From Nanobdellota archaeon (GTDB taxonomy: Archaea; Nanobdellota; Nanobdellia; Parvarchaeales; Parvarchaeaceae): DNA of 64,000 nt. Position 1 is the stretch's first letter. Every line of letters starts with the position of its first letter. The stretch lies in assembly GCA_021852265.1 (NCBI GenBank), contig JAJZNV010000016.1, positions 189-64,188 on the forward strand. The letters run 5' to 3'. The notes below the pieces were generated by a model. That model searched no databases, was not told where the DNA came from, and saw only the letters and a program-made list of their open reading frames with translations. Positions 1-64,000 of the stretch are shown here, one piece after another. The position numbers and the translations under genes were made by a program.

Positions 1-381
1 GGAATTGTACAGACCTTATATAGTTTAAGAGTGTATTATTTGAATAATTTTATTCACCACTTTATAATAGAAAGCCTTATATATCAACAGTCTTCTATTC
101 ATTGGTAATAAAAAGGAGGCATACACGTTTTTAATCCATTCCTCGAATGCACTCTCGAGAAGGTTAGAGACGGCTTAAGCAGGCGACATGGTAAGCTGAT
201 AGAAGCCCATGGTCCTTGTGTAGATTATTTGGATGAATGGATTGGGTTAAAAAATTAGCGGAAAAAGTCGAAGTTTCATTTTACAGGATATTGTAAAACT
301 ATGCGTATAAAGGAAATTATGGGAGATAAGTGATATATTACGCAAAAAAAAGATTTATCTTATATATTTGATGAACAGACA

Positions 382-1134
382 GTGCAGCAAGGGGAACATG
401 CCCAGTTTTTTGCTTGTAATGAAGTTTATTCTCCCTCTGTATTATATGCTCTGAAGAAGTATCGTGGCATAAACAAGGCGATAATGTTATGCGGCGACGG
501 CGTACATGTCCTTGGTTTATACCAATACCTAAGAAAAGGCAATAACATTAAAAGAATTGATGTAATAGACAATAACGGAGCACAGTTAAAAGTGTTCATG
601 GATCTTATTGACGAAATAAATGCAGTAGATGACTTTAGGGACAGACGTAAGAAATTGGAAGAAAAGTTGGCTATAGAATGGATGTGTTCGACCAATTTTA
701 GATGCAACTATCGAAACCTACCAAAACCGGAGGACTCTTTGCACAGCGCAAGATTCTATCTGCACCGAGCAGACATAGTTGAATACCTTCAAAGACTTAC
801 GGGAAAAGATGCCGGTAGATACTATGTCTACCTTTCTAACGCACCATTCTCCGCGTGGTTAAATGACTATGACTCTTCTTGGTTACTCTCTTACATTGCC
901 TCGTCTAAAATCTTCAAAGGGGGAACAGTAGTACACATACAATATCATCTCGATAGGCCGCTTTTCTTAGTGAAGAAAAATGGCTTACTAAAAATGAGTC
1001 CTTACGTAAAATCCGTACACGAATCTGTATTAGGTGAAAAATTTGAAATAAAGGAAACAACGGAAGGGGGGTATCATGTATACATGACAGATAAGCCCGC
1101 CGATCCTAAAATATGTCACTCCAGAATTATTTAG
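382..1134 (+). CDS. hypothetical protein (start uncertain: track start is GTG, first in-frame ATG is at 484)
   Basis: 250-codon ORF with no motif I recognise. Antisense ORF 426..707 is judged a shadow. Confidence 0.45.
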   Translation: MQQGEHAQFFACNEVYSPSVLYALKKYRGINKAIMLCGDGVHVLGLYQYLRKGNNIKRIDVIDNNGAQLKVFMDLIDEINAVDDFRDRRKKLEEKLAIEWMCSTNFRCNYRNLPKPEDSLHSARFYLHRADIVEYLQRLTGKDAGRYYVYLSNAPFSAWLNDYDSSWLLSYIASSKIFKGGTVVHIQYHLDRPLFLVKKNGLLKMSPYVKSVHESVLGEKFEIKETTEGGYHVYMTDKPADPKICHSRII

Positions 1135-1188
1135 TGTAGGACGTTTTTAAAGATGAATTAATATACTTGAAACCACCATAGAATAATT

Positions 1189-2889
1189 ATGACAGATTAT
1201 CAAATCGATAATAAATTCAATGACGCCTTCAGACAGCAAGCCTTAGGAATCTCTATCGGGGAGAGAAACCAGCTAGCTGAGTTTTCAAGACTGTTAAGGA
1301 CCGGCGCTAAGATGGTCGAAATTGACCTTGCGAGTCTGTATGGTTATACCGGTGAGGGTACCCCTGCCAACAGGATAACACGCACGGAGCGGGAATCTAT
1401 AGGGAACCTTGCAAAAACAAATGATATGGATCTTAGTGTGCATGCTCCCTGGTCTATAAACTTTTCTGGTATAAACCCCGATCCTCGTAGCCTTAAAAAA
1501 GAGGAAGAGTACCAGGAACAGATGCGCAATGAGATGAAGTCTGCAATAAATTTCGCGGATGACGTAAGCAAGAGGATGGGGAGAGAACACATGCCAATAA
1601 TATTCCACGCCGCATCGGATCATTTGGGTAATCCGGATCCAAATAAACGCCTTTCTGTATACGACAATGAAGAAGAGAAAGCGATGAGCGTCGGCAGAGA
1701 GAGGATAGCAATGGTGCCGGGCGATTTTAAGCGTGTCTATGGTGAAGAAACTTACAATAAGTTAAAATTTGGTATAACTCCCACGGAAGATGGTAAGGGA
1801 ATGACACTTTCACCTTCGGCGGCGCTGGAGTTCTATAAGGATCAGACTAGGATGGACCTAAATCAAAAAAGAGTCAGTCTGGAGGTCAGCAAGCGTAATC
1901 TGGAGATGCAAAAGATGGACTTAGCAAATGAATTAGCGATGGCTTCTGCAAATGGTGAGCTGCAGAAGATTGATGAACTATCAAAGAGAAAGACTACCTT
2001 TGACCAGATGGAGAAGGATTTAAACGTCCAGAGAGAGCTTCTGGACAATGCAATAGGACGAATAGAAACTCGCTTTTCAAGATTTGATGAGAAGGCACCA
2101 ATGTTAGCGGCGGAAGGGATAAAGGACGCTGCACTATTATCGCTGAAGACAAAGACACAGCCGATGATTTTGGTGGAAAATACGATGACTCCAGATATGT
2201 CTCTTAGTAGACCCCGCGATGTTGCAGAGGCGGTCGCAAGAGCTAGGCAGCTTTTCGTAGAAGAAGAAGTAAAGCAGGGGATGCATGAGAGCGATGCCAG
2301 AAAACTAAGCGAGGACATGATAGGCGTAAATCTTGATGTAGGGCACCTAAACATTTTCAAATCATATGGATTAAAGGATACCGATATAACTAAGATGCTA
2401 ACAGAAGGCAATAAAGTAAAGGATGAGCACGGAAACACGATATTCATGCCAAATATATCTGAATTTGTAAAGAGATATCACTTGAATGATAACATGGGAG
2501 ACATAGACGCGCACCTCCCGCTTGGAGAGGGAACTACGCCAGTGAAGGAGATATTTGAGACACTACAAAATGCAGGAGTAGCAGCACCAGCAATCATGGA
2601 AGTGTTCGGCGGTCCTGGCGGAATAGAAGCAGGGATGACCGAATCAATGCAGTATCTCGGGACGCCGATATCAGCAGATATGCCGTACATGAGCCCACCA
2701 GCCTATGCAGGTAAGCCTTATTCATCTCTTATCGGAGATTACTCGTCATCAGCATTTTATTCAAGCTTGGGACTAAGAAACGATCTGTTTCCTAGTTCCG
2801 GCTTTACTGGTCTCGGACCCATACTGGGTGCGGGATACATGGAAAACAATAGAGGAGGTGGCAGCTTCTCTGGAGCACCGTTATTTTAA
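1189..2889 (+). CDS. xylose-isomerase-like TIM-barrel (AP endonuclease 2 / sugar phosphate isomerase family) protein with internal coiled-coil insertion and S/G/Y-rich tail
   Basis: Motifs spaced as in the metal-binding TIM-barrel family: VEIDL, SVHAPWSINF, IIFHAASDH, NLDVGHLNIF, HLNDNMGDIDAHLPLGEGT. A heptad-like charged insertion lies at roughly aa 215-330. The C-terminal 70 aa are low complexity. Confidence 0.5.
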   Translation: MTDYQIDNKFNDAFRQQALGISIGERNQLAEFSRLLRTGAKMVEIDLASLYGYTGEGTPANRITRTERESIGNLAKTNDMDLSVHAPWSINFSGINPDPRSLKKEEEYQEQMRNEMKSAINFADDVSKRMGREHMPIIFHAASDHLGNPDPNKRLSVYDNEEEKAMSVGRERIAMVPGDFKRVYGEETYNKLKFGITPTEDGKGMTLSPSAALEFYKDQTRMDLNQKRVSLEVSKRNLEMQKMDLANELAMASANGELQKIDELSKRKTTFDQMEKDLNVQRELLDNAIGRIETRFSRFDEKAPMLAAEGIKDAALLSLKTKTQPMILVENTMTPDMSLSRPRDVAEAVARARQLFVEEEVKQGMHESDARKLSEDMIGVNLDVGHLNIFKSYGLKDTDITKMLTEGNKVKDEHGNTIFMPNISEFVKRYHLNDNMGDIDAHLPLGEGTTPVKEIFETLQNAGVAAPAIMEVFGGPGGIEAGMTESMQYLGTPISADMPYMSPPAYAGKPYSSLIGDYSSSAFYSSLGLRNDLFPSSGFTGLGPILGAGYMENNRGGGSFSGAPLF

Positions 2890-2891
2890 AT

Positions 2892-3680
2892 ATGGATGAA
2901 AATAAAGAAGTAGGAAAATTAGCAATAAAGGGGTATGATGCGGCATTTAAGTTTGCAAAAGGAATATTTGAGAAATATCCGAAGCTGTTGAAGACGATAG
3001 TGCTGTTTGGTTCTTTCAGCAAAGGTAAGGAGACCGACAAAAGCGATGTCGACATAATGTTAATAATGGACGATGTTATGAATGACCTTAATAATAAGGT
3101 ACTTCTGGGCGGATTTTATTCTGATGTTGATAGTCTACTTGCAGAAGAGAAGTCTATCAAGCTGCACATCAATTTTGTCACACTGACTGCCTTTTGGAAG
3201 GGAGTGCTAGCAGCCGACCCCGTTTCGGTTAACGTGCTTAAGTACGGTTTGCCACTTATAGATACTGGCTACTTTGAACCGCTTAAGGTGCTTCTGGACA
3301 GAGGGGAGATAAAGCCGACTGAAGAATCGATATACGCCTCGCTTTCTCGCAGCCAGTTATATGCGGAGTCTGCAAGATTAAGGATTGGAGGGGCCATAAC
3401 GGATATGTACTGGTCCGCAATAAATTCAGCGCAGGCACTTATAATGCGTCAGGGAGAAGTCCCGCCGTCACCAGAAACGATAGGAGACTTTTTAGCCTCG
3501 CTTGAGAGGATGCACATCGTAAATAATGAGGATATATTAACATTCAACGATATATTCACGCTCGGTAAAAAATTATTGCATGGTGATAAAATAGATGTAA
3601 GCGGCGCGGATCTCGATAAGTTCATAGCAAAGGGAATGCGCTTTAATGAGAAGATGATAAAGCTCGTTGAAAGCAAGTGA
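2892..3680 (+). CDS. nucleotidyltransferase-domain protein (Pol-beta/KNTase-like, with helical C-terminal domain)
   Basis: LFGSFSKGKETDKSDVDIMLIMDD matches the GS-x(n)-DxD minimal nucleotidyltransferase signature. The start codon follows the upstream stop by 2 nt (taaatATG). Confidence 0.7.
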   Translation: MDENKEVGKLAIKGYDAAFKFAKGIFEKYPKLLKTIVLFGSFSKGKETDKSDVDIMLIMDDVMNDLNNKVLLGGFYSDVDSLLAEEKSIKLHINFVTLTAFWKGVLAADPVSVNVLKYGLPLIDTGYFEPLKVLLDRGEIKPTEESIYASLSRSQLYAESARLRIGGAITDMYWSAINSAQALIMRQGEVPPSPETIGDFLASLERMHIVNNEDILTFNDIFTLGKKLLHGDKIDVSGADLDKFIAKGMRFNEKMIKLVESK

Positions 3681-4256
3681 TTAGATAAGATAGCTGACTA
3701 GAAAGCCCACAATTGCACTCAATAATGCGATAGTTGCGCCTATCCCGATGGTTTTGAATCCATTTTTGAGTTTCTCATGTAGATGTTCCTGGTGGTACGC
3801 TCCTATAAAACCTAATATAATTAGAGTCATGGTCAATGAGGTTATACTTGCAGGTTCTATGCCGGCACTTCCCATAAAATAAAATGCAATGTACGGAGCT
3901 AACACTATCAAGCTGCCTACTAATGTGAATACAAAACTTTGGGTAGCGTACCTTATACTTTTCTCCTGTTTGCTTTTTTTTAGTTTAATGGGATTATAAT
4001 CTTTTAGGAAGAGTATTTCCTTATACTCTAGAAGCTGCTGGCCCGTACTGAAGGTTTCCGCATTGTAAGTCGCGAACATGTTAGATAGCGCATTCGTAAG
4101 CCCTCCAAGCAATATCGATGCAAATGTGAGGCTATACGCATGAAAGAAGGAGATACCCAACGAAAGTCCTATACCTACAAATAAACCATCACTTATCCCC
4201 AATATAGTGTATCTGGCCTTAGCCCTTTCCATGAGATGTGACAGTTGCCTCGTCAA
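3681..4256 (-). CDS. VIT1/CCC1-family (DUF125-like) integral membrane protein
   Basis: N-terminal ILGISDGLFVGIGLSLG resembles the VIT-family GxxDGL motif. There are about 5 hydrophobic segments. Overlaps the upstream DUF211 gene by 38 nt. Confidence 0.5.
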   Translation of the reverse strand: MTRQLSHLMERAKARYTILGISDGLFVGIGLSLGISFFHAYSLTFASILLGGLTNALSNMFATYNAETFSTGQQLLEYKEILFLKDYNPIKLKKSKQEKSIRYATQSFVFTLVGSLIVLAPYIAFYFMGSAGIEPASITSLTMTLIILGFIGAYHQEHLHEKLKNGFKTIGIGATIALLSAIVGFLVSYLI

Positions 4257-4485
4257 GGCTATTTATCGCAGCACCGCGTTCTTTCATTGCTTTCTGTACT
4301 CCATGAAAGTCTATTTTAGTGCCCTCAATGGTTATCTTAAGCCCCTCGGTCCTTATGTCGACTTCCTCAACTTTTATAGAAACCGAACCATTTTTAACAT
4401 TTTTGGATATATCAGACGCCAAATCGATTATGTTATATTCACCGACAGGTTTTACCGCATCGATTACTAGTCTGCTTAAACGCAT
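4219..4485 (-). CDS. DUF211-family small protein
   Basis: MRLSRLVIDAVKPVGEYNIIDLA... resembles the archaeal DUF211 N-terminus (RRLVLDVLKPH...), and the 88-aa size fits. A TATA-like ttataaa lies on this strand about 27 nt upstream. Confidence 0.55.
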   Translation of the reverse strand: MRLSRLVIDAVKPVGEYNIIDLASDISKNVKNGSVSIKVEEVDIRTEGLKITIEGTKIDFHGVQKAMKERGAAINSLDEATVTSHGKG

Positions 4486-4537
4486 ATGATTATATCTATA
4501 CCGGTCTACGTTATAAATACATTGGAAAAAACAAACC

Positions 4538-4545
4538 TTTAAATA
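4538..4545 (+). promoter_or_regulatory. TATA box (TTTAAATA) for the leaderless transcript of 4567 gene
   Basis: Ends 22 nt before the ATG at 4567, the same spacing as at many other genes in the window. Confidence 0.5.
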
Positions 4546-4566
4546 CGAAAAAATAGTTTTACTCTT

Positions 4567-4923
4567 ATGGATACATTTAAAAAGGCACAGGGGTTGCCAA
4601 TAAATACCATTATACTCATAGCAATAGGTCTTCTGATTCTAGTCCTTTTTATAACCTTTGTTTTGGGTGGATTCGGCACTCTAGGAAGCGGCACAGGTGG
4701 CGGCAGTCAGGCTTTGGCGGCATTCCAAACCCAGTGTCAGACTTACTGTACCGATGCACAACAAACACTTAGCACTCCAACGCAGTGGTGTAGTGCAACT
4801 GACAGAATATCGAATACTCTTTATAACTGTGCAAATACCACATCTATCGGTGTTTCTTGTAAGATTGGCTCAAAGACATATGGGCCTACAACTGGTACCA
4901 ATGGTTTACCTAAAAATTGTTAA
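4567..4923 (+). CDS. small secreted Cys-rich protein with pilin-like N-terminus
   Basis: MDTFKKAQGLPINTIILIAIGLLILVLFITFVLGG has a short basic N-terminus followed by a long hydrophobic helix, like a class III signal. The mature part has 6 Cys and is T/S/G rich. Confidence 0.45.
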   Translation: MDTFKKAQGLPINTIILIAIGLLILVLFITFVLGGFGTLGSGTGGGSQALAAFQTQCQTYCTDAQQTLSTPTQWCSATDRISNTLYNCANTTSIGVSCKIGSKTYGPTTGTNGLPKNC

Positions 4924-4982
4924 AAAATTTAAAATGGTTCGGTAGAGTGCAGATTTTTATACCTTTATATTAATATTATATT

Positions 4983-5609
4983 ATGACCCCTGCAAGACAG
5001 ACTTCATCCACGATTTTAGGAATTATCCCGATTATAATAATTGTGATAGTTATACTCTACTCATTTAGCCACAATTTTCTCATAATTGATACCTGTCCAG
5101 GAAGTCATGTTCTTATAGTCACAAGCACCGCAAGACAGTGCTTCCCGTCTTTTAATCAGACAGTCATTGTTAATGGCACCCCATATACCTTAAATTCATC
5201 CTTCGCAATTTCAGATGGCAGTGTAATCCCATTGGATTTCAGATTTTTAGGAGAAAATCCACTTCTTTATATCTGGAACCAAAACAAGTCTGAAAACCCT
5301 GGCTCTTATGTCTTCTTGACCATACCGGACACGTTTAAAATGCATATGCAGTATGTCTCAAATGTTTCCACCGAATTTATAATAATGAACAGCTCTCAGT
5401 ATGTTCGCTGGGTAAATTCCAGAGGGACAAATTTCAAATATGTAAGCTCGTACAGCGGAAGAACTATCTCAACATGGTTTAATGAGAGTGCAGGCTGTGC
5501 CGGTTACGTTGCGATAATAAAAGCAGTTTCCAACTCCGCTTTCTTTATAGCACCGAATGAAACGGCGTTATATGACCCCGCCCCGAATGCTACCGGTGCA
5601 TGCGCCTAA
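4983..5609 (+). CDS. membrane-anchored or secreted protein with many N-x-S/T sequons
   Basis: N-terminal hydrophobic segment ILGIIPIIIIVIVILYSF and numerous NxS/T sites. A TATA-like tttttata ends 22 nt upstream of the ATG. Confidence 0.5.
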   Translation: MTPARQTSSTILGIIPIIIIVIVILYSFSHNFLIIDTCPGSHVLIVTSTARQCFPSFNQTVIVNGTPYTLNSSFAISDGSVIPLDFRFLGENPLLYIWNQNKSENPGSYVFLTIPDTFKMHMQYVSNVSTEFIIMNSSQYVRWVNSRGTNFKYVSSYSGRTISTWFNESAGCAGYVAIIKAVSNSAFFIAPNETALYDPAPNATGACA

Positions 5610-5629
5610 AATCGGAAACAAAAGTCAGT

Positions 5630-5637
5630 TTTAAATT
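5630..5637 (+). promoter_or_regulatory. TATA box (TTTAAATT) for the 5659-8142 operon
   Basis: Ends 22 nt upstream of the ATG at 5659. Confidence 0.5.
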
Positions 5638-5658
5638 CTTATAGATACATACAGACAC

Positions 5659-6279
5659 ATGGAAATGAATGTCTTTGACGCCGTAAATGAGATTAAAAAA
5701 TTCTACGACGGTACCGGCTCACTGTCAAATCTCCGAGGGATAATACCTGCCAAAAAACTAGATATAAGTTTAGAGCATTTGGACGGTGCTGTAAAAATAA
5801 AAGTATCACATCCTCTTCGGCTTAAAATTGAAGAAATTTACAAAATCCTTCTTAGACTTTTCATGGTCAGCTCAACTGATTTAACAGTGGAATTTATTAT
5901 GAACGGAAAGCACAAGAGTGTTTCCAAAAAATTTGGGGCAGATGAAAGCATAGCAGAGACAATAAATGACCTCTTGGACTTGCCGCATGAGCAGCTATTG
6001 GATATAATAGTAGAGACCGAGTATTTTAAATTGGTGTCGGTAAAGGATCTTAGTGATACAATTTCTATCATAATGAAGAAAGGCGATCAGAAAACGCTGT
6101 TCAGAAGTCTCATGAATTATCTATTCCCTTTTATTTCGGTATCTGCGGATAAATCTGCAAAGGAAGAAATAATATTTGATCAACAGAGAGACGAATTAGT
6201 AGTTGATGTAGCGCTGAATGTCGATGGTGCATCATTAGGAGTAAAGTCTAAGAAAGTTAGGCTATTAGATAGGGTATGA
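5659..6279 (+). CDS. hypothetical soluble protein, first gene of the KaiC-like/GTPase operon
   Basis: 206-codon ORF whose stop overlaps the next start (ATGA, 6276..6279). No recognisable motif. Confidence 0.5.
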   Translation: MEMNVFDAVNEIKKFYDGTGSLSNLRGIIPAKKLDISLEHLDGAVKIKVSHPLRLKIEEIYKILLRLFMVSSTDLTVEFIMNGKHKSVSKKFGADESIAETINDLLDLPHEQLLDIIVETEYFKLVSVKDLSDTISIIMKKGDQKTLFRSLMNYLFPFISVSADKSAKEEIIFDQQRDELVVDVALNVDGASLGVKSKKVRLLDRV

Positions 6280-6941
6280 ACGGGATGGCAACAGGATTTC
6301 CGTCTTTCGATAATTTGAGCGGCGGATTGGAGCCACGAAAGACGTATCTCTTAAACGGCGATAAGGAAAGCGGCAAGGAATATTTCGCGTATAAGCTGGC
6401 CGTAAATTCACTCGCAGCAAAAACTGGCGTTGTGTACATCACAACAAATAAGTCTTATACGGACCTTATATCTGAGTTCAACTCGAGATCCCTGCCCATA
6501 TCACAGTATCTTGGTTCTACTCTGAAGATATTAGACAGCTTCACAAGGAGTATATCTCCTACTGCCACCGATAACCAGTATACTAAGATATTGAATGGTC
6601 CATTGGATTTAACTGGTTTATCCGTCGCCCTCTCCAATGCGAATGCCGAATTTCTTAAGGATGCACGACCGGTAATAAACGTTTTTGATTCGGTTTCCTC
6701 CCTTCTCTTATACAACAATCCAGCAACATTTTTCAGATTTATGCAGTTTATATGCGGCCGGGCTAAGATGTCTGGAGTAATGACCATTTTTCTATTGGAT
6801 AACCAGATGCATGCAAATGAGGTTAACGAGACTATAAAGTCCTTAACCGACGCGATAATATCACTGAAGGTCCAAGACGGTAAAAGGTATTTTAGGCTTA
6901 CTGGTACCGCAAAAGAGGTCTTAAACTGGGAGGAATTATAA
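6276..6941 (+). CDS. KaiC/RecA-superfamily (FlaH/ArlH-like) protein with degenerate Walker A
   Basis: The layout follows single-domain KaiC-like ATPases: GFPSFDNLSGGLEPRKTYLLNGDKESGKEYFAYKLA, a Walker B-like VINVFDSVSSLL, and MTIFLLDNQ. Walker A reads GDKESGKE, with E where S/T is expected. Confidence 0.65.
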   Translation: MNGMATGFPSFDNLSGGLEPRKTYLLNGDKESGKEYFAYKLAVNSLAAKTGVVYITTNKSYTDLISEFNSRSLPISQYLGSTLKILDSFTRSISPTATDNQYTKILNGPLDLTGLSVALSNANAEFLKDARPVINVFDSVSSLLLYNNPATFFRFMQFICGRAKMSGVMTIFLLDNQMHANEVNETIKSLTDAIISLKVQDGKRYFRLTGTAKEVLNWEEL

Positions 6942-6942
6942 G

Positions 6943-8142
6943 ATGAAAGATCCTCTATTTGGAATAGGAAAACTCGATGATGAGCTGACAGGCATACCAG
7001 ATAAAAAAATAGTGCTTTTGTCGGCGTCTCCGTCCGTCGGAAACGAGGTTTTCGGATACCAGATAATACATAATAATCTGCTACATAAGAATAAAGTCCT
7101 ATTATACCTGAACAGGACCTCACCGCAGTCATACTTGACGGAAATGAAAGACTATGATTTTATAGCGGATGCAAATCTTACAATAATAGATTCATACAGC
7201 AACATGACGGGGATACAGTCAAGCAGCACCTCTAATACTGTAATTGTTGAAAATCCATCCGATGGTGAAGAGATAAAAAAGAAATTAAGCGCTGAATTAG
7301 AAAAGGGTTATGATCTCGTCTTGATAGACTCGTTATCGCTGGTAATAGATGCCTTTGACTTTAATTATGCAATGTCGATAATCGACCTTGTGAAGTCAAA
7401 ACTCGATATTAAGAAGGGCTCATCCGTGCTCTTATTTACCGACTGGGATTATGGGACTAATGAGATAAGCTCCCTCGTCTCAAAGGTAAACGCAGAAGTG
7501 GAGATAAGAGGGATAGAAAAAAGGGTGATATTCGGACAGTATTTTGCCGTGATAAAATGTGATTGGGTCAAAGAGAAAAATTTCTCGTCAGTGCTGTTCA
7601 AATCCGTAAAACCTGGCGGAATAAAAATCTATTTCCCGAAAGTATTAATAACCGGACCAACAGATGCCGGTAAGACATCGTTTATACACAGTGCCTCAAG
7701 GGATGCTGTAAGCGTTGACAGGCTCGGCGGCACCATTGCACTGGACCATGGCAACCTGGATTTTGAAGGCTATAAAGCAGACCTTTTCGGCACTCCTGGC
7801 CAAGAAAGGTTTGATCCACTCCTAAAATTATTGGGAGGAGAAGCGATAGGTGTAATATTAATTGTCGACGCGACAAAACCGGATCAATTCCCGAGAGCGA
7901 TAGAAATGTTAAGAAAAACCGAGAGTTATGGATTGCCAATAGTTGTAGTGGCGAATAAGGCAAATCTCCCGGGTGCACTTTCGGTTGAAGAGCTAAAAGA
8001 TAAGCTTCATCTCGGAAAGGACGCGCCGCTGGTGCAGACCATCGCAGAAGACCTGTCACATATCGACCCGAATGAGCCGACAAAATTAAAAAAGGAGGGA
8101 GTAGAACAAGCGTTGAGAGCGTTGTTTAAGCAATTGACATAA
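6943..8142 (+). CDS. fusion protein: degenerate KaiC/FlaH-like domain + small Ras/MglA/CvnD-like GTPase
   Basis: The N-terminal half is KaiC-like: GIGKLDDELTGIPDKKIVLLSASPSVGNEVFGYQII (P-loop Lys replaced by Asn), YDLVLIDSLSLVI, VLLFTDW. The C-terminal half carries G1 GPTDAGKTSF, G3 DLFGTPGQERF and a G4-like VVANKAN. Confidence 0.7.
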   Translation: MKDPLFGIGKLDDELTGIPDKKIVLLSASPSVGNEVFGYQIIHNNLLHKNKVLLYLNRTSPQSYLTEMKDYDFIADANLTIIDSYSNMTGIQSSSTSNTVIVENPSDGEEIKKKLSAELEKGYDLVLIDSLSLVIDAFDFNYAMSIIDLVKSKLDIKKGSSVLLFTDWDYGTNEISSLVSKVNAEVEIRGIEKRVIFGQYFAVIKCDWVKEKNFSSVLFKSVKPGGIKIYFPKVLITGPTDAGKTSFIHSASRDAVSVDRLGGTIALDHGNLDFEGYKADLFGTPGQERFDPLLKLLGGEAIGVILIVDATKPDQFPRAIEMLRKTESYGLPIVVVANKANLPGALSVEELKDKLHLGKDAPLVQTIAEDLSHIDPNEPTKLKKEGVEQALRALFKQLT

Positions 8143-8144
8143 TG

Positions 8145-8152
8145 CTTAAATT
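8145..8152 (+). promoter_or_regulatory. TATA box (CTTAAATT) for the Roadblock gene
   Basis: Ends 22 nt upstream of the ATG at 8174. Confidence 0.45.
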
Positions 8153-8173
8153 GCGCACGCACAAACAATAGTT

Positions 8174-8548
8174 ATGGCAACAAAATCAGAATCACTGAGA
8201 CTAGTACTAGAGAATCTCGGTAATGTTGGTGGAATAAAAGCTTCTGCAGTTATATCGGTTGACGGACTGCCCATAGTGTCACTTATGCCACAAGATGTCG
8301 ATCCCAATAATTTTGCAGCAATGCTTGCTTCAATGGTCGGTGCCGCCGAAACAGCAATAAAGTCTCTTGGCTCCAAGAATATAATCGATAGCGTAATCGC
8401 AGAATCCAGAGATGTGCGAGTCATAGCTGTAAAAGCGGGTGAAGATGCTATCCTTACCGTAATGGTCGATCCTGCTACCAATTATGGTCTCGTGCGGCTG
8501 GAAGCGAAAAGATCATCGGACCAGATAGCTAAGATAATGAAAGAGTAA
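8174..8548 (+). CDS. Roadblock/LC7 (MglB/CvnB-like) domain protein
   Basis: LENLGNVGGIKASAVISVDGLPIVS is the typical Roadblock/LC7 N-terminal motif. The 124-aa size is typical and the gene is adjacent to a small GTPase. Confidence 0.75.
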   Translation: MATKSESLRLVLENLGNVGGIKASAVISVDGLPIVSLMPQDVDPNNFAAMLASMVGAAETAIKSLGSKNIIDSVIAESRDVRVIAVKAGEDAILTVMVDPATNYGLVRLEAKRSSDQIAKIMKE

Positions 8549-8667
8549 AAAATACATATTTCGAAATATCTACCTTAGTGTATATTAAAACCAATTATTC
8601 TTTTGCATTGCACTATATACAAACTCTGCTAACTGGATATCAAATTTATCCCTAAGAGAACTATAAG

Positions 8668-8925
8668 CTAAGACTTTAACGATTCTAATAGCTCATGCAT
8701 TTTATCAATGTTATCGGCTTTCACGTCTTCCATGAGCGCCAATTTCTCTTTCTTCCTAAGCTTTACCTTTGCGCCGCTCTTCAGAACTTTTATAGATTCT
8801 TTATTTATGTCTGCAGGCTGGGCGCCTTCCCTTCGCTCCTTAAGTTCCTTCTTTGTGTATTTTACATGGTAGCTGCCAAAGTCTACCTCTTTTTTTATGT
8901 TTAAAAACCTGTATGTGCTTTCCAT
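8668..8925 (-). CDS. hypothetical lysine-rich small protein
   Basis: 85-codon ORF with gtttaaaa on its strand 23 nt upstream of the ATG. Confidence 0.5.
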   Translation of the reverse strand: MESTYRFLNIKKEVDFGSYHVKYTKKELKERREGAQPADINKESIKVLKSGAKVKLRKKEKLALMEDVKADNIDKMHELLESLKS

Positions 8926-9031
8926 ATATTACTAATCAAAAAACTTGCTTTTAAACGTTTCGGTTTGAAATAGTTTTACCGTAAATTTTAACTTAAGCTT
9001 TAAATTCTCACCGATAGATAAGATAAAAATT

Positions 9032-9116
9032 GCTGAGGTCGCGTAACCTGGCAGCGCGTAGCCCTGGAAAGGCTATGGGCACTTCGCCCTTGTGAGTTCA
9101 AATCTCACCCTCAGCG
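9032..9116 (+). tRNA. tRNA-Ser (anticodon GGA), class II with long variable arm
   Basis: Manual fold: acceptor GCTGAGG/CCTCAGC, anticodon stem TAGCC/GGCTA, loop CTGGAAA, long variable arm TGGGCACTTCGCCCTTG, T arm GTGAG-TTCAAAT-CTCAC, discriminator G. Confidence 0.85.
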
Positions 9117-9157
9117 TTTTTTTATTTTTTATTCTAATAAGATATCCTTGTAGTGCA

Positions 9158-11065
9158 TCAAATTTGCAATGCCCTTGTCCTTATTTTTTGTTCCAGATCT
9201 TTAATAAAATCTGCTAAATTAACCCCATATCTTGTTTTTCCATCTAATGTCCTTACCGCTATCCTATTTGCAGATTCCTCCTTATCCCCTACAATTAGGA
9301 CATATGGTATTTTCATCAGCTGACTTTCTCTAATCTTGTATTCCAGAGTAGAATTACTCTCGTTAATGTCGACTCTTATGCCTGCTTCAAAAAGTTTATC
9401 ATATACCTTTTTAGCATAAGCGTTGTTTCTTTCCGTTAGAGAAAGTATCCTGACCTGCTTAGGAGAAATCCATAACGGAAGTTCTCCACCTCCGTTGGAC
9501 AGTATTATCCCCATAAATCTGCCTATTGATCCCATCACTGAGCGGTGTACTACTACAGGTACGTGTTCTTTGTTGTCAGATCCTACATATCTCACATCAA
9601 AGCGATTGGCCAAGTTGAAATCTACTTGGAATGTGGATGCTGCATATGCAGATTCCGGTTTTCCAGTGAAATCAAGAACATAAATGTCTATTTTTGGTCC
9701 ATAAAAGGCTCCATCGCCTTCTTTTATAGTATATTCATAGCCGTTTTTCTCCAATGCATTCTTAAGCGCCTTCTCAGCTTTGTCCCAAACTTCGTCTGAT
9801 CCTATCCTTTGTTTGGGTCTAGTGGCTAAGGTCATTATTGGAGTCAACTTAAATAGTGAATAAACCTCCTTCAGCATATCGAAAAGCTTTAATATCTCGC
9901 CTTCTATTTGGTCTTCTGTCACATAAATATGTGCATCATTTTGTTCCAGTATCCTTGTTCGAAGAAGTCCATCGAGAGCCCCTTCGAGTTCATATCTGTG
10001 CAGGAATCCATAATCAGATAGCCGTAATGGCAAATCACGGTAGCTTCTTGTCTTTGATTTGAATACGACAGTTGAAAATGGACAATTCATCGGTTTTAGA
10101 GCATATTCATCTTCTTCAACTGCGAATGGAGAAGCACGGTACATATTCTCACGATATTTTTCGTAGTGTCCACTGATTTTCCAGACTTCTGATTTTGCTA
10201 TTATAGGGGTTATTATCTCTTGATAGCCATATTTTCTGTCCATCTCTTTGGCAAGTTTCAAAAGTTCGTTGTAAATTATAGTGCCATCCGGTAAGAAGAA
10301 AGGGGAGCCAGGCGACCAGCTGGATATTTCGAAAAGCTCAAGTTCTCTGCCTATCTTCTTATGGTCGTGTTTTGAGCGCTCAGCCTCGAATTTGTTATAC
10401 TCATCCAATTCATTTTTTGAGGGGAATGAAACCCCATAAATCCTTGTCAATACTTCCCTTTTGCTGTCGCCTCTCCAGTATGCACCAGCTACTTTTAGTA
10501 GTTTTACAGCCTTGATATATCTCGTAGAAGGTACGTGGGGACCGCGACAGATATCCATGAATTCTCCAGTCTCGTAAACAGTTATTGGCAATTCCGCGTC
10601 TTCAAGTATCTCTGCTTTGAATGTGTTTCCTTTGAAAAGTTCCAAAGCTTCTTTTTTAGATACCTCCTTCCTAAGGAATTTAGAATCTTCGTCAACGATT
10701 TTCTTCATTTCCTTTTCAATTTTAGGTAGATCATTATCACCAATCTTAAGGTTGTAAAAATCATAATAGAATCCTTCATCTATAGCCGGTCCCAGGGTGA
10801 GCAACGCTTCGGGGTAAAGTCTTTTTATAGCGGCAGCCATTATATGGGCACTAGAATGCCAGAAAACTTCCTTTCCTTCCCTAGAATCAAATTTAAGGAA
10901 CTCTATTTTTGTGCTTTTATTTATCTTCCTAGTCAGGTCGATAAGTCCGGTATCTATCTTTGCAACTAAAACGTCTTTTAATTGCACCCCAATTGACTTT
11001 GCTATCTCTATAGGTGATACAGATGAGTCAAATTTTTTCTTCTCGTTGTTATAAGTTATCTCCAT
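9158..11065 (-). CDS. thrS: threonyl-tRNA synthetase (TGS + second additional domain + class II core + anticodon-binding domain)
   Basis: TGS-like N-terminus MEITYNNEKKKF, HSSAHIMAAAIKRLYPE (editing/SAD motif) and class II core motifs. I chose the ATG at 11065 over the track's GTG at 11083 because a TATA-like tttttattata lies about 20 nt upstream of it. Confidence 0.93.
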   Translation of the reverse strand: MEITYNNEKKKFDSSVSPIEIAKSIGVQLKDVLVAKIDTGLIDLTRKINKSTKIEFLKFDSREGKEVFWHSSAHIMAAAIKRLYPEALLTLGPAIDEGFYYDFYNLKIGDNDLPKIEKEMKKIVDEDSKFLRKEVSKKEALELFKGNTFKAEILEDAELPITVYETGEFMDICRGPHVPSTRYIKAVKLLKVAGAYWRGDSKREVLTRIYGVSFPSKNELDEYNKFEAERSKHDHKKIGRELELFEISSWSPGSPFFLPDGTIIYNELLKLAKEMDRKYGYQEIITPIIAKSEVWKISGHYEKYRENMYRASPFAVEEDEYALKPMNCPFSTVVFKSKTRSYRDLPLRLSDYGFLHRYELEGALDGLLRTRILEQNDAHIYVTEDQIEGEILKLFDMLKEVYSLFKLTPIMTLATRPKQRIGSDEVWDKAEKALKNALEKNGYEYTIKEGDGAFYGPKIDIYVLDFTGKPESAYAASTFQVDFNLANRFDVRYVGSDNKEHVPVVVHRSVMGSIGRFMGIILSNGGGELPLWISPKQVRILSLTERNNAYAKKVYDKLFEAGIRVDINESNSTLEYKIRESQLMKIPYVLIVGDKEESANRIAVRTLDGKTRYGVNLADFIKDLEQKIRTRALQI

Positions 11066-11155
11066 AAAAGATAGGGAATTCACTATAATAAAAACTTAAT
11101 GTCTGTGATAATCGGTATAATACTCTTATATTAATTTTCATAAAAAACGTTTTAT

Positions 11156-11860
11156 ATGATGGGTGTCTGTTATACGCTGTGTAATATGTTTGAAAAACGC
11201 CTTTTGCAGAATAGATTAGCGTGCTCTAATGGGCTAAAGTTAGAAGACCTGTTGGTAGGGTGTGTAGAACATGATTCCAGACACAGTGCACTCCTGCCTG
11301 AAGATATAATTGAAGTGCAAGGGGGAGTATACCACGTTGAATTGCCCAAGAGCCTAAACTATATCGCAAGTAGTGCGCTAAGTTATGTTAACGAATATCA
11401 CGGGCCAGACAGGTTGCAAAGATATCTGAAATTTATCCGAAAAAATTTTGTAAAAGATTATACTGAAAAATTTGATTATAAGGCTTATTGTGGGAAAGTT
11501 CTAAATATGGATCGGATGATATCTATGGATTGTATGAATTCCACAGATGCAACGATACTTCTGAGTGCTATCCTGAATTTAGATCCTGAGATAAAAAATG
11601 CTGGATTTAAGAGCTTTTGTGTTGCGGGAGAACGCCTGCAATCTGGCAAACTCTACAGTACACTGGGCATAAAGCTTAAATCTAGCTCAAATACAATATT
11701 AATCCTTCCGTCCACTGGAGAGATTGAGTATGTGATGAAAAAGGTATTGCCTGCTTCTCTCTCGGGAACACATATCAGTGCATATGAGTCCCTTGAGGAT
11801 GGAAGACTTCTGATGATAGCACACGTCAATAAGATATACCGTAAGCGCAGTACAAATTAA
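11156..11860 (+). CDS. hypothetical protein
   Basis: 234-codon ORF with TATA-like ttatatta ending 23 nt upstream. There is a weak resemblance to transglutaminase-like Cys proteases (DCMNSTDATILLSAIL) that I cannot support further. Confidence 0.5.
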   Translation: MMGVCYTLCNMFEKRLLQNRLACSNGLKLEDLLVGCVEHDSRHSALLPEDIIEVQGGVYHVELPKSLNYIASSALSYVNEYHGPDRLQRYLKFIRKNFVKDYTEKFDYKAYCGKVLNMDRMISMDCMNSTDATILLSAILNLDPEIKNAGFKSFCVAGERLQSGKLYSTLGIKLKSSSNTILILPSTGEIEYVMKKVLPASLSGTHISAYESLEDGRLLMIAHVNKIYRKRSTN

Positions 11861-11870
11861 GATAATCATC

Positions 11871-12419
11871 ATGGTTTCTAAAATACCTTACATAACTGGA
11901 AATGAGTTGAAATTCAATGAAGCCAAGGAGATATTGGGCGAAATTATAGAGTGGGTCAAAATTGACCTGCCAGAAATACAGTCCCTGAATTCTAAAGAGG
12001 TACTTGTAGCAAAGGTAAAAGAGGCCTCAAAAAGGAAAGATAATTTTATAGTTGAGGATATCTCCTTTAAGCTTCGTTGTATCAATGGTCTCCCAGGAAC
12101 GTTAATAAAATGGTTCTTGAGTACTCTCGGTGCAAAGGGGATTTATAATTTAGCCAAAAAATACGGTGATTTCAGCGCCGAAGCGACTTGTGCAGTATGC
12201 TACGTAAGAAATAAGAGTGAGATGTTCTTTTTCGAATCTACAGTGCCAGGAAAAATAATTAAGCCGAAAGAAGATTCACTTCACGGTTGGGATAGCTTAT
12301 TTGAAGTGGGCGATTTAAAAAAGTCATTCTCAGAGTTAACCATACAGGAAAAGATCCTAGTTAGCCCCCGAGGAATAGCACTTAAGAAAGTGAAGGCCTT
12401 TTTGGAGTCTAGCTTGTAG
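11871..12419 (+). CDS. non-canonical purine NTP pyrophosphatase (Ham1/RdgB/ITPase family)
   Basis: ITGNELKFNEAKEIL, EDISFKL..INGLPGTLIKWF, HGWDSLF and a C-terminal VSPRGIAL follow the Ham1 motif order. Confidence 0.85.
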   Translation: MVSKIPYITGNELKFNEAKEILGEIIEWVKIDLPEIQSLNSKEVLVAKVKEASKRKDNFIVEDISFKLRCINGLPGTLIKWFLSTLGAKGIYNLAKKYGDFSAEATCAVCYVRNKSEMFFFESTVPGKIIKPKEDSLHGWDSLFEVGDLKKSFSELTIQEKILVSPRGIALKKVKAFLESSL

Positions 12420-13335
12420 TCCTTTCAAAGTTAGTCAGAAGTTCTTTATACTCAGAATACATTTTTTCCGCCGCAGACTCCAAAGCCACACGGTCTTCAT
12501 CCGAAAGCGATTTTTCAATAGAGGGTCCAATTGGGTTTCCAACGACGGTAGGCCTGCTTACATGTATAATTTCATCCTTAACCTTCATCGGCGGTGCAAT
12601 ACTCATTACTTTATGCTCGTTTTTAGCTATGGAGACGATTACATCGCGCATAGTCGTTGCCGGACCCCACGATGTTCCACCGAGCGTGCCTATTATCTGT
12701 GCAGCGATACCCTTCACGTAAGCGGATACTTCCTCACGCGTAAGTCTTCCCTTTGCGATGTCATCAAACGGTCTTCCGTTCACGCTTATGGTGTCCCAAA
12801 ATATCGACAGTCCTTCGCCATGTTCACCGCCTGTGTATCCATTTACTGAATTTACAGGAACACCGAGCTTATCTGCTATAAAAGAACGCAGTCTATTATT
12901 CTCTACTTGCGCTCCAGAACTTATTGTGTATTTACCGGAGTATTTCATAAAAACGGACGCCATCATATCAACAGGATTTGTAACCATTATATAAAGTGCA
13001 TTTGGATTTTTAGATGGCAATATCTTTGCAAACCCGGAAATTATTCTTGCGTTGTCCATGAATAGGTCGACCCTGCTTTGATTTGCCGTCCTTGGTTTAC
13101 CGGCGCTTATTAATATGATGTCTGAATTCTCCACCTTATCTATCAAATTTGTAGCGATAATCCGTGTGTTTATACCTTCTGCAGAGAGGGCATGCATGAG
13201 CTCGTCTTTCATCCTGTCGGGTACATTTGGTACTATATCCATTACTATTGCTTCATCGATTGCCCCAGACATAAGAGTTGCATAGATTATAGTCTGGCCT
13301 ATCCTGCCCGCACCGATAAAAGATACCCTTACCAT
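12409..13335 (-). CDS. mdh: malate/L-lactate dehydrogenase family (likely malate dehydrogenase)
   Basis: FIGAGRIGQT Rossmann motif, ISAGKPRTANQSRVDL and VTNPVDMM. Confidence 0.9.
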   Translation of the reverse strand: MVRVSFIGAGRIGQTIIYATLMSGAIDEAIVMDIVPNVPDRMKDELMHALSAEGINTRIIATNLIDKVENSDIILISAGKPRTANQSRVDLFMDNARIISGFAKILPSKNPNALYIMVTNPVDMMASVFMKYSGKYTISSGAQVENNRLRSFIADKLGVPVNSVNGYTGGEHGEGLSIFWDTISVNGRPFDDIAKGRLTREEVSAYVKGIAAQIIGTLGGTSWGPATTMRDVIVSIAKNEHKVMSIAPPMKVKDEIIHVSRPTVVGNPIGPSIEKSLSDEDRVALESAAEKMYSEYKELLTNFERTTS

Positions 13336-13427
13336 ATATACAATAATCCTTGTCTCGTATTAATAATTTAAGTTGATAAACCAGGCAGACAGAAAGAAAT
13401 AAATTAGATTAAAATTGTAGTTAGAGT

Positions 13428-14420
13428 ATGGAAGAATATGAACTTGGTATAGTTGGTGCAGGTCCAACGGGCTTATTTGCTACCTTTTGTGCAGGACTGC
13501 GGGAAATAAATAGCATAACTCTTGAGGGGCTTGAAAATACCGGCGGACAGGTACTTAAATTTTATCCCATAAAAGATGTTCTTGATATAGAAGGCATCCC
13601 AAAAATAAAAGGAATGGATTTGGCAGCGTCACTTCTTAAGCAGGCTGAGACATTTAACAATAAGATAGTAACCAACTCTAAAGTGACCGATATAAAAAGC
13701 GATGCTGGTAAATTTATTTTAGAGGTTAATGGCAGTGATGCATATAGTGTAAAGGCGATATTATTGTGTACTGGGATAGGATCTTTATTTCCTACAAAAT
13801 TAAACGCCGAGGGCGAGGAAGCATACGCAGGTAAGGGCGTGTATTATTCGGTAAACGCATTAGAACCTTTCAAAAACAAGAAGGTAGCGGTCGTTGGTGG
13901 CGGGGATTCGGGTTTTGATCTCGCCAATCAGATATCCTCTGTAGTCGATAAGATATACATTCTAGAATATGGTACCGCGGTAAAAGCGGCAGAGAGATCC
14001 GTTGCCGATCTCAAGGGCACCGGAAAGGCAGAGATAATGACAGATACAGAAGTGAAGGAAATTTTGGGGGACGGCCAGACGGTAAGAAAGATACAGGTTC
14101 TAAACCGCCAGACGAATTCGGAAACTACGTTGGATATAAGTGCAGTGATAGTCGCCATAGGTCACAAAACAGAAACCAACACCTTCAAATCAATAAAATT
14201 TGATACGTTTGCCAATAAGCTGGAAGTTGATGATAATTACAGCACGAGTATACCGGGAATATATGCTGCTGGCGATGCATGTACATCCGGTAATAGGCCT
14301 AAGATGGGTCTACTTGCTGTAGGCGGTTCGGAGGCATATATGGCAATAAATAGCATTAAGAAATATCTTAACCCGTCTGCCTCAATATACGGCGAACACA
14401 GTACTAACTTGAAACTTTGA
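13428..14420 (+). CDS. thioredoxin-reductase-like FAD/NAD(P) oxidoreductase lacking the CxxC redox pair (ferredoxin-NADP reductase type)
   Basis: GIVGAGPTGLFA (FAD), VAVVGGGDSGFDLA (NADPH) and YAAGDA. There is no CxxC between them. Confidence 0.8.
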   Translation: MEEYELGIVGAGPTGLFATFCAGLREINSITLEGLENTGGQVLKFYPIKDVLDIEGIPKIKGMDLAASLLKQAETFNNKIVTNSKVTDIKSDAGKFILEVNGSDAYSVKAILLCTGIGSLFPTKLNAEGEEAYAGKGVYYSVNALEPFKNKKVAVVGGGDSGFDLANQISSVVDKIYILEYGTAVKAAERSVADLKGTGKAEIMTDTEVKEILGDGQTVRKIQVLNRQTNSETTLDISAVIVAIGHKTETNTFKSIKFDTFANKLEVDDNYSTSIPGIYAAGDACTSGNRPKMGLLAVGGSEAYMAINSIKKYLNPSASIYGEHSTNLKL

Positions 14421-14531
14421 TAGATGGTGTTCGATAGTTTGTAATACTGCTGGTCGTTTAAATAACCGTGATAAACATTGAAAATATTACTACCTGAAAG
14501 TATTTATATAAGTGTATTTCTATAACTTTCT

Positions 14532-14924
14532 ATGGAAAACAAATATTACCTCAAGGGCGTACTTGTGCTTGTAAATAATCACAAAGTCTACATTAATGCG
14601 CTGAACCAAGAGGCATTAGGAAAGGATGATTTGGAAAAGATACTCGAAGATCCCCTCTCCTCAGAAAATTATCCAGAAAGCACTAAACTTAGTTATTTCC
14701 CTCCATTCGCAAATAACCGGCATTGTAGACAGAGTTACGCAGAGTTAACTTACGGACATATGGAGTCTATTGAGGAAAAATGTGAACGAGGTACAGTGAA
14801 AAGAACTGGCACGAAAGCAGTTTTTACAGGCTATCTAGATATAACAAATCCAGAGTTGGAAACTGTAGATAAAGCGTTATTAGGAAGAGCGCTGGCAAAT
14901 TATAACCGGGTAAAACCAAAGTGA
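14532..14924 (+). CDS. hypothetical protein
   Basis: 130-codon ORF with TATA tttatata (14503..14510) ending 22 nt upstream. Confidence 0.5.
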   Translation: MENKYYLKGVLVLVNNHKVYINALNQEALGKDDLEKILEDPLSSENYPESTKLSYFPPFANNRHCRQSYAELTYGHMESIEEKCERGTVKRTGTKAVFTGYLDITNPELETVDKALLGRALANYNRVKPK

Positions 14925-15087
14925 AAAACCAGTCATGCACCGGGTACCGATGAATTCTGTAGTGTGGAAATTCCTTGTTTAGTATGATCTACAAACTACT
15001 TTAAATCGGAGTAATAGCGATATGCAGAATATTTCGTAATGCTCCACGTATTATATCGTTGTATCGTTTATATCACTAAATTATCGG

Positions 15088-15471
15088 TTATCGGATGTAT
15101 GTTATATATGTAATATGCGCCGCTTTCAGAATATTTAGATATTGCGTACTGGACATTTCCCAATTCCATCCTTTATCAATGTAGACAGTCTTTAAATCAC
15201 TGGAAAAACCTATAAATGTGTCACGACGGCCGTCCGTGTAATCTGTCGCAGAGACAAATGTTCCGCCGTCGGCAGTATTTTCGAGATGGGATGACGGCCT
15301 AACTTTTTTACGCTTATCTCCCTACCAGCGTCCATCTGGTGCCGGGTAATAATTGCTACCGTCAAATTCCTCTAAAACTTTTTTTCTTAACGTTCGATTA
15401 AGCTTTTTCTCAAGGCGTATCATAACCCCTCCATGTAAGACTTCATCCAGTGTTACGATAGGCCTCTTCAT
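15088..15471 (-). pseudogene. 127-codon reading frame interrupted by a single in-frame TAG (15322..15324); not in the ORF track
   Basis: My reverse-complement translation gives MKRPIVTLDEVLHGGVMIRLEKKLNRTLRKKVLEEFDGSNYYPAPDGRW*GDKRKKVRPSSHLENTADGGTFVSATDYTDGRRDTFIGFSSDLKTVYIDKGWNWEMSSTQYLNILKAAHITYITYIR, ending at a TAA. It lies in an otherwise ORF-free 650-nt gap beside the 3' end of a tRNA gene. Confidence 0.4.
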
Positions 15472-15577
15472 AGTTTCTAATATGAGAAGAGGGAATATAT
15501 AAATCTTTCTATACTTTAAAATCGTAAATATTAGCTACTGTACACTTTTGGGCAGATACGACTACCCTTACTTTAAA

Positions 15578-15652
15578 TGGGGCAGCTGGGATTTGAACCC
15601 AGGACATCGTGAGCCCTAGTCACGTATCATAACCAAGCTAGATCACCGCCCC
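15578..15652 (-). tRNA. tRNA-Pro with apparent anticodon AGG (A34)
   Basis: Manual fold of the reverse complement: acceptor GGGGCGG/CTGCCCC (one G-U), D arm ATCT-AGCTTGGTTA-TGAT, anticodon stem CGTGA/TCACG, loop CTAGGGC, T arm CTGGG-TTCAAAT-CCCAG, discriminator A. G35, G36, G37 and A73 fit proline identity. Confidence 0.75.
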
Positions 15653-15713
15653 TTACGTAATTTATTAAAGTATAGTTCTATACGCTTAAATATTTCTATT
15701 TCCAATAATTATT

Positions 15714-16106
15714 ATGCCAAAAACAGCAAAAAAACATGCCAATAAGAAAAGGCTTTCTTCGAAAAAGTTATCTGTCTATATGCATACGGCTCATATCAGG
15801 AAGATATCCTCCGAAAAAGAACTTCACCACATGATACGTTTGTTGGGTGTGCTTTTTCCTTTAAAAGAAGACAAGGATATTAAACAGGATCTGGAATACC
15901 TGTCACTTATGGCCCACAAAAAAGGATTTAAAAGTCTTTATGGCCTTTTACAGGGGCTTTTAGCGGAAGAAGTTAGTTCGGCAAGGCTTGAAAAGGCATC
16001 TGATACCGTTTTGAAAATATTCAAAGATGAGTCGGGTGTGGACTTAACCACCAAAAAACCAAAACCAATCGGCACTAAGAAAAAAACTTGGTTTGCTTCA
16101 CTATAA
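15714..16106 (+). CDS. hypothetical protein with very basic N-terminus
   Basis: 130-codon ORF with TATA cttaaata (15685..15692) ending 22 nt upstream. Confidence 0.5.
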   Translation: MPKTAKKHANKKRLSSKKLSVYMHTAHIRKISSEKELHHMIRLLGVLFPLKEDKDIKQDLEYLSLMAHKKGFKSLYGLLQGLLAEEVSSARLEKASDTVLKIFKDESGVDLTTKKPKPIGTKKKTWFASL

Positions 16107-16135
16107 ACTGTTTAACAGCATTCTAATTGAATCCT

Positions 16136-16309
16136 TTAATATGAAGGCACTGTGGCGTTCTTCGTCGCGTTAGTTAATATCCCGATGTTACCAAAGATTC
16201 CCTTATCTATCAAGAATAGTATAACTATCAACAATACTAATGCTATTATAATAAGGATTAAAACTTCGAGTCCTAAGGACATTGCACCCCTTTTTTTAAA
16301 GTTTAACAT
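16136..16309 (-). CDS. small (57 aa) type IV pilin-like protein
   Basis: MLNFKKRGAMSLGLEVLILIIIALVLLIVILF has a basic residue and Gly followed by a long hydrophobic helix, like a class III signal. I chose the ATG at 16309 over 16330 because TATA gtataaat (16332..16339 on this strand) ends 22 nt upstream of it. Confidence 0.5.
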   Translation of the reverse strand: MLNFKKRGAMSLGLEVLILIIIALVLLIVILFLIDKGIFGNIGILTNATKNATVPSY

Positions 16310-16347
16310 ATCCACTTCTAGCTCGTCCATAATTTATACTTTTAGGC

Positions 16348-16836
16348 TTAGGTACACCACTGGTGACTAAAATAGATTATATTAGATGTGCCGGCTTCAG
16401 CGTAACCGGCGTATATTGGCTTGCCGGAGATCGTTACTCCCTCCGTTTTGTTGGAGCACAAAATGGTTCCACTATCATTTATGTCATATATGGTATACGA
16501 AAAATTGCCGTAGGGCATGCTAAAAGTTATGGGAGATGTGACATTTGCAGATGAATTTTGTCCGTTATAGTCTATGTACCATAAATTTTGGTCTCCAGCT
16601 GGAAATGTTTGGCAACCCGTAGTACACATATACGCAGTAAAGGAACTTTCTGCAGTGCCTGAAATACCACCGCCCCCGCTAGTAACCTGCTTTAAAAGGC
16701 TTCCGAAATTATTCAGTCCACCTATAAGGAAATTTCGGGTGGCAGAAGATAAGATGATTAGGACTACAAATGCGATTACCATAAATATCAGAAAAGTCAT
16801 TCCGAGGCTTACAGCACCGTACCTGTTAAACGCCAT
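16348..16836 (-). CDS. type IV pilin-like secreted protein (162 aa)
   Basis: MAFNRYGAVSLGMTFLIFMVIAFVVLIILS shares the G-A-x-S-L-G motif with the downstream small pilin, and the body has 4 Cys. I chose the start at 16836 because a TATA (16858..16865) lies 22 nt upstream. The longer track ORF would overlap the methyltransferase gene. Confidence 0.55.
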   Translation of the reverse strand: MAFNRYGAVSLGMTFLIFMVIAFVVLIILSSATRNFLIGGLNNFGSLLKQVTSGGGGISGTAESSFTAYMCTTGCQTFPAGDQNLWYIDYNGQNSSANVTSPITFSMPYGNFSYTIYDINDSGTILCSNKTEGVTISGKPIYAGYAEAGTSNIIYFSHQWCT

Positions 16837-16870
16837 TAGACTAAGAAGATCTTCAAATATTAAAACACAA

Positions 16871-17455
16871 CTATACCTTATAGAGAATGCACGCAGGTAA
16901 CCGTACCTTGTCTTTTCTGTGGAATGATGCAATGTTGGGTATCCACAGTTCTCCTAATTCGTACACTGACAATTCGTTCTCTCTGGCTATATTCTGTATC
17001 TCCCTATTTAACTTATAGATAAAGAAGAATGGCGTAGCACTATCCTTAAGCTTTGTTATGAATGCTCTTATACGAAAAGTACTTTGGAATCCAAAAGGTG
17101 GATTGGAGATTATAGTATCATATCTGTCCGTAACATCGAAAAAATCTTTCCGATACGCTTTACAATTGGCAATGTTTATCTTCTCTACGTTTGAGTTCGC
17201 GAGTTCTACCATTCTTTTGTCGATGTCGTACATATCGACGGTTCCCGCCCCCAACAATGCTGCGCCTATTCCAAGTATTCCATTTCCGCAGCCAAAGTCA
17301 GCTATTTTTTTACCTTTTAGGCACCCGAAAGAATCGACCACTAATAAGAAATTCACCGCCGTTGATATATCTGTGGAATACTGCTCTAGATGTATCTTGG
17401 GCTCGTTTATAGCCCCGAGTTCTTTCAATTTTATTGAGAGTTCTATCCTATCCAT
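16871..17455 (-). CDS. SAM-dependent N6-adenine-type methyltransferase (METTL5 / predicted RNA methylase family)
   Basis: IADFGCGNGILGIGAALLGA (motif I), DID, and ISNPPFG (NPPF catalytic motif). The start ATG at 17455 overlaps the gatE stop (ATGGATAG). Confidence 0.75.
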   Translation of the reverse strand: MDRIELSIKLKELGAINEPKIHLEQYSTDISTAVNFLLVVDSFGCLKGKKIADFGCGNGILGIGAALLGAGTVDMYDIDKRMVELANSNVEKINIANCKAYRKDFFDVTDRYDTIISNPPFGFQSTFRIRAFITKLKDSATPFFFIYKLNREIQNIARENELSVYELGELWIPNIASFHRKDKVRLPACILYKV

Positions 17456-19289
17456 TTTTAAGCAATTTTGAAGCAATCTCGTAGGCTTCACTGGCGTCAA
17501 ACGAAAATCCGAATTTGTCTCTTAGGTTCGTTATCAGAGTATCATATCGTGAGAATCCGCTGGATATAAGCCTTTTTATTTCTGCTTCAAGCGTTGCCCG
17601 GTCCTTCCTTTGTAGAGAATACCTGTTTATTATCCCCTCTACGCTTTGGCTCTTTTTTAAGGCCAGACCCTCAAAAATAAATCTTGCTGCGTCCTTTGCC
17701 AAGTAACCGCTGGCTATTTTTGCCAGCACATTTTCTTCATCGTGTTCGTTTATATCGAAACCGAATTTCCTCTTGATATAGCGGTAATCCTCGACCATCA
17801 CTGAGATTATCGTATTGAACGGAAGCTTGAGTTTCTCCCTTATCTTTACTGCCTGGCTTAACTTGTTTACGCCTATCAGAAGGTCAAGGAACTCGTCACT
17901 AATCCCATATTTCTCTTTTATCGTTTCCGCATCAAATCCTAGGTATTCAGAAGCCTCCTTGAGCAGTCTTTCATCAACTTCCAGGATGGGCAGGTCTGTT
18001 TCCACATACATCCTGTCCTTGCCGCCAAGTGGTCTAAGAAAGCTTGTCGAATTATCTGAATTGACTACGCGCACTTCTGCGGGCACTGCTGTAAGGAGTT
18101 CTCTTAGCCGTTTTTTTATCACTTCTTCCACTGCGCCCCCCTGTTGTATAGAGCATATAGAAAACAGAAATGCATCGTCTTTCTCACATTCTAATTTTGT
18201 AGCAATCCCAGTTTTTTCTTTATCATCTATCCCATAAGCAGGGAGTTCATCAGAATGTATTACCCCGCAGCCCTCTTTTACTTTCAGGTAATCGCTGATT
18301 TCAGTTCCGAATCTCTTATTCTCAGATAATTCGGTGCCCAATGCGCCCTTGAACCCCCTCAATTTGCCACCGAAAACGGCTTTGCCATCGCGTAATGCGT
18401 TTTTCACCATATTTGAACCGGAGTTGACCAGCATTTCACTCAAATCCTGTAAACGTATGGAATCTACATTGTTTAACAGGTAAGCTTTTTCTTTTTCTAT
18501 TTTTATCAGGGAAGCTTGGCGCTTTCCTTCATTGATTATCGCTTTATCCATCTCCCGTATGTTCTGGAAGCCCTTTAATTCGACACGGCTTCCACCCTCT
18601 ATCGAAAGATTAACATCCTGGCGTATGGTTCCTATCCCCCTGCGTACGTTGAATAACCTGGTAAATCTGCCGAATGCAAGAGCTATGGATTTGGCTTCAT
18701 TTTCATCGGTTTCCATTACATCGGTAGCAATTTCGATTAGAGGCATCCCTAGTCTGTCCAACTTGTAAGTGACGGTCTTCTCTGTCTTTTCGGCTTCCAG
18801 GTTCGGACCCGTTTCTTCCCTAGCCGAATCTTCTTCAAGTGCCACAGATGCGATACCGATAGTACTTTTACCGGCTTTGAATTTCCCGTTTAAACCGATT
18901 ATTGCAGTGCGTTGAAAGCCGCTCGTATTCGACCCATTGACTATCGTCTTTCTCATAAAAATAAGTTTTCTGAAAAGCGATGCATTTAGCGCGTTGGCAA
19001 TCTGAAAAGCGACCTCCTGTGAAGTCTTATCCGGCTCGTGTGGAGGCTCCTCATCTATGTCAACTAAGCAATCAGAATCATTGAATATCTGGTATACTAT
19101 CCGTTTAGCCGTTCCTGTCTCAAACTCTGCGCTCTTGTCTATCTTACCACTCTCTCCAAAAGACGGCCGGAAGACACGTACGATTTCGCTGTCACCTTTC
19201 TTTTCCTCGTGGATCTTGGGAGTACATCTACAGAACAGTTTCCCGCTATTGATCTGTACGTGCCATTCAAATCCGCATCTGACCTTCAT
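17448..19289 (-). CDS. gatE: Glu-tRNA(Gln) amidotransferase subunit E
   Basis: MKVRCGFEWHVQINSGKLFCRC is the GatE/GatB-type N-terminus. The 613-aa length fits, and the start overlaps the upstream gatD stop by 4 nt. Confidence 0.93.
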   Translation of the reverse strand: MKVRCGFEWHVQINSGKLFCRCTPKIHEEKKGDSEIVRVFRPSFGESGKIDKSAEFETGTAKRIVYQIFNDSDCLVDIDEEPPHEPDKTSQEVAFQIANALNASLFRKLIFMRKTIVNGSNTSGFQRTAIIGLNGKFKAGKSTIGIASVALEEDSAREETGPNLEAEKTEKTVTYKLDRLGMPLIEIATDVMETDENEAKSIALAFGRFTRLFNVRRGIGTIRQDVNLSIEGGSRVELKGFQNIREMDKAIINEGKRQASLIKIEKEKAYLLNNVDSIRLQDLSEMLVNSGSNMVKNALRDGKAVFGGKLRGFKGALGTELSENKRFGTEISDYLKVKEGCGVIHSDELPAYGIDDKEKTGIATKLECEKDDAFLFSICSIQQGGAVEEVIKKRLRELLTAVPAEVRVVNSDNSTSFLRPLGGKDRMYVETDLPILEVDERLLKEASEYLGFDAETIKEKYGISDEFLDLLIGVNKLSQAVKIREKLKLPFNTIISVMVEDYRYIKRKFGFDINEHDEENVLAKIASGYLAKDAARFIFEGLALKKSQSVEGIINRYSLQRKDRATLEAEIKRLISSGFSRYDTLITNLRDKFGFSFDASEAYEIASKLLKNG

Positions 19290-20593
19290 ATAAGAAACTC
19301 ACTTAACTCATTCTTATCCCCAATTTCTCCCGCAACTGAACGAAGCATGTTCTCCCTAACCTTCTCTATATCTCTGGTTTGACCCAATACAAATATCAGT
19401 TTTGAAAACGCCGTCTCACTAAGCATATTGCCTACATAAATGACATTTTTGAATTTTGAGAGCTCCCTAAGACGACTATAAACGAAGGTACTAGTTGGCC
19501 CGTAAACAGTCTGGGTCGTTATTATTACCGGCACAGATTTTTTATTTGCATAAGACAGTGCATCACGCATGCTCTTGTCCGATAGCGGTAAGTTACCAAA
19601 ACCAGTACCTTCTATTACTATGCCATGTGCACCCCCGCTTACGGCATCTTGTATAGGTGCACCCTTCATACCAGGATAACTCAACAGCATCACAACTTTA
19701 TCATCAATCTTTGTGTTTAAGACCGTCTCTCCACTTTTAGGCCTATGCGGTGAAAGGTCAATTATATCTCCGTTTAGATGAACTTCTGAGAGAGGCATTG
19801 AATTTATCGGTCTAAACGCATCTCTTCTCTCGGAATGCATCTTTCTGGTGCGGTTTCCTCTAAGGAGGAAATTGTAATTGTCATTTAGGTTTGCATGCAT
19901 ACATATAACTGATTCGCCCCCTTCCCATTTTGATGCTGCAATCGCTGATAGGAGCAGGTTCGTGGATGCGTCTGTTGAGCCTCTATCTAGACTTCTCTGC
20001 GCACCAGTGAACACCACTGGCACGGAAAGGGGATTTAGCATGAATGAGAGCGCGGAGGATATAAAATGCATAGTGTCCGTACCAGTAGTGACTATTATGC
20101 CCTTTGAGCCGCGGTTTATAGCATCATAAGCTGCCTTTGCCATCTTTACCCAGTCAGATGGCGCAATATCCTCTGATAATTTGCTCATAAGCGTATTGAC
20201 TTCGACATTACCATAATCTTTTAAGCCCGGCGCTATCTGGAAGTAATACTCTGGTGGAACGGTAGGTGATACTCCCCCGGTTTTATAATCAATTTTTGAG
20301 GAGATAGTTCCTCCTGTAGTTATCAGGGTCAAATCAGAATTTTCTATTGAGAAAGCAGGTGTCTCTTTACCGTGATTCAGCTTTGTAATAGGAGCTCTGC
20401 TTATCAGCTTCATTGAGGAAACATTCTCTTCCCCCATTGCGACATCATATCCAGATTTTAACTTTAGTATAACCAATTTTTTTTCAGCGTCACGTCTTAT
20501 AAATTCGCCATGGAAGATTCTTTTGTTGAACATCACTTCTATTGAGTCTCCCAACTTTAGCGATTTTAGAAGCTGCGCTATACTTGCTTTCAT
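19286..20593 (-). CDS. gatD: Glu-tRNA(Gln) amidotransferase subunit D (asparaginase-like)
   Basis: The asparaginase motifs TTGGTISS and TTGTDTM are present, and the gene is coupled to gatE. Confidence 0.93.
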   Translation of the reverse strand: MKASIAQLLKSLKLGDSIEVMFNKRIFHGEFIRRDAEKKLVILKLKSGYDVAMGEENVSSMKLISRAPITKLNHGKETPAFSIENSDLTLITTGGTISSKIDYKTGGVSPTVPPEYYFQIAPGLKDYGNVEVNTLMSKLSEDIAPSDWVKMAKAAYDAINRGSKGIIVTTGTDTMHFISSALSFMLNPLSVPVVFTGAQRSLDRGSTDASTNLLLSAIAASKWEGGESVICMHANLNDNYNFLLRGNRTRKMHSERRDAFRPINSMPLSEVHLNGDIIDLSPHRPKSGETVLNTKIDDKVVMLLSYPGMKGAPIQDAVSGGAHGIVIEGTGFGNLPLSDKSMRDALSYANKKSVPVIITTQTVYGPTSTFVYSRLRELSKFKNVIYVGNMLSETAFSKLIFVLGQTRDIEKVRENMLRSVAGEIGDKNELSEFLI

Positions 20594-20899
20594 ACATAGA
20601 ATTATAAGTTATACATATTTTAACTTTTTTTATGGCAGTGTAAAAATCTACGTGTCAGTCTGTTGCATTACGTCGGTTTTATCATTAAACTACAGTTCAA
20701 TAATCTTTTTAAATACAAGAAGAGTAAAATTATTATAAATAAAATTTAAAATTTGAATGTTTTGGGGAAAACATCCAAATTTTTAATCGTTAGTTTGTAA
20801 GTATTTGGGAACACTTACTTTTCTTTATAAAAATATAAGACAAGATGGGAATATAAAGCTTTTGGTTTTAGATTTTCATCTGTCTAAAGGAGGGAAAAA

Positions 20900-21982
20900 A
20901 TGGTAATGGATCTGTTAGTGGAGAGCGCGCTCAAAGCTAGCAAAGAAAATGTAAACGAACCATTGTTTAACCAGGCCCTTATAAAGGTTTTAGGGGTTGG
21001 CGGCGGTGGAAATAACATGGCCAGTTGGCTTTATAAGAAGGGCGTAAAAGGCGCCGAGGTCGTAATAGCCAATACAGACCAGGTTCAGTTGAACGCAAGG
21101 CATGCAGACAAAAAAATCCTTATAGGAAAGGAACTTACCCGTGGACTTGGTGCTGGCGGTTTTCCTGCAAAGGGAAAAGCTGCAGCAGAAGAATCTGCGA
21201 GAGAGCTTAAAGACTCGCTCAGGGGAGCTGATTTAGTATTCGTTTGCGCCGGTTTGGGCGGCGGGACAGGTACTGGTGCGGCACCTGTTGTAGCAAAGCT
21301 TGCTAAGGAATCGGGGGCAATAGTAATAAGCACTGTAACAATGCCTTTTAAGACGGAACGAAAACGTGTTGAGAATGCAGAAACCGGTCTGGCCGAATTA
21401 AGGACTAATTCAGATACGGTAATTGTAATCGACAACAACAGACTCGTAAGCATGGCTGGTAACCTTCCGGTAGACCAGGCATTTAATGTAGCGAATGAAG
21501 TGGTAGCCACGATGATAAAAGGTATCGTAGAGACGATATCAGATGCGGCAGCCTTAGTACACCTCGACTTCGCGGACATTAAGGCGATAATGAACCAAGG
21601 TGGTGTATCCGTTATTGGAATAGGCGAAACCGATGCATCTGATTCAAGGGTAAACGAGGTCGTAAGGAGAGCCCTTAACAACCCATTACTTGATGTCAGC
21701 TACAAAGGAGCCAAAGGTGCACTGATACACATAACGGGCGGTCCCGACCTTACTTTATCTGAAGTAAACCAGATAGGTGAGTTAGCGACTCAGTCTCTGG
21801 ACCCTGACGCAGTAGTCATATGGGGTGCCAGGGTAGATGAAGGACTAACTGGTAAACTGAGGGTAATGACCATAATAACTGGCGTAAGTTCGCCGTACTT
21901 GTTGGGTCAGGAGGAGCTAACGACTCTTTCAAAAACAACAGGAGCAATAAACCAGGAACTCGGTATCGAGGTACTGAGGTAG
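20900..21982 (+). CDS. ftsZ: cell division GTPase FtsZ (paralog 1)
   Basis: GVGGGGNNM, the tubulin signature [15 protein letters not shown], and NTD. A GGAGGG Shine-Dalgarno lies at 20889..20894. Confidence 0.95.
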   Translation: MVMDLLVESALKASKENVNEPLFNQALIKVLGVGGGGNNMASWLYKKGVKGAEVVIANTDQVQLNARHADKKILIGKELTRGLGAGGFPAKGKAAAEESARELKDSLRGADLVFVCAGLGGGTGTGAAPVVAKLAKESGAIVISTVTMPFKTERKRVENAETGLAELRTNSDTVIVIDNNRLVSMAGNLPVDQAFNVANEVVATMIKGIVETISDAAALVHLDFADIKAIMNQGGVSVIGIGETDASDSRVNEVVRRALNNPLLDVSYKGAKGALIHITGGPDLTLSEVNQIGELATQSLDPDAVVIWGARVDEGLTGKLRVMTIITGVSSPYLLGQEELTTLSKTTGAINQELGIEVLR

Positions 21983-21990
21983 GGTTTATA

Positions 21991-22021
21991 GAGGATACTG
22001 GGCCAGTAGGGCCCAGACCTC
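21991..22021 (+). terminator. hairpin just after the ftsZ stop
   Basis: ctgggcc (21998..22004) pairs with ggcccag (22010..22016), extended by gagg/cctc. Confidence 0.4.
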
Positions 22022-22065
22022 TAACTCTATAAACATCTCGTTCTTCAACAAATTTTCCTCCACTC

Positions 22066-22100
22066 TAATGGGGGCTTCTAATGCCCCCATTATTTATTTT
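22066..22100 (+). terminator. 10-bp perfect hairpin followed by a T-rich tract
   Basis: taatgggggc (22066..22075) pairs with gcccccatta (22083..22092) around a 7-nt loop, then tttatttt. Confidence 0.5.
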
Positions 22101-22182
22101 AATTGTCTGCGGTGCTAGCAAAGATTGCATTTATGGAGGGTTTATATCCCTTGAAACACTATAATTACAATCGAAGGCGTAA

Positions 22183-25100
22183 ATGGCACCAGCCAATAAA
22201 CTGTTTTTGAAATATGCGCCCATTTTTTTTAGCCTGATTGCGGCGTTGGTATCACTTACTTTTGTGTTATCTATTGGACTAGTCGGATCTGCGGGAAATC
22301 ATCCAATTTCAGCACAAATTGTTTTAAATAGCGTGGTCACACCGTTCGCAAAGACGGATTCGTGCACGGTGACGCTTTATCTAAACGGTCAAGTAAGCAA
22401 CTCATCTATAGCATATGGTATGGCTTCGAACTACACCGCAGTATTTACAGCGACATCATCGGGTTCGACTGCGCCTCCAATAACTTACATGCTTTTTGTC
22501 AATGGTAAAAAGGTGAATAACTTTACAACTAGCCAAGGTCCGACTGGCAACTTTACTCTAGGGCGCATAAAATTAAGATCTGCAGGAAATTACAGCGTAG
22601 TTGCCAATTCCAGCGGGGCGACGACAAATTGCAGACAAGCGCTTAAACAAACGGTTTCTAAGGCTTTACCGACGCTTTCTCTGTCATCAAGTTCTTCGAA
22701 TTTCACATATAATGGATCTGCATTAAGCTTTACCGGGTCAGTTGTGTCCCCTGCTGCGGGATTGGCCGGTAATCTCTATATAAACGGTAAACTATCGATA
22801 AATCCGTATAGTAACAGGTCAGCGGGAACCTATGCCGCAGTGTTTAATACCAGCGGCAATCAGAACTATTCCGCCGCATCCCTTCTTTTAATACGAAAAA
22901 TATATACTGCAATGCCAGTTCTATCCCTAGGTGCAAAATTGGCGAATTATACATATAATACTACTCAGGAGAATTTTACGGTGCATGTTTCTTCAGTCAA
23001 TAACCAAGTCTCCGGGAATTTTTATAAAAACGGTGTAAAGCTGGCATTATCGGTTAATAACACACTTTACTACCTAAACGGTACAGCCGGCGTTTATTCA
23101 CTCATACTCAATAATAGTGCAAGCCAAAACTATTCCTCTGCAACTTACTCATTAGCCAGACAGATAAGCAAGGCACACCCTGCGATTTTGTTAAATGCAT
23201 CCCTTGGAAATTTCACATACAACGGGACGGCCGAAAAGTTTAGCGTTTACTCAAGCACACCCTCCATAACAACAAAACTGTACATAAATGGAAAAAATGC
23301 GACTAGCCCGTATTTAAACGGCACGGCGGGGAGTCTATATGCTGTGTACAACAGTTCTGGAAACGTAAACTATACTCCTGCTTCTGTCACTTCAGCAAGG
23401 GCTATAACAAGGGCGGTGCCGGCACTTGCACTAAGTTCAAAACCAGAAATAAATTATACCGAAAACGGCACAAATCTTAAGTTTATAGCAAATATCTCAT
23501 CGATCGGAAACCAGCTTATTGGAGAGTTGGTGGTCAATGACCTTATAGGAACGCTATCATTAAACAAATCATTTAATTCGGGTTATATTATGAACTTAGG
23601 CCAGACGGACGGGATTTGGCAGGCTAATTTCAGCACGTCAGGGGATACAAATTATACACAATATTCAACCTCTTTAACAAGACAGCTTTCCGAGTCGACT
23701 ACAAATCTTTTTGATTTGTTTCTAGACGGCATTGAAGGAATAAATGTATCCGCCGTTTACGGCACGCAATCAAATTTTACCGCAACCGCTCCATCAAGTT
23801 ATGAATGGGTCAGTCTTTACATAAACGGCACAAAAATTGCAGGTCCTTCAAAAAATAAAATAATCTACCTTTCAAACCTAAGTACCGGTGTATACAATGT
23901 TTCAGCCATAACAAATGAGAGTGGGCTAAGAATTATAACCAACTATTATACGATTCTAAAGCGTTCTCCGGATATACAAATATCTCCTTCAATATATGGA
24001 AATTTTAGCTATAACGGCTCGATAGACAGCGTAGCATTTAATATAAATTCGGTAGACAATCAAATACCCCTAAACGTCAGTCTAAATGGCACATTAATAA
24101 ACATTACCCGCTCCCGGTTTGTTTATAATATAAGCTTACCGGGAATTTACAATTTCACAGTGCACACTCCAGGAGACGAAAATTATACTTCATTAGTATT
24201 AACCAAGATAATAAGCATCTTAACAAGCAAGGCTCCGGTCTCAATCATTACTACCAATACGGAGCAGGGCATGCACCTTATAGTGCCGGTTCATCTCCTT
24301 AACGATACAAATAGCGGTATACTGGTCGATATGTATAAATTGAACAATTCATTTTTGCAATTCAGGCTCAATATGTTCCTGCCTAGCAATAATATAACCA
24401 TCCCCTTACCAACAAGCTTACTGCCAATAACTAAGATCGTTTTCGCATCGTCGTCCTCCCTTATAGCCCCGGAATTAAGGATAAGTGCTCCGGTTAAAAC
24501 CACATGTGGGAGTACAGCCCTGCCAAACGCAATCAAATTTTTCAACATAACTGCCTTTTTTTCTGAACGACCCGTATTAAAGAACATTTCGTATGGGTTT
24601 TCACTTAGTAAAAGGATGTTTGTGGACATCCCATGGGCTACTGTTAACAATGTCGCTCTGTACAGGTGTGACCGCAACAGCTCAACATGGCAGATTTTAC
24701 CAACGCGGCTCCTATCCGGAAATTATACTTACGCTAATTATCTCGGTACATCAAACGGCACTTCTCTTTATGCCATCGGACTGATAAATCAATCTGCGAG
24801 CCATATACTGGTGCAGACCAGAGTAAATACTTCAGGTTTACCATATGGTTACTCATACCGCATAAAATACATCAATTCTACCTTATCTGCAGTTACTCCA
24901 TCAGCGATTATATTTAACTCTAGCGCAGGTAATTACCCTCTTTCAGCCGACGTGCTGTCAAATAGCTCTTTCGCTTGGCCAAATCTGTGCACAACGACAT
25001 ATTCGCCTGTCGATGCAGCAGTATATCCTATCATAGTACCCGCAGGTTCTTCTTTAACAATAATGTATTCAGCCCCATCAACATCCTGTGTTAATGTAGT

Positions 25101-25644
25101 GGCGCCATTATACGGTTCAGGTTTTACCATCCCCTTGACAGTCGGCGCATTAGTGGCATTATTCCTATCTTTGTTGTTTCTTATAATACTGAAAAATAGA
25201 CATACAAAGCACAATGCACACGCAGTCCTCCGGCCCAGACTGACATGGGCATCTTTTCTTTTATTCGCACTGGGACTCTTCTGGCTTGCACTTGCCTTTA
25301 TAGGCATGGACTTGTCCAGAACACTTGTGAATGTCCCTGCTCAGGCAATTGTAGCACAGGTGCTCTCAGTTTTCGCGATAGTGTTGTCCCTATTTTATAT
25401 ATTTGCTGCGTCCCAGATAAGAAACCGTAAAAAATATGGAGGTATCCTCGGAATAATAGCCATTGCACTTGCGCTACCCGTAAATATTTTGCTTTTATAT
25501 GTAGGTGCAGGTTATATTCCCAGCGTTTTACTTTTTTCATCTATACCGTCTCTCGAATTCGCAGTTGTAGGGCTTGCGGGTTTGGTTATAGACTTCTTGA
25601 TAGGGGTCCTTATAGCGTTCGAGTGGAAATCTTTTAGACGATAA
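22183..25644 (+). CDS. large surface glycoprotein-like protein: N-terminal signal/anchor, tandem Ig-like repeats, C-terminal polytopic membrane domain
   Basis: The N-terminal hydrophobic segment is IFFSLIAALVSLTFVLSIGLV. There are at least 6 repeats of about 85-90 aa ending in ...NYxxA(S/T)...(K/R)AxPxL, very many NxS/T sequons, and about 6 hydrophobic helices in the last 200 aa or so. Confidence 0.6.
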   Translation: MAPANKLFLKYAPIFFSLIAALVSLTFVLSIGLVGSAGNHPISAQIVLNSVVTPFAKTDSCTVTLYLNGQVSNSSIAYGMASNYTAVFTATSSGSTAPPITYMLFVNGKKVNNFTTSQGPTGNFTLGRIKLRSAGNYSVVANSSGATTNCRQALKQTVSKALPTLSLSSSSSNFTYNGSALSFTGSVVSPAAGLAGNLYINGKLSINPYSNRSAGTYAAVFNTSGNQNYSAASLLLIRKIYTAMPVLSLGAKLANYTYNTTQENFTVHVSSVNNQVSGNFYKNGVKLALSVNNTLYYLNGTAGVYSLILNNSASQNYSSATYSLARQISKAHPAILLNASLGNFTYNGTAEKFSVYSSTPSITTKLYINGKNATSPYLNGTAGSLYAVYNSSGNVNYTPASVTSARAITRAVPALALSSKPEINYTENGTNLKFIANISSIGNQLIGELVVNDLIGTLSLNKSFNSGYIMNLGQTDGIWQANFSTSGDTNYTQYSTSLTRQLSESTTNLFDLFLDGIEGINVSAVYGTQSNFTATAPSSYEWVSLYINGTKIAGPSKNKIIYLSNLSTGVYNVSAITNESGLRIITNYYTILKRSPDIQISPSIYGNFSYNGSIDSVAFNINSVDNQIPLNVSLNGTLINITRSRFVYNISLPGIYNFTVHTPGDENYTSLVLTKIISILTSKAPVSIITTNTEQGMHLIVPVHLLNDTNSGILVDMYKLNNSFLQFRLNMFLPSNNITIPLPTSLLPITKIVFASSSSLIAPELRISAPVKTTCGSTALPNAIKFFNITAFFSERPVLKNISYGFSLSKRMFVDIPWATVNNVALYRCDRNSSTWQILPTRLLSGNYTYANYLGTSNGTSLYAIGLINQSASHILVQTRVNTSGLPYGYSYRIKYINSTLSAVTPSAIIFNSSAGNYPLSADVLSNSSFAWPNLCTTTYSPVDAAVYPIIVPAGSSLTIMYSAPSTSCVNVVAPLYGSGFTIPLTVGALVALFLSLLFLIILKNRHTKHNAHAVLRPRLTWASFLLFALGLFWLALAFIGMDLSRTLVNVPAQAIVAQVLSVFAIVLSLFYIFAASQIRNRKKYGGILGIIAIALALPVNILLLYVGAGYIPSVLLFSSIPSLEFAVVGLAGLVIDFLIGVLIAFEWKSFRR
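22330..24240 (+). repeat. tandem coding repeats (about 255-270 nt, Ig-like modules) inside the 22183 gene
   Basis: Recurrent protein pattern: (A/S)xPxLxL...NFTYNG...LYINGK...GTYAAVFNTSGNQNYSAAS and variants. Confidence 0.6.
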
Positions 25645-25695
25645 GAATAAGAAAATAATGTTGTCGTCCCAAAATTAGACCAAAAATCGCAAAGA

Positions 25696-25953
25696 TTATT
25701 TATTTTTTCTGTGTGGACACCCGGTCCAACAACAAGGTCTTCGCATTCCTTCTTTCAACTCAGAAACAACTCGCACCACATGCTCGTCTCTCGTTTGTTG
25801 CCGCTTTGGAGAAATCATCCAGCAAATCCACTCGTTTCTTGCTAATGGCGTAATATCTTCCCATCTTTCAAATGCTTTCTTGTCTGTCAATAGTGCCTTT
25901 TTCAAGTCAGTTGGTAGTCTATGCACCGTTCCAAAAGATATTTTTTGTGCCAT
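25696..25953 (-). CDS. YdeI/OmpD-associated-family-like small protein
   Basis: LPTDLKKALLTDKKAFERWEDITPLARNEWICWMISPKRQQTRDEHVVRVVSELKEG follows the YdeI pattern (LPxDLxxAL..F..L....R.E.I.WI...K..ETR..R). The tail RRPCCWTGCPH also fits. Start taken at MAQK. Confidence 0.55.
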   Translation of the reverse strand: MAQKISFGTVHRLPTDLKKALLTDKKAFERWEDITPLARNEWICWMISPKRQQTRDEHVVRVVSELKEGMRRPCCWTGCPHRKNK

Positions 25954-26014
25954 GGTCGATAAAATCAAGATAAATTTATAAAATTTTCTATTTTAGAATT
26001 ATGCCCAATAAGAA

Positions 26015-26087
26015 TGAGCCCAGAGAGATTCGGACTCCCGGCTTTCTCCGTGTAAGGGAGACGTCATAACCACTAGACCATGGGCTC
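26015..26087 (-). tRNA. tRNA-Val (anticodon UAC)
   Basis: Manual fold: acceptor GAGCCCA/TGGGCTC, D arm GTCT-AGTGGTTA-TGAC, anticodon stem TCTCC/GGAGA, loop CTTACAC, T arm GGGAG-TCCGAAT-CTCTC, discriminator A. The T loop reads U54-C55, which is unusual. Confidence 0.75.
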
Positions 26088-26269
26088 TTAATCAGTTACT
26101 AAGTTGCACAAGATTTTAATACTTTATAATAAATCAAGTCTAAGCCGCAGATGATATTAAAAAGAAATAGTATAATATGATGTGATGCAGTTCTGTAAAA
26201 CAATAGGTTCAACTGAACAAAATCGTTTAAATAAACTAAAACCTATATTATTATACGCAGGTTAAAATT

Positions 26270-26345
26270 GGGCTCGTCGCTTAACCAGGTCAGAGCAGCT
26301 GGCTCTTAACCAGCCCTATTACGGGTTCAAATCCCGTCGGGCCCA
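26270..26345 (+). tRNA. tRNA-Lys (anticodon CUU)
   Basis: Manual fold: acceptor GGGCTCG/CGGGCCC, D arm GCTT-AACCAGGTCA-GAGC, anticodon stem GCTGG/CCAGC, loop CTCTTAA, T arm ACGGG-TTCAAAT-CCCGT, discriminator A. The variable region appears to be 6 nt. Confidence 0.8.
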
Positions 26346-26840
26346 TTTTATTCAAGGGATAGTGGTATCTTCTGAAAAGTGTACGCTCAGTTACTCTTGT
26401 AGGAATAAGGTAAAAGTTCTATGTATTTATAGGCTAAAATAAATAAGCGATATACTGGTATATTAAAAATCGCTTTTAGATTTCTAAATAGTATCGAAGG
26501 TTGGGCAGATAAAGCTGCCAGAGAATCAACTCCTAAATCCCCGCTTGAAAGTAATAGAAATAATAAAAGATAGCTGAGATATGTTAATAAATACGTGGGA
26601 GGAGAATTATTTCAGGGTTTAGAGATAATTTGGTTTAAGGAAATTTTGATCTAGTCAATGTCTTATAGAGTTTTTGGGTAAAATACTGAAAGCAAGTTTG
26701 GATATTGCATAAAAACCGGAGTATTTCTGGATAACTGCTTTTACACCGGTATAACATTTCTGTCTCTGTTTTATAGAATCCTCCAATTAGTACATATAGT
26801 AGTTGATATCAATGCATAAATATGTGGATTTACTAATCTA

Positions 26841-26861
26841 TTTGTAGAGATTTTCTACAAA
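26841..26861 (+). promoter_or_regulatory. inverted repeat TTTGTAGA-N5-TCTACAAA between promoter region and the gdhA Shine-Dalgarno
   Basis: Perfect 8-bp arms, 22 nt upstream of the ATG at 26883. GGAGG lies at 26869..26873. Confidence 0.3.
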
Positions 26862-26882
26862 CGATTTTGGAGGCGATATCCT

Positions 26883-28145
26883 ATGGAAGAATTAAACCCG
26901 TTTAAAATAGCACAAGAACAACTTGATAATGCAGCTAAGATAATGGGACTGGATGCGCAGGTACAAAAACTGCTTCGCGAGCCGATGCAAACTGTTGTAG
27001 TGAATTTTCCGGTAAAATTAGATAATGGAAAAACAGAGACGTTTACCGGTTTTAGAGTCTTATATAATAATGCGCGAGGTCCTGGAAAGGGCGGTATCCG
27101 TTTTCATCCAGGAGAAACCTTGGATACCGTAAAAGCGCTCTCTTCTTGGATGACTTGGAAATGTGCATTGTCCGGAATACCTTTCGGAGGAGCTAAAGGA
27201 GGGGTTATCTGTGATCCTAAAAACTTGTCTGTGTCAGAATTGGAGAGGCTTTCCAGGGCATATATACGTGCAATCGGAAAGTTCATAGGCCCGAAGGTAG
27301 ATGTGCCTGCACCGGATGTGTATACAACCCCGCAGATAATGGCGTGGATGATGGATGAATACAGTAAACTTGCCGGCCAGAACGAATTCGGAGTGATAAC
27401 AGGAAAACCTCTGGAGATTTGGGGATCCGAGGGTAGGTTTAATTCAACGGCAATGGGTGCGATGTATGTATTAAGGGAAGCTGCTAAGCGCGCCGGCATA
27501 GACCTAAAAAAAGCGAGAGTTGCGATACAGGGTTTTGGAAATGCTGGTAAATTTGCGTTTGATTTGGTGACAAAACTATTCGGTTCTAAGGTTGTCGCCA
27601 TAAGCGATTCTGAAGGCGGTGTATACTCCGAGGACGGACTCGACTATAATGAGTTATCTAACATAAAAGAAAAGACGGGTAGTGTAGAGAATTATACTAA
27701 AGGCAAGAAAATAACCAATGAGGAGCTTATAGAATCCAAGGTGGATATTCTTATACCCGCAGCTATCGAGAATCAGATAACTGGTGCAAACGCACAGAAA
27801 GTAAGCGCCAAGATTGTACTGGAACTAGCTAATGGACCTGTAACTCCGGATGCCGATAAGATATTATTCAAAAATGGGGTGATCGACCTGCCGGACTTTC
27901 TGGTGAACGCGGGAGGAGTGATAGTCTCCTACTTCGAATGGGCGCAGAATGCTCAGAATTATTACTGGACGCAGGAAGAGGTTTATGAGCGCCTTGACGG
28001 GTTAATAACGAAATCTTTTAATGATGTAATGAAAACTCAGCAGGATTACAAGTCAAAAGGCACAAAAATAACACTTAGGGATGCAGCTTATATCATAGCA
28101 TTACAGAGAGTCGCAGACGCCATGAAAACCAGAGGCTGGTACTGA
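26883..28145 (+). CDS. gdhA: glutamate dehydrogenase
   Basis: GPGKGGIRFHPG, GGAKGG, the Rossmann motif IQGFGNAGKF and VSYFEW. Confidence 0.95.
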   Translation: MEELNPFKIAQEQLDNAAKIMGLDAQVQKLLREPMQTVVVNFPVKLDNGKTETFTGFRVLYNNARGPGKGGIRFHPGETLDTVKALSSWMTWKCALSGIPFGGAKGGVICDPKNLSVSELERLSRAYIRAIGKFIGPKVDVPAPDVYTTPQIMAWMMDEYSKLAGQNEFGVITGKPLEIWGSEGRFNSTAMGAMYVLREAAKRAGIDLKKARVAIQGFGNAGKFAFDLVTKLFGSKVVAISDSEGGVYSEDGLDYNELSNIKEKTGSVENYTKGKKITNEELIESKVDILIPAAIENQITGANAQKVSAKIVLELANGPVTPDADKILFKNGVIDLPDFLVNAGGVIVSYFEWAQNAQNYYWTQEEVYERLDGLITKSFNDVMKTQQDYKSKGTKITLRDAAYIIALQRVADAMKTRGWY

Positions 28146-28147
28146 GC

Positions 28148-28708
28148 TCAATATAGCTTCCTTAATTTGACGATGCGTACTTTACCGTTATCAATCACGA
28201 CATAACCTCTGTCATTGTATACCCCTCTTAGATTACTGATGGTGCCACAGCAAACTGTCCTTATAGACTTAAAATTCTTTAAGCCATGTGAATGCCCAAG
28301 GAAGAGATACTCACCATGCAGGTGCAATCTTCTTCTGGCATAAAATGCGAACAAAAATAGCGGAACAGAACTCCCGAATATTTTAAACAGCCTCGCGATG
28401 TTTGCCGTGACATTATCCGATTTTATATTGAATTGGTGCCCATGTATAAACACCAGCCGAGCATCACCCATACGCAATCTGAGCACGTCATAATCACCCT
28501 TAACTTTATCTTCGTCACCGTTTATGAAATATGTATTTCTACGTAATCTTTTTGGTATCAACCTAAAGAACCGTCTAAGAAGCCCTGCTCTCGCTATTAT
28601 ATCCCCATCAAGAATGATCTTGGAAGGTTTCTCCTTTGAGATAATCCGCAGTATCTCGCGTTCATCTGAAAATGGATAATGTATATCCGATAACACCAAT
28701 ATTCTCAT
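28148..28708 (-). CDS. metallophosphoesterase (calcineurin-like, MJ0936/YfcE type)
   Basis: LVLSDIHYP, DGDII, INGDED and GHSHG. Confidence 0.8.
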   Translation of the reverse strand: MRILVLSDIHYPFSDEREILRIISKEKPSKIILDGDIIARAGLLRRFFRLIPKRLRRNTYFINGDEDKVKGDYDVLRLRMGDARLVFIHGHQFNIKSDNVTANIARLFKIFGSSVPLFLFAFYARRRLHLHGEYLFLGHSHGLKNFKSIRTVCCGTISNLRGVYNDRGYVVIDNGKVRIVKLRKLY

Positions 28709-28751
28709 ATAACCCTATCTTTTATATTATGCAGGCTTTAATTATAATTAT

Positions 28752-29279
28752 ATGAAATTAAAGCAGGGACAGTTTTTATTTCTACCGGATTGGCTCAGAC
28801 CTGCTTTAGCGCAGCCATTCGGCACCACAATGTCCGAGGAGGAGACAGTAAAGAAGCTTGAAAAGAGAGATACTTACATAATTACGGTGGGAGATGAGAC
28901 TACGAAGACTCTTATACGATATGGTATTGAGCCCAATCTCGCCATTTTTGACCTTAAGACTAAAAGAAGAGAAACGCAGGATTCGGAGCTGCAGAAACAT
29001 TATGTTACACGGGAACGTATTAAGAATCCGCAAAAACAGATAACTTTCGACCTTTGGCACGCAATAGAGAAAAGCCTAAAAAGGAAAAAAGCGGCGATAC
29101 AGGTAAACGGCGAGGAAGATCTCGCAGCTTTGCCGTGTGCTTATATGGCAAAAGATGGCTCCGTGATGCTGTATGGTATACCAAATGTAGGCATAAGTTT
29201 TGTTTTAATAGACAATGGTGTGAAGGCGAAAGTAAAAAACCTTATAGACCAAATGGAAGTAAAGTCAGCTAAGTCCTGA
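28752..29279 (+). CDS. DUF359 protein = archaeal GTP-dependent dephospho-CoA kinase family
   Basis: LRPALAQPFG...YIITVGDETTKTLIRYGIEPNLAIFDLKTKRRE follows the DUF359 core pattern (VGDxV...G..P...I.D.KT.R). Confidence 0.7.
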   Translation: MKLKQGQFLFLPDWLRPALAQPFGTTMSEEETVKKLEKRDTYIITVGDETTKTLIRYGIEPNLAIFDLKTKRRETQDSELQKHYVTRERIKNPQKQITFDLWHAIEKSLKRKKAAIQVNGEEDLAALPCAYMAKDGSVMLYGIPNVGISFVLIDNGVKAKVKNLIDQMEVKSAKS

Positions 29280-29760
29280 ATCGATCTATAAATGTTTGCA
29301 CAGTTTTTTCTGGCAGGTACTTTTTTACCAATTCCTTCCACCCTGTATTCCCAACAAGCCCCTTTACGAGGCTTGAGCTAATCTCTGTCAATTCACGGGG
29401 AGGCATGAGAAAAACCGTTAATATCTCCGGTCTTATGTCAGAATTTATGTGCATCACTCCTCGTTCAAACTCATAGTCGCCATTGGAGCGTATACCGCGC
29501 AGGATGTAATCAGCATTTATAGATTTAGCATATTCAACAAGAAAATCGCCTTCGAAACTTGCAATCTTGACATTTAAATATTCCTTTGTGCACTTCCTAA
29601 GCATTTCTAATCTCTCTTGTAAAGAAAACGTGGTTCTCTTATTCGGGTTTATACCGACAGCTACAACCAGCTCATCAAATAGTTTCGAACCATTTTGTAT
29701 CATCCACAGGTGACCATTTGTTATCGGATCAAAGCTTCCTGCATAGATTGCTCTTCTCAT
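29269..29760 (-). CDS. coaD: phosphopantetheine adenylyltransferase, bacterial CoaD type
   Basis: MRRAIYAGSFDPITNGHLWMI (the T/HxGH nucleotidyltransferase motif as in bacterial CoaD), ISSSLVK, and a 163-aa length. Confidence 0.88.
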   Translation of the reverse strand: MRRAIYAGSFDPITNGHLWMIQNGSKLFDELVVAVGINPNKRTTFSLQERLEMLRKCTKEYLNVKIASFEGDFLVEYAKSINADYILRGIRSNGDYEFERGVMHINSDIRPEILTVFLMPPRELTEISSSLVKGLVGNTGWKELVKKYLPEKTVQTFIDRFRT

Positions 29761-29814
29761 ATAATTTATAAACTAATCTTAATTATAAATGTTATATCTT
29801 GCTTAAGGAAAAAT

Positions 29815-30732
29815 ATGATAGTCGCACTATTATCATCAAAAGAGCTGAGTGAAAATGTTATTCATGGTGTAATATCCAAAAAATTGGATATAATAAATAA
29901 TTTACAGATGGCCGCCGGCAAACATGAAGAAACTATAGTTTATGCTGTGGACTACCCCTCCTCAATAGTGTCTCTGCTGCGTGCAATATCCATAGCAGAC
30001 ACATGTATTATAATAGTAAATCAGGAGGTGTCTAGCCTGGACGCAGAGCTGGTTTTGGCAGTAGAATATTCAGGTATATCAGAGGGAATTATCGTATACG
30101 ATGAATATTCGGATACGGCATCCTTTTCAAAGTTCTTCTCTGCATACAAAGCCGGCAAATTTAGGATGATTAGCGCTGGAGAGGAATATAGATTTGAAAG
30201 TGCATCCGCGGGAAAAAATCCTGGATTAAAATATATCTCCATAGACAAGCACTTTATAGTCAAGGGCATAGGAAATGTCATACTCGGTTTCACTCTAAAT
30301 GGGAGCGTGAATAAGGGAGACCGGATGGTTTTATTACCCTCTTTAAAGGAAGTGGCAATCAAAAGCATCCAGGTTATGGACAAAGACGTCTCATCCGCGG
30401 AATCGGGTCTTCATGTGGGGCTTGCCCTGAATAATGTAAATGAAAATGATCTTGATCTGAACTATAGCGTCTCTTCTTCTAAGGAGATAAGTAATACTTA
30501 CAAATGCAAACTAGTTAAATCCGCCCTTTTTAAGGGAGATCCTTTTGCATCAAAGGGATTATGTTGCTCAATACTCGGTAAAAACTTGACTGTGGCATTG
30601 GCAACAGGGGAAAACAGTCAAAGCATCCTGTTTAATAAACCGATTATCAGGGCTAATGGGAAACACGTTCTTGCCGATGCCAGTTTATCTGTTGGTAAAA
30701 ATAGGATAGTCGGCAGCTTTGAACTTGATTAA
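29815..30732 (+). CDS. EF-Tu/SelB-like protein with degenerate G domain and intact domain-II-like beta-barrel
   Basis: FIVKGIGNVILGFTLNGSVNKGDRMVLLPSLKEVAIKSIQVMDKDVSSAESGLHVGLAL resembles translation-factor domain II. The N-terminal region has no GxxxxGK(S/T), DxxG or NKxD. Start moved to the ATG at 29815 because the track start overlaps coaD. Confidence 0.4.
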   Translation: MIVALLSSKELSENVIHGVISKKLDIINNLQMAAGKHEETIVYAVDYPSSIVSLLRAISIADTCIIIVNQEVSSLDAELVLAVEYSGISEGIIVYDEYSDTASFSKFFSAYKAGKFRMISAGEEYRFESASAGKNPGLKYISIDKHFIVKGIGNVILGFTLNGSVNKGDRMVLLPSLKEVAIKSIQVMDKDVSSAESGLHVGLALNNVNENDLDLNYSVSSSKEISNTYKCKLVKSALFKGDPFASKGLCCSILGKNLTVALATGENSQSILFNKPIIRANGKHVLADASLSVGKNRIVGSFELD

Positions 30733-30775
30733 CACCGCTATTTAGTATTAAATAAGTCGATGCTTTAATCTTGTT

Positions 30776-31822
30776 ATGCATTTTGGAGTAACATTTGACT
30801 CAAAGGACAGGGCTAGTCTTGATGTAGTAACTGGCATATGTAAATTTTTAAGAGAATCAAAGCATGATGTTTTTCTAGAAGAAAAGATAAAGAACTCACC
30901 AAAAAACACCAAAGTGTCTTCAATAAAGTCTATGGAGGTGGATATTCTAATCTCCGTAGGTAACAGCTTTAACGTACTAAGGACATTCAGGGAGCTTGGA
31001 CACACAAAAATACCAGTGCTGAGTGTTTCAACTTCTCCGACAAATTTTTTACCTGAGATAACTCCAGATCAATTTCCAAACGCACTGGAGAAGATTCAGA
31101 AAAAAGATTATGTGATTGAGGAGCATTCACGGCTCGAAATAAAAAATGGAAACGGCGAGATGCCGATGGCCTTAAATGATATAGTGATAACCTCAAAGAA
31201 AAGTGCGACAATAGTTTCCTACAGTGTTATTATAGATGGCAAACTAGCATTTAAAGATATAGGAGATGGTGTAATTATTTCGACACCGACGGGTTCTACT
31301 GGATATTCTGCTTCTGCAGGTGGTCCGGTAATTTTTCCAGAGGCAGAAGTATTGGTTATAACTCCGGTATCTTCTCTAAACCAGAACAAGCCGGTAATAA
31401 TCAATGATTCTAGCATAATACAGATAAAATCTATATATGGCAGCGTAGGCGCGGAGATTGTCATTGATGGACGACAGAGGACAAATATAACCGGAAATGA
31501 AGTTATAATAAAGAACGCCCTCGCACCCGCGGAATTCATAAAGTTTAAAGAATTCGATAAGAACCCTCTGGAAAAATTGAAGAAGAGGATGGAATCTGGT
31601 AATCAAATAGCGATAACCGCACCGCCCTCCGCAAAATTTATATTCAAGGTCCTTCAGTATGAGGGCGCATTGACTCAAAAAGAGCTTATTAGCATGACTG
31701 CCATGCCTGCAAGGACCGTCAGGTCCGGTTTAAATTATCTATTTAAAGTAGGGCTGGTGGATGAACAAAAAGTACTCAGAGATGCACGTTATAGCGTCTA
31801 TTATATAAAAAATAAACAATAA
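30776..31822 (+). CDS. NAD-kinase-like protein with degenerate GGDG motif fused to a C-terminal winged-helix DNA-binding domain
   Basis: NADK motifs ALNDIVI and GDGVIISTPTGSTGYSASAGGPVI are present, but the GGDG position reads GNSF (30959..30970). The C-terminal 75 aa or so (FKVLQYEGALTQKELISMTAMPARTVRSGLNYLFKVGLVDE) look like a MarR/ArsR-like wHTH. Confidence 0.7.
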   Translation: MHFGVTFDSKDRASLDVVTGICKFLRESKHDVFLEEKIKNSPKNTKVSSIKSMEVDILISVGNSFNVLRTFRELGHTKIPVLSVSTSPTNFLPEITPDQFPNALEKIQKKDYVIEEHSRLEIKNGNGEMPMALNDIVITSKKSATIVSYSVIIDGKLAFKDIGDGVIISTPTGSTGYSASAGGPVIFPEAEVLVITPVSSLNQNKPVIINDSSIIQIKSIYGSVGAEIVIDGRQRTNITGNEVIIKNALAPAEFIKFKEFDKNPLEKLKKRMESGNQIAITAPPSAKFIFKVLQYEGALTQKELISMTAMPARTVRSGLNYLFKVGLVDEQKVLRDARYSVYYIKNKQ

Positions 31823-31858
31823 AATTTATACACAATGCGATCAGAACGCTTCGCAAGA

Positions 31859-33298
31859 TTATTTTTGTATGGTTCTCTCTATGCTTTTAGCCTCTTCTAT
31901 GAGATCCTGTTTTAGCTTGGACAATCTATCGCTTAATTTTACGGGATAAGTTTCCGCTCCCGATATCTTTTTGTACCTATCAGGAATTAGTGCCAATTCA
32001 GCTCCGCAACGTCGTTTTATTTCGTCTAATTTAGGGAAGTCATATACAATCTTTCCATTTGAAATGACTGGAACCAATAGTGGCTTGGCCCCTTGTGGTG
32101 GCAGCTCCTCCCACATGGAAATCTCATCGTGTGAGTATGTGCCACTTTCTGCAATGCGATATACCTGTTTTTTCCCAGGAAGTGTAGTTTTTTCGATATC
32201 CTCGCTTATTTTTATCTTTGGTATGACCTTCCCTTCCTTTTTTATTTCGACTAGTTTGTAAACTCCGCCAAGGGCGGACACTTCTCCCTCTTTAGTTAGA
32301 GAGTTATAATTAGCGCCGGTTATGAGTCTTGTACCAACACCAAATCCGTCTATGGGGGACCCTTTCTCCACAAGTTCATTCACTTTGTACTCATCAAGGT
32401 CGCTGCTGACCATAATCTTTGTGTCTTTGAATCCTTCAAAATCGAGAATCTCCCTTACCTTTTTGCTCAGCATAAATAAGTCCCCGCTATCTAGCCTGAC
32501 TCCTTTCAAATCATAACCCTTCGCCTTTAACTCTTTGCCAATAGTGCACGCATTTCTGGCTCCTTGGAGGGTATCATAAGTGTCTATAAGCAGAACGGCA
32601 TTGTGCGGAAAAGATTCCGCGTATTCTCTAAAAGCACTAATCTCAGAATCTCTTTCCTGTACAAACTTGTGTGGCATAGTACCAACATAAGGGATACCAA
32701 ATTTTTTACCCGCTAGTACGAGTGCGCTTCCAACAGAACCGCCTATATAAGCGGCTCTTGCACCAAGCACTGCAGCGTCTCTACCTTGTGCACGTCTAGC
32801 ACCGAATTCTAGTACCGTCCTACCTTTTGCAGCGTTTACGACCCTAGACGCCTTAGTAGCTACGAGAGTCTGGAAATTCATTACGTTCAATATGTATGTC
32901 TCAAATAATTGAACATCTATTGATGGCCCAGTTATGCTTAGTATAGGCTCATTCGGGAAAACGGGTGTCCCTTCAGGTATAGCATACACGTCACCTTTGA
33001 ACTTGAAATTTTCAAGGTATGCCAGGAAGTCTTTATTAAAATCTTTGCCAGAAGTTTTTTTAAGCCATCCGCCATCCTTCTTACTCAAGCGATAGTTCAT
33101 TATGAAGGAGATTACCTGTTCCAATCCTGCAGCTATCATATAAGAACCAAGGTGCTTTGGCACTTTCCTAAAGAAAAATGTCTCCGTTATAATATCTCTA
33201 TTTTTATGATCAAAATCTGCTTTTCCGCCGGTCAATTCATAGTAATCCAGAAACAGCGCGAGCTCGTCTTGCTCTATTAAAGAATTGTTAAGCTTCAT
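31859..33298 (-). CDS. pncB: nicotinate phosphoribosyltransferase
   Basis: The 479-aa length and the motifs LEFGARRAQG and GTMPH/HKFV are typical of NAPRTase. Confidence 0.88.
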   Translation of the reverse strand: MKLNNSLIEQDELALFLDYYELTGGKADFDHKNRDIITETFFFRKVPKHLGSYMIAAGLEQVISFIMNYRLSKKDGGWLKKTSGKDFNKDFLAYLENFKFKGDVYAIPEGTPVFPNEPILSITGPSIDVQLFETYILNVMNFQTLVATKASRVVNAAKGRTVLEFGARRAQGRDAAVLGARAAYIGGSVGSALVLAGKKFGIPYVGTMPHKFVQERDSEISAFREYAESFPHNAVLLIDTYDTLQGARNACTIGKELKAKGYDLKGVRLDSGDLFMLSKKVREILDFEGFKDTKIMVSSDLDEYKVNELVEKGSPIDGFGVGTRLITGANYNSLTKEGEVSALGGVYKLVEIKKEGKVIPKIKISEDIEKTTLPGKKQVYRIAESGTYSHDEISMWEELPPQGAKPLLVPVISNGKIVYDFPKLDEIKRRCGAELALIPDRYKKISGAETYPVKLSDRLSKLKQDLIEEAKSIERTIQK

Positions 33299-33480
33299 AT
33301 CGTTATAATCTAGATACTCCTTGTCATAATTTATTCTTAATACCTAAGGCAATTTTTTCACATTGCCTAATTCAATTACAAGATTTACCGCTAGTTTACA
33401 CTATTAATTTGATTGCAGCTATATACTCTTCGTGCACGGACAAGCTTGAATCAAGAGTCCGTAAACTGGAGGAATGAATT

Positions 33481-34116
33481 ATGTCTAAAAAAGCATTGTT
33501 GGTTGTGGATATGGTGAATGATTTTCTAAATAAGGATGTTAATCCAAGTGTGAGTTGTCCAAGAGGTTTATCGATATTACCGAACGTTACGAAACTCGCA
33601 CGTTTTGCCCTTGAAAGTGGCATAACGCTCATCTATTGTAGCGATGCGCACCTTCCATCAGATTATGAGCTGAAAGTGTGGGGACCGCACTCAATGCAGG
33701 GGACAAAGGGAAGTGAGATCGTACCTTGGTTGCCTACTGATAATCTATATACTATAAAGAGAGGAGAAACTCTGAATAAAGTGCTTGCTATTAAAACTAA
33801 TGGACCATTTAATGTTGAGAAGGGGACTTATAGTGGGTTTAGGGACAATGGTGGTATAGATACTGCACTGGACAATCTGCTAAAACTAAAAAAGATAGAC
33901 ACATTGTATATTACCGGGCTAACCACCGGGATATGTGACAGGCATACCTCTGCAGAGGCATTCTTCAGAGGATATAATATAGTCCTAGTTGAAGATGCTG
34001 TAGAGGGCTTCACAGCGGAAGAGAATGAGCAGGGAAAAGCATACATAAAAGCAAATTACGGTGCACGCGTATTAGGCACAGAAGAGGCTCTTACAGAATT
34101 CAAAAATGGGGCATGA
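33481..34116 (+). CDS. pncA: isochorismatase-family hydrolase, likely nicotinamidase
   Basis: KKALLVVDMVNDF, YITGLTTGICDRHT (catalytic Cys context), and its position between pncB and nadE. Confidence 0.75.
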   Translation: MSKKALLVVDMVNDFLNKDVNPSVSCPRGLSILPNVTKLARFALESGITLIYCSDAHLPSDYELKVWGPHSMQGTKGSEIVPWLPTDNLYTIKRGETLNKVLAIKTNGPFNVEKGTYSGFRDNGGIDTALDNLLKLKKIDTLYITGLTTGICDRHTSAEAFFRGYNIVLVEDAVEGFTAEENEQGKAYIKANYGARVLGTEEALTEFKNGA

Positions 34117-34976
34117 GGTTTGTATTTATGAATGTTCCACACGAGCTAGAAATTGATCCGAAAAAAGCGATTGATTATGGAATCAGCTGGGTAAGAGATT
34201 ACTTTAGCAAATCTGGATTTAAGACTGCTGTCATAGGTATCTCCGGCGGAAGTGATTCAGCTTTTACAGCGTATATTACATCAAAAGCAATCGGCAAAAG
34301 CAATGTTGTTGGAGTGATGTTACCCGAGGATAGAGTTACACCCGAAATTGACACCATACATGCCAAAGAGCTAATAAAATCGCTTGGGATAAACTCACTC
34401 GAGATAAACTTAACCGATATTGTGCGAGTAATGTCGAAACTAGATCCGGAACTTCTCAAAATAAAGAATAGGATAGCATATGCTAACGTAAAAGCCAGAC
34501 TAAGGATGGTATTGCTCTACAAAGAAGCAAATAAGCGCAATGCACTTGTAGTCGGCACGGATGACCGAAGCGAGCACATACTTGGTTATTACACAAAATA
34601 TGGGGACGGCGGTGTCGATATAAATGTACCAGAATACCTGTACAAAACACAGCTGAGGGGCATTCTGGAATATATAGCTTTGAAGGAAAAGACAAAGGTG
34701 ATGAAAGAGATAGCCGATAAAAAGCCTTCGCCACAGCTTTGGGAAGGGCAAACTGCCGAGGGCGAATTAGACGCAGACTACCAGACGATGGATAGAATAT
34801 TTTATTATCTTAAGGATTATAAGACAAAGCTCTCTGCGCAACAGGTGGCTGAGAAATTACACGTTGACAAAAAACTGGTTCTTAAGCTGATTAGCATGGA
34901 AGAGAAAAATAAGCACAAAGATAATGCTCCGGCAGCACCTCCGATAAATTATTCTTTTAATTTGTATGGTGCATAA
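34113..34976 (+). CDS. nadE: NH3-dependent NAD+ synthetase
   Basis: The PP-loop GISGGSDSA, GTDDRSEHILGYYTKYGDG, and a 4-nt overlap with pncA. Confidence 0.9.
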   Translation: MRFVFMNVPHELEIDPKKAIDYGISWVRDYFSKSGFKTAVIGISGGSDSAFTAYITSKAIGKSNVVGVMLPEDRVTPEIDTIHAKELIKSLGINSLEINLTDIVRVMSKLDPELLKIKNRIAYANVKARLRMVLLYKEANKRNALVVGTDDRSEHILGYYTKYGDGGVDINVPEYLYKTQLRGILEYIALKEKTKVMKEIADKKPSPQLWEGQTAEGELDADYQTMDRIFYYLKDYKTKLSAQQVAEKLHVDKKLVLKLISMEEKNKHKDNAPAAPPINYSFNLYGA

Positions 34977-35889
34977 TAATTTTATGGACAACATTGTCGT
35001 TGTGCGTGGAACCGCTTCAAACGGAATAGCTGAAGAAATATCCGCTATTCTTAATGTACCAATGATAGGCGCAGAATATCACATACTCGCGGATGGAGAG
35101 TCTTATGTGCGCATACCCGAAAAAGTTTCCGGCAAAATCGTTATACTAGTACAATCTACTTATCCTCCACAGGATAAGCATCTAATAGAACTTTTCCTGC
35201 TTATGGATGCTATAAAGAGCTATAATCCAAAAAAGATAATCCTAATCGTGCCATATCTGGCATATCTAAGACAGAACAAAAGATTCAAAGAAGGCGAGCC
35301 GATAAGCGCCGACATCATGCTAAAGATGATAAAGAACGCAGGAGCAGATGCATTGGTAACGATAGAGCCGCACAGGCCAGAGTCTTTGGTGGTTTTCGGC
35401 GGAAAGTCAATGATCGCAGACCCTCTTCCAGCTTATGTCGCTGCCGTTCCAAAAGGACTTAAAAAGGCAGTTGTACTGTCGCCAGACAACGGCGGATTAC
35501 AGAGAGCGGAACGCTTTGCAAAACTCTTGGGCACGCCTTTCACATCTATAGATAAGGAGAGGGACAAAACTACCGGTAAAATCTACATAAAATCAGAAAG
35601 CACCTTTGATTTTAAGAACCGGGATGTCATCATCATTGATGATGTGATAAGCACTGGTGGTACAGTGGCACAAGCCGCCAAATTTGTAAAATCCGAAGGC
35701 GCGAATAAAGTGCTTGTCATAGCAGCGCACCTTATTATGGTTGGTAATTGCGGGAAGAAAATAAAGAATGCTGGCGTATCCAGTATAACTGGTCTCAATA
35801 CTGTACCGAGCAAAGGAACGAGGGTAGTAGACGCTTCCCGTATCTTGACAGAATCCATAGAAGGTATCTTAAGGCTAAATGAATATTAA
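34966..35889 (+). CDS. prs: ribose-phosphate pyrophosphokinase (PRPP synthetase)
   Basis: The PRPP-binding loop VIIIDDVISTGGT, LVTIEPH and VVLSPDNGG. Confidence 0.9.
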   Translation: MVHNNFMDNIVVVRGTASNGIAEEISAILNVPMIGAEYHILADGESYVRIPEKVSGKIVILVQSTYPPQDKHLIELFLLMDAIKSYNPKKIILIVPYLAYLRQNKRFKEGEPISADIMLKMIKNAGADALVTIEPHRPESLVVFGGKSMIADPLPAYVAAVPKGLKKAVVLSPDNGGLQRAERFAKLLGTPFTSIDKERDKTTGKIYIKSESTFDFKNRDVIIIDDVISTGGTVAQAAKFVKSEGANKVLVIAAHLIMVGNCGKKIKNAGVSSITGLNTVPSKGTRVVDASRILTESIEGILRLNEY

Positions 35890-35904
35890 GTATGGACCTC
35901 TAAT

Positions 35905-36687
35905 ATGGTTATGAAAGTTAAACTGGTAAGCAAGCAGCAGTATCCACAGCTTAAGAAATTATATAAAGAATTTGATGTTGGGGAAGAAGGAGACATCTGC
36001 ATTGCCGTTGGCGGCGACGGCACTTTTATTAAGGCGGCAAGGGAATTCGACGGACCCATCTTGCCAGTGCGCAGTGAGGAGGTCGGAAGCACGGGTTATT
36101 ATTCAGATATTGGTTTATCAAAGATAGACATTATAATAGAACGAATAAAACACAAAAAATATCGTGTAGAAGACTTAAGCAGGAAACTGGAAATACGTTA
36201 TAAGGATAAGGTCTATTATGCCATAAATGAGGCACTTCTAAGAAATAAGTCAAAGGAGATTTACTTCAACGTATACACGGTAGAGAACGGTAGAAAACGC
36301 CTGCTATACCCTTATACGGTAAGCGGTGACGGTCTTCTTATAACTGGAAAGGTAGGTTCTACTGCGTATAATAGGACTGCAGGCGGACCGATTATATTAA
36401 GTCAGGATATAATTTGTGTGAACTTTCTTTATCCAGAAAGCCTGTTTACAAATCCGTTAGTCATAAGCGGGGATTCTGATATATATATAGAGCTTGCAAA
36501 GAGCGCCGGGACTCTCATGACAGATAGCATAGAAATCGCAGACTTAAGCGTGAAGGAGTCTTTTTACGTTAGACAGTCAAAGAAAACCGTTAAAATCATA
36601 CGCCTAGACGGATTTAAGGAAGAATTTTCTGAAAAACTTGCACGTATGATACAGAGCAAGATGGTCGACGGTCTGTCCAGTAGTTAG
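35905..36687 (+). CDS. ppnK: NAD kinase (intact GGDG motif)
   Basis: ICIAVGGDGTFIKAA, AINEALL and GDGLLITGKVGSTAYNRTAGGPIIL. Confidence 0.85.
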   Translation: MVMKVKLVSKQQYPQLKKLYKEFDVGEEGDICIAVGGDGTFIKAAREFDGPILPVRSEEVGSTGYYSDIGLSKIDIIIERIKHKKYRVEDLSRKLEIRYKDKVYYAINEALLRNKSKEIYFNVYTVENGRKRLLYPYTVSGDGLLITGKVGSTAYNRTAGGPIILSQDIICVNFLYPESLFTNPLVISGDSDIYIELAKSAGTLMTDSIEIADLSVKESFYVRQSKKTVKIIRLDGFKEEFSEKLARMIQSKMVDGLSSS

Positions 36688-36722
36688 TGCCATATAGAAA
36701 ACGTATTTTTATATACAAGATA

Positions 36723-36730
36723 TTTATATC
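36723..36730 (+). promoter_or_regulatory. TATA box (TTTATATC) of giant pilin-like gene 1
   Basis: Ends 23 nt upstream of the ATG at 36753. Confidence 0.5.
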
Positions 36731-36752
36731 TATAGACTAAAATGTAAACTAT

Positions 36753-39700
36753 ATGTCATTAAATAAATTTACACAAATTAGAAAGTCATTTGGTAAGCGC
36801 TCTCAGTCTGCTCTTGAATACATGATGACCTATGGATGGGCAATAGCAATAATCGTCATAGTTGCTGCGGTACTCTATACTTTCGGAGTGTTCACACCGT
36901 CATCTTCAGCTCAACAAAATACTATAACCGGATTTGGGAATGGTGTAAAGGTTGTTTCGGTGTCTGCAAACGCATCAGACATGGAGTTTTTTATTTTGAA
37001 TGAATATGGTTACGCAATAAATCTTACCCAGGTAAGTGTCTTAAGCGGAAGTAGTGTATCTTCTAGCTTTACATGCATAAACACGTTCTTGCAGGCAAGT
37101 CAGTCCTCCAAGTGTATAGTCAAGGGTTTATCTCTCCAAAATCCGACTACTGCGAAGGTGACTATAACTTTTTCCGTTACACAGGGGTCATTTACACAGG
37201 TGATCTCCTCACAAGGAACGGTCTCGCTTCAGCTTACATCGATTTCAATACCGAGCACGACTTTTACAGAGTCCGGGCTTCCCACAGGTACGAACTGGAG
37301 CGTCAGCTACATAGGATCAAAAGCATATTCGACATCGTCCTCGATTTCCTTTACCTCATTTAGTGGAACGTACTCATTCACCGTCGCATCCTTTTCATCG
37401 ATATCTGCTGGCTGCACAGCCGAATATAATCCATCGCCCGCATCCGGTTCCTTAATCGCCGGCAGTTCGGAAGCCATAGTTTTTACTGCAGTTGCGCCTT
37501 CATGTGTAACTACCTTTACAGAATCTGGGCTTACTTCTGGTGCTCAATGGACAGTTGTGTATGGGGGTTCTTCGAATACTTCTACATCAACAAGCTTAAC
37601 TATAACGACTGGAAGTGGCAATTTTTCATTTTCCGCATCAGCATCTTCATCGCCGTCGCCATCAAGTGGATGCGCGGCACAAAATGCACTTCTCCCCACA
37701 TCAGGATATTTAACTGCAGGGTTGTCAAAATCAGAAACATTTACATCCACAACCCTCTGTACGACCACTTTTGTCGAATCTGGTTTGCCTATTGGTACTA
37801 AGTGGACTGCAGTCTTTAATGGCTCAAGTAACTCATCAACCACAACTACCATAAAGGTTACTACATTCAGCGGCAGTGCGGATTTTACCCCATCACAGCC
37901 GGCAAACTCCTCAAATACTATGACTTCGATTTATACCTCGAATGATACATCAGGCGTGCCGGTGGCTGCAGGTTCTTCTGTTTCGACGGTTTATTATCCT
38001 GCTCTATACTCAAAAAATATATACGTGAGCAGCTTTACTCAACAGGGTGTGCAGGCTATAAACGGAACATCCGGTTCGATATATTTCACGACGGGAATCG
38101 CAAGTGGATGGCCCTATTCTAAATTCCCCGGAGGTGTATCAATCTCCCCGGATGGCAACTACCTTTACGTTATAACACAAAACAGTGCGACCTCTCGTTC
38201 GCAGTGCGAAAACGGTCTTTTTACAATTTCCGCATCAACTGGAACAATCTTAGGATTTGCATGTACACGTGCTATAATAAATTCAGAAAGTGCCCTTTAT
38301 CCATTCACCGCTCCTCCTGCAATGACCCCCAATGGGGAATACGCCATAATCCCTGAATATTCTAACAACTCTGTTTCCATGGTAAATGTATCCTATCATA
38401 ATAGCACTATGTGGGTGCATAGTCTTTTAGGGTTTGCTGGGCCAGTGTACGCTGTCACATCCTTAAATGGGCAGTATGCGTATATCACTAACTTCGGATC
38501 AGATTACGTTTCTGTGATAAGCATGTCCACCTTTAGTCGCATTAAAAACATAACTACTGGAAGCTCACCTGAAGCAATAGCAATAAACCCGAACGGCAAG
38601 TTTGCATACGTTACAGAAGACGGCAGCCATGAGATAGCAGTTATAAACCTCACCTCTAATACTGACATAGCAAATATAAGCATAGGCATGACATCTGGTC
38701 CTATTGCAGTGACTCCAGATGGGAAATTCGCGTATGTAGGTGGTCAAAGCCTCTATATAATTGCGGTCATAAACCTTAGTTCGAATTCGGATATGACAAA
38801 TATAAGTGTGCCGAGTCCATCACGCATGCTAGCGATAACTCCGAATGGCAAGTATGTATATTCTACAGATTCTAACGTTAATACCGCAGTAGCCATAAGT
38901 ACAGCATCAAACTCGGTTTCTGCGACAATAACCATTGGGAATAATCCGGATGGTTTGGCCATTACTCCAGACAGCAAATACGTTTATATCGCAAACTATG
39001 GCAATGCATCCTTATCTGTAATAAATACATCCTCTAACGTCGTTTTTAAGACTATGTTTGGTATGGGTATTACTCCCAGAGTATTGACAGCCACAAACGC
39101 TGGGGCTTATGTAGCCAGCTTTTATAACTCTTATATCTCATACATAAGCGCCAATACCTTCTCTGCAACAGACGCAATGTCGGTAGGAACCTCGAATAAT
39201 CTTAATAATTACGCTTCTATGTATAATCCGAGCAATAACATGGTAAGCTTGCCGAACAATAAATTCCTATACTTGTTAAGCAACCCTATGAGTGCAATAT
39301 ACGCCTACAACTTGACGACAAATAAATTTTTGTATGCGATGGACACCCCGGGAAATCCCGCGTGGGTTAGCACCTCAGTGGACAGCAAATATATGTATTC
39401 CATTAGTTCTAACTTTGGAGGGCCATTCTATATAGATAATTCGACAAGCGGGGCTTTTGTAAAAGCAATATCCGGATTTAATACGCCCTCTTCGATAGCA
39501 GTTGCGAATTCAAGTAAATATATTTTGTTATCTAGTCCCGGTGGACTATTTTTGATAAATGGTTCCACAACGCTTCCGACATATAAGGGAGAACTTCCGA
39601 TAATCGGAGAGGATAGCCTGCTTTCTCCAGATCATAAAGTATTATACACCTTCTCCGGATATGGTTTTGGGACTTATCAAGCTCTATCAGTGATAAATGT

Positions 39701-41306
39701 TTCGTCTGGACAGCAACTGAGTTACTTCAATCTCGCAAATCTGAGCAGCCCCTCTTATTATAATACCCCTGCGTATCCATCGCTATCTTCAGATGGAAAA
39801 GAACTTTGTATACCTGAGACGACCTCAAATGCACTTACTCTAATAAACACCTCAAACTTTAATTCACTGCGTTTGATCGCATCTATTGCATTAAGTGAGA
39901 GTAACCCAGTTTCATGTGTGTTTACTCCAAATAACAAATATGTGCTAGTTTCAGATGTTGGCTCAAACTTTATGACGGTCATAAATCTGTCCGGCGGAAG
40001 CATAACTACAAAGACTCTACCTTTGGGAGTAGGCGGCGAAGGTGGGGTTGCAGTGTCACCAGTTGGAAATTATGCATTTGTAGAAGGCTATGGTGATCAT
40101 AATTTAACAGTAATAAACACAACTACTATGCAAGAAATCAAGAATATAAGCACTGGACAAAGCTGGAATCTTGGTTACTTGCCACAGCAAATAATAGTGT
40201 CCCCAAACGGAAGGTATGTTTATGTCGCGGCTTTCTCTAATCCTTATATAACTGAGTTCAATGTATCCTCTCTATCTTATGTTACAAATATTTATACCGG
40301 CGCGGGTAACAATGTGCCAGCTATGATAATGTCAAATAATGGTAAGTATATCTATGCCTCTGACAATAATTATTATTTCCAGGGGACAAGGGAGGATCTG
40401 GCTGCGATAAATATCTCAAATGGTGCATTCACTATACTTGGTAGGACATATACCACAGTTATAAATGGTTACCCTTCAGTCGCACTGTCTGAATCAAATG
40501 ATAGCAAGTATCTCTATGCAGATTACCAGAGCAGTGCAAATGGGTCTATCTCAATCATAAACGTGTCATCCGTAATTCCGACGACAGTCAAAAATCTAGT
40601 AGATGCAGGTAATTTCTCCCAGATGGCTAATGCTGTCTGGAAAACAGCATACGTCACTGGATATTCAGGAAATGTTCTTGATACAATTAATACGACGGGG
40701 GCAACTTTATCATCGTTTTACGGGATAGGTATAAATCCTAAAAACGTCATTTTTTCGAACAATAATAAATATGCCTATGTTGTAAGCGGGAGTGGCGGAT
40801 TTAACACCCTTGCTATAGTAAACATGACAAAACTGGTGAATAATCTTTCGGTTCCATTCTCTGCCATTATTAAGGGTATACCAATAGGCGGAATCGGTAA
40901 TCCCGTAGAAACACTTACTCCAGACGGCCGCTACTTAATAATTTCGGCCGGCAAATACGTCCTTATAATGGATACTGCGACAGATTCAATAGTAAAGAAC
41001 ATAAGCGCTTCTGGTCTATTCCTAAACTATCAGATGTACGCTACTAACAAATTTGCTTATTTAGCGCCATCTTCTGGCTCGGTTATACCTGTAGTAAACC
41101 TTACGTCTCTAAGTATCTATAAGAACATAACTGATAATGGCGGACCATATTATCTGGCAATGTCTCCGGATAATAATCTGTTATATGCGGTTAATTCTGC
41201 TTCTAATAATACTCTATTGATAATAAATACTACTACAAATGAGGTAGTGGGAAACGTATATGGTTATTTCTCTCCGAACCAGGTCTCAAATTTAGTGCAC
41301 ATCTGA
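36753..41306 (+). CDS. giant (1517 aa) class III signal peptide / pilin-module protein with ESGLP..W repeats and multiple YVTN-type beta-propellers
   Basis: The N-terminus KRSQSALEYMMTYGWAIAIIVIVAAVLY matches the archaeal class III signal motif (Q-x-S/A-x-E...L). The pilin-size module carries C-x12-C-x-V. Three modules of about 85 aa start (T)TF(T/V)ESGL. About 1,100 aa of 40-residue blades follow (e.g. SPEAIAINPNGKFAYVTEDGSHEIAVINLTSNT). Confidence 0.7.
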   Translation: MSLNKFTQIRKSFGKRSQSALEYMMTYGWAIAIIVIVAAVLYTFGVFTPSSSAQQNTITGFGNGVKVVSVSANASDMEFFILNEYGYAINLTQVSVLSGSSVSSSFTCINTFLQASQSSKCIVKGLSLQNPTTAKVTITFSVTQGSFTQVISSQGTVSLQLTSISIPSTTFTESGLPTGTNWSVSYIGSKAYSTSSSISFTSFSGTYSFTVASFSSISAGCTAEYNPSPASGSLIAGSSEAIVFTAVAPSCVTTFTESGLTSGAQWTVVYGGSSNTSTSTSLTITTGSGNFSFSASASSSPSPSSGCAAQNALLPTSGYLTAGLSKSETFTSTTLCTTTFVESGLPIGTKWTAVFNGSSNSSTTTTIKVTTFSGSADFTPSQPANSSNTMTSIYTSNDTSGVPVAAGSSVSTVYYPALYSKNIYVSSFTQQGVQAINGTSGSIYFTTGIASGWPYSKFPGGVSISPDGNYLYVITQNSATSRSQCENGLFTISASTGTILGFACTRAIINSESALYPFTAPPAMTPNGEYAIIPEYSNNSVSMVNVSYHNSTMWVHSLLGFAGPVYAVTSLNGQYAYITNFGSDYVSVISMSTFSRIKNITTGSSPEAIAINPNGKFAYVTEDGSHEIAVINLTSNTDIANISIGMTSGPIAVTPDGKFAYVGGQSLYIIAVINLSSNSDMTNISVPSPSRMLAITPNGKYVYSTDSNVNTAVAISTASNSVSATITIGNNPDGLAITPDSKYVYIANYGNASLSVINTSSNVVFKTMFGMGITPRVLTATNAGAYVASFYNSYISYISANTFSATDAMSVGTSNNLNNYASMYNPSNNMVSLPNNKFLYLLSNPMSAIYAYNLTTNKFLYAMDTPGNPAWVSTSVDSKYMYSISSNFGGPFYIDNSTSGAFVKAISGFNTPSSIAVANSSKYILLSSPGGLFLINGSTTLPTYKGELPIIGEDSLLSPDHKVLYTFSGYGFGTYQALSVINVSSGQQLSYFNLANLSSPSYYNTPAYPSLSSDGKELCIPETTSNALTLINTSNFNSLRLIASIALSESNPVSCVFTPNNKYVLVSDVGSNFMTVINLSGGSITTKTLPLGVGGEGGVAVSPVGNYAFVEGYGDHNLTVINTTTMQEIKNISTGQSWNLGYLPQQIIVSPNGRYVYVAAFSNPYITEFNVSSLSYVTNIYTGAGNNVPAMIMSNNGKYIYASDNNYYFQGTREDLAAINISNGAFTILGRTYTTVINGYPSVALSESNDSKYLYADYQSSANGSISIINVSSVIPTTVKNLVDAGNFSQMANAVWKTAYVTGYSGNVLDTINTTGATLSSFYGIGINPKNVIFSNNNKYAYVVSGSGGFNTLAIVNMTKLVNNLSVPFSAIIKGIPIGGIGNPVETLTPDGRYLIISAGKYVLIMDTATDSIVKNISASGLFLNYQMYATNKFAYLAPSSGSVIPVVNLTSLSIYKNITDNGGPYYLAMSPDNNLLYAVNSASNNTLLIINTTTNEVVGNVYGYFSPNQVSNLVHI
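37255..38000 (+). repeat. three tandem ~85-aa ESGL(P/T)xGxxW modules (coding repeat)
   Basis: TTFTESGLPTGTNWSVSY..., TTFTESGLTSGAQWTVVY..., TTFVESGLPIGTKWTAVF... Confidence 0.65.
38010..41290 (+). repeat. array of ~40-aa YVTN-type beta-propeller blades (coding repeat)
   Basis: Recurrent pattern (I/V)(A/T)(I/V)(T/S)P(D/N)GK(Y/F)(A/V)Y(V/I)...(S/N)x(I/V)(S/A)VI(N/S). Confidence 0.65.
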
Positions 41307-41430
41307 GTTTTTTTAATAAGTAGATATTCTGGCGTACTGACAATTAGGCTAAAAATCGGAGCCAGAAAGCTTTATATATAAGTGAGTTTCTTATTACTAT
41401 TAAGTAAGTAGTTTTAACGGAGGATTAAAA

Positions 41431-42321
41431 ATGGAAAAATCAGCACAAGCGAAATATCCTGCAGGTAAGCAGGGAACACAACAAGCAGCCAGTACTCCTG
41501 TCGCGAAAAGTTCGAAAGCCTCATTAGATCATCTATTAAGTTCTACCAATTTTCCGGTCTATCAGCGAGCAGCAGCAGTGATAAAGAATTATCAGCAGAT
41601 TATGAATACTTCCGATTTTAACCCGAATGCACTTGGAAAGGTGCTGTACAGTGCTTTGGGAGAAATGGTCGCAGAAGCTCCAAATAAGGACGAGCGGCAA
41701 GACATAACAATTTTGATGGATGCATTACAGAGAAATTTACAGAATAATTCTCTTACAAAAGAAGCTTTTGAGGCGACTGTTGAGCATGCGAGATCATTTA
41801 TGACTCCCTACGCACAGAAAGTAAAGGATTCATTAGAGGAAAGCCATTACAAAAATATGGCCTTGGGCATTCTCCAAAATAAGAAAATGTTTGGGGATTT
41901 ATACTCTAAGTTGTCCATGCACCCTAGTGCAGCAAGAGCAAATCAATTCGGAATAATGTTAACAGATATAGAGGGTTCTATCAAGAAAAACGACCTTTCT
42001 AATATATCTTCATATTACATGAAATTAGTCTCCCCGACTGCAGTAGCGGATTATGTTAAGACTGGAAAGACAAAGGAGGAAGCAACAAAAATCGTTGAAA
42101 CAGGTAAAAAAGCTTACCAGGCGTTGCTATCTTCCCTTAGTGATAGTATGAAAGCAGAACACCAGGCGTTTCTGCACAAGCTAATTGGACAGAGCTATTA
42201 TCAGGCTGCCCAGAAGATAGACGTGGGTTATATAAAGAATGTAATGAGCTCTGCAGATTCAGCGGATATATTAGCACTCATACCGCAGGAAAGGCAAGGA
42301 ATGGGGTATCAGTCAGAATAG
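41431..42321 (+). CDS. hypothetical alpha-helical protein
   Basis: 296-codon ORF with a GGAGG Shine-Dalgarno 8 nt upstream. No recognisable motif or hydrophobic segment. Confidence 0.5.
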   Translation: MEKSAQAKYPAGKQGTQQAASTPVAKSSKASLDHLLSSTNFPVYQRAAAVIKNYQQIMNTSDFNPNALGKVLYSALGEMVAEAPNKDERQDITILMDALQRNLQNNSLTKEAFEATVEHARSFMTPYAQKVKDSLEESHYKNMALGILQNKKMFGDLYSKLSMHPSAARANQFGIMLTDIEGSIKKNDLSNISSYYMKLVSPTAVADYVKTGKTKEEATKIVETGKKAYQALLSSLSDSMKAEHQAFLHKLIGQSYYQAAQKIDVGYIKNVMSSADSADILALIPQERQGMGYQSE

Positions 42322-42343
42322 AATGGCGTTCAATAACTCCCTC

Positions 42344-42384
42344 CTCCCCAATGTAAATTTTAGATTTTTGCTTACATTGGGGAG
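42344..42384 (+). terminator. 13-bp perfect hairpin after the 41431 gene
   Basis: ctccccaatgtaa (42344..42356) pairs with ttacattggggag (42372..42384) around a 15-nt loop. Confidence 0.5.
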
Positions 42385-42487
42385 ATTTTAATTTATAGTT
42401 ACCCGTATACTATTCAGGTGTGGACCTGCGTATTTTTAGAAACTGGGAAAAAACTTTATAAGTGCGCATCCACTTGAGTGTAGTATA

Positions 42488-43294
42488 ATGAAATTTATCG
42501 ATGTGCACACTCATCCATGTTTCAACATCTCTTCATTAAGAGAAACTGCTAATAGGAATGGGATAAATTTCAGTGCGGAAGGATTCTTAACTGAAATGGA
42601 TTCGGTCGGCATCGAATATGCAGTAGCGATAGGCGTTGATACAGAATCTAATAACTTGATACGTGACATCAGTAAAAAGATAGATAGAATAATCCCGGTT
42701 CTAGGTGTAAACCTTGAGAAAAAGAGCAATTTTTCCACTTATTTTGAATTTGCAAAGAAAGCGCTTAGCAAAAAAGAATTCAGAGGAATAAAGATATATC
42801 TTGGGTATGATCACGTTGCAGCTAACTCAAAGTTTTTGGAACCACTTTATCGGCTTGCTGAAAAGTATAACATTCCCGTGATATTCCACACGGGCGATAC
42901 ATTTAAGCCGATGCGCAAGTCTCAGTTTCTGAAATACTGTCATCCTCTTATTATAGATGAAGTAGCAGTAACTCATCCAGGGATAAAATTCGTTATCGCA
43001 CACTCGGGGAATCCCTGGACCGAGGATGCAGCAGAGGTAGTATACAAGAATGATAATTGTTATGCGGATATCTCTGGATGGTTTTTGCAAACTATAGACC
43101 AGAAGAGTATGAAGTTCATGCGAGAAAAATTGGAAAAGATGGTGGCATTTGCAGGCAACGAAAAAATAATGTTTGGTAGTGACTGGCCTCTTCTGAAGAT
43201 GAAACCATACACTAATTTCATTATGAGCTCCTTGCGAATGGATGACCTACAAAAAATAGCATATAAGAATGCCAAGAAGTTCTGGAGCATCTGA
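42488..43294 (+). CDS. metal-dependent amidohydrolase (TIM-barrel, amidohydrolase-2-like)
   Basis: FIDVHTHP, IFHTGD, IAHSGNPW and MFGSDWP. Confidence 0.8.
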   Translation: MKFIDVHTHPCFNISSLRETANRNGINFSAEGFLTEMDSVGIEYAVAIGVDTESNNLIRDISKKIDRIIPVLGVNLEKKSNFSTYFEFAKKALSKKEFRGIKIYLGYDHVAANSKFLEPLYRLAEKYNIPVIFHTGDTFKPMRKSQFLKYCHPLIIDEVAVTHPGIKFVIAHSGNPWTEDAAEVVYKNDNCYADISGWFLQTIDQKSMKFMREKLEKMVAFAGNEKIMFGSDWPLLKMKPYTNFIMSSLRMDDLQKIAYKNAKKFWSI

Positions 43295-43365
43295 CACAGT
43301 ATTTAGTTGCAGAAGAGCCGAATTTTGAACAAAGATTTAAATATTCGAGTCTCATTCAATAACGA

Positions 43366-43638
43366 ATGGAAAATGACACCATCTTCGTAGGCAAAAAACC
43401 TATAATGGCTTACGTAGTTGCTGTGTTGACCCATGTTAATTCGGGTCATGATTTCGTTTTACTGAAGGCCAGAGGATCTATGATAAGTAAAGCTGTTGAT
43501 ATATCTCAGATAATCAAAAGAAAGTTTTCAAAAGATCTCAAGGTGGGTAACATCGAGATAGGTACTGAGGAAATAATCAGCGAAGGCGATGTTAAAAAGA
43601 GGAATGTATCTTATATATCAATAGAGATGAAAAGATAA
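43366..43638 (+). CDS. albA: Alba DNA/RNA-binding protein
   Basis: IFVGKKPIMAYVVAVLT...LKARGSMISKAVDISQIIKRKF is the typical Alba pattern. TATA tttaaata (43336..43343) lies with 22 nt between it and the ATG. Confidence 0.9.
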   Translation: MENDTIFVGKKPIMAYVVAVLTHVNSGHDFVLLKARGSMISKAVDISQIIKRKFSKDLKVGNIEIGTEEIISEGDVKKRNVSYISIEMKR

Positions 43639-43640
43639 CT

Positions 43641-44288
43641 ATGATAAACGAGAAAGATTTCGTGCTTATAAATTTTGTGGGGAGAGTCAAGTCCTCTGGA
43701 AAGGTATTTGACCTCACAAGAAAGGATGTTGCAGAAGCGGAGGATATACACCAGGAGAACTTTACGTTTGCACCCGTACTTGTAATACCCGAATCAAATT
43801 ACGTTTTGAAGACTGTCGGGGAGTCATTGGTAAATAAAAACGTTGGAGATAAATACACTTTAGAAGTCCCTGCTGAAAAAGCATTCGGAAAATTTGATCC
43901 AAAGTTGGTAAAAACATTCGGGATGAGCGCATTTAGGGAGAACAATGTAAACCCTTCAGTAGGAGATGTTTTAATGCTGGACAATAAGCTGGCCACTATC
44001 CTTTCAGTCAGCGGTGGGAGAGTGATGGTGAGTTTTAATAATCCTCTTGCAGGAAAGGATCTCGTGTACGAAATTGAAATTATGAAGGTAATCGAGGATG
44101 TGAGAGAGAAATGCGAGGCAATATTTGAGCACTATGCCGGCAAAAAACCACAGTCTACGGAGATAAGCGAAAATAATGTGAAGATAGCTTATAACGAGGA
44201 GGTAAAACAATATACCGTAGATGCGATAAAATCCGATGTAGCTAAATATGTAAACAAGGACTTATCCGTTGAGATTGTGAGGTCTTAA
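43641..44288 (+). CDS. FKBP-type peptidyl-prolyl cis-trans isomerase (SlyD/archaeal short FKBP type)
   Basis: DFVLINFVGRVKSSGKVFDLT, EKAFGKFDP and NNPLAGKDLVYEIEI. Confidence 0.85.
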   Translation: MINEKDFVLINFVGRVKSSGKVFDLTRKDVAEAEDIHQENFTFAPVLVIPESNYVLKTVGESLVNKNVGDKYTLEVPAEKAFGKFDPKLVKTFGMSAFRENNVNPSVGDVLMLDNKLATILSVSGGRVMVSFNNPLAGKDLVYEIEIMKVIEDVREKCEAIFEHYAGKKPQSTEISENNVKIAYNEEVKQYTVDAIKSDVAKYVNKDLSVEIVRS

Positions 44289-44332
44289 GGCCGAGATAAA
44301 TATTTTAATAATGACAAAAACAACTATAGACT

Positions 44333-45469
44333 ATGGTAAATATAGAAAACTTTCAGAACAGTAGCTTCTCGGGACAGGGCGTGAAGAATTTGAATTTCGA
44401 TGCAAGCAGGACGAAAGAGTTCGATAAGTCTCTTGAGGAAATGATAGCCTCAAAAAGAACAAGTATAAAAGTCGTTGGCGTCGGAGGTTCTGGAAATAAT
44501 ACTATCCGAAGGATGTTTGAAATCGGCATAAAAGGGGCCGAGCTGATAGCGATAAACACAGACGCAGCCGATCTTCTTACAACACCCGCCGATAAAAAGA
44601 TACTTATTGGAAGGGAGCTTACAAATGGTCTTGGGGCAGGTGCGGATCCCTCCGTTGGTGAAGCAGCAGCTAGAGAACAGGAGCAAGAGATAAAAGAAGT
44701 TCTGCAGGGTGCGGATATGGTGTTTATATGCAGTGGAATGGGCGGTGGGACAGGTACTGGTGCCGCGCCAGTAGTCGCGCAGGTCGCCAAAAAACTGAAT
44801 GCGCTTACAATCGCAGTTGTCACCGTGCCATTCAAAGCGGAAGGCAGACGAAGGATGAATCAGGCTTTAGGCGGACTCGATAAGCTCCGTATGGCAGTAG
44901 ATACCGCAATCACAATACCAAATGAAAAGCTTCTTGCTATAGCTCCGGGTCTTCCTATTGCGATTGCACTCAAGATAGCGGATGATGTCTTAACGAACGC
45001 AGTTAAGGGTATAACTGAGTTGATAACCAAACCAGGCCTGATAAATGTTGATTTTGCAGATGTAAAGAGGATAATGGCAAACGGCGGCATAGCGCTGATA
45101 GGCAGCGGCGAAAGTGATGCAAAGGATAAAAAATTAGAGACAGTAGTTGAAAAGATTCTAAACAATCCGCTCATAGACGTGGATGTCTCTACCGCAAAGG
45201 GCATGCTTATAGATGTAAGTGGCGGCCCATCACTGACCTTAGAAGAGGCTAACAAGGTAGTTGATTTGATAAATCAGAAACTTCCAGATGATATAAATAT
45301 AATTTGGGGAGCGCACATTTTCCCAGATCTTAAAAATACTATGAAGGTCCTAGCGATAATAACCGGCGTTACTTCTCGGCAGATAACTGGTAAGTCTATA
45401 GCGGAAGAGAAAGAGCTTAAAGATAAGAAGGAAGTTGAAGAGGAACTCGGTATAACATTCTTGAGTTAA
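44333..45469 (+). CDS. ftsZ: cell division GTPase FtsZ (paralog 2)
   Basis: [24 protein letters not shown] and NTD. TATA ttttaata (44304..44311) lies 22 nt upstream. Confidence 0.95.
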
Positions 45470-45482
45470 TAGCAGGTTTCTT

Positions 45483-45923
45483 ATGGAAGAACGAAAAAGT
45501 CTCGCTGATGCAAACGTGCAAGGTTCAGATAAAACCAACTCTGATAATAAAGGTGCCGTTGAGCACCCTCTCCCTGCGGAAGATTCTCGGGAAAACACCG
45601 TTAATGAAATAAAAACTGAGACTAACTTAGAAAAAAAGCAGGATGGGACGCATCACGAGATTAAAAAATTACCGGAGGAGCATGTCTCACGAAGAAGCAG
45701 TAGCCATAACTTCAGGAAACTGGTCAATAGCCTTAAGGCATTGAGCCTACAGAATATAAAAAGTAAATTAGGGCATTACTGGTTCGAATACAGTAGGGTG
45801 ATACATTTAACTAGGAGACCAACAAGATCAGAATACCGAGAACTTGCAATAATGGTACTTGTCGGCACTGCAATAATCGGCGGGATAGGTTTCATTGTGC
45901 AGCTCGCATTACAGTTTGTATAA
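45483..45923 (+). CDS. secE: preprotein translocase SecE / Sec61-gamma with about 85-aa charged N-terminal extension
   Basis: The C-terminal 60 aa (WFEYSRVIHLTRRPTRSEYRELAIMVLVGTAIIGGIGFIVQL) fit the SecE pattern with a single TM helix. The gene sits directly after ftsZ, a position I recall as common in archaea. Confidence 0.7.
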   Translation: MEERKSLADANVQGSDKTNSDNKGAVEHPLPAEDSRENTVNEIKTETNLEKKQDGTHHEIKKLPEEHVSRRSSSHNFRKLVNSLKALSLQNIKSKLGHYWFEYSRVIHLTRRPTRSEYRELAIMVLVGTAIIGGIGFIVQLALQFV

Positions 45924-45957
45924 AAATTTCTTATAACCCTAAAGAGAGTTAAGTGGT

Positions 45958-46461
45958 TTAGTCTAGTATTATTTTTCCTTTATAATCATAGTCGCCGATT
46001 TTTAGGAATTCTGACACAGGGCGGCAATCCAAGTCGGTGATTGTATTTTGTTTGTAATCTAGATTCAAATTACAGAGGTTACCGTTTACTTTTATAAGTT
46101 CCCCATTTTTGAATCTAACCGCAGAGTCGTACTTGAAATATTTTATTCCGGCATGCCAGTCTTTTTTCGGACCTATTAGACCACACTTTCTTAGAAAGCT
46201 GCTTAATACGCCCGGATTTTCCATGCTGTTGTAAAGTACCCTTCCCTTTGCATCCACTTTGATATATGCATTAAATGTCTCTTCTTCGGGGGCAGCTTCT
46301 ATAGATGATGGAAAGTCAGAAAAAACGGCGTCAGAAAAGTTAATTATAAATTTGTCGAGTTTGCTGGTTTTTCTTATGGCACCGCCAGAGAAAATTACAT
46401 CCCCCTCGTTAATTTCGCCAACCTCTGATATTAATTTTTGCAGACGGGATTCTTCACCCAT
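45958..46461 (-). CDS. hypothetical protein
   Basis: 167-codon ORF with no recognisable motif. Confidence 0.45.
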   Translation of the reverse strand: MGEESRLQKLISEVGEINEGDVIFSGGAIRKTSKLDKFIINFSDAVFSDFPSSIEAAPEEETFNAYIKVDAKGRVLYNSMENPGVLSSFLRKCGLIGPKKDWHAGIKYFKYDSAVRFKNGELIKVNGNLCNLNLDYKQNTITDLDCRPVSEFLKIGDYDYKGKIILD

Positions 46462-46573
46462 ATGAATATTCTAAAGATTATATCTTATTTATATATCTTT
46501 TTAAAGTTTAAGGCAAGATGCTTATTTAGGGGCATTCAATATGTTTTAAATATTTTAGATAGCATAACTACAT

Positions 46574-47056
46574 ATGAACAAAGACAAGATAAGTATAACA
46601 CTTAATGATACACTTATGAGGTTTATAGACTTGGCTAGGGGAGACGTACCCAGAAGCAAGTTTATAGAGAACTATCTAAAGGACAGCCTTGGTTTGTTTG
46701 AGGCAGTATGGATTTTTCTCGATGAGCTCAGTAAAGTAAAAAAGTCCGAACTGGCATATGCACATGTTCCGTTGAGTACTCCCTTGCACAGGCATGAGGG
46801 GCTGATAGATGTGCAAAAGGATGGGCTCGATTTCTACGATAAAGACTTAAACAAGCTTTTTTCAATAAACAAAGGTGAAATAAGGCAGCTATCTGTAAAG
46901 TACGATAAGGACTTTAAAAGATTTGTACACTCCAATGTTGCTAATCCACCAATGCGCATCGCATCCAAGGATAAAAAAGTGTATCTTTTTACACGTCAGA
47001 TAGGCGCATCCATTTTCAAGGGAGAAAACAACGTGATACGGCAGACTCTACTATAA
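46574..47056 (+). CDS. hypothetical protein with possible N-terminal ribbon-helix-helix
   Basis: KISITLNDTLMRFIDLARGDVPRSKFIENYLKDSL has a beta-strand/helix/helix pattern like CopG/Arc. A TATA (46545..46552) lies about 22 nt upstream. Confidence 0.45.
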   Translation: MNKDKISITLNDTLMRFIDLARGDVPRSKFIENYLKDSLGLFEAVWIFLDELSKVKKSELAYAHVPLSTPLHRHEGLIDVQKDGLDFYDKDLNKLFSINKGEIRQLSVKYDKDFKRFVHSNVANPPMRIASKDKKVYLFTRQIGASIFKGENNVIRQTLL

Positions 47057-47100
47057 AAATAAGACCCCCATCACTGCAGGGCATCTCTGCATTCCGAAGA

Positions 47101-47787
47101 TCACTTTAGCAGATATGGTTCTAAATCCTCTGCGTTTATTACCGGCTTTTCGATCTTATCCATATCGTCTATTGCTATACGCTGGCATGCGGTGTTGATG
47201 AAAACATCTATGTCTATAAATTCATTAAGACGATTATAATTTATCTCGTCCCCAACAACAGAATACACTTTTTTACCTTCATCCTTTAATGCCTTTTTGA
47301 GAAGTTTTACGCCATAAGTCTGTCCGGACTTCGTCGATTCTATAAACATTACCCTATTTGCTTTTAATGCCAGTCCGATGCCCTGTAATATCCTTTTGTG
47401 GTATACCTCTGCGACCTTTGCAGGGATGACCTCTATGGTTTCGTTCTCTGGATCCACGTTTATCACTTCTTTTCCATATTTTACAGGAATCCCTAATATA
47501 TGGAAAACTCCCTGAGTAAACGCAAGTGTAGCATCACAATCCGGACAGTCGGCTGCATAAACATCACAGCCTAGAATCTGACCGGGATACCTCGCACGGT
47601 ATTTTGACTGCTTTAAAACGAATTCCTTTGAGGAAGTCTTCAACTTGAAATCATTCATCTGATCTATATATTGTATTGCGGCAACCAGGTTTATTTTTTT
47701 GAATGGTTCTATCGTTTTTTGTATTCTTTTTATGAAGTCATCACTAAGAATCTTCTTATACCTAGCTTCTACAAATAGCATTTCCAT
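47101..47787 (-). CDS. dph2: diphthamide synthesis protein Dph2 (radical-SAM-type ACP transferase), N-terminally short form
   Basis: YPGQILGCDV and VFINTACQRIAIDD match conserved Dph2 Cys contexts. At 228 aa it is shorter than the roughly 330-340 aa I recall for archaeal Dph2. Confidence 0.7.
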   Translation of the reverse strand: MEMLFVEARYKKILSDDFIKRIQKTIEPFKKINLVAAIQYIDQMNDFKLKTSSKEFVLKQSKYRARYPGQILGCDVYAADCPDCDATLAFTQGVFHILGIPVKYGKEVINVDPENETIEVIPAKVAEVYHKRILQGIGLALKANRVMFIESTKSGQTYGVKLLKKALKDEGKKVYSVVGDEINYNRLNEFIDIDVFINTACQRIAIDDMDKIEKPVINAEDLEPYLLK

Positions 47788-47841
47788 GTTAAGCTATAAT
47801 TGAAACATAATGTATAAATACTCAATGTTTTTAATTAGTCT

Positions 47842-48225
47842 ATGGAAATGAAAATAGTCATAAGCGACCCGAAGACGGGCAAATCCTACGGTAAAACGCT
47901 CTCTGCAGAGGAAGCACTCTCATTATCTACTAAGAGACTGGGTGAAGAGATAGACCTTTCAGTGATAGGCTTAGATGGCTATTCTGCAAGCATAACCGGC
48001 GGCAGTTACCAGACAGGTACTCCGATGAGAAAAGAAATAGACGGCATAGGGTTGAAAAAGATAATGCTGGAAAAAGGGATAGGAAATAGGCAAGGGATAA
48101 GACGCAGAAAGAGTGTTGCCGGGAATACGGTCAGTCAGTTCACTTCGCAGATAAATCTACAGATAACCAAATACGGTCAGAAGACTTTGGACGAAATTTT
48201 TACGGCGAAGAAGGAAAATGGTTGA
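47842..48225 (+). CDS. rps6e: 30S ribosomal protein S6e
   Basis: MKIVISDPKTGKSY...GLDGYSASITGGSYQTGTPMR. A TATA (47813..47820) lies 22 nt upstream. Confidence 0.9.
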   Translation: MEMKIVISDPKTGKSYGKTLSAEEALSLSTKRLGEEIDLSVIGLDGYSASITGGSYQTGTPMRKEIDGIGLKKIMLEKGIGNRQGIRRRKSVAGNTVSQFTSQINLQITKYGQKTLDEIFTAKKENG

Positions 48226-49411
48226 GGATATAATAATAGATGTCGTTGGTAGTTTCGCCGATGGCAAAACAACTCTAGTGAGGGCTTTAACCAGCGAGTC
48301 AACGCTTCGGCACAGTGAGGAACAGAAGCGGGGGATTACAATCCGCCTGGGCTACGCTCATTTCTTAGTATATAAATGTGAAAAATGCAGCGCCTTTAGT
48401 CGGTACGAAAAGTGCGAAGCATGCGGCAGCAAAGGCAGCCTTTACCGGAGAATATCAATAATAGATTCACCGGGCCATAAGACGCTAATGACGATAATGC
48501 TGAGTGGAGCGCCACTTGTCAGCGGAGCGGTTTTGGTGATAGCAGCAAATCAAAAATGCCCTCAGCCACAGACTGAAGAGCATCTTGAGGCGCTAAAAAT
48601 AATAGGCGTAAAAAATCTGGTCGTCGCGCAGACTAAAGTAGATATAGTCGGTGCCGAGCGCGCAAAGCAAAGCTTTGCCGAGATAAAAACATTCCTATCA
48701 AAAAATGGATTTGACGGCGTGAAAGTCATACCAGTATTCTCTATACAAGATATAAACATAACTGAATTGATTCAAGAAATAGGAAATTTCTCACGGGCAG
48801 CCGCAAAGACGACCGAGAATACGGAGATGTTGATAGTGCGTAGTTTTGATGTAAACAAGCCCGGCACGGAAATAGAAAAATTAAGTGGCGGTGTTTTGGG
48901 AGGCGGACTTAAATCGGGACATTTGAAAGTTGGAGACAAAATGACGATTTATCCAGGGATATTTATAAAAAATGCATGGAAACCGATAAACACTGAGGTG
49001 GTACGCATACAGAGTGAATTCGGGCAGGAGAAAGAAGCCGGCACCGGGCTTACTATCGGTATAATGACAAAAATAGACCCCGCCCTTGCCAGACGGGACA
49101 GTCTTGCTGGCAGTCTCGTAACAGCTCAAGATAAACCGCCAAGTTTTAGAAACAGGATATCACTAACCTATTCATCACTGGCTGAAAAAGAGAAAAGCGT
49201 TTTCAAAAGACCTCTGCAAAAAAATGAGACGGTTCTCGTAAACGTACTTGCGTCAAAAATACTTGGTGCAGTGAATTCGATTGCAAACGACAAAGTGACC
49301 ATTGTATTCAATAACTCCAACCTTGCATATTACCCAGGTGATAAAGTGATACTGTCTAGAAAAGTAGAAAATGTCTGGGTCCTTGCGGGCTCAGGAACAA
49401 TATATGATTAG
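48218..49411 (+). CDS. eif2g: translation initiation factor aIF2 gamma subunit
   Basis: GSFADGKTTL (G1), RGITIRLGYA, the zinc knuckle CEKCSAFSRYEKCEACGS, DSPGH and TKVD. Overlaps the S6e gene by 8 nt. Confidence 0.93.
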   Translation: MVEDIIIDVVGSFADGKTTLVRALTSESTLRHSEEQKRGITIRLGYAHFLVYKCEKCSAFSRYEKCEACGSKGSLYRRISIIDSPGHKTLMTIMLSGAPLVSGAVLVIAANQKCPQPQTEEHLEALKIIGVKNLVVAQTKVDIVGAERAKQSFAEIKTFLSKNGFDGVKVIPVFSIQDINITELIQEIGNFSRAAAKTTENTEMLIVRSFDVNKPGTEIEKLSGGVLGGGLKSGHLKVGDKMTIYPGIFIKNAWKPINTEVVRIQSEFGQEKEAGTGLTIGIMTKIDPALARRDSLAGSLVTAQDKPPSFRNRISLTYSSLAEKEKSVFKRPLQKNETVLVNVLASKILGAVNSIANDKVTIVFNNSNLAYYPGDKVILSRKVENVWVLAGSGTIYD

Positions 49412-49763
49412 AGTACTCCTTGACACAAATGCAATGGTATATTTTTTCGATAAAAAAACTGACATTAGGGCAATGCTGGACAGGGGTTTGAACACCGCTT
49501 ATGAACTTTATTATGCGGATGTTTCGATTAGTGAACTTAAGCGGATAAAAAGAAACGATGTCGTACGCTGGCTTCCAAGCGTATCCGTAAAAAAGGTATC
49601 TCCTGTAGAAGCGAAAGGACCTGTCGATGACGTCCTAATGGATATATCCAGAGCAAACGAGATGCACCTTCTAACCTTTGATAAGGTACTGGCACAGCGG
49701 GCATTATCGGCGGCCATACCAATAATTCGCATAAGTGGCCAGAATGCAAACATCGAAAAATAG
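49404..49763 (+). CDS. PIN-domain protein (Fcf1/Utp24-like)
   Basis: MIRVLLDTNAMVYFF (N-terminal acidic residue) and LLTFDKVL. A PIN gene after aIF2-gamma is, as I recall, a common archaeal arrangement. Start taken at the ATG 49404, overlapping eif2g by 8 nt. Confidence 0.7.
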   Translation: MIRVLLDTNAMVYFFDKKTDIRAMLDRGLNTAYELYYADVSISELKRIKRNDVVRWLPSVSVKKVSPVEAKGPVDDVLMDISRANEMHLLTFDKVLAQRALSAAIPIIRISGQNANIEK

Positions 49764-49777
49764 ATTTTAAAATAAGG

Positions 49778-49785
49778 TTTAAATT
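49778..49785 (+). promoter_or_regulatory. TATA box (TTTAAATT) of giant pilin-like gene 2
   Basis: Ends 22 nt upstream of the ATG at 49807. Confidence 0.5.
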
Positions 49786-49806
49786 ACATTAAGGTATTGG
49801 TATTAA

Positions 49807-52800
49807 ATGGTTAGGCGCGGCAATGTGCATCCAAAACACAGAAATCAAGCTGCCGTTGATTTTCTTATAAGCTGGGGCTGGGTTATCGCTATTGTGGTCG
49901 TAGCAATGCTTGTATTATTCGACTTAGGCGTATTTAATACTCCTCAGCAGGCTACACTGATAAATGGTTTTCAAAGCGTGCAGGTGGAAGACGCTGGAGT
50001 AAACGGCTCCCTGGCAGTGTTTCAGCTTAATAATCAATTTGGTAGAGACATCAATATAGACAGCATAATGATAACTTCGAATGGAAATGTATTCTCTCCG
50101 TCGACAGTCCAGTGTACCGTCTCACAGTTAACTGCGGGACAATCTGCAGTGTGCAGGGTGCCCTTGTCCCTAAACACGTCAAATTATGAGATCTCAGTCG
50201 CGATAAGATATTCACCATCAACATCAAATACGATATTCTTCTCCAATGGCACAGTCTCTGGCAGATTATCAAATGGTGTTATAAACTTAAACAACGCAAA
50301 TTATTATTTTAGGGAATTAGCTCTGCCAGACGGAGCCACATGGTCAGTCACTCTTGGAGGACTGACTAAAAATGCCACCGTCTCATCCAGTACCGGCGAC
50401 GTAATCTCATTCTCAGCGGCATTCGGGGCTTATAATTATAACGTCAGTAATGTCACATTTAGCGGATGTTCCTCAATTTACCCTTATCCTCTCAATGGTA
50501 TTATAACAGGGGGCGTCACTAAAGATATAGCGTATAATGGCACTTGTCCCACTACATTTACAGAAACAGGATTGGGTCAGTACATTTATGCAACGAACCG
50601 TTATAATAATACTATAGAGGTTATTGATACTGCCACCGACTCAGTTGTACGCAACATAACCTCACAGTCACAACCTGCCGAATTAGCATTAAGCGCAGAT
50701 GACCAATATCTTTATGCTACTAATCTAGACAATGGCAGCGTACAAAAATTCTCAGTGTCTACCGGTGCACTCGTTTCAACGTTTAGTGGTATTAAATCTC
50801 CGTTTATGCTTTCAATCGGCTCAAATGGAGATCTGTATACAATGAATTACTTTGGAAAGTTAGATGTGGTAAATTCGACAACCGGGACAATAATTGTAGC
50901 GAATATGTCCATTGGTGGTATTGGCGCAAATGTTGCAGCGGTACCCAGCAAGGACATCGTGTATGCCACTAATGCAACTTATAACCTTGTATTGTTCGGG
51001 CATAGTTATTGTACTGGTGATGTAGTATATGCCCTAAATAGCACGACTAATACAATAATAACCTCTATTCCTGTTGGAACATGCCCATATGGGGTAGCTG
51101 TTGCACCGAATGGTACATATGCATACGTCGCAAATTTTGTCAGTAATACGACCTCAGTAATAAGCACCGCTACAAACACAGTCGTCGCTACAATAAACGT
51201 TGGTAAGAATCCAAGTGCAGTTGCAGTATCTCCAAATTCCAAATATGTTTATGTCGGAAACCAAGCCAGTAACACAGTCTCAGTAATAAGCACTGCTACG
51301 AATACTGTCATTGCTACGATAAATCTTGGTTCGGGGAAGTCTCCATCTATAGGGGCGTCAATAACAGTAACTCCCGATGGGAGATATGTTTATGTGGCAG
51401 ATCAGCCGGTTGGAAACAATGGTGCAAGTATATCGATAATATCAACTGCGACAAATTCAGTGATTGCCAATTCTAGCCAACAAGACTTTAGTATTATTTC
51501 CGCAGCAACCATAAGTTCTAACCCCTATACATGGAACTGGAGTGTAACTTATGGGGGAAAAACAAAGTCATCTACAAATCAGAGTATAACCTTTAATAGT
51601 AATCTTGGGAATAAGTCTTATTCCGCTATTTCTTCTAAATATATATCGACTTCCTCTATAGATTGTGATGTCTTATACTCACCGAATGTGACTGCGGGAG
51701 AATTTTTGGCAGGATCATCACTGCTAGTCGGTTTTAATTCATCTACTTCATGTACGACGACATTTGTATCCCCCGGGCGCAATTACAACTCTTCACTATA
51801 TGGAACTTCATGGTGGGTTAAATATGGTACTACGAACATTTCTAACTATGTGGGAAAGAATTTTACTTTTACTTCCGCTCAAGGGGGACAAACCATTTAT
51901 GGTAGAATGATTCCATACGTCATACAGGCTACGGGAGGGTATGGCATGAATAACTGTGTGATGGTGCCACCTCTTTATCAAACTGCAGGTTTTACATTCA
52001 ATTCCACATGGTCATGTGACACCTCCTTTTATGAGGATAATCTGCCATCCGACTATAATTGGTCCGTTAGGTATGCTGGCACGGTCCAATGGTCAAAGAC
52101 ACGCTATATAAACTTTACCACCGGCACCGGTGTTTACAATAGAATTTACACGGTTATGTCGAATTCTTCAATCAACGCCTCTGGATTCCATTGTACGACT
52201 GTATATGAGCCGTCTCCAAATTCATCCGGACCACTGACAGCCGGTGACTTTCATCCGCCCGGTGCATCTTACGGAGGTCCCGTCGTAGACTATGTTAGTT
52301 CGACTTCATGCGATACAGCAATAACGACGTTTAATGAAATAGGGATGTTTTCAGGGGCTTCATGGTCAGTATATTATAATGGCACTTTAAACAGCTCTTC
52401 TGCACCGAATAGTATAACATTCTCAAGGGCAGCAGGTAATGTATATTCCTTTTCAGTCCCGGCTCCATCAAACTCGTCTGCAGGGTGTATTACATCTTAC
52501 TCTGCGAACGTTACTTCGGGTAGCCTTACGAGCGGTTCCACTAAGACCATAGGGTTTACTCATTCCACTTCATGTACAACGAAATTTATAGTGGCAGGCC
52601 TGCCACCCAATACTGTATGGCCAGTTACGTTTGACGGAGTAACGAAATATCCCATCGGTTCGTCAGTTACTTTCACTACAACCTCTGGATCGTATTCTTA
52701 TACAGAGGGACCTGTCTATTATCCTCCCGATTGCGTTTACTCACCCGACCTTTCTTCCGGAACGTTAACAGCAGGATCTAATTATTCTGTAACTTACTCT

Positions 52801-54096
52801 GCACCTTCAGGACCAAATTGTCTAATATTTGTTGCAAATTATGGTAGTAACAGTGTATCTGAGATAGACACGGCGACTAATTCATTAGTAGCTACAATGG
52901 GCACGGGTGAGAGTCCTGTGGATATGGCCCTGAATATGGTAAATGATACAATAAATATTGCAGATTACGGACCCTCCGGTGGAACTTGTTTTGTAGGCAA
53001 CTCTGAGGTCTGTTTGATAAACGTAACCACGCGGAAGATAATCACAGGAATCTCCACACCGGGGGTGCGGCAACAGTTCGGAGGAGGACCCACGATTGCA
53101 CTATCCCCTAATGAACAATACACGTACGTTATTGGGCAAGGCCTGAGCTCGCCATTCTATGGATACTTATATATCATAAACAATAAGAATGACCAGCTCG
53201 TTTCAACAATTAATCTAGGTGACAATCCGCTGCCGAGTGGCATAGTGGTTACGCCGAATGGAGAATATGTGTACGTTGTAAATAGCTATGCCCAGTCATT
53301 AATAAAGATAGATACTATAACAAATTCAATAGTTTCTACATTAAATGGAGATTGTGGTACTGGTGGAACAGTGTTGTGTGATCCAAGTGGCATGGCAATG
53401 TCACCTAACGGCAAGTATATCTATATCGCCAATGCCGGAGACAATCATATTACTGTTATAGATACTTCTTCAGGCAGGGACATAAAGAATATTAGTTTGG
53501 GAGCGGGAGTTATACACACTGCTACTGGAATAGCGCTATCGCCAAATGGTTTACTCTATACATCTAATTACTGGGGCAATACGACTGAGATTATAAATGC
53601 AACCTCATATTCAGTAGTTTCTACTGTTAATCTAGGATACGGTACGGAACCAATGGGTATAACAGCACCGACCGCAATCAATGGACAACTCTATGTTTAT
53701 GTTGCATTGTCTAAAGTAGGGAAAGTGGCGGTTTTATCTGCATCCACAAATAGCGTAATAGAGAACATAACCGTAGGCGCTAACCCAGAAGGAATCTACA
53801 GCGTTCCTGAGTTTACAACCTCCTTTGTTGAATCTGGACTCGCATCTGGACTAACATGGTCAGTAACGTATGATAATATAAAATCTAGCTCTGCAAGTGC
53901 AGCTATTGGCATAACGGTTCCAGAGGGAACGTACTACTTTAGTATACCGAATGTGCAGGGTAATTTGGTATGTAATCACCAGCTAGGAGTAGGGACTCAG
54001 TACTATTACGCCCCTTCTCCCGCCTCTGGAAGTGCAGTTGGAGGCAGCACCGAGAACGTCACATTTACAATATACTCTAAAACAGTAAGTTGCTGA
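49807..54096 (+). CDS. giant (1429 aa) class III signal / pilin-module protein with ESGL-type modules and two YVTN beta-propeller regions
   Basis: The N-terminus is HRNQAAVDFLISWGWVIAIVVVAMLVLF. The pilin module carries CTVSQLTAGQSAVCRV. Canonical YVTN blades are present (PYGVAVAPNGTYAYVANFVSNTTSVISTATNTVVATINVGKNPSAVAVSPNSKYVYVGNQASNTVSVISTATNTVIATINLG). The final module is TTSFVESGLASGLTWSVTY. Confidence 0.7.
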   Translation: MVRRGNVHPKHRNQAAVDFLISWGWVIAIVVVAMLVLFDLGVFNTPQQATLINGFQSVQVEDAGVNGSLAVFQLNNQFGRDINIDSIMITSNGNVFSPSTVQCTVSQLTAGQSAVCRVPLSLNTSNYEISVAIRYSPSTSNTIFFSNGTVSGRLSNGVINLNNANYYFRELALPDGATWSVTLGGLTKNATVSSSTGDVISFSAAFGAYNYNVSNVTFSGCSSIYPYPLNGIITGGVTKDIAYNGTCPTTFTETGLGQYIYATNRYNNTIEVIDTATDSVVRNITSQSQPAELALSADDQYLYATNLDNGSVQKFSVSTGALVSTFSGIKSPFMLSIGSNGDLYTMNYFGKLDVVNSTTGTIIVANMSIGGIGANVAAVPSKDIVYATNATYNLVLFGHSYCTGDVVYALNSTTNTIITSIPVGTCPYGVAVAPNGTYAYVANFVSNTTSVISTATNTVVATINVGKNPSAVAVSPNSKYVYVGNQASNTVSVISTATNTVIATINLGSGKSPSIGASITVTPDGRYVYVADQPVGNNGASISIISTATNSVIANSSQQDFSIISAATISSNPYTWNWSVTYGGKTKSSTNQSITFNSNLGNKSYSAISSKYISTSSIDCDVLYSPNVTAGEFLAGSSLLVGFNSSTSCTTTFVSPGRNYNSSLYGTSWWVKYGTTNISNYVGKNFTFTSAQGGQTIYGRMIPYVIQATGGYGMNNCVMVPPLYQTAGFTFNSTWSCDTSFYEDNLPSDYNWSVRYAGTVQWSKTRYINFTTGTGVYNRIYTVMSNSSINASGFHCTTVYEPSPNSSGPLTAGDFHPPGASYGGPVVDYVSSTSCDTAITTFNEIGMFSGASWSVYYNGTLNSSSAPNSITFSRAAGNVYSFSVPAPSNSSAGCITSYSANVTSGSLTSGSTKTIGFTHSTSCTTKFIVAGLPPNTVWPVTFDGVTKYPIGSSVTFTTTSGSYSYTEGPVYYPPDCVYSPDLSSGTLTAGSNYSVTYSAPSGPNCLIFVANYGSNSVSEIDTATNSLVATMGTGESPVDMALNMVNDTINIADYGPSGGTCFVGNSEVCLINVTTRKIITGISTPGVRQQFGGGPTIALSPNEQYTYVIGQGLSSPFYGYLYIINNKNDQLVSTINLGDNPLPSGIVVTPNGEYVYVVNSYAQSLIKIDTITNSIVSTLNGDCGTGGTVLCDPSGMAMSPNGKYIYIANAGDNHITVIDTSSGRDIKNISLGAGVIHTATGIALSPNGLLYTSNYWGNTTEIINATSYSVVSTVNLGYGTEPMGITAPTAINGQLYVYVALSKVGKVAVLSASTNSVIENITVGANPEGIYSVPEFTTSFVESGLASGLTWSVTYDNIKSSSASAAIGITVPEGTYYFSIPNVQGNLVCNHQLGVGTQYYYAPSPASGSAVGGSTENVTFTIYSKTVSC
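50575..51475 (+). repeat. YVTN-type propeller blade array 1 of gene 49807
   Basis: Tandem units of about 120 nt, with near-identical stretches such as tcagtaataagcac(c/t)gctac(a/g)aa(c/t)ac. Confidence 0.65.
51520..52820 (+). repeat. block of ESGL-related ~85-100-aa modules in gene 49807
   Basis: NWSVTYGGKTKSS..., SWWVKYGTTN..., NWSVRYAGTV..., ASWSVYYNGTLNSS..., VWPVTFDGVTKYP..., each ending in a Cys-containing ...S(T/S)SC(T/D)T motif. Confidence 0.55.
52822..53800 (+). repeat. YVTN-type propeller blade array 2 of gene 49807
   Basis: LIFVANYGSNSVSEIDTATNSLVATMGTGESP ... PSGIVVTPNGEYVYVVNSYAQSLIKIDTITNSIVSTL ... PSGMAMSPNGKYIYIANAGDNHITVIDTSSG. Confidence 0.65.
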
Positions 54097-54120
54097 AATA
54101 CATATCTTTTTGCGATTTGA

Positions 54121-54128
54121 TTTAAATG
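54121..54128 (+). promoter_or_regulatory. TATA box (TTTAAATG) of giant pilin-like gene 3
   Basis: Ends 22 nt upstream of the ATG at 54150. Confidence 0.5.
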
Positions 54129-54149
54129 CCTATTAAAGTATAAAAACGA

Positions 54150-57100
54150 ATGTCGGTTATAATTGCTATGTATCCAAATGGACAGTTGGGAATAAATATC
54201 GTTCTATGGGCGGCAGTTATAGTCTTCATAATAGTCGCACTGTTTTTTTTGGGAATAATACCCTTTCCTCCTTCTGCGGCATCGCATCAACAGAGTGCTA
54301 CCAATATCATCCAATTAGGTGCCGCAAAGGCAAATGCACAAACTCTGCAGTTCTCGCTTCAGAATATGAAAGCATTATCGGTTACTCCTCTTCATTTTAT
54401 AATATCGATAGATGGTCAGAACTATTCAAATGTAGCGTGTCAAAAGGCGACAATAGCACCGTTAGGGACTACTCAATGTCAAGTAAGCGGCAATTTTTCG
54501 GGCAAAACTTCTATCTCAGTATTCCTCAAAGTTTTCTTTACAATCAATTCGACTGGCAGCACATATAATTCAACTGCATCATTGATCGTTCCAGTACAGC
54601 AGAGTTCTATCCAGTCACTACAGAATAATACCAGTACGGTTTTTACAGCATTCATGGAATCTGGGTTGCCTGCCAGCACTCAGTGGACAATGGTTTTTAA
54701 TGGACAGTTTAATACTTCCTTAGGTAACCAAATTAATTTTATTTCGTCCCCAGGTAACTACACATTTAATATATCAAGCATACAGGTTGGGAACTGCGTA
54801 TACTACGCTTCCCTTTCCTCTGGTAAGATAGCTGCCGGATTAGTAAATTATGTATCATTTTCATCACAATGCTCCTCCTCTGGCAGTGGAAATACAACCG
54901 TTACGACCGCATTTACTGAATCCGGTCTGCCTTCTGGCTTGAGCTGGAGAGTAACATTTGCATCGGTGATAAATTCTTCAAAAACCAATGCAATAACATT
55001 TTCTACTTCAGCAGGTTTATACCAATATTCAGTAAGTCCATCCAGCAATAGCACTCTTAATTGTACTACCACGTATTCGCCTTCCCCGTCCGGCGGAAAT
55101 ATAAACGCTGGTACGACCAATTCAATAACATTCAGCGCGAGCAATGCGTGTAATCTGGTGATTACTACCTTTGTAGAATCTGGCTTAGCCTCAAATGCGA
55201 AGTGGACAGTTACCTATGATAATATTAATAATGACACCTACACGTCTACCTCAAACAAAATAACGTTCTCGACGATAAAGGGAACATTTGCATATTCGGT
55301 TCCGTCGGTATCAAATTCTTCCGCGTCCTGTACAACAACGTATACACCATTGCCGGCATCTGGGAACTTACAAGCAGGTTTGACCCAAACAGTCGCATTT
55401 ACTTCTTCAACGTTATGTTCTGGAGTTTATGGTATAGTTTATAGCGTTCCTATAACCGTCGCAAATCTGCAGGATAGCCCTACACCTTCGCCTTTCCAGG
55501 TGAATGTAACGATAGACAGTGCAGCATACAGCTCATATGAGGCATCAAATCTCCAGAATATAGAATTTTTCTATTCAAATGGTACAATAATACCTTCCTG
55601 GTTAGAATCTGGGAACTCAAATACTGCAACTAAAACGATTTATTGGTTAAGAATCAATGGTGGGATACCGGCGAATACTGCAATCGCGGTTTACATTGGG
55701 TTCGGTTCTTTGACTACGAACTTCTTAAGTACCAGGGCAACGGGAGAAGCGCCACAATTATCTTCTGTATACGGGGAATATGATAATGGTGCAAACGTCT
55801 TTAATTTCTATGATAATTTCGCTGGAACCGCCATAAATACGAATAAGTGGACATCGACAGGTTCGATAACAAATACCGCAATCTCAACTATAAAAGTTAC
55901 CTATGCTCCACAGGATATCACATACGATTCAATGAATGGAAATGTCTATGTTTCTAATTCTTATCCGTATAGTGTGAATCCTCTGTTTGACATTGTTAGC
56001 GTAATAAATTCCTCTTCCAATAACGTGATAAAGAACATAAGTGTAAACGGTGAGCCATTTGGAATAGCCTATAATCCAGTGAACCACTGTATATATGTCG
56101 GACTAGCATCTGATTCACCCTCTGTAAGCGTTATATCTACCATTACAAACACTATAATAAAAAATATAACAGGTATAGGGCTTCAGCCTTCTGGAATTGC
56201 ATATGATCCCGCAAATGGAGATATGTATGTTGTAAAAGGACTTTCGAACAACGTCGCTATCATTGACTCCTCTACTAATACGGTTATAAAAACTATCAAC
56301 GTCTCAAACGGTCCTTCCGGAGTAGCTTATAATCCTGCAAATAATGATATCTATGTAGCAGATTCTGCCGCAAATACCATAAGTGTTATCTCTTCCTCAT
56401 CCAATACAGTAATAAAGAACATAACTGCGGTAAGCGAACCTAAGGAATTAACATATGATCCTGTAAATAAAGATATGTATGTTTCCAATGCATACACAAA
56501 TACCGTCGGTGTAATAAACTCTTCTAACAGGGTAATAAAGAATATAACACTCGGGACGTTTAAGGCAGGCTCCTTGTTGGGGATAACTTATGATTCAGCG
56601 AATGGTGCAGTTTACGTTGCAAATACGTATGCGAATACTACAATGATAATAAATACGACCTCCAACTTACTAGTAAGCTCTGTAAAGGTTGGTGTCGAAC
56701 CTTCAGGTGTAGCATACAATAATGTCAGTGGTAACGTGTATGTGGCAAATACGGGCTCCAATACGGTAAGCGTTATACCCTCCTCACAGATACACGTGAA
56801 TAATGGACTAACAGTCCTGCCTGCAGGTATAGGAACCAACGTTCCGCCGATATACAGTAATAGTGTCTTTGCAAATGGCATTATAGACTTTTATGGTAAA
56901 ATCCCCGCTGGTGCATGCGGTTCCCTCGGAAATCCGGGTTGCCCATTAAAGAAATACATCTACGCGTTTGCGGGGGTCGCTTCACCTTCGAATCCGAATT
57001 CGAATATGTCCGGGATAGGTGAATTTTCTGGAGTTTACGGCATAAGAATCTCTAATCTTTCAAAGAAGTTTGGGGACCAGGCTATAGCGATACCTGGCTT

Positions 57101-58610
57101 TGTTCCCGGGACAAATCAGGTGTACTCCATGGATCTTCCTTACACCTCTTATCCTTCTTTACCCGGTATATCTGTCCAGGTAAATTATGGTAGTGTACTT
57201 ATGAATTCGACTCTCGGTCGTTTGCCCACTTTACCACAACCTATTATGATAACTAATCAAAATAGTACTAATATAAGCATTGGTCCGATAGACTGGATAA
57301 GATTTAGGGCATACCCTCCGAACGGTATAGCACCCATCATTGTCGTTGGGGCAATAAAGACAGCAGCAGTGACGACGTTTGTGGAATCCGGCTTGCCACA
57401 GCAGTTAATTTCAGGTTTGAACAGTACATCACTGAATTGGTCAATAACCTACGACGGAGTTACTAAATTACCCCTGCGTTATAATGTGTGTTTCGGTGGA
57501 CACTGTTCTGTATGGTATACGGAAAAAATCAATTTCTCTACGCTTTCTGGAGCATTTAGCTATTCCGCGTCCATACCTTACAATTCCTCAAATGGCTGCA
57601 CTACATTTTATTCTCCGAATCCGTCTTCTGGATCAGCGGCTACCGGCAACGTACAGACAATAACTTTTTCAGGAGTCACATCCTGCAATCAGGTATTTGT
57701 AACCTACTCTAACGGCGTTAGCATAATAAATGGCTCTTCAAACAAAGTGATTAGAAATATAACGGCATTGCCGAAGTCTCTCGGTTATCTCGCGGTGACT
57801 CCCAACGGGAAGGAGTTGTACGTCGGCAGTTCAGCTGCCTCATCAGTTTCTGTAATAAACCTTTCATCTTACAAGGTAATAAAAAATATCTCCGCAGCTT
57901 TAAACGTGCAGGGGTTAGCAGTGACCCCGAATGGTAAATATGTATACATAGTTAATAGCAACAATGATTCTGTTCAGATTATAAGTACCTCTACAAATTC
58001 CGTTGTCGCGGCTATAAGTGTACCATGTTCACCACAGAATATTGCAATAACACCTAATGGGCGATATGCATATGTGATTAACTGTATAGGTTCGGACGGC
58101 TCCAATGTCTCAATTATAGACACGGCATCAAATACCATAATAAAGAGCACGGGTAATCTATCCGCTCTAGTCGGAGAACCCTTTTATCCAACTGGAATAA
58201 CGATGACCCCTAACGGAAAATATGCTTATATCAGCACGGAAAGCCAATACATCCCAATTTTGAATGCATCCTCAGGTGCATTTTTAGGCTACATAAATAC
58301 TAGCATTGGCAATTTCGGAACATGCGATGCAAACAGCATGGTGATAACCCCAGATAGCCGGTATGGTTACGTTACCTGTGGCCCCGAGACCGTGGCCAAG
58401 ATTAATTTATCCACGGGCACATTTATTAAAAATATAACTGTCGGCGACCCTCAAGGACCTATGGCTATATCACAAAACGGTAAATATATTTATGTCACTA
58501 GCTACTCTCCCAATTTAATCTCTGTTATAGCCACTTCAACTGATTCGGTAGTGTCAACTATAAATCTGGGAGCCGCACCTGAGTATATCGCCGCTGGATT
58601 TCGGCCCTAA
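54150..58610 (+). CDS. giant (1486 aa) pilin-module protein with ESGLP modules, DUF2341-like + ConA/LamG-like region and two YVTN propellers
   Basis: The N-terminus PNGQLGINIVLWAAVIVFIIVALFFLG is a divergent class III-like signal. The pilin module carries CQKATIAPLGTTQCQV. ESGL modules include FMESGLPASTQWTMVF, AFTESGLPSGLSWRVTF and TFVESGLASNAKWTVTY. A DUF2341-like segment reads ...IEFFYSNGTIIPSWLESGNSNTATKTIYWLRINGGIPANTAIAVYIGFG...FYDNFAGTAINTNKWT. Propeller blades include PSGIAYDPANGDMYVV, PSGVAYNPANNDIYVADSAANTISVISS and, later, LAVTPNGKYVYIVNSNNDSVQIISTSTNSVVAAI. Confidence 0.65.
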   Translation: MSVIIAMYPNGQLGINIVLWAAVIVFIIVALFFLGIIPFPPSAASHQQSATNIIQLGAAKANAQTLQFSLQNMKALSVTPLHFIISIDGQNYSNVACQKATIAPLGTTQCQVSGNFSGKTSISVFLKVFFTINSTGSTYNSTASLIVPVQQSSIQSLQNNTSTVFTAFMESGLPASTQWTMVFNGQFNTSLGNQINFISSPGNYTFNISSIQVGNCVYYASLSSGKIAAGLVNYVSFSSQCSSSGSGNTTVTTAFTESGLPSGLSWRVTFASVINSSKTNAITFSTSAGLYQYSVSPSSNSTLNCTTTYSPSPSGGNINAGTTNSITFSASNACNLVITTFVESGLASNAKWTVTYDNINNDTYTSTSNKITFSTIKGTFAYSVPSVSNSSASCTTTYTPLPASGNLQAGLTQTVAFTSSTLCSGVYGIVYSVPITVANLQDSPTPSPFQVNVTIDSAAYSSYEASNLQNIEFFYSNGTIIPSWLESGNSNTATKTIYWLRINGGIPANTAIAVYIGFGSLTTNFLSTRATGEAPQLSSVYGEYDNGANVFNFYDNFAGTAINTNKWTSTGSITNTAISTIKVTYAPQDITYDSMNGNVYVSNSYPYSVNPLFDIVSVINSSSNNVIKNISVNGEPFGIAYNPVNHCIYVGLASDSPSVSVISTITNTIIKNITGIGLQPSGIAYDPANGDMYVVKGLSNNVAIIDSSTNTVIKTINVSNGPSGVAYNPANNDIYVADSAANTISVISSSSNTVIKNITAVSEPKELTYDPVNKDMYVSNAYTNTVGVINSSNRVIKNITLGTFKAGSLLGITYDSANGAVYVANTYANTTMIINTTSNLLVSSVKVGVEPSGVAYNNVSGNVYVANTGSNTVSVIPSSQIHVNNGLTVLPAGIGTNVPPIYSNSVFANGIIDFYGKIPAGACGSLGNPGCPLKKYIYAFAGVASPSNPNSNMSGIGEFSGVYGIRISNLSKKFGDQAIAIPGFVPGTNQVYSMDLPYTSYPSLPGISVQVNYGSVLMNSTLGRLPTLPQPIMITNQNSTNISIGPIDWIRFRAYPPNGIAPIIVVGAIKTAAVTTFVESGLPQQLISGLNSTSLNWSITYDGVTKLPLRYNVCFGGHCSVWYTEKINFSTLSGAFSYSASIPYNSSNGCTTFYSPNPSSGSAATGNVQTITFSGVTSCNQVFVTYSNGVSIINGSSNKVIRNITALPKSLGYLAVTPNGKELYVGSSAASSVSVINLSSYKVIKNISAALNVQGLAVTPNGKYVYIVNSNNDSVQIISTSTNSVVAAISVPCSPQNIAITPNGRYAYVINCIGSDGSNVSIIDTASNTIIKSTGNLSALVGEPFYPTGITMTPNGKYAYISTESQYIPILNASSGAFLGYINTSIGNFGTCDANSMVITPDSRYGYVTCGPETVAKINLSTGTFIKNITVGDPQGPMAISQNGKYIYVTSYSPNLISVIATSTDSVVSTINLGAAPEYIAAGFRP
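54640..55420 (+). repeat. three tandem ESGLP..W modules in gene 54150
   Basis: See the motifs listed for the CDS. Each module ends with a Cys-containing (S/T)(S/N)xC. Confidence 0.6.
55890..56790 (+). repeat. YVTN-type propeller array 1 of gene 54150
   Basis: Six or more blades with the pattern P(S/F)G(I/V)(A/T)Y(D/N)(P/S)xNGxxYV(A/S/V)(N/D)...N(T/N)V(S/A/G)VI(N/S/D)(S/T)(S/T)(S/T)N. Confidence 0.6.
57690..58600 (+). repeat. YVTN-type propeller array 2 of gene 54150
   Basis: LAVTPNGKELYVGSSAASSVSVINLSSYKVIKNI, LAVTPNGKYVYIVNSNNDSVQIISTSTNSVVAAI, IAITPNGRYAYVINC..., ITMTPNGKYAYIST..., MVITPDSRYGYVTC..., MAISQNGKYIYVTSYSPNLISVIATSTDSVVSTI. Confidence 0.6.
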
Positions 58611-58796
58611 GTTTTAAAGGTTGTTTATAGTGCGCTTATGCACAGTCTATAAAATGGATATTATCTGCGCACCCCCCCTCCAGTTATTGAACATTTAAAT
58701 TCGTTCATGAGCATTATACTCCTTCCAAAGAAGAATAAGACTCGGCATAGCAGATATTTTATCTATAAGTTAAGAATAAAGTGCGGCTTTTTCTAC

Positions 58797-58814
58797 ATTA
58801 GGAAATTTCCTAAT
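58797..58814. promoter_or_regulatory. 18-bp perfect palindrome ATTAGGAAATTTCCTAAT just upstream of a TATA box
   Basis: The sequence reads identically on both strands. It ends 12 nt before TATA tttatatc (58827..58834), which in turn ends 22 nt before the ATG at 58856. Confidence 0.45.
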
Positions 58815-58855
58815 AAAAACATAAGGTTTATATCATTCTTCAATCTAATAACTGT

Positions 58856-60172
58856 ATGAATAATTTGATTATTATAGGAATTTTGGTTATAATAGCAATG
58901 ACTGCAGTAGGGGGGATATTTTTATTTAAGTTGACAGGCCCGGTCAGACACGTAACGGAAGTTGTACAACCGGGTAATCTTTCAGACACTAATACTAGTG
59001 CAGTTCCTGCCCTCCTCCCCGGTAGCGTGTACTCAGTTATAACTCCTCTCTCAAACACAGGTTTTACTGTATACAATGTGTCTGGATACAAAGATTATGT
59101 GATATCTCCAGGCAATGTCGGCTCGCTTACATTAAATGTAACAAGAGCTATTGCCGGCGGAACTTCAACAAACTATACAAATCCCTTACCAATGAATATC
59201 ACCGATACCGGTGGCTTCGGATTTTATTCTTCGGCCAATCAGACCTTCCCCGAAGAAGGGAGTTATGCAACTTTTATACCGTACGCTAACATTACAAATT
59301 CTACGGCAAACTATTATTGTTCTGGAAATTCCTGTCAACCGGCCATTGAGATGATAATTTTCGGGTTTCAAGGATTTGTGCCTTCCCCTTCTGTTACGGG
59401 TATTACATGCGGCGTAAATAAATTAAACATAAGTTTATTTAACGATCTCGGTTACTCTGCGCTCGTAAAAGGTGCTACTGCTTATATTTACGTCACCGAG
59501 AACAATGGCACTCTTAAGCGTTCAAACATGACTTTATCGGCTTTAGCGAACAATTCTATTATTAGTGGCGCAGGGGAGCTATTCTCATTTACAGGGAGTG
59601 CTTGCGGAACTGACGCGAAGAATTATTCTTTTTACGCGTCAATAAATTATAGCCAGTTCGGGTCTAATCTTACACAGCTCTCGAAGGGCGAAGTAAAAGG
59701 AAACGCTCCGCAGCCCGTTCCAAAGAACGGGTTTGAAGTAAAACTGTATGTACCCCTTCTTTCTAATAACAAAGGTGCACCGGTTCTAAAGAATTTCAGC
59801 GGCGGCACACCAAACAATGTATCTGCTTTTTTTACGTCAGAGACTCTTGCTGATTTTTTTATGAGTGGTGTCAGTGTTTCAAACAATTCTGGAATTATAA
59901 ATGCGACGTTTACGGCTAATGTGCCGATCTATATGGTTCACCCCGGCATAAGCGTATCTGCTAATCCATTGTTTAGGGTGTTGTCTGTAAATCAATCCGG
60001 TTCTTTTGATTCGACTTTCAACATCGCTTCAAATGCTACTAAAGGAACTTATTGGATGTATTCAAAGGTTTCTGGCCAGTCAGGTCTGTTTTCTTATGCC
60101 CCTTATTATCTTCTTACAATCGGGAACACGCCGTATAACGGAAGCCTACCTTCCCCACCCGTATATTCTTAA
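58856..60172 (+). CDS. membrane-anchored or secreted N-x-S/T-rich surface protein
   Basis: N-terminal hydrophobic segment LIIIGILVIIAMTAVGGIFLF and many sequons. No recognised domain. Confidence 0.5.
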   Translation: MNNLIIIGILVIIAMTAVGGIFLFKLTGPVRHVTEVVQPGNLSDTNTSAVPALLPGSVYSVITPLSNTGFTVYNVSGYKDYVISPGNVGSLTLNVTRAIAGGTSTNYTNPLPMNITDTGGFGFYSSANQTFPEEGSYATFIPYANITNSTANYYCSGNSCQPAIEMIIFGFQGFVPSPSVTGITCGVNKLNISLFNDLGYSALVKGATAYIYVTENNGTLKRSNMTLSALANNSIISGAGELFSFTGSACGTDAKNYSFYASINYSQFGSNLTQLSKGEVKGNAPQPVPKNGFEVKLYVPLLSNNKGAPVLKNFSGGTPNNVSAFFTSETLADFFMSGVSVSNNSGIINATFTANVPIYMVHPGISVSANPLFRVLSVNQSGSFDSTFNIASNATKGTYWMYSKVSGQSGLFSYAPYYLLTIGNTPYNGSLPSPPVYS

Positions 60173-60194
60173 TATTAGTAAACACGCCCAAACT

Positions 60195-60716
60195 ATGGAG
60201 GCAAATATAAACTTAAATGAAAGCGACTTAAAGGCGTTATCCAGTTCCCAGCGTCTTAGGATAATGAAATCCATATCATATAAGCCAAAGACTCCTTCAG
60301 ACATAGCTGAAGAACTTGAGAAAAAGACGCCGACCATAATAGAGCACTTAAATCTATTGATAGCAAATGGGTTTGTAGTGAAACTGTCCACGAATAACAG
60401 GAAATATGTTTTTTATACTTTATCAGAAAAAGGGAAATCTCTGGTCAATTCCTCAAAAAAGATAACTATTATTTTACCGATAGCGCTAATCTTCATATCT
60501 TTGGCTAGTTTACTAATAATAATTAATTTTGCAACTTCGCAACAAGTAGTTGCACAAGTAGTCGTAGCGAGTGCTAGTTCTACAGGTGGGCCACAACCGT
60601 CTCAGAACGTGATTACTTCTCTTAGTTTTTTGTTCTCATTTGGTATTTTATTTGCTGGGACAGGTATATTGTTCGCGTATTTTTTACTTAATAGACGACT
60701 GCTGGCGACGATGTGA
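60195..60716 (+). CDS. membrane-anchored ArsR-type winged-helix transcription regulator (two C-terminal TM helices)
   Basis: LKALSSSQRLRIMKSISYKPKTPSDIAEELEKKTPTIIEHLNLLIANGFVVK is an ArsR/SmtB-like HTH. The hydrophobic helices are ITIILPIALIFISLASLLIIINF and LSFLFSFGILFAGTGILFAYFLL. The track ORF's longer N-terminus (from 60006) overlaps the previous gene and was rejected. Confidence 0.7.
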   Translation: MEANINLNESDLKALSSSQRLRIMKSISYKPKTPSDIAEELEKKTPTIIEHLNLLIANGFVVKLSTNNRKYVFYTLSEKGKSLVNSSKKITIILPIALIFISLASLLIIINFATSQQVVAQVVVASASSTGGPQPSQNVITSLSFLFSFGILFAGTGILFAYFLLNRRLLATM

Positions 60717-60735
60717 GTTTTCCCCATTCTTTATG

Positions 60736-60743
60736 TTTAAATT
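60736..60743 (+). promoter_or_regulatory. TATA box (TTTAAATT) of the pilin-LamG gene
   Basis: Ends 23 nt upstream of the ATG at 60766, which supports that start over the track start at 60640. Confidence 0.5.
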
Positions 60744-60765
60744 CATAAACTTGCATAACATCCTT

Positions 60766-62031
60766 ATGTTTATGTCCAAGAAAAGCAATGCGAATAAATC
60801 TTCCTATATATCTAAATACACAACTAAACTGACGACTCTTTCTTCGAGGCATTCTCAGTCAGCCCTAGAGTACATGATGACGTATGGCTGGGCCATATTA
60901 ATCATCGTGATAGTAGCGGCAGGATTATACAGTCTCGGGATATTTTCACCAACAAATTCAGCGTCAACTTCGATAACAGGATTCACCGGGTTGGAAACTC
61001 TTACCGCGGTCTGCTATTCTAATCTTACTGGCTCAGGGTATTCACAGAATATCGGACTAGTGTTGACGTTTGGTAATGGCATTGGAAGTACAATAAATAT
61101 AACCTACATAAATGTAACGAACTCCGGCGTATCAAAATCTTTCAGCATAAAAAGCAATGATATAGTCTCTCCTAATGGAAATGCTGGCATCTTCGAAGTT
61201 CCAAATGTATGTCCACAGAGTACGGGGTCAAGATATTCTGCAATAGTTACGATAACATATACCGAACCCGGACAGACCTTTAGTGGACCATACTATTCTT
61301 CGGGAACAGTTTCTGGCACAACTCTTGCAGGTTCTGGTTTTCCCAGTACAATAGGATTAGTAGCATTTTGGCCGTTTCAGGAAGGAAGCGGAACAATTGT
61401 TCATGATTTGAGTGGCAATGGATATAACGGTAACATTCTTGGCACCGCTACATGGACATTTAATCCGAGATTCGGTTATGTTTTTGATTTTAATGGGGGA
61501 ACAGACATTAATACGACTTATGCTCAGACGGCAGTTACCCAATACACAGTTTTTGCATGGGTTAACATGAGTGGTAGTAGCGGTGTAATCACACAAGATC
61601 GTGGTTCAGGCACTGGTCACAGTCTAACTTTATTCACAAGTAGCGCAGGTTGTGGTAACGCAGACGGCGAATCAGCCTTTGTGGATGATTCAAATGGTAT
61701 ATGTACTGGAGTACTCGACGGGGGCGGTTCATTAATAAAACAGTGGTATTCTCTAGCCGGGGTATTTAATGCTCCTGCAGGAAGCACAGTTAATGCAAAT
61801 CAGTTTCCGCAAGAGTTCTCAGTCTTTGTAAATGGAACACCCGTTTCAGCAGGTACAAGTGGTGCAGGCTCGGATACTTCTCCTCTGACCGGACTCGGTG
61901 GTCTAGTAATCGGATACAGCATAGCATGGAACTCTTTTTTTGTGGGGCAGATGACAAACATCCATATTTACAATCGCACTTTAACTCAGAATGAAATAAG
62001 AGAAATGACTCTTTATAATACATTAATCTGA
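60766..62031 (+). CDS. modular pilin: class III signal + pilin module + LamG/ConA-like lectin domain
   Basis: SRHSQSALEYMMTYGWAILIIVIVAAGLY is nearly identical to the gene 36753 signal. The C-terminal half (LVAFWPFQEGSGTIVHDLSGNGYNGNILGTATWT...YTVFAWVN...WYSLAGVF...VFVNG...IGYS...FFVGQMTNIHIYNRTLTQNEI) follows the Laminin-G-3/ConA-like pattern. Confidence 0.7.
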   Translation: MFMSKKSNANKSSYISKYTTKLTTLSSRHSQSALEYMMTYGWAILIIVIVAAGLYSLGIFSPTNSASTSITGFTGLETLTAVCYSNLTGSGYSQNIGLVLTFGNGIGSTINITYINVTNSGVSKSFSIKSNDIVSPNGNAGIFEVPNVCPQSTGSRYSAIVTITYTEPGQTFSGPYYSSGTVSGTTLAGSGFPSTIGLVAFWPFQEGSGTIVHDLSGNGYNGNILGTATWTFNPRFGYVFDFNGGTDINTTYAQTAVTQYTVFAWVNMSGSSGVITQDRGSGTGHSLTLFTSSAGCGNADGESAFVDDSNGICTGVLDGGGSLIKQWYSLAGVFNAPAGSTVNANQFPQEFSVFVNGTPVSAGTSGAGSDTSPLTGLGGLVIGYSIAWNSFFVGQMTNIHIYNRTLTQNEIREMTLYNTLI

Positions 62032-62036
62032 AGTTA

Positions 62037-62044
62037 TTTATAAT
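62037..62044 (+). promoter_or_regulatory. TATA box (TTTATAAT) upstream of the micropeptide ORF
   Basis: Ends 21 nt upstream of the ATG at 62065. Confidence 0.4.
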
Positions 62045-62064
62045 AGTACCTGTCTAAAATATCA

Positions 62065-62157
62065 ATGGTAAACAATAGAAAAAAGAAAGTTGAACCAAAT
62101 TCCACGGAAAATGAATCCGGAGGATGCGGCTGCGGTGGAAACTGCGGATGTAATTAA
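62065..62157 (+). CDS. 30-aa Gly/Cys-rich micropeptide (not in ORF track): MVNNRKKKVEPNSTENESGGCGCGGNCGCN
   Basis: The ORF has an ATG and a TAA stop, and a TATA at the window's typical leaderless spacing. The region is locally GC-rich (ggatgcggctgcggtggaaactgcggatgt) within an AT-rich spacer. Confidence 0.35.
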   Translation: MVNNRKKKVEPNSTENESGGCGCGGNCGCN

Positions 62158-62215
62158 GTCCTAAATATACATAAAACGGTGAGTATAAGTTAGGGATAGT
62201 GAGTATTTTAAGCGT

Positions 62216-62575
62216 ATGGTAAAAAACAAAGAACAGCTTGTGAACAAATTGGTAGATATCCTATATAATCCTGAAGCAGACAAGTTATTACCCGAGTCTG
62301 AAATAAAACTCATTGCCAATGATATTTATGATGTACTTAAAAAAACTCGTGTTGAAAAGCTTTTGTTGTTTTACTCTCAAAGAAAAAATGAAATAGATGG
62401 CCTCATCCGCAGCTATATTTATTCTCATCCCGGACTAGTTTTAAAGATAGTTTTAGGCGGCACGGGCGCTGCAAGAAAACTTCTTTATAGTACCATGATT
62501 TCAGCAGAGGAGAAACTATACCGGGCAGATTATAAAATCAAAGATTTGAATGAACTGTTAAACTCAGATATATAA
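62216..62575 (+). CDS. hypothetical protein
   Basis: 119-codon ORF with no motif. Confidence 0.45.
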   Translation: MVKNKEQLVNKLVDILYNPEADKLLPESEIKLIANDIYDVLKKTRVEKLLLFYSQRKNEIDGLIRSYIYSHPGLVLKIVLGGTGAARKLLYSTMISAEEKLYRADYKIKDLNELLNSDI

Positions 62576-62828
62576 AAATCTTACTAAGAATATTTATCCT
62601 ACTTATCCTACTTTTAGATAACGCACTCAAAATATAAATTTTATATTATATAACTACATATAATGGTAATAAATAAATTGATATAATATTATTATAATTA
62701 GAAATTTATTTGTGAAGTTTATATCATTATACTAATAAATATAGATAATTATATATCGATAAAATATCATTTATTATATTATAAAATAAAGCAATAAAGT
62801 TTTAAATATAATCAGCGCATATACTTAT

Positions 62829-63320
62829 TTGGTGAATAAAATGGATGTATATTCAGAGGAAGGGGAAAGTTCAGATTGTCAGTCATTAGAAGCAAAGATC
62901 GAATTAAAAAAGCAATCAGCTAAAGATAAAGGCATATACCGTAAGGCTTATGAGATACTTTTGAAATATGGATCTAATATCGGCGGACACACCTCTATGT
63001 ACGAAGAAAGGGAAATAACAGGTAAAAAGTTTCTTGGTTTGTTAACTACAAGCAGGTGTAAATTTGCTATAACATATGACGAATACACAGATGCTATATG
63101 TGATATCCATACACGTTATCTTAGCATCTTTAAGGAGGACAGGGTCGTCTTTCATACATCTGCTAGAGACTGGATCCCGACAGTGTTTGGTAGGAATGAA
63201 CCTGTAATCGATATATATACGGATAATGCTGATTGGGAAAGCCATTTGGATGAACTTTTTTTGCATGGGCCGAGACATAAACAAAAACAGGAAGAATTGC
63301 GCAAGAATTTTAATTTGTAA
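62829..63320 (+). CDS. hypothetical protein (start ambiguous: TTG 62829, GTG 62832 or ATG 62841)
   Basis: ORF follows TATA tttaaata (62801..62808). The TTG and GTG codons lie at the leaderless spacing and the ATG is 33 nt downstream. Confidence 0.45.
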   Translation: MVNKMDVYSEEGESSDCQSLEAKIELKKQSAKDKGIYRKAYEILLKYGSNIGGHTSMYEEREITGKKFLGLLTTSRCKFAITYDEYTDAICDIHTRYLSIFKEDRVVFHTSARDWIPTVFGRNEPVIDIYTDNADWESHLDELFLHGPRHKQKQEELRKNFNL

Positions 63321-63404
63321 TAAATGTGCAGGAAGTATACTTGTAACATAAACGTAATTATATCGCAGAAAAGTTATAAATACTATAATTAGCTATATCT
63401 AACT

Positions 63405-64000
63405 ATGGTAACAACTATACAGATAAGCAAAGATATAAGAGATAGACTCGAAAAATTTAAAATGCATAAACGGCAGTCAGTAAATGAGGTTATAGAAGGC
63501 CTTATAAACAATGTTTTGCTATTAGACAGCGAAATGCAACTCGTTAGGGATAATAAGCAAAATAAACTTTCTAAAGAGGATCTCTTAAATAGTGCTTTAC
63601 GTGCTTCTGGCTTTTTAGCAAAACCTGGAGAACGGGTATTCCATATGCGCACAAAATATGTAAAAAATAAGCTGAAAGGGCTTAAATGGACGCCTGAAAA
63701 TGTAAATTATATAGGGGGTTTGATGTTTATAGAAGATGCGATTAAGACACACCCTAGGGAGACTAGAAGAAGGATAGAGATAGATCTTGCTCAGGCTGCC
63801 GGGGAGGATCAGTATGGTGAATATCTATCAGAAGCAGAATCAACTGAGTATAAGAAAGAGATTATTGATAAAAATGAAAAACTCAAAGAACATGCAAGAG
63901 ATGAGGTTGAAATTTACAAAGAACTGGTTCCACAGGATAAACAGCCAATTGAGCCATGCGGGCTTACAGAAGATGAGCGCAGGGAATTAGAATGGCTTAG
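63405..64000 (+). CDS. ribbon-helix-helix (CopG/Arc-like) N-terminal domain protein, 3' end beyond the window (partial; not in ORF track)
   Basis: My translation is open from the ATG at 63405 to the window end (198 codons): MVTTIQISKDIRDRLEKFKMHKRQSVNEVIEGLINNVLLLD... TATA tataaata (63375..63382) ends 23 nt upstream. The listed antisense ORF 63389..63652 is therefore probably a shadow. Confidence 0.55.
   Translation, partial: MVTTIQISKDIRDRLEKFKMHKRQSVNEVIEGLINNVLLLDSEMQLVRDNKQNKLSKEDLLNSALRASGFLAKPGERVFHMRTKYVKNKLKGLKWTPENVNYIGGLMFIEDAIKTHPRETRRRIEIDLAQAAGEDQYGEYLSEAESTEYKKEIIDKNEKLKEHARDEVEIYKELVPQDKQPIEPCGLTEDERRELEWL

Follow-up and report, generated by a model that had tools for sequence, protein, structure and literature searches.

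Six consecutive genes in the genome of a Candidatus Parvarchaeota (DPANN) archaeon place a pilin-like protein upstream of two KaiC-like proteins, one of them joined to a small GTPase, and of a Roadblock/LC7 protein. The question raised by this locus is whether the NTPase genes form a switch for pilus assembly or polarity, as the preliminary description of the DNA had proposed, or a signalling module of wider use. We call the whole 64-kb stretch of DNA analysed the window, and name two of the genes, 4983 and 5659, by their start positions. Checked against ORF coordinates and translation, all six ORFs, their motifs and their translational coupling agree with that description.

Layout of the locus and its upstream genes

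4539..4546, + strand: TATA-box-like TTTAAATA, read directly, 21–28 nt before the start codon of the pilin-like gene
4567..4923, + strand: pilin-like gene, ORF of 118 aa
4983..5609, + strand: anchored glycoprotein gene (4983), ORF of 208 aa
5659..6279, + strand: gene of unknown function (5659), ORF of 206 aa
6276..6941, + strand: stand-alone KaiC-like gene of the DUF7504 type, ORF of 221 aa
6943..8142, + strand: KaiC-like/GTPase fusion gene, ORF of 399 aa
6943..7620, + strand: N-terminal inactivated KaiC-like domain of the fusion, residues 1–226
7621..8142, + strand: C-terminal small Ras-superfamily GTPase domain of the fusion, residues 227–399
8174..8548, + strand: Roadblock/LC7 gene, MglB homologue, ORF of 124 aa

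The 5659, stand-alone KaiC-like and fusion genes are coupled through an ATGA overlap (6276–6279) and a 1-nt gap (6942), both read directly in the sequence, and 31 nt separate the fusion gene from the downstream Roadblock gene. In this AT-rich genome, TTTAAATA would serve the pilin-like gene as promoter, giving an mRNA with a short leader or none; similar boxes lie about 21–28 nt upstream of the 4983 (TTTATA) and 5659 (TTTAAATT) starts. The TATA-like boxes before all three genes suggest that the pilin-like gene may have a transcript of its own. A ThrRS gene also lies nearby in the window.

The pilin-like protein begins with a class-III-type signal or anchor (KKAQG/LPINTIILIAIGLLILVLF) and carries 6 Cys within its C-terminal 62 residues. 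A Pfam search returned no match; all 57 of its homologue clusters are from Parvarchaeota, and two bear the source annotations ‘UPF0333 family’ and ‘FlaG/FlaF family flagellin (archaellin)’. The 4983 product, with a single N-terminal TM segment and 9 N-x-S/T sequons, is predicted to be an N-terminally anchored extracellular protein with as many N-glycosylation sites. It found no match in family searches, and its gene is kept beside the pilin-like gene in Parvarchaeota loci L001–L008. The 5659 protein is cytoplasmic and all alpha+beta (AF2 model, pLDDT 89.8), with neither a Pfam nor an NCBIfam match, no significant match of the model in the PDB, and only 10 representatives among 1.84 billion proteins. 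Its distant homologues lie among housekeeping genes (Sec61beta, S19e, L39e, L31e, prefoldin, SRP54/FtsY), with no triad of KaiC-like, fusion and Roadblock genes nearby. These distant homologues excepted, all three upstream genes are confined to Parvarchaeota. The 5659 protein, co-translated with the module, may be an older resident neighbour rather than a core part.

Two degenerate KaiC-like units, a fused GTPase and a Roadblock protein

The stand-alone KaiC-like protein scores 55.8 bits against Pfam KaiC (cutoff 26.6) and 50.8 bits against DUF7504. Its Walker A motif, GDKESGKE, was confirmed by translation at 6357–6380. Aligned with KaiC CI, this motif pairs with GTSGTGKT, and TNKS pairs with FEET; the protein retains the Lys of Walker A and the Asp of Walker B but lacks the Thr of Walker A and the two catalytic Glu. 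It probably binds nucleotide without hydrolysing it. The partner family as a whole has a deviant Walker A, GxxxxGK[E/D/S], with the consensus GPPMSGK[E/D/S].

The N-terminal half of the fusion, searched alone as a single sequence, reaches 24.0 bits against KaiC, just below the 26.6 cutoff. Its family profile matches the KaiC-family structure PH0284 with E=1.4e-23, and in the AF2 model of the fusion (pLDDT 87, whole-chain pTM 0.76) Foldseek superposes this domain on PH0284 with a TM of 0.82 and an rmsd of 2.8 Å, and on FlaH (4yds) with a TM of 0.76. By profile and superposition, then, the KaiC/RecA fold first assigned to this half holds. Its degenerate P-loop, SPSVGNE (7027–7047 by translation), has no Lys or Thr; P-loops across the fusion family are of the PGVE type, GK[ST] having been lost in every fusion N-terminal domain.

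The C-terminal half is a small GTPase resembling Arf and MglA, with its G motifs intact; it scores 39.3 bits against Arf, 29.7 bits against Ras and 49.7 bits against TIGR00231 (cutoff 42.5). In the PDB its sequence matches Arf, Arl, Sar, Rab and IF2 best, and the top 60 hits do not include bacterial MglA. G1 (GPTDAGKT, 7654–7677) and G3 (FGTPGQ, 7786–7803) are kept in 80/80 fusion homologues. The guanine specificity of the window protein is uncertain because its G4 (7954–7965) reads NKAN rather than NKxD, a form common to only 4 of the 80 genome loci. The two domains are joined without a linker, the KaiC C-terminal hairpin running into GTPase strand 1, and the junction is conserved in the family as PGGIKxYxPK-ILVTGP. 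Motifs, domain matches and fold thus bear out the proposal of two degenerate KaiC-like units, one covalently fused to a small GTPase. An assembly artefact cannot explain the fusion, since the same continuous ORF of about 390–415 aa recurs uninterrupted in 80 genome loci and hundreds of protein clusters.

The last protein scores 52.2 bits against Robl_LC7 (cutoff 23) and matches an Asgard Roadblock structure (9jue, E=4.9e-11) and M. xanthus MglB (6h5b, E=1.1e-5). In 73 of 77 loci a Roadblock gene is found close to the fusion, in keeping with its assignment as a Roadblock/MglB partner of the fused GTPase.

Distribution and gene neighbourhoods of the module

Full-length matches to the fusion were found in 687 protein clusters, and relatives sharing its architecture are encoded in at least 574 archaeal species genomes. 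The combination had been taken as one not known to be described. It is neither rare nor peculiar to this locus. Neither a published description nor a curated family model was found, in literature that did not extend to the text of the 2017 KaiC survey. The KaiC-like, fusion and Roadblock genes lie within four genes of one another in 66 of 77 loci, across Parvarchaeota, Methanosarcinales/ANME-2/Methanoperedens, Archaeoglobaceae, Hydrothermarchaeales, Methanocellales, Methanobacteria, Thermoplasmatota and Altiarchaeota, with a permuted order in some groups. In Parvarchaeota the six-gene cluster is retained while its flanks vary. The gene set is therefore co-conserved, but the unit conserved across archaea comprises the KaiC-like, fusion and Roadblock genes only, the three upstream genes being specific to Parvarchaeota. 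The fusion thus belongs to a putative three-gene switch that is widespread in archaea and uncharacterised.

What surrounds the triad varies by lineage: sensors (PAS, FIST, HAMP, protoglobin, V4R), TrmB, gas-vesicle and housekeeping genes. In most lineages it adjoins sensor domains, TrmB regulators or housekeeping genes rather than pilins. Examples of gene order are TrmB-fusion-V4R-Robl-PAS-KaiC (L080), TrmB-fusion-Robl-FIST-HAMP-KaiC (L082), Robl-fusion-KaiC-GvpA-PAS-GvpO (L083), KaiC-fusion-Robl-protoglobin-V4R (L085) and fusion-PAS-Robl-KaiC (L087); a V4R gene adjoins the module in 10 genome loci. The Parvarchaeota triad has no adjacent sensor or regulator gene. In Methanosarcinales the triad adjoins YhbY/CRM, ribosomal protein S19e and a small PDCD5-like gene in 16–25 loci, and in one Thermoplasmatota locus (L063) it lies near S19e.

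Tandem pilin-like genes flank the triad in four lineages, namely Parvarchaeota (L002–L008), Nanoarchaeia (L013), Methanobacteria (L068–L075) and a high-GC Thermoplasmatota-like group (L057/L067); in L013, five consecutive pilin-like genes separate an inactivated KaiC-like (iKaiC) gene from the fusion. Among co-directional neighbours, 25 of 215 encode N-terminally anchored proteins, versus 14 of 405 among the other ORFs (odds ratio 3.7, Fisher p=1.7e-4; the loci are not phylogenetically independent). Pilin-like neighbours are missing at most of the 79 loci, and no type IV pilus (T4P) assembly ATPase or platform gene (PilB/ArlI, TadC/ArlJ) was detected within the window or beside the triad at any locus inspected.

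Possible function and relation to known systems

The pilus switch first suggested for this locus is thus only partly supported. Pilin-like neighbours in four distinct lineages keep the idea viable, but would make pili one among several outputs, not the defining function of the module. We consider it rather probable that genes 6276–8548 encode a conserved archaeal three-protein NTPase switch of general signalling use. In this genome the switch is probably coupled to a gene pair for a surface filament or adhesin, whose production or assembly it most likely controls. From family behaviour, the two KaiC-like units would co-assemble into a RecA-type ring acting as a scaffold, and this ring would bear the GTPase domains as a second tier. 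Homology to MglA/MglB suggests that the GTP/GDP state of that tier would be set by a Roadblock dimer, as a GAP and possibly also as a GEF; the GAP analogy with MglB is indirect because the fusion GTPase is closer to Arf/Arl/Sar than to bacterial MglA. Lineage-specific partners would read the nucleotide state of the complex. In other archaea, gene context shows sensors beside the module, together with likely outputs in the form of TrmB regulators, pilin-like gene sets and gas-vesicle genes.

Were the module a dedicated pilus regulator, with pili its primary role everywhere, its KaiC-like proteins would act on a T4P motor as ArlH/FlaH do, and its GTPase and Roadblock would control the position or switching of pilus assembly in the manner of MglA/MglB. 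The adjacent, co-directional pilin-like genes of the four lineages, including the five inserted in L013, speak for this, as do the structural closeness of FlaH to the fusion N-terminal domain and the frequency of KaiC-family ATPases and Roadblock arCOG02603 in archaeal T4P loci (Makarova et al. 2016, PMC4858521). We nevertheless hold it to be unlikely, given the majority of loci without pilin-like neighbours, the absence of PilB/ArlI and TadC/ArlJ genes from the window and from beside the triad at the loci inspected, the gas-vesicle, TrmB, PAS, FIST and protoglobin neighbours, and an ArlH NCBIfam score of 34 bits against a cutoff of 215. Less plausible still is a housekeeping GTPase complex for translation, ribosome biogenesis or protein targeting, with incidental surface-gene neighbours. 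It would account for the YhbY/CRM, S19e and PDCD5-like genes beside the triad, the translation and targeting genes around distant 5659 homologues and the nearby ThrRS gene. However, most such neighbours form transcription units of their own or reflect synteny peculiar to a lineage, and it is with sensors and TrmB that the triad is often tightly linked or overlapping. Unlike a core factor, moreover, the triad is absent from many archaeal lineages, and others carry duplicates (two copies in L016). Nor does decay in a reduced DPANN genome explain the lost catalytic residues of the stand-alone protein, the absent P-loop Lys of the fusion or the NKAN motif: these ‘defects’ occur throughout the family and persist across phyla at 36–44% identity, with 49 invariant columns among 21 aligned sequences and intact ORFs in all loci. 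This pattern therefore indicates a conserved pseudo-enzyme function, and effectively refutes a decaying remnant.

The three-protein switch resembles MglA/MglB of Myxococcus xanthus and Thermus thermophilus in that a small GTPase gene lies beside an MglB-homologous Roadblock/LC7 gene (E~1e-5), and in its link, in some lineages, to type IV pilin-like genes. Its G3 lacks the canonical Asp and keeps the Gln, as in the MglA family (Wuichet and Sogaard-Andersen 2014, PMC4316618). It differs in being archaeal, in a GTPase closer in sequence to Arf/Arl/Sar/Rab, which shares its chain with an inactivated KaiC-like domain and always has a further KaiC-like protein as partner, and in having no RomR/RomX or Frz partners. 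Streptomyces conservons likewise combine a Roadblock (CvnB) and an MglA-family GTPase (CvnD) in a single-operon signalling module (PMC4316618). Membership was rejected, as the archaeal module has no CvnA-type histidine kinase or CvnC (DUF742), and KaiC-like proteins take the place of the actinobacterial kinase.

With ArlH/FlaH the module shares a single-domain KaiC-like fold and nearby pilin- or archaellin-type genes, but FlaH keeps a canonical Walker A, the module has no ArlB/C/D/E/F/G/I/J genes, and scores of 34–37 bits against the NCBIfam ArlH and FlaH models (cutoffs 194–215) reject membership. The earlier comparisons with FlaH/ArlH and CvnD thus stand as analogies only. Also related are the archaeal KaiC-like signalling ATPases, whose inactivated domains are termed iKaiC (Makarova, Galperin and Koonin 2017, as cited in PMC5847659). 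Shared traits are the single-domain KaiC/RecA fold (best structural matches PH0284, PH0186 and SSO2452), one inactivated copy, and PAS, HAMP, other sensor and T4P-related neighbours, which fit the ‘signal transduction hub’ proposal. Set against these systems as so cited, the iKaiC here is fused to a Ras-superfamily GTPase and paired with a GxxxxGK[E/D/S] paralogue.

Cyanobacterial KaiC, a double ring, also has two tandem P-loop NTPase domains per chain, and Foldseek aligns the whole fusion with it (E about 1e-13, TMq 0.44–0.50). The archaeal module has no KaiA or KaiB, the first domain of the fusion is predicted to be incapable of canonical nucleotide binding, and the second is a Ras-like GTPase rather than another RecA domain. 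An rmsd of 12–13 Å shows that the two domains, as modelled, are arranged differently from those of KaiC.

Conservation of the gene cluster and of the triad

The cluster consists of six co-directional ORFs, named here by their start positions, and ORF calling recovered every coordinate that the preliminary description had assigned to them.

Features of the cluster and its boundaries
4219-4485, minus strand: DUF211 gene, upstream boundary
4567: pilin-like gene
4983: anchored glycoprotein gene
5659: gene for a cytoplasmic protein without a family match
6276: stand-alone KaiC-like protein
6943: fusion (399 aa) of a P-loop-less KaiC-like domain (iKaiC) to a small GTPase
8174: Roadblock protein
8668-8925, minus strand: 85-aa ORF, downstream boundary

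The translational coupling claimed for 5659, 6276 and 6943 can be read directly, as an ATGA start/stop overlap at 6276-6279 and a 1-nt gap at 6942; the spacer before the Roadblock gene is 31 nt. TATA-like boxes are located 21-28 nt upstream of the start codons of 4567, 4983 and 5659 and suggest three transcription units. ThrRS is encoded just beyond the cluster. At the other end, the genes for a VIT1/TIGR00267-family membrane protein and the DUF211 protein (3681-4485, minus strand) overlap by 38 nt, and several Parvarchaeota loci keep the pair upstream of their cluster (neighbour-gene clusters C19 and C20).

Mis-assembly or a frameshift had been named as a way in which the 6943 fusion could be spurious. 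The fusion is genuine, this concern does not hold, and the protein is no one-off. A Candidatus Parvarchaeota MAG encodes an identical protein (100%), annotated as 'GTP-binding protein', on contigs up to 311 kb. Proteins of the same length and architecture form 687 clusters, and these, together with the conserved alignment, rule out an artefact; with one genome scanned for each species, at least 574 species have a relative. Relatives with approximately 40% identity over 98% of the length occur in Nanoarchaeota, Altiarchaeales, Archaeoglobus veneficus and Methanosarcinales. Judging from these comparisons, the architecture is old and conserved among homologues, and the fusion is a member of a large, conserved and experimentally untouched family.

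For the neighbourhood survey, ORFs were called in 79 genome loci and labelled by domain-specific HMMs from the window proteins. The recurrent unit comprises a KaiC-like protein (~235 aa), the iKaiC-GTPase fusion (~390 aa) and a Roadblock protein (~122 aa), hereafter the triad. Its members lie no more than four genes apart in 66 of the 77 loci with a full fusion, and seven more have the fusion and Roadblock, so that 73/77 have a Roadblock gene near the fusion. The order KaiC-fusion-Roadblock is found in Parvarchaeota, Methanosarcinales/ANME-2/Methanoperedens, Archaeoglobaceae, Hydrothermarchaeales and others, and Roadblock-fusion-KaiC(-KaiC) in Methanobacteria and Thermoplasmatota. Co-conservation of the gene set therefore holds for the triad but not for 4567, 4983 and 5659, which are confined to eight Parvarchaeota loci, where the six-gene cluster is retained while the flanks vary. 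Database-wide, 5659 (32 clusters) and the pilin-like 4567 (57 clusters) are essentially Parvarchaeota-specific. The triad genes are co-inherited across phyla, and the triad is very probably a single functional unit.

Sequence features of the three proteins

Profile searches agree throughout with the domains assigned earlier to 6276, 6943 and 8174, and the motifs quoted for the two KaiC-like units (GDKESGKE in 6276, SPSVGNE in the N-terminal half of 6943) are exact on translation. The 6276 protein scores 55.8 bits with Pfam PF06745 (KaiC; cutoff 26.6) and 50.8 bits with DUF7504 (27). Measured against the features of a competent site (Walker A GxxxxGK[ST], catalytic Glu pair, Walker B Asp), it falls short: the Walker A motif retains the Lys but has Glu for Thr, and on alignment to KaiC CI the 'FEET' sequence pairs with 'TNKS', such that both catalytic Glu are replaced, by Asn-Lys, with the Walker B Asp retained. 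The partner KaiC family has the Walker A consensus GPPMSGK[E/D/S], with Asp or Asn at Walker B in about equal numbers.

The N-terminal half of 6943 alone reaches 24.0 bits with Pfam KaiC, just below the 26.6 cutoff. A 21-member family profile, however, matches PH0284 (E=1.4e-23), PH0186 and KaiC (E=1.9e-22). In addition, the AlphaFold2 model of the fusion (pLDDT 87, pTM 0.76) superposes by Foldseek onto PH0284 (TM 0.82, rmsd 2.8 Å), SSO2452 (0.80) and FlaH (0.76). The profile match and the predicted model thus uphold the proposed KaiC/RecA fold. In place of the nucleotide-binding P-loop (GK[ST]) the window protein has SPSVGNE; the P-loop Lys is missing from every aligned N-terminal domain, with the consensus PGVE..F (21 aligned and 80 genome homologues without GK[ST]). 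Given the residues that 6276 keeps and loses relative to KaiC CI (Walker A Thr and both catalytic Glu lost) and the lack of the P-loop GK[ST] in 6943, calling the two 'pseudo-KaiC proteins' is fair. Homology and fold place the module in the broad KaiC-like family, whose catalytic-site features it lacks; both KaiC-like units are, as far as sequence can tell, conserved pseudo-enzymes or deviant enzymes.

The KaiC-like domain ends in a conserved PGGIK.Y.PK, which passes straight into strand 1 of the GTPase (ILVTGP) with no linker. This C-terminal half matches TIGR00231 (49.7 bits against 42.5), Arf (39.3 against 22.3) and also the Ras model, and carries G1 GPTDAGKT, G3 FGTPGQ and G4 NKAN, which qualify it as a small GTPase. 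It is predicted to hold the only canonical NTPase site of the window's module. In a PDB sequence search its top matches are Arf, Arl, Sar, Rab and IF2, and the best 60 include no MglA. G1 and G3 are invariant among the homologues, G3 reading FGTPGQ or WGTPGQ in all 80; G4 is NKxD in 76/80 relatives, and the Asn version occurs in 4/80 genome loci. In the homologue alignment A1, the Asn seen in the window (NKAN, 7954-7965) is also present in many DPANN metagenome homologues. As an Asp-to-Asn change at G4 alters the base specificity of Ras-type GTPases, the nucleotide preference of the window GTPase may differ from that of its NKxD relatives.

The 8174 protein matches Robl_LC7 (52.2 bits against 23) and, in a PDB sequence search, the M. 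xanthus MglB structure (E=1e-5) and an Asgard Roadblock (E=4.9e-11). The Thermus-type MglB equivalog model scores it only 25 bits against 200; by its profile scores, 8174 is therefore a Roadblock-family member and an MglB homologue, not an MglB equivalog.

Pilin-like genes and other neighbours of the triad

The preliminary description placed the module beside a pilin-like gene and took it for a possible switch of pilus assembly or polarity. What was observed is confirmed; its interpretation is supported in part. The 4567 N-terminus has a short basic region, Q-G and a 20-residue hydrophobic helix. It resembles a class III signal by sequence inspection, with no match to Pfam Class_IIIsignal or Pilin_N at E<=1; two homologues carry the JGI names 'UPF0333 family' and 'FlaG/FlaF family'. 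If a short basic N-terminus and a single hydrophobic helix after it are taken to define pilin-like proteins, their genes are adjacent and co-directional in three groups besides Parvarchaeota.

Pilin-like neighbours outside Parvarchaeota
Nanoarchaeia (L013): five consecutive pilin-like genes between an iKaiC gene and the fusion
Methanobacteria (L068-L075): two pilin-like genes each, weak DUF7266 match
High-GC loci (L057, L067): large proteins with DUF7289 and weak Pilin_N matches

N-terminally anchored single-TM proteins account for 25 of 215 co-directional neighbours against 14/405 (odds ratio 3.7, p=1.7e-4), but the loci are not independent, and the honest count is four lineages. As a dedicated role, pilus control fares less well: most loci have no pilin-like neighbour, and none of the loci inspected has a gene for an assembly ATPase or platform protein next to the triad. 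The TATA-like boxes described above, with the separate transcription units that they suggest, also speak against it. For 4567, no linked assembly ATPase, platform protein or prepilin peptidase was found within the 64-kb window, where the only ORFs with GxxxxGK[ST] besides the fusion are GatE and aIF2-gamma. One Walker-A ORF (17448-19289, minus strand) and its 435-aa neighbour, suspected to be a pilus ATPase and platform protein, are GatE and GatD; the region 17448-21982 is housekeeping, its minus strand carrying these archaeal Glu-tRNA amidotransferase genes and its plus strand FtsZ. We consider the pilus link of the triad real but partial.

Other class-III-type N-termini in the window show a like pattern (RSQS/ALEYMM...). 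Four very large proteins (1153-1517 aa) are also encoded there:

22183-25644, plus strand: very large protein
36753-41306, plus strand: very large protein
49807-54096, plus strand: very large protein
54150-58610, plus strand: very large protein

Two open with class-III-type signal peptides (RSQS/ALEYMMTYGW..., NQAAVDFLISWGW...) and have beta-propeller/lactonase-type repeats; the very large proteins may serve this DPANN archaeon as surface adhesins with a pilin signal.

Whether 5659 is a core part of the module was judged from its relatives. Its stop codon overlaps the start of 6276, as one might expect of a dedicated component. An exhaustive profile search, however, retrieved only 10 representatives, and four distant homologues are surrounded by housekeeping genes, without a KaiC or GTPase gene close by. 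The homologues in other small archaeal genomes (L088-L092) are near Sec61beta, thymidylate kinase (Tmk), POR, S19e/L39e/L31e and ThrRS.

Contexts of 5659 homologues (X)
Sec61beta-X
Sec61beta-Tmk-X-S19e-L39e-L31e-prefoldin-FtsY
Tmk-X-POR-ThrRS

Because its representatives are few and the distant ones lie beside such genes without the triad, 5659 was demoted from the core; despite the overlapping codons it may not be a dedicated component, but possibly a resident neighbour. On the simplest reading, 5659...ThrRS is an older synteny in which the triad was set. The 5659 model (pLDDT 89.8) shows an alpha-beta-beta/alpha-beta-beta-beta repeat pattern, and a structure search gave no significant PDB match. 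An RNA triphosphatase/CYTH assignment was rejected (best match TM 0.14 only), as was a Roadblock-like one, the match to Asgard Roadblock2 (prob 0.77, TM 0.27) being unconvincing.

The S19e gene is found at a distance of 3-5 genes from the triad in Methanosarcinales/Methanoperedens and a Thermoplasmatota locus (L014, L020, L028-L042, L063 and others; neighbour-gene cluster C1), and also adjoins 5659 homologues in L090, which may reflect an ancient shared neighbourhood. The genes downstream in Methanosarcinales encode YhbY/CRM, S19e and a small PDCD5-like protein.

Elsewhere the neighbours are sensors and regulators. TrmB-like genes immediately precede the fusion in L009 and L012, and V4R proteins adjoin the module in 10 genome loci.

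Gene orders at five related loci, from precomputed Pfam annotation (Robl, Roadblock; x, other gene)
L080: TrmB-fusion-x-x-V4R-Robl-PAS-KaiC(DUF7504)
L082: TrmB-fusion-Robl-FIST-HAMP-KaiC
L083: Robl-fusion-KaiC-GvpA-PAS(948 aa)-GvpO
L085 (Archaeoglobus type): KaiC-fusion-Robl-protoglobin-V4R
L087: fusion-PAS-Robl-KaiC

In the metagenomic L083 (9483-12933), the triad is followed by the gas-vesicle genes GvpA and GvpO and the 948-aa multi-PAS protein. This neighbour profile is that of a signalling module of general use whose inputs and outputs can be exchanged, which agrees with the proposal, cited in PMC5847659 and PMC4858521, that KaiC-like proteins are archaeal signalling hubs.

Small three-TM proteins (95-117 aa), often paired, lie directly beside the module in Woesearchaeota, Nanoarchaeia, Hydrothermarchaeales, Altiarchaeota and a Methanobacteria-like locus; the window has none. 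They could be membrane anchors or sensors.

Positions of three-TM proteins
L009: 8200-8526
L013: 8209-8529
L044: 5567-6266
L054: 8546-9224
L068: 5897-6537
L080: 8214-8833

Relation to known systems and a possible ring switch

The module resembles MglA/MglB and the conservons in its GTPase-plus-Roadblock way of working; it is not a conservon and is probably not an MglA/MglB system either. Two marks of the MglA family, a G3 without the conserved Asp and a co-encoded MglB homologue, are present; its GTPase is nearer in sequence to Arf/Arl/Sar than to bacterial MglA, and it has extra KaiC-like parts. Archaeal 'group 4' MglA has been described as the closest relative of Arf/Sar (Wuichet and Sogaard-Andersen 2014, PMC4316618). 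The histidine kinase CvnA and the DUF742 protein CvnC of the conservon CvnA-D were not found in the window cluster or the related loci inspected. Nor is it ArlH/FlaH: the scores with NF052589 are 34.1 and 20.4 bits, where the cutoff is 215, and there are no archaellum genes in the window or related loci.

A full-text literature search, whose coverage excluded the likeliest survey (Makarova et al. 2017), found no published description of the fusion. NCBIfam and Pfam have no dedicated model for it, and source annotations read 'GTP-binding protein' or 'ATPase domain-containing protein'. Since the survey in question reportedly catalogues many iKaiC fusions, prior cataloguing of this one is possible.

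KaiC-family proteins act as rings, with nucleotide sites at the subunit interfaces. From this behaviour it would follow, by analogy, that the iKaiC domain and its KaiC-like partner co-assemble as a scaffold ring displaying a tier of GTPase domains. Roadblock dimers would then control the GTP/GDP state in the way that MglB controls MglA; the complex would take its input from sensors and pass its output to TrmB regulators or structural gene sets (pilins, gas vesicles). In Parvarchaeota, there are no adjacent sensors or regulators, and the persistent neighbours are the pilin-like protein and the anchored glycoprotein; control of a surface filament or an adhesin would be the most likely local output there, which we put forward tentatively. 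Parvarchaeota and other DPANN archaea depend on cell-cell contact, and a switch tied to genes for a pilin-like protein and a glycoprotein could bear on host attachment.

To our knowledge, archaeal signal transduction is poorly understood, and almost none of the KaiC-like proteins proposed as hubs has been characterised. The module offers a concrete unit in which a KaiC-like scaffold is joined to a Ras-superfamily GTPase with an MglB-like regulator, linking two regulatory paradigms. The triad is present in cultivated archaea (Archaeoglobus veneficus, Methanobacterium), making biochemistry feasible.

V4R is the proposed ancestor of TRAPP Bet3, which has a related fold, and the Roadblock fold is used by Ragulator and longin-type regulators. 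On a further, rather doubtful reading, the fusion and its KaiC-like partner would form a two-tier ring switch of a new kind, a pseudo-ATPase scaffold ring bearing an Arf-like GTPase ring. Together with Roadblock and V4R, often encoded in the same operons, it would make up a pre-eukaryotic toolkit of GTPase regulators, established outside Asgard in Euryarchaeota and DPANN, that couples sensors to transcription and to structures of the surface or for flotation. Recurring operons of GTPase, Roadblock and V4R genes also bear on how small-GTPase regulation originated in eukaryotes.

Arf-like GTPase, Roadblock and V4R genes share operons in non-Asgard archaea (L016-L019, L024, L045, L052, L063, L080, L085); according to a 2024 study of Asgard proteins, such genes are generally outside operons there (PMC10933270). 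Podar 2008, on V4R, does not mention GTPases. In a 'Halobacteriota' MAG (L016, 6276-12161), the module is tandemly duplicated as KaiC-fusion-Robl-V4R-Robl-Robl-fusion-Robl-V4R.

Follow-up and report, generated by a model that had tools for sequence, protein, structure and literature searches.

A NAD-kinase-like protein fused to a winged helix as a predicted regulator of archaeal NAD genes

A NAD gene neighbourhood and the fusion family

The window, that is, the whole 64-kb stretch of DNA that was analysed, carries a group of NAD genes next to a predicted regulator. The regulator gene lies on the forward strand at 30776..31822. The 348-residue product of this open reading frame is a fusion of a NAD kinase (NADK)-like body and a C-terminal winged helix-turn-helix (wHTH), as identified with Pfam, AF2 and Foldseek. 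On the reverse strand, at 31859..33298, NCBIfam models identify pncB, which encodes nicotinate phosphoribosyltransferase and is a predicted target of the fusion protein; it scores 479.6 bits with NF009131 (cut-off 330) and 468.6 bits with TIGR01513 (cut-off 297). A predicted target operon follows on the forward strand at 33481..35889, with pncA (33481-34116), nadE (34113-34976) and prs (34966-35889) overlapping at their ends. These genes match the Pfam families Isochorismatase, NAD_synthase and Pribosyltran_N, and TIGR00552 and TIGR01251 are above cut-off. The last gene of the operon (35905..36687, forward strand) encodes a short canonical NADK of 260 residues, here called NK2, with Pfam NAD_kinase and NAD_kinase_C matches above cut-off. 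The original prediction had located a second NADK with an intact GGDGT at 35905, and that is where this gene is found. GGDG is kept in 118 of the 119 closest homologues of NK2, and the product is likely the working NADK, with the caveat that the rest of the genome was not covered.

The fusion gene and pncB are convergent, with their stop codons 36 nt apart in a tail-to-tail arrangement, and pncB is divergent from pncA-nadE-prs-NADK. The fusion gene had been taken to head a pncB-pncA-nadE-prs-ppnK cluster. The neighbours are indeed these genes, but the fusion gene is convergent with pncB and is not the head of an operon.

NADK-wHTH fusions form a monophyletic family that occurs in DPANN, Asgard and Nitrososphaerota archaea and in further metagenome lineages. 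Family counts refer to 82 representatives, 12 in the window's clade and 70 others. The tree places the window sequence within the fusion clade (SH-aLRT 94) and within a subclade without the catalytic aspartate (SH-aLRT 99), which has 12 members. For both NADK paralogues, the nearest named relatives are in Ca. Parvarchaeota, Micrarchaeota and Marsarchaeota MAGs, and the samples are mine drainage or tailings; a Thermoplasmatota origin was rejected on these grounds. A contig scan with a full-length alignment returned mostly bacterial canonical NADKs, because the TPTGST motif was one search pattern, and only 5 fusion loci. The bacterial NADK loci were reused as negative controls. A contig search for the protein L130 found no contig encoding it. 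In many separate clades, the fusion gene adjoins pncB, pncA, nadE, nadM or NUDIX genes or diverges from nadA-nadC-nadX, and one of the clades linked to NAD genes is a Thorarchaeota MAG. The phyletic survey proposed with the original prediction has thus revealed a wide distribution linked to NAD genes. A separate NADK also co-occurs with fusions that still carry GGDGT (L102, L104).

A degenerate NAD-kinase body joined to a winged helix

Pfam detects NAD_kinase_C at 81.8 bits (cut-off 23.7) and NAD_kinase at 37.2 bits (cut-off 25.5) in the fusion protein. Its full-length AF2 model has a pLDDT of 90 and a pTM of 0.79, and the best Foldseek matches of the model are NAD kinases (E 1e-27, TM 0.83-0.88 on target). 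By Pfam (PF01513 and PF20143) and Foldseek, the protein has the two-domain fold of a NADK; it does not have the other hallmark, a GGDG motif with the catalytic aspartate. None of 18 NCBIfam NADK models reached its equivalog cut-off, the best being NF002984 with 164.3 bits against 326. Pfam and NCBIfam gave no match on the protein to the Nudix, NMNAT+RNK or 3H effector domains. The window protein carries the full family signature, which is a NADK body and a linker followed by a wHTH with the pattern PPSAKF...LTQKE...RTVR...LRDxR. These results confirm that 30776..31822 is a genuine open reading frame with a complete NAD-kinase fold and a C-terminal MarR-type winged helix.

The catalytic motif is degenerate. 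In the phmmer alignment with solved NAD kinases from the PDB, the fusion segment isvGNSFnvL stands opposite vvvGGDGsmL. Because G62-N63-S64-F65 (30959..30970, forward strand) occupies the GGDG position, Ser64 corresponds to the catalytic aspartate. Serine is at this position in all 12 members of the window's clade and phenylalanine follows in 11 of them, so that a conserved replacement motif, G-x-S-F-N, has taken the place of GGDG. The earlier reading of the site as G-N-S-F with loss of the aspartate is borne out by this alignment and by the fixation of serine. Outside the clade, 66 of 70 family members keep the aspartate, and the family as a whole may therefore include bifunctional enzymes. 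Of all 82 representatives, only 7 have the full GGDG. In catalysis, the GGDG aspartate takes the proton from the 2'-OH, and M. tuberculosis Ppnk loses its activity when this residue is mutated (PMC8553519). Loss of kinase activity in the 348-residue fusion is inferred, without an enzyme assay, and residual catalysis by Ser64 is conceivable.

The substrate-binding motifs are kept, as had been noted at the outset. The NE/D short motif, which is named as NAD-binding (PMC8553519), is present as ALN134D (N134-D135; 31175..31180, forward strand), and the family alignment shows N134 to be invariant in 82 of 82 representatives. The NAD-binding conserved region II reads G163DGVIISTPTGSTGYSASAGGP184 (31262..31327, forward strand). 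Within it, all 82 representatives have D164, P171 and G173; G165, T170, S174, T175 and Y177 do not vary within the window's clade and occur in 67-69 of the 70 other members. The GxNxGxLGFL loop of NADKs is degenerate in the fusion, where it reads SVSTSPTNFL. Since the Ser/Phe motif is conserved and the NAD-contacting residues are invariant or nearly so, the pattern points to purifying selection on binding and not to decay.

The NADK body is followed by a linker (residues 263-282; 31562..31621, forward strand), at which the pLDDT of the full AF2 model falls to 67-70. The linker is the least conserved part of the protein, with a pairwise identity of 0.33 within the window's clade. The winged helix occupies residues 283-345 (31622..31810, forward strand). 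The last ~65 residues of the protein adopt a helix-helix-helix-strand-strand arrangement with a pLDDT of 90 in the full model and 91 when modelled alone. The best Foldseek matches of this domain are MarR-family DNA-binding domains (TM 0.80-0.87, rmsd 1.2-1.5 A), several of which were solved on DNA. A profile of the domain also matched MarR proteins in the PDB at E 4e-5 (AdcR 3.8e-5). The original prediction had proposed a MarR/ArsR-type domain; structure, profile and the wHTH core with its wing agree with the MarR family, and the ArsR half of the proposal does not hold. Pfam HTH models remain below their gathering cut-offs on the fusion (MarR_2 14.5 bits against 27), and precomputed PF12802/PF01047 matches exist for some relatives. 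In the predicted recognition helix (residues 312-324, nt 31709-31747, forward strand), R313 and T314 are invariant and R316 is nearly so, and in the wing D336 and R338 are invariant. This conservation extends across phyla and matches that of the DNA half-site described below. The AF2 model contains none of the N- and C-terminal helices that form the MarR dimer interface, only the ~65-residue wHTH after the linker; the NADK body must therefore supply the pairing.

A paired palindrome upstream of fusion and NAD genes

A 15-bp palindrome, AGGCAA-N3-TTGCCT, is concentrated about 125-fold at the promoters of fusion and NAD genes, usually as two copies 29-31 bp apart. When at most one mismatch is allowed, the upstream regions of fusion or NAD genes (47 kb) contain it 19 times; the remaining 927 kb of these loci yield 3 occurrences, and the bacterial NADK control loci (1.28 Mb) yield 7. 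Because many loci are near-duplicates, there are fewer independent events than these figures suggest, although more than 10 distinct clades contribute to the statistics. In the upstream zones, 37 site pairs are spaced by 29-31 bp and 6 by any other distance between 20 and 45 bp; the spacing distribution is flat outside these zones and in the controls. A peak at 42 bp in the same histogram is unrelated and reflects a tandem repeat in one locus (L005). In 6 of 7 loci, the window among them, the best locus-wide match of a leave-one-out position weight matrix (PWM) lies inside the NAD intergenic region. In clades with differing neighbours, the palindrome follows the fusion gene itself, in an autoregulatory position.

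In the window, the predicted operators lie between the divergent pncB and pncA. Site 1, AGGCAATTTTTTCAC (33347..33361), agrees with the palindrome at 9 of 12 arm positions and is the top leave-one-out PWM match of the whole window. It coincides with a block that is conserved among 7 relatives in the footprint and adjoins a conserved A/T block at 33328..33338 (AATTTATyCTT on the forward strand; columns 31-41 of alignment A3). This block lies about 35 nt upstream of the pncB ATG and is inferred to be the TATA box of pncB on the reverse strand. Site 2, TTACAAGATTTACCG (33376..33390), is weak, with 7 of 12 positions. Its distance from site 1 is 29 bp, and in the alignment it falls on the second conserved footprint block, where two relatives (L171 and L172) score 9 of 12 at the same 29-bp offset. 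It adjoins a conserved TATTAA block at 33402..33410 (columns 105-111 of alignment A3), the inferred forward-strand TATA box of pncA-nadE-prs-NADK. Exactly these two sites and two TATA-like blocks are conserved in the footprint of the 7 relatives.

By chance, 24 sites with at least 9 of 12 matches to the strict palindrome are found in the 64-kb window. Because the strict palindrome is so undistinctive there, the support for the window sites comes from PWM rank, footprint and spacing and not from the consensus match alone. A perfect inverted repeat, AGGCAAT-N8-ATTGCCT (33347-33368), was set aside as lineage-specific or fortuitous; it is not conserved in a 75%-identical relative (L170). No operator was found in the region upstream of the fusion gene itself (30733-30775), unlike in the autoregulated relatives, and none was found in the CoaD/pseudo-GTPase intergenic region. 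With linked NAD genes and paired sites spaced by ~30 bp in its pncB-pncA intergenic region, the window shares the arrangement that characterizes the NADK-wHTH family. That the palindrome pair is the operator of the fusion protein is inferred, in the absence of binding data.

A predicted sensor of the pyridine-nucleotide pool

We consider it likely that the 348-residue protein is a non-catalytic, NAD(P)-sensing transcription factor that acts at NAD genes. The idea of a NADK-derived NAD(P)-sensing regulator, put forward in the original prediction, gains support from the motif alignment, the wHTH fold, the phyletic linkage and the conserved palindrome pair in 33299..33480, one of the two intergenic regions that the prediction had named. 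In the proposed mechanism, the NADK body would not phosphorylate NAD, because the aspartate that serves as catalytic base in GGDG is Ser64, and it would still form a NAD(P)-binding pocket. The protein would probably form a dimer or tetramer through the NADK body, as NAD kinases do. Its MarR-type winged helices are predicted to read the two 15-bp sites in the divergent promoter region of pncB and pncA-nadE-prs-NADK, each directly upstream of one of the TATA-like blocks. The affinity for DNA would be set by whether NAD(P)(H) occupies the pocket, and the pyridine-nucleotide pool would thereby tune salvage, amidation, the supply of PRPP and the genuine NAD kinase. Feedback repression would be the most likely mode, and the protein is probably a repressor. 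DNA binding, ligand, oligomeric state and sign of regulation are inferences at this stage, with no biochemical or expression evidence behind them; no RNA-seq run covers the locus.

The sign and the ligand could each differ from this proposal. A DNA-binding regulator of the same kind might be an activator, or its effector might be NADH/NADPH, NaAD, ADP-ribose, ATP or polyphosphate, a possibility that we do not favour but cannot dismiss. At both promoters, the operators lie upstream of the inferred TATA/BRE, and for several archaeal regulators an operator just upstream of these elements goes with activation. At nadA-type loci, however, the proximal arm abuts a TATA-like sequence (TTGCCT-ATAAATA in L168), which favours occlusion of BRE/TFB. 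As for the effector, both donor-site loops, GGDG and GxNxGxLGFL, have been remodelled, so the pocket may have altered specificity, and NUDIX genes are among the neighbours in some relatives. Against another ligand stands the near or complete invariance of all the known NAD-contacting residues.

The protein might also be a bifunctional NAD kinase and regulator, like BirA, NadR or RbkR, that remains active through a non-canonical catalytic arrangement. All of its substrate-binding motifs are intact, and public databases label family proteins 'NAD+ kinase' or 'NAD(+)/NADH kinase'. Such a dual role is plausible for the relatives, most of which keep the aspartate, if rarely a full GGDG. In the window's clade it is improbable: serine replaces the catalytic base throughout, characterised NADKs cannot do without the aspartate (PMC8553519), the gene for a canonical NADK lies four genes away, and all NCBIfam NADK equivalog scores are far under the cut-off. 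We give least credence to a wHTH that does not bind DNA and serves as a protein-protein or oligomerisation module, with the palindromes belonging to another factor and the gene clustering as a pathway paralogue. The sub-threshold Pfam HTH scores would allow this, and the weak matches of the domain include winged helices of TFE and RPC subunits, which are not sequence-specific. The palindrome nevertheless tracks the fusion gene where the neighbours differ, and the closest structures are DNA-bound MarR domains. The D-x-R of the wing, the R-T-V-R of the recognition helix and the half-site are also invariant or nearly so across phyla. The preferred reading thus remains that of a non-catalytic, NAD(P)-sensing transcription factor.

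The literature searched contained no description of a NADK-wHTH regulator and none of a transcriptional regulator of NAD metabolism in Archaea. To our knowledge, the known NAD regulators NadR, NiaR and NrtR are all bacterial. The archaeal protein RbkR likewise joins an enzyme domain of a cofactor pathway to a winged helix, and its control of the genes of its own pathway through palindromic operators was predicted and then shown (Rodionova et al. 2017, PMC5397151). The same comparative-genomic logic led to both proteins. RbkR differs in its CTP-dependent riboflavin kinase fold and its cofactor, and it is reported to be bifunctional, whereas the fusion has lost the catalytic base; the searches made detected no sequence relationship between the two. 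NrtR (PMC2330246), like the fusion, couples a wHTH to an effector domain that has the fold of a NAD-pathway enzyme but a degenerate catalytic motif; it regulates NAD synthesis and salvage genes, and its own gene is often beside its targets. NrtR is bacterial, has a Nudix fold, which the fusion lacks, and responds to ADP-ribose. The likeness is an analogy of design, not homology. Enterobacterial NadR and NiaR of Bacillus/Clostridium (PMC5397151; PMC2330245) exert feedback control on the genes of NAD biosynthesis and salvage by sensing a metabolite of the pathway. NadR also joins enzyme domains to a DNA-binding domain, and both proteins are bacterial with unrelated domains (NMN adenylyltransferase/RNK in NadR, 3H in NiaR). 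Canonical NAD kinases (NadK/PpnK; PDB 7QVS, 4HAO, 1SUW) share the two-domain fold, NE/D and conserved region II with the fusion, which adds ~85 C-terminal residues of linker and wHTH, has GNSF for GGDG and carries a degenerate GxNxGxLGFL loop. MarR factors (MftR-DNA 8YLG, HpaR-DNA 7EL3, AdcR 3TGN) share H1-H2-H3, the two-strand wing and its D-x-R motif, and they bind short palindromic operators, as predicted for the fusion; they differ by the N- and C-terminal dimerisation helices that the fusion lacks.

Taken jointly, the results incline us, by a narrow balance, to see the NADK-wHTH family as the missing master regulator of archaeal NAD(P) homeostasis, with the window's clade as its pseudoenzyme end-point. 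A NAD-kinase tetramer would be the sensor, and its four winged helices would be offered to two palindromes separated by three turns of the DNA helix. Depending on the lineage, the genes under its control would be those of de novo synthesis (nadA-nadC-nadX) or of salvage (pncB-pncA-nadE-nadM). In the window's clade, subfunctionalisation with a separate short NADK would have been followed by fixation of the Asp-to-Ser change, leaving a pure pseudoenzyme transcription factor, and relatives that keep the aspartate or GGDG may still be bifunctional. In the window's member, purifying selection is clear although the catalytic base is gone, which indicates that the function being conserved is regulation and not catalysis. 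If this is true, the family would offer a natural series from enzyme to regulator. In public databases, the 'NAD+ kinase' labels amount to a systematic annotation error that can mislead metabolic reconstructions of small-genome archaea. The family is a candidate NAD regulator, with a defined operator and target genes, for DPANN, Asgard and ammonia-oxidising archaea.

Fold of the fusion and the companion NAD kinase

The ORF at 30776-31822 (plus strand) encodes a 348-aa fusion of an NADK-like body and a C-terminal wHTH. Pfam recognizes NAD_kinase at residues 42-112 and NAD_kinase_C at 133-255, both above the gathering score, and 18 of 18 NCBIfam NADK models match, all far below their curated cut-offs (best 164 bits versus 326). 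The original prediction read G-N-S-F at the position of the catalytic GGDG motif. A phmmer alignment to solved NAD kinases confirms this by setting 'isvGNSFnvL' opposite 'vvvGGDGsmL', so that G62-N63-S64-F65 (30959-30970) occupies the GGDG position. SVSTSPTNFL replaces the canonical GxNxGxLGFL loop in the same alignment. As had been proposed, the substrate-binding motifs are retained, with both the NE/D motif at N134-D135 and conserved region II at G163...P184 intact. In NAD kinases, these two elements supply the NAD-binding residues, the GGDG Asp takes the 2'-OH proton of NAD, and mutation of this Asp abolishes the activity of M. tuberculosis Ppnk (PMC8553519). Catalytic death of the fusion is an inference, made without an enzyme assay.

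An AlphaFold2 model from a 72-sequence alignment reached pLDDT 90 and pTM 0.79. In Foldseek, residues 1-260 match the structures of NAD kinases (E 1e-27, with a TM of up to 0.88 on the target), and a linker of lower confidence spans residues 263-282. The C-terminal domain consists of helices 284-296, 301-308 and 312-324 and strands 328-333 and 336-344; modelled without the rest of the protein, it reached pLDDT 91. Its top structural matches are MarR-family DNA-binding domains (Foldseek TM 0.80-0.87, rmsd 1.2-1.5 A), among them MftR 8YLG, HpaR 7EL3, MarR 5H3R and MepR 4LLL, all solved on operator DNA. A domain profile run against the PDB found AdcR and Neisseria MarR (E 4e-5). No Pfam HTH model exceeded its cut-off on the single sequence. 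The MarR/ArsR-type wHTH suspected at the C terminus is borne out by model, structural matches and profile, as a MarR-like and not an ArsR-like domain. The domain lacks the MarR dimerization helices; if the winged helices pair at all, the NADK body must bring them together.

The second NADK, 260 aa long, is encoded at 35905-36687 (plus strand) and has both Pfam NADK domains and the intact GGDGT expected of it. Its closest full-length homologues, from Ca. Parvarchaeota, Micrarchaeota and Marsarchaeota MAGs, retain GGDG in 118/119 cases and the NE motif also in 118/119. Among loci carrying the fusion gene, L085, L094, L102, L104, L170, L171 and L172 have the same short NADK directly after nadE or prs. 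It is present in L102 and L104 although the fusion there retains GGDGT, which indicates that a dedicated enzyme coexists with a possibly active fusion.

The NADK-wHTH fusion family

Among 5.8 billion proteins searched, many of 330-350 aa share this architecture, and those with a named source come from Nitrosopumilus, Nitrososphaerota, Thorarchaeota, Methylarchaceae, Ca. Parvarchaeota and Ca. Borrarchaeum. Where such a protein has a name, it is 'NAD+ kinase', 'NAD(+)/NADH kinase' or hypothetical. A genome scan added loci in Nitrososphaerales, Thorarchaeota, Micrarchaeota, Nitrosopelagicus and Nitrosopumilus, and a peptide pattern specific to the wHTH, run against metagenomes, gave at least 557 confirmed stretches. 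This phyletic survey places the fusion across Nitrososphaerota, Thorarchaeota, Ca. Parvarchaeota, Micrarchaeota and others; the architecture is a family, not an accident. The wHTH is its best-conserved part (PPSAKF..L.YEG.LTQKEI....LP.RTVR.AL.YL...G......LRD.RQ.Y), with L293, R313, T314, L322, D336 and R338 invariant.

Maximum-likelihood analysis of 82 dereplicated fusions together with canonical and short NADKs groups all the fusions in a single clade (SH-aLRT 94). GGDG is present in basal members (a Micrarchaeota locus and the family member P0092), and only 7 of the 82 representatives have it in full; the commonest state is G-x-D-x, with the Asp retained and the glycines replaced. The window's fusion belongs to a clade of 12 representatives (SH-aLRT 99), and 12/12 have Ser in place of the Asp, which confirms the proposed loss of the residue; the following residue is Phe in 11/12. 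Outside this clade 66 of 70 fusions retain the Asp, and the tree implies at least three independent losses within the family. N134, D164, P171, G173, D231, G232 and R235 are invariant across the whole family, and G165, T170, S174, T175 and Y177 never vary in the window's clade and rarely do elsewhere. Mean pairwise identity in this clade is 0.53 for the C-terminal NADK domain, 0.60 for the wHTH and 0.33 for the linker. Judged from sequence conservation, this is the pattern of selection to bind a ligand and DNA, not of a decaying paralogue. The fold, the motif loss, the conserved ligand pocket and wHTH, and the coexisting canonical NADK are observed features.

Gene neighbourhood

The gene order in the window is CoaD (-), EF-Tu-domain-2 protein (+), fusion (+), pncB (-) and pncA-nadE-prs-NADK (+), the last with overlapping gene ends. 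pncB is divergent from pncA. The fusion was predicted to head the NAD cluster; it does adjoin pncB, pncA, nadE, prs and NADK, but it lies tail-to-tail with pncB and is not an operon head. The EF-Tu-domain-2 gene (29815-30732; only PF03144, 30.2 bits, with a weak SelB-like match) ends 43 nt ahead of the fusion gene and may be co-transcribed with the regulator. A gene of about 304 aa has the same position in L170 (weak PF03144) and L171 (no Pfam match), and in L172 a SIS-domain gene separates such a gene from the fusion. The cytidylyltransferase-like gene at 29269-29760 (minus strand) was ruled out as an NMNAT, since it matches bacterial-type CoaD (TIGR01510, 170 bits, cut-off 103). It is convergent, with an 11-nt overlap, with a DUF359 gene of the archaeal dephospho-CoA kinase family (28752-29279, plus strand), and L170 and L171 conserve the pair ahead of their fusion genes. 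A tblastn search of the 64-kb window with two NMNAT queries (E <= 1e-5) gave no archaeal NMN/NaMN adenylyltransferase gene, so the gene for this step must lie elsewhere in the genome; nadM is near the fusion in relatives L081 and L091.

The position beside pncB and the divergent pncA-nadE is retained in relatives at 75%, 66%, 62%, 54% and 47% identity. In distant clades the fusion is found beside pncB-pncA-nadE(-NADK) (L086, L094, L096, L102, L104) or beside a NUDIX gene and nadM-pncB (L087, where nadM is the archaeal NMNAT, TIGR01527/NF002243). It is divergent from nadA-nadC-nadX in L117-L124, L137 and L148/L156/L168, and from nadA alone, within reach, in L002 (Thorarchaeota), L128-L133 and L146. 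No NAD genes lie beside the Nitrosopumilus-type fusions (GGDKG). NUDIX hydrolase genes occur in L087 (11938-13064), where the gene is divergent from nadM with an operator pair in between, and in L083 (18738-19151); the regulon may include an ADP-ribose/NAD pyrophosphatase. In the 62%-identical relative (L081/L082, 7134-8067), a Polbeta nucleotidyltransferase/HepT-like pair of toxin-antitoxin type separates nadM from the fusion gene.

Predicted operators and proposed regulation of NAD genes

Taken alone, the linkage to NAD genes could mean no more than that a kinase paralogue clusters with its pathway, a reading that the operator evidence argues against. By eye, AGGyAATTTTTGCAC is common to the NAD intergenic regions. 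In leave-one-out trials, a PWM trained on the remaining loci was scored over both strands of the entire locus left out (16-64 kb). In 6 of 7 trials the best match lay within the NAD intergenic region; in the window, 33345-33363 is the top match of 64 kb. At loci outside the training set, the full palindrome AGGCAA-N3-TTGCCT precedes the fusion gene itself by 50-110 bp in several other clades. With at most one mismatch, 19 copies of this palindrome fall in the zones up to 300 bp upstream of fusion or NAD genes (47 kb in all), against 3 in the remaining 927 kb of these loci and 7 in the 1.28 Mb of bacterial NADK loci. The enrichment is about 125-fold; near-duplicates among the loci inflate the counts, but the copies come from more than 10 distinct clades. 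Pairs of sites (at least 8/12) in the upstream zones number 37 at 29-31 bp and 6 at other 20-45 bp spacings, and spacing is flat outside these zones and in controls. A 42-bp peak in the histogram is spurious and comes from L005, where a tandem repeat of about 510-bp periodicity (85-5170) lies upstream of a Nitrosopumilus fusion locus. Linkage to NAD genes and enriched, evenly spaced palindromes are both matters of observation. NAD kinases usually assemble as a dimer of dimers, which two palindromes three helical turns apart would fit.

The pncB|pncA alignment of the window and six relatives contains four conserved blocks: an A/T block inferred to be the pncB TATA (33328-33338), predicted site 1 (AGGCAATTTTTTCAC, 9/12; 33347-33361), predicted site 2 (7/12; 33376-33390) and TATTAA, the inferred pncA TATA (33402-33410). 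The counterpart of site 2 in L171 and L172 scores 9/12 at the identical 29-bp offset. Because 24 sites in the window score at least 9/12, the two sites are not distinctive by strict consensus alone; their support is PWM rank, footprint and spacing. A perfect inverted repeat, AGGCAAT-N8-ATTGCCT, also lies at 33347-33368; it is built from the family half-site, with its AGGCAA and TTGCCT arms 10 nt apart and not 3. The 75%-identical L170 does not conserve it. No predicted site precedes the fusion gene in the window, so autoregulation is not indicated there. Nitrosopumilus-type loci (L126, L140, L160, L162, L169), with no NAD genes nearby, have a weaker conserved pair about 120-150 bp upstream of the GGDKG fusion gene, one site being TTGCAAAAAATTCCT and its partner 29-31 bp off. 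This is possibly autoregulation in ammonia oxidizers.

The fusion would bind the two sites as an oligomer, an inference without binding data, and NAD(P)(H) in the retained pocket would modulate its DNA binding. The presumed outcome is feedback control of pncB and pncA-nadE-prs-NADK, probably by repression. At nadA-type loci the proximal arm abuts a TATA-like sequence (TTGCCT-ATAAATA in L168), which favours BRE/TFB occlusion and hence repression; activation from just upstream of the BRE is not excluded. The locus is present in mine-drainage and tailings DNA runs and in no RNA run.

In design, the fusion resembles NrtR, in which a degenerate Nudix enzyme fold with a wHTH controls NAD genes of bacteria (PMC2330246), and RbkR, which joins a wHTH to a riboflavin kinase in archaea (PMC5397151), but it is homologous to neither and lacks the defining domain of each. 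It also fails the catalytic criterion of NAD kinase and is without the MarR dimerization scaffold. A full-text literature search found no description of an NADK-wHTH regulator. The window's locus unites the clade without the Asp, a predicted salvage-type regulon and an adjacent canonical NADK.

Follow-up and report, generated by a model that had tools for sequence, protein, structure and literature searches.

Four genes in the 64,000-nucleotide stretch of DNA analyzed here (the window), designated A to D, are best explained as members of a large, modular family of type IV pilin-like proteins that is specific to the Parvarchaeales. Judged from their sequences, A, B, and C are the largest members of this big and unnamed family of surface proteins, in which an N-terminal pilin-type module (the carrier) is joined to a cargo of other domains. 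Most likely the four proteins are modular pilin-like adhesins of the minor or tip kind, or else are displayed on a pseudopilus or on the membrane, and they are best seen as candidate attachment proteins rather than as a new kind of system.

The open reading frames of A, B, and C were confirmed at the lengths given in Table 1, and the N termini quoted for them in a preliminary description of this DNA are correct. A is present without any change on 17 contigs in several metagenomes, and no strain variant differs by more than 10 residues, indicating that these are real, conserved genes. Variation among strains, checked for hypervariable regions, is low and not clearly localized, and thus gives no evidence for diversifying selection. 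NCBI names the entry near identical to A (MCL5101218.1) a "hypothetical protein," B a "beta-propeller fold lactonase family protein," and C a "DUF2341 domain-containing protein." The preliminary description presented the genes as three paralogs within 22 kb. The trio is real and its N-terminal modules are mutually homologous (E-values of 2e-21 for A and B, 8e-8 for A and C, and 2e-5 for B and C), but a fourth family member, gene D, was missed, as was a pilin-like sandwich in gene E, and A, B, and C are mosaics of shared modules in differing order rather than colinear paralogs. The module of D matches the A1 profile with an E-value of 1e-35, has the canonical signal ...SSRHS/QSALEYMMTYGW (slash, predicted cleavage site), and is joined to a Laminin_G_3 domain (E = 3.5e-12). 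E has no Pfam or NCBIfam match; positions 47 to 152 of the A1 profile match its residues 183 to 296 (E = 1e-6), counted on an open frame that begins 13 codons upstream of the ATG at 58856. The TATA boxes reported 22 to 23 nt before each ATG were found as TTTAWAT heptamers, a general layout in the window, where 17 of the 40 plus-strand genes have one. A start codon and a TATA-like element were also assigned for D.

Sequence comparison and structure prediction support the reading of the N-terminal ~165 residues as a pilin-type unit. The carrier consists of a leader, a hydrophobic helix, and a beta-sandwich of ~110 aa, and it aligns over its full length with many stand-alone Parvarchaeota proteins of ~155 aa, ending at the same point as they do. 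This alignment supports the earlier claim that A, B, and C start like pilins. The C-x12-C hairpin in the ~110-aa module is present in all three. When the carrier is compared with the stand-alone proteins, conservation reaches 90% or more at 25 positions of the helix, against only ~37% identity in the globular parts; a simple anchor would not need a helix conserved to this degree. Identity to the family helix consensus is 30/35 in A, 32/35 in D, and 12/35 in B. The AF2 model of the A module (pLDDT 78.7) has a helix at residues 20 to 43 and nine strands, in keeping with a pilin-sized unit as first described. A Foldseek search of the PDB with this module ranked FlaF/FlaG first and second (5tug and 6pbk; E = 4e-4 and 7e-4), followed by non-pilin sandwiches (GGA/COPI appendage and antibody domains), with the archaeal type IV pilin 8fk7 from P. 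calidifontis ninth (E = 9e-3); the matches are modest (TM 0.3 to 0.5), and beta-sandwiches resemble many things. A profile-to-PDB sequence search gave 8fk7 as its best match, a weak one (E = 0.04 over 110 columns).

The remainder of A, B, and C would be cargo, built from ESGLP beta modules and YVTN beta-propellers and, in C, also from a DUF2341/ConA-like unit. ESGLP modules are ~85 aa long and, in our reading, disulfide bonded. A has three copies, B six clear ones plus one weak copy and one aborted start, and C four, in line with the three to about seven per protein originally counted. AF2 models the module as all-beta (pLDDT 92). It has no sequence relative in the PDB (the best match, HYDIN, with an E-value of 0.006, is taken as chance) and no fold match in a structure search (best E = 0.79); a word-indexed protein search returned four matches. 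The module may resemble repeats in thermopsin-like proteins.

YVTN-type propellers were found in each protein, as the preliminary description held: TIGR02276 scores 104, 226, and 208 bits in A, B, and C (E = 2e-30, 2e-68, and 6e-63), all far above its curated cutoff of 27.85 bits. It gives nine stretches in B, and the Pfam Lactonase model gives three in A. The blade map resolves two 7-blade propellers in C and two propellers in B, for which 6 and 7 blades were detected; the 20 or more blades seen in A over ~1,090 aa suggest about three propellers. By blastp, residues 435 to 568 of C match residues 178 to 309 of its homolog L054, and residues 1039 to 1069 match the end of the DUF2341/ConA-like unit in L054, L064, and L041. 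Paired cysteines, 43 to 47 N-x-S/T sequons per protein, and the lack of a C-terminal anchor point to an extracellular character, as does the similarity of the propellers to the M. mazei surface-layer YVTN protein 1l0q.

Table 1. Genes, modules, and promoter-like elements of the pilin-like family in the window (aa, residues of the protein; slash, predicted cleavage site)
Feature	Positions	Strand	Basis
Gene A, 1517 aa: pilin-like module, 3 ESGLP modules, about 3 YVTN propellers (predicted)	36753..41306	+	ORF, translation
A TATA-like TTTATAT, end 23 nt before ATG	36723..36729	+	consensus match only
A aa 1-165: leader 1-17 (...GKRS/QSALEY), hydrophobic helix, beta-sandwich, C108-x12-C121 hairpin	36753..37247	+	alignment, AF2, Foldseek
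A aa 169-424: three tandem ESGLP beta modules (predicted stalk)	37257..38024	+	HMM domains, E 1e-29 to 8e-33
A aa 425-1517: YVTN-blade region, at least 20 blades, about three propellers (predicted)	38025..41303	+	TIGR02276, blade map
Gene B, 1429 aa: divergent pilin-like module, ESGLP, propeller, 5 ESGLP, propeller, ESGLP	49807..54096	+	
B TATA-like TTTAAAT, end 22 nt before ATG	49778..49784	+	consensus match only
B aa 1-165: pilin-like module, ...HRN/QAAVDF (Gln+1, Asp+5, Asn at -1)	49807..50301	+	A1 profile, E 2.5e-40
B aa 167-248: ESGLP module 1, then aborted second start at aa 249-258 (TTFTETGLGQ)	50305..50550	+	module HMM
B aa 257-555: YVTN propeller 1	50575..51471	+	blade map
B aa 565-1005: ESGLP run (565-654, weak 660-728, 739-827, 840-926, 925-1005)	51499..52821	+	module HMM
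B aa 1003-1324: YVTN propeller 2	52813..53778	+	blade map
B aa 1338-1428: C-terminal ESGLP module	53818..54090	+	module HMM, E 1e-28
Gene C, 1486 aa: degenerate pilin-like module, 3 ESGLP, DUF2341/ConA-like unit with inserted propeller, ESGLP, propeller	54150..58610	+	
C TATA-like TTTAAAT, end 22 nt before ATG	54121..54127	+	consensus match only
C aa 1-160: pilin-like module, M(SVIIAM)YPNG/QLGINIV (Gln+1, Asn+5)	54150..54629	+	A1 profile, E 6e-26
C aa 166-427: three ESGLP modules	54645..55430	+	module HMM, E 6e-29 to 9e-35
C aa 435-589: DUF2341 domain and start of ConA/LamG-like unit	55452..55916	+	Pfam DUF2341, E 1.4e-7
C aa 590-876: 7-blade YVTN propeller within DUF2341/ConA-like unit	55917..56777	+	blade map; split alignment
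C aa 877-1074: rest of ConA-like unit, ends WIRFRAYPPNGIAP	56778..57371	+	blastp
C aa 1075-1182: ESGLP module 4, with 20-aa insertion	57372..57695	+	module HMM
C aa 1181-1474: 7-blade YVTN propeller 2	57690..58571	+	blade map
Gene E, 438 aa: plain N-terminal TM helix, internal pilin-like beta-sandwich; between C and D	58856..60172	+	
Gene D, 421 aa: fourth family member, pilin-like module and Laminin_G_3 lectin-like domain	60766..62031	+	

A profile of the pilin-like module matches 6,944 cluster representatives, the best 150 of which are mostly 330 to 560 aa long with the module at the N terminus. Cargo types in the family include lectin-like, DUF2341, ESGLP, and propeller domains. Across 76 related loci, cargo is present in 77 of the 83 complete members, with ESGLP plus YVTN in 16. 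Pilin plus cargo is the norm in this lineage.

Pilus genes are absent from the window and from the surroundings of the stand-alone pilin P0043. In 1.47 Mb of related loci, none lie beside family genes except in ARMAN-5, where T2SSE/T2SSF are 7 kb from a pilin-plus-ESGLP gene; this was also the only case found when the 76 related loci were scanned for Walker-A/T2SSE motifs. The assembly genes that the preliminary description expected elsewhere in the genome do occur in the same species. A conspecific MAG (GCA_023473925.1) encodes a T2SSE (TadA/FlaI-type ATPase) and two T2SSF in one operon on contig JAMCYR010000022.1, and on contig JAMCYR010000020.1 a copy of A that is 99.8% identical, with 3 substitutions. 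For the prepilin peptidase, scanning the 1.47 Mb of related loci for motifs, which is not conclusive, gave no candidate, and none was found in the sequence covered for this species. FlaK (K07991) is reported in 41 of 44 MAGs of a Parvarchaeales/Jingweiarchaeales dataset (PMC10134863 supplement).

We favor, at somewhat better than even confidence, a mechanism in which the carrier loads its cargo onto a pilus or pseudopilus. In the carrier (the first ~165 residues), a class III signal of the Epd/Flp kind would be followed by a hydrophobic alpha-helix and then by a small pilin domain with a beta-sandwich fold. After membrane insertion of the protein, a FlaK/EppA-type peptidase would remove the leader before Gln+1, and the conserved helix would be passed to the TadA/FlaI-type ATPase and the two TadC-like platform proteins. 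The protein would thereby end up in one of three places: the tip of a thin pilus, sparse sites along the pilus, or a short pseudopilus made of the stand-alone ~155-aa members. ESGLP modules would provide a rigid stalk, and the heads that bind ligands would be the propellers and the lectin-like unit; propellers held off the cell may bind host (Thermoplasmatales) cells or other surfaces. Against the pilus model, a cargo of about 1,350 aa exceeds any modular pilin that we found reported.

Display in a surface coat or in bindosome-like form, with no long filament involved, is possible, though we consider it rather unlikely. The class III-type signal would then serve only export and processing, and the helix would keep dozens of different cargo proteins membrane-bound or within short pseudopili, forming a glycoprotein surface and binding layer on a cell that possibly lacks a classical S-layer. 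With its very large size and cargo in most members, the family looks more like general display than like the minor pilins of one pilus, and the A to D genes are surrounded by housekeeping genes rather than by pilus loci. The whole helix, however, is near invariant across paralogs, including Glu+5/Tyr+6 and Gly-Trp, which suggests filament-like helix-helix packing; stand-alone ~155-aa members that could form a filament exist in related genomes, and a ~1-Mb genome has kept the operon for the ATPase and platform proteins. Precedent for display comes from Sulfolobus sugar-binding proteins with class III signals and from a 2026 survey covering proteins of this type (10.64898/2026.04.22.720090). The propellers also resemble an archaeal surface-layer protein, the best PDB sequence match (for propeller 2 of C) being 1l0q from M. 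mazei (E = 7e-41). The relation to S-layer proteins, raised in the preliminary description as a point against pilins, extends to this resemblance but not to a known S-layer domain, none being detected in A, B, or C by Pfam or NCBIfam, which also detect no C-terminal anchor or sorting signal.

The signal itself bears on a further alternative, that these are ordinary uncleaved signal-anchor (type II) membrane proteins, with a pilin likeness that reflects shared ancestry of the first domain only and propellers that might be lactonase-type enzymes. The family site reads (K/R)(A/G/S)/QSALEY, with Gln+1 and Glu+5, and agrees with the rule for EppA substrates (leader end, Gln+1, Glu+5; PMC3875500). 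A leader with a basic residue and a small residue before a hydrophobic stretch of ~20 residues is present in A (MSLNKFTQIRKSFGKRS/Q...) and D (...SSRHS/Q...), both of which have Gln+1, Glu+5, and Tyr+6. Ala, Gly, and Ser alternate at -1 among relatives; the residue there in A and D is Ser rather than Gly or Ala, which counts against the pilus model. B (...HRN/Q; Asp+5) and C (MYPNG/Q; Asn+5) have Gln+1 and only part of these leader features, the C leader being without a basic residue (one strain variant reads MYPKG/Q), and their signals are degenerate.

The missing canonical -2, -1, and +5 residues of B and C fit a signal-anchor, and curated models likewise lend the class III assignment of the preliminary description no support. 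Pfam, PF04021 (Class_IIIsignal/DUF361) included, gives no match on residues 1 to 170, nor on residues 1 to 50 even at E-values up to 10; the sole NCBIfam match on the N termini is to the pilin UpsA (E = 0.006), at 16.8 bits where the model's cutoff is 130. Because none of the curated Pfam or NCBIfam HMMs for pilins or class III signals reaches threshold, we relied on the family alignment and on structure. A plain anchor would nevertheless leave the conserved small residue followed by Gln and then Glu+5 unexplained. Lactonase-type families do occur among the Pfam and NCBIfam propeller matches, but the lactonase and NosZ-type equivalog models fall far short of their cutoffs, the generic YVTN repeat model is the only one to pass, and no CxxCH or other cofactor motifs are present; redox-enzyme propellers were accordingly rejected, and we regard the signal-anchor alternative as improbable. 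Shedding of the processed proteins into the biofilm matrix as soluble binding proteins or enzymes is very improbable: the C termini of A, B, and C, which are polar and have no hydrophobic stretch or anchor, and their acid-stable, low-charge, Ser/Thr/Asn-rich composition would suit it, but the predicted cleavage leaves the hydrophobic helix on the mature protein, which would thus stay in the membrane or filament, and a second cleavage site is not evident.

Read as modular pilin-like adhesins, A to D have counterparts in bacteria. Bacterial modular pilins, with 264 known architectures, likewise carry non-pilus modules on an N-terminal pilin module (in S. sanguinis, vWA in PilB and a lectin in PilC; PMC8179133), and in A to D the N-terminal pilin module is joined to at least one domain that has no specific tie to pilus biology. 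ConA-like lectin cargo occurs in the bacterial proteins and in D and C, adhesion by display at the pilus tip is the proposed role of both, and bacterial modular pilins are widespread in ultrasmall episymbiotic CPR as the A to D family is in DPANN. A to D differ in being archaeal and in not being captured by the bacterial IPR012902 motif. They differ also in size: the multi-propeller cargo of A, B, and C, which are known from sequence, spans 1,265 to 1,350 aa, whereas the largest modular pilin in the survey of Raynaud et al. 2021 totals 860 aa (PMC8179133). For archaea, there are descriptions both of large functional proteins that carry class III signals and of pilus loci with large DUF2341 "adhesins" (PMC4858521; 10.64898/2026.04.22.720090). 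The suggestion in the preliminary description that the architecture is undescribed, and by implication unique, is not supported, given known modular pilins (PMC8179133), known archaeal class III cargo, and a lineage-wide norm of pilin plus cargo.

The M. maripaludis Epd system (EppA-processed DUF361 pilins; PMC4858521; PMC3875500) has the same Gln+1/Glu+5 signal type as A and D, and it shares with the Parvarchaeales two TadC-like platform genes beside the ATPase and a scattered genomic distribution of pilin genes. The Epd loci encode large DUF2341 proteins for which a role as tip adhesins is proposed (Makarova et al. 2016, PMC4858521), and DUF2341 is found here in C and in many family members. 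Unlike the Epd system, the A to D family fuses DUF2341 and other cargo directly to the pilin domain. Further, Pfam DUF361/Class_IIIsignal does not match this family, which has a Flp-like Tyr at +6 that is reported to be missing from M. maripaludis pilins.

Bindosome-type class III proteins are likewise large extracellular proteins with a prepilin-type signal and helix, thought to be displayed on a pilus-like base. Their cargo is ABC-type solute-binding domains, whereas that of A to D is propellers, lectin-like domains, and ESGLP modules; no solute-binding-protein family was detected in A, B, or C by Pfam or NCBIfam. A to D also have a complete pilin beta-sandwich between helix and cargo, unlike the bindosome-type proteins. 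The bacterial PilY1/PilC tip adhesins resemble A, B, and C in their large size, beta-propeller, proposed tip location, and role in adhesion. PilY1 is not a pilin and docks via minor pilins; A, B, and C have a pilin-like N terminus and YVTN-type propellers, and no PilY1/Neisseria_PilC domain was found in them by Pfam at E-values up to 0.1. The M. mazei surface-layer protein is, like A, B, and C, an archaeal extracellular protein with a YVTN propeller and small beta domains, but its propellers pair with PKD domains and theirs with a pilin-type N terminus and ESGLP modules.

To our knowledge, host recognition and attachment by DPANN archaea are largely unknown, and few of these organisms are cultured. 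The family offers concrete and abundant candidates, with a conserved carrier module and variable binding heads, among proteins currently annotated "hypothetical," "lactonase family," or "DUF2341." It carries the modular-pilin idea from bacteria, where such pilins are frequent in ultrasmall CPR episymbionts, to archaea, pushes the cargo size of modular pilin-like proteins well past the published range, and points to two domain families that have no model as yet: the pilin module of the Parvarchaeales and the ESGLP module. More tentatively, and as a reading that we consider rather unlikely, we suggest that the Parvarchaeales, ultrasmall episymbiotic archaea, may have made the type IV pilin a general-purpose carrier, with many modular pilins per ~1-Mb genome, often in tandem arrays, whose cargo (lectin-like domains, DUF2341, ESGLP stalks, and one to three YVTN propellers) would form a host-recognition repertoire on a Tad/Epd-like pilus. 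If this is true, A, B, and C would be the largest pilins known to us and direct determinants of host attachment and specificity.

Genes A, B, and C, all on the plus strand of a Candidatus Parvarchaeota (DPANN) genome (GC ~40%), encode three very large proteins with a pilin-like N terminus. ORF calling and translation recovered all three at the coordinates in the preliminary description. Near-identical NCBI entries are named "hypothetical protein," "beta-propeller fold lactonase family protein," and "DUF2341 domain-containing protein." Several metagenomes contain the exact A sequence, on 17 contigs in total, and differences among strain variants amount to a handful of residues, indicating that these are real, conserved genes. 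Their neighbors are housekeeping genes (NAD synthase, PRPP synthase, NAD kinase, FtsZ, SecE, S6e, eIF2-gamma, and a PIN protein); this very small genome has two candidate FtsZ genes within the 64-kb window alone. The TATA-like heptamer 22 to 23 nt upstream of each ATG is real but is no special trait, as the leaderless-promoter layout is general in this genome.

Features of the window (nt, nucleotide positions; aa, residues; ↓, predicted cleavage point)
Feature	nt	Strand	aa	Description
A	36753-41306	+		ORF
A blade region			421-1503	At least 20 blades (blade HMM)
B	49807-54096	+		ORF
B module-blade junction	50551-50580	+	249-258	ESGLP start TTFTETGLGQ leads directly into first propeller blade
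B propellers			257-555; 1003-1324	6 and 7 blades detected (blade HMM)
C	54150-58610	+		ORF
C apparent nested insertion	55452-57371	+	435-1074	7-blade YVTN propeller splitting DUF2341/ConA-like unit
C propellers			590-876; 1181-1474	7 blades each (blade HMM)
E	58856-60172	+		438 aa; between C and D
D	60766-62031	+		421 aa; ...SRHS↓QSALEYMMTYGW pilin-like module and Laminin_G_3 lectin-like domain
KaiC-like gene cluster	4567-8548	+		
Candidate FtsZ	20900-21982	+		Assigned from N-terminal sequence alone
Candidate FtsZ	44333-45469	+		Pfam matches Tubulin and FtsZ_C
Large ORF	22183-25644	+		1153 aa; hydrophobic N-terminal helix
Low-GC segment	62001-64000			GC 0.327 versus ~0.40 in the rest of the window

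Residues 1 to 165 of A align end to end with many stand-alone ~155-aa proteins from Parvarchaeota MAGs. The family consensus reads M-x-(K/R)-(A/G/S)↓QSALEYMMTYGWAILIIVIVAAVLYSLGIF-PSSS; a variable beta domain comes next and ends in ...GTV-G. A small residue at -1 precedes Gln at +1, with Glu at +5, a pattern reported for EppA-processed Methanococcus pilins (PMC3875500); the consensus also has Tyr at +6, a feature shared with Flp pilins. In the family alignment, 25 positions of the helix reach 90% conservation or more, and the globular parts average only 37% identity. Structure modeling, a check proposed in the preliminary description, gave a long helix and a 9-strand sandwich (AF2; pLDDT 78.7). 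The top two Foldseek matches in the PDB, both weak, are the archaellum proteins FlaF/FlaG, followed by unrelated beta-sandwich domains (GGA/COPI appendages and antibodies), with the Pyrobaculum calidifontis type IV pilin 8fk7 in ninth place. This pilin is also the best profile-to-sequence match (E 0.04, 110 columns), and the sole NCBIfam match is the Sulfolobus pilin UpsA (E 0.006). Each line is weak, but their common direction points to membership of the N-terminal module in the archaeal type IV pilin superfamily.

The pilin-type N termini originally described are supported by the alignment, the fold, and, in A, the signal pattern, but the profile search suggested alongside modeling gave no match above threshold to a curated HMM for class III signals or pilins, and B and C are degenerate. 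A and D are canonical, with 30/35 and 32/35 positions identical to the helix consensus. B (HRN↓QAAVDF) shares 12/35 helix positions with it, and C (YPNG↓QLGIN; YPKG↓Q in one strain variant) lacks an acidic residue at +5.

The cargo was largely as described. TIGR02276 (YVTN repeat) scores far above cutoff in all three proteins, and the propellers were mapped with a blade HMM derived from these same sequences; the blade count in the sequence suggests about three propellers in A. The ESGLP module, an ~85-aa unit named for its motif, is present in 3 (A), 6 to 7 (B), and 4 (C) copies, matching the 3 to about 7 first reported. The module contains a conserved Cys pair and has no Pfam model; its confident structure model (pLDDT 92), a small all-beta domain, gave no significant fold match in the PDB. 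C residues 435 to 568 and 1039 to 1069 align with the two ends of an uninterrupted DUF2341/ConA-like unit in homologs, indicating that this unit is split by a propeller. The module-blade junction in B resembles a scar left by recombination where two domains meet. Closely paired cysteines, 43 to 47 N-x-S/T sequons per protein, only 7 to 8% charged residues, and the absence of a C-terminal anchor from A, B, and C are typical of extracellular proteins of acidophiles. The 1153-aa ORF has no Pfam or NCBIfam match and lacks pilin, ESGLP, and YVTN modules; it may encode a further large surface protein of unassigned type.

The trio, presented earlier as unusual, is not very special within its lineage. 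A search with the module profile returned 6,944 representatives of clusters at 50% identity, 2,518 of them at E < 1e-10; among the best 150, most are 330 to 560 aa with the module at the N terminus and several are 700 to 1517 aa. Similarly, 76 loci from ~25 related MAGs contain 99 ORFs with the motif, and 77 of the 83 complete members carry cargo (6 are <200 aa, 68 are 300 to 800 aa, and 9 exceed 800 aa, with a maximum of 1465). ESGLP and YVTN units are combined in 16 members from these loci, including a recurrent ~540-aa form with a single ESGLP module and a single propeller; other members carry LamG-like or DUF2341 plus ConA-like cargo. Tandem arrays are common, and three related MAG loci (L057, L050, and L045) hold 4 to 5 consecutive genes, mostly of 370 to 500 aa, that each start with the QSALEYMMTYGW module. 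The window itself contains a fourth member, D, overlooked at first, with its own TATA-like box 23 nt upstream. E has a plain N-terminal TM helix that is not class III-like, an internal domain that aligns with the sandwich region of the pilin profile (E 1e-6), and no Pfam or NCBIfam match. Positions 49807 to 62031 form a run of four surface-protein genes.

No pilus assembly genes were found within the window. The wider search advised for assembly genes and a peptidase succeeded in part. ARMAN-5 encodes a T2SSE ATPase and a T2SSF platform protein at a distance of 7 kb from a gene for a pilin with four ESGLP modules. In assembly GCA_023473925.1, an orthologous ATPase (P0305) shares an operon with two T2SSF genes, the layout described for Epd/"system 1" pili (10.64898/2026.04.22.720090); a version of A that differs by 3 substitutions is encoded in this assembly too. 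A motif scan of 1.47 Mb of related loci gave no prepilin peptidase candidate, but FlaK is listed in 41/44 Parvarchaeales/Jingweiarchaeales MAGs (PMC10134863 supplement). The KaiC-like cluster in the window encodes, in order, a 118-aa pilin-like ORF (MDTFKKA↓QGLPINTIILIAIG...), two ORFs without a match, a KaiC-like ATPase, a fusion of a KaiC-like protein with an Arf/Ras-type small GTPase, and a Roadblock/LC7 protein. The GTPase and Roadblock pair recalls MglA/MglB. Pilus regulation has been proposed as a role of KaiC-family ATPases (PMC4858521).

The claim that this architecture is undescribed is not supported as regards modularity as such. Bacterial modular pilins comprise >1,200 proteins in 264 architectures, including ConA-like lectin modules (PMC8179133), but the largest is 860 aa, compared with 1,430 to 1,520 aa for A, B, and C. 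In archaea, Methanococcus-type pilus loci encode large DUF2341 proteins that have been proposed as tip adhesins (PMC4858521), and divergent DPANN pilins have been noted (PMC6393860). Our literature search turned up neither this Parvarchaeota pilin-module family nor a pilin module with YVTN-propeller cargo nor pilin-like proteins of such length. For the bindosome, and in a 2026 survey (10.64898/2026.04.22.720090), large functional proteins with class III signals have been documented. Filament-independent display of A, B, and C on their N-terminal carrier, bindosome-like or coat-like, is the main alternative, possible though less probable beside the ATPase and platform genes encoded in the same assembly as a near-identical A. 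Plain signal anchors would suit the degenerate N termini of B and C more than the canonical helices of A and D and are unlikely. Shedding, compatible with the missing C-terminal anchor, is very improbable, as the predicted cleavage would leave the hydrophobic helix on the mature protein.

We favor, with some reserve, A, B, and C as modular minor or tip pilin-like adhesins, for which we infer cleavage, assembly, and a ligand. A FlaK/EppA-type peptidase would process the proteins, and the conserved helix would hand them to a TadA-like ATPase and double-TadC platform. The ESGLP modules would form a stalk, with propellers or lectin-like units as binding heads, and attachment would be to host cells or surfaces.
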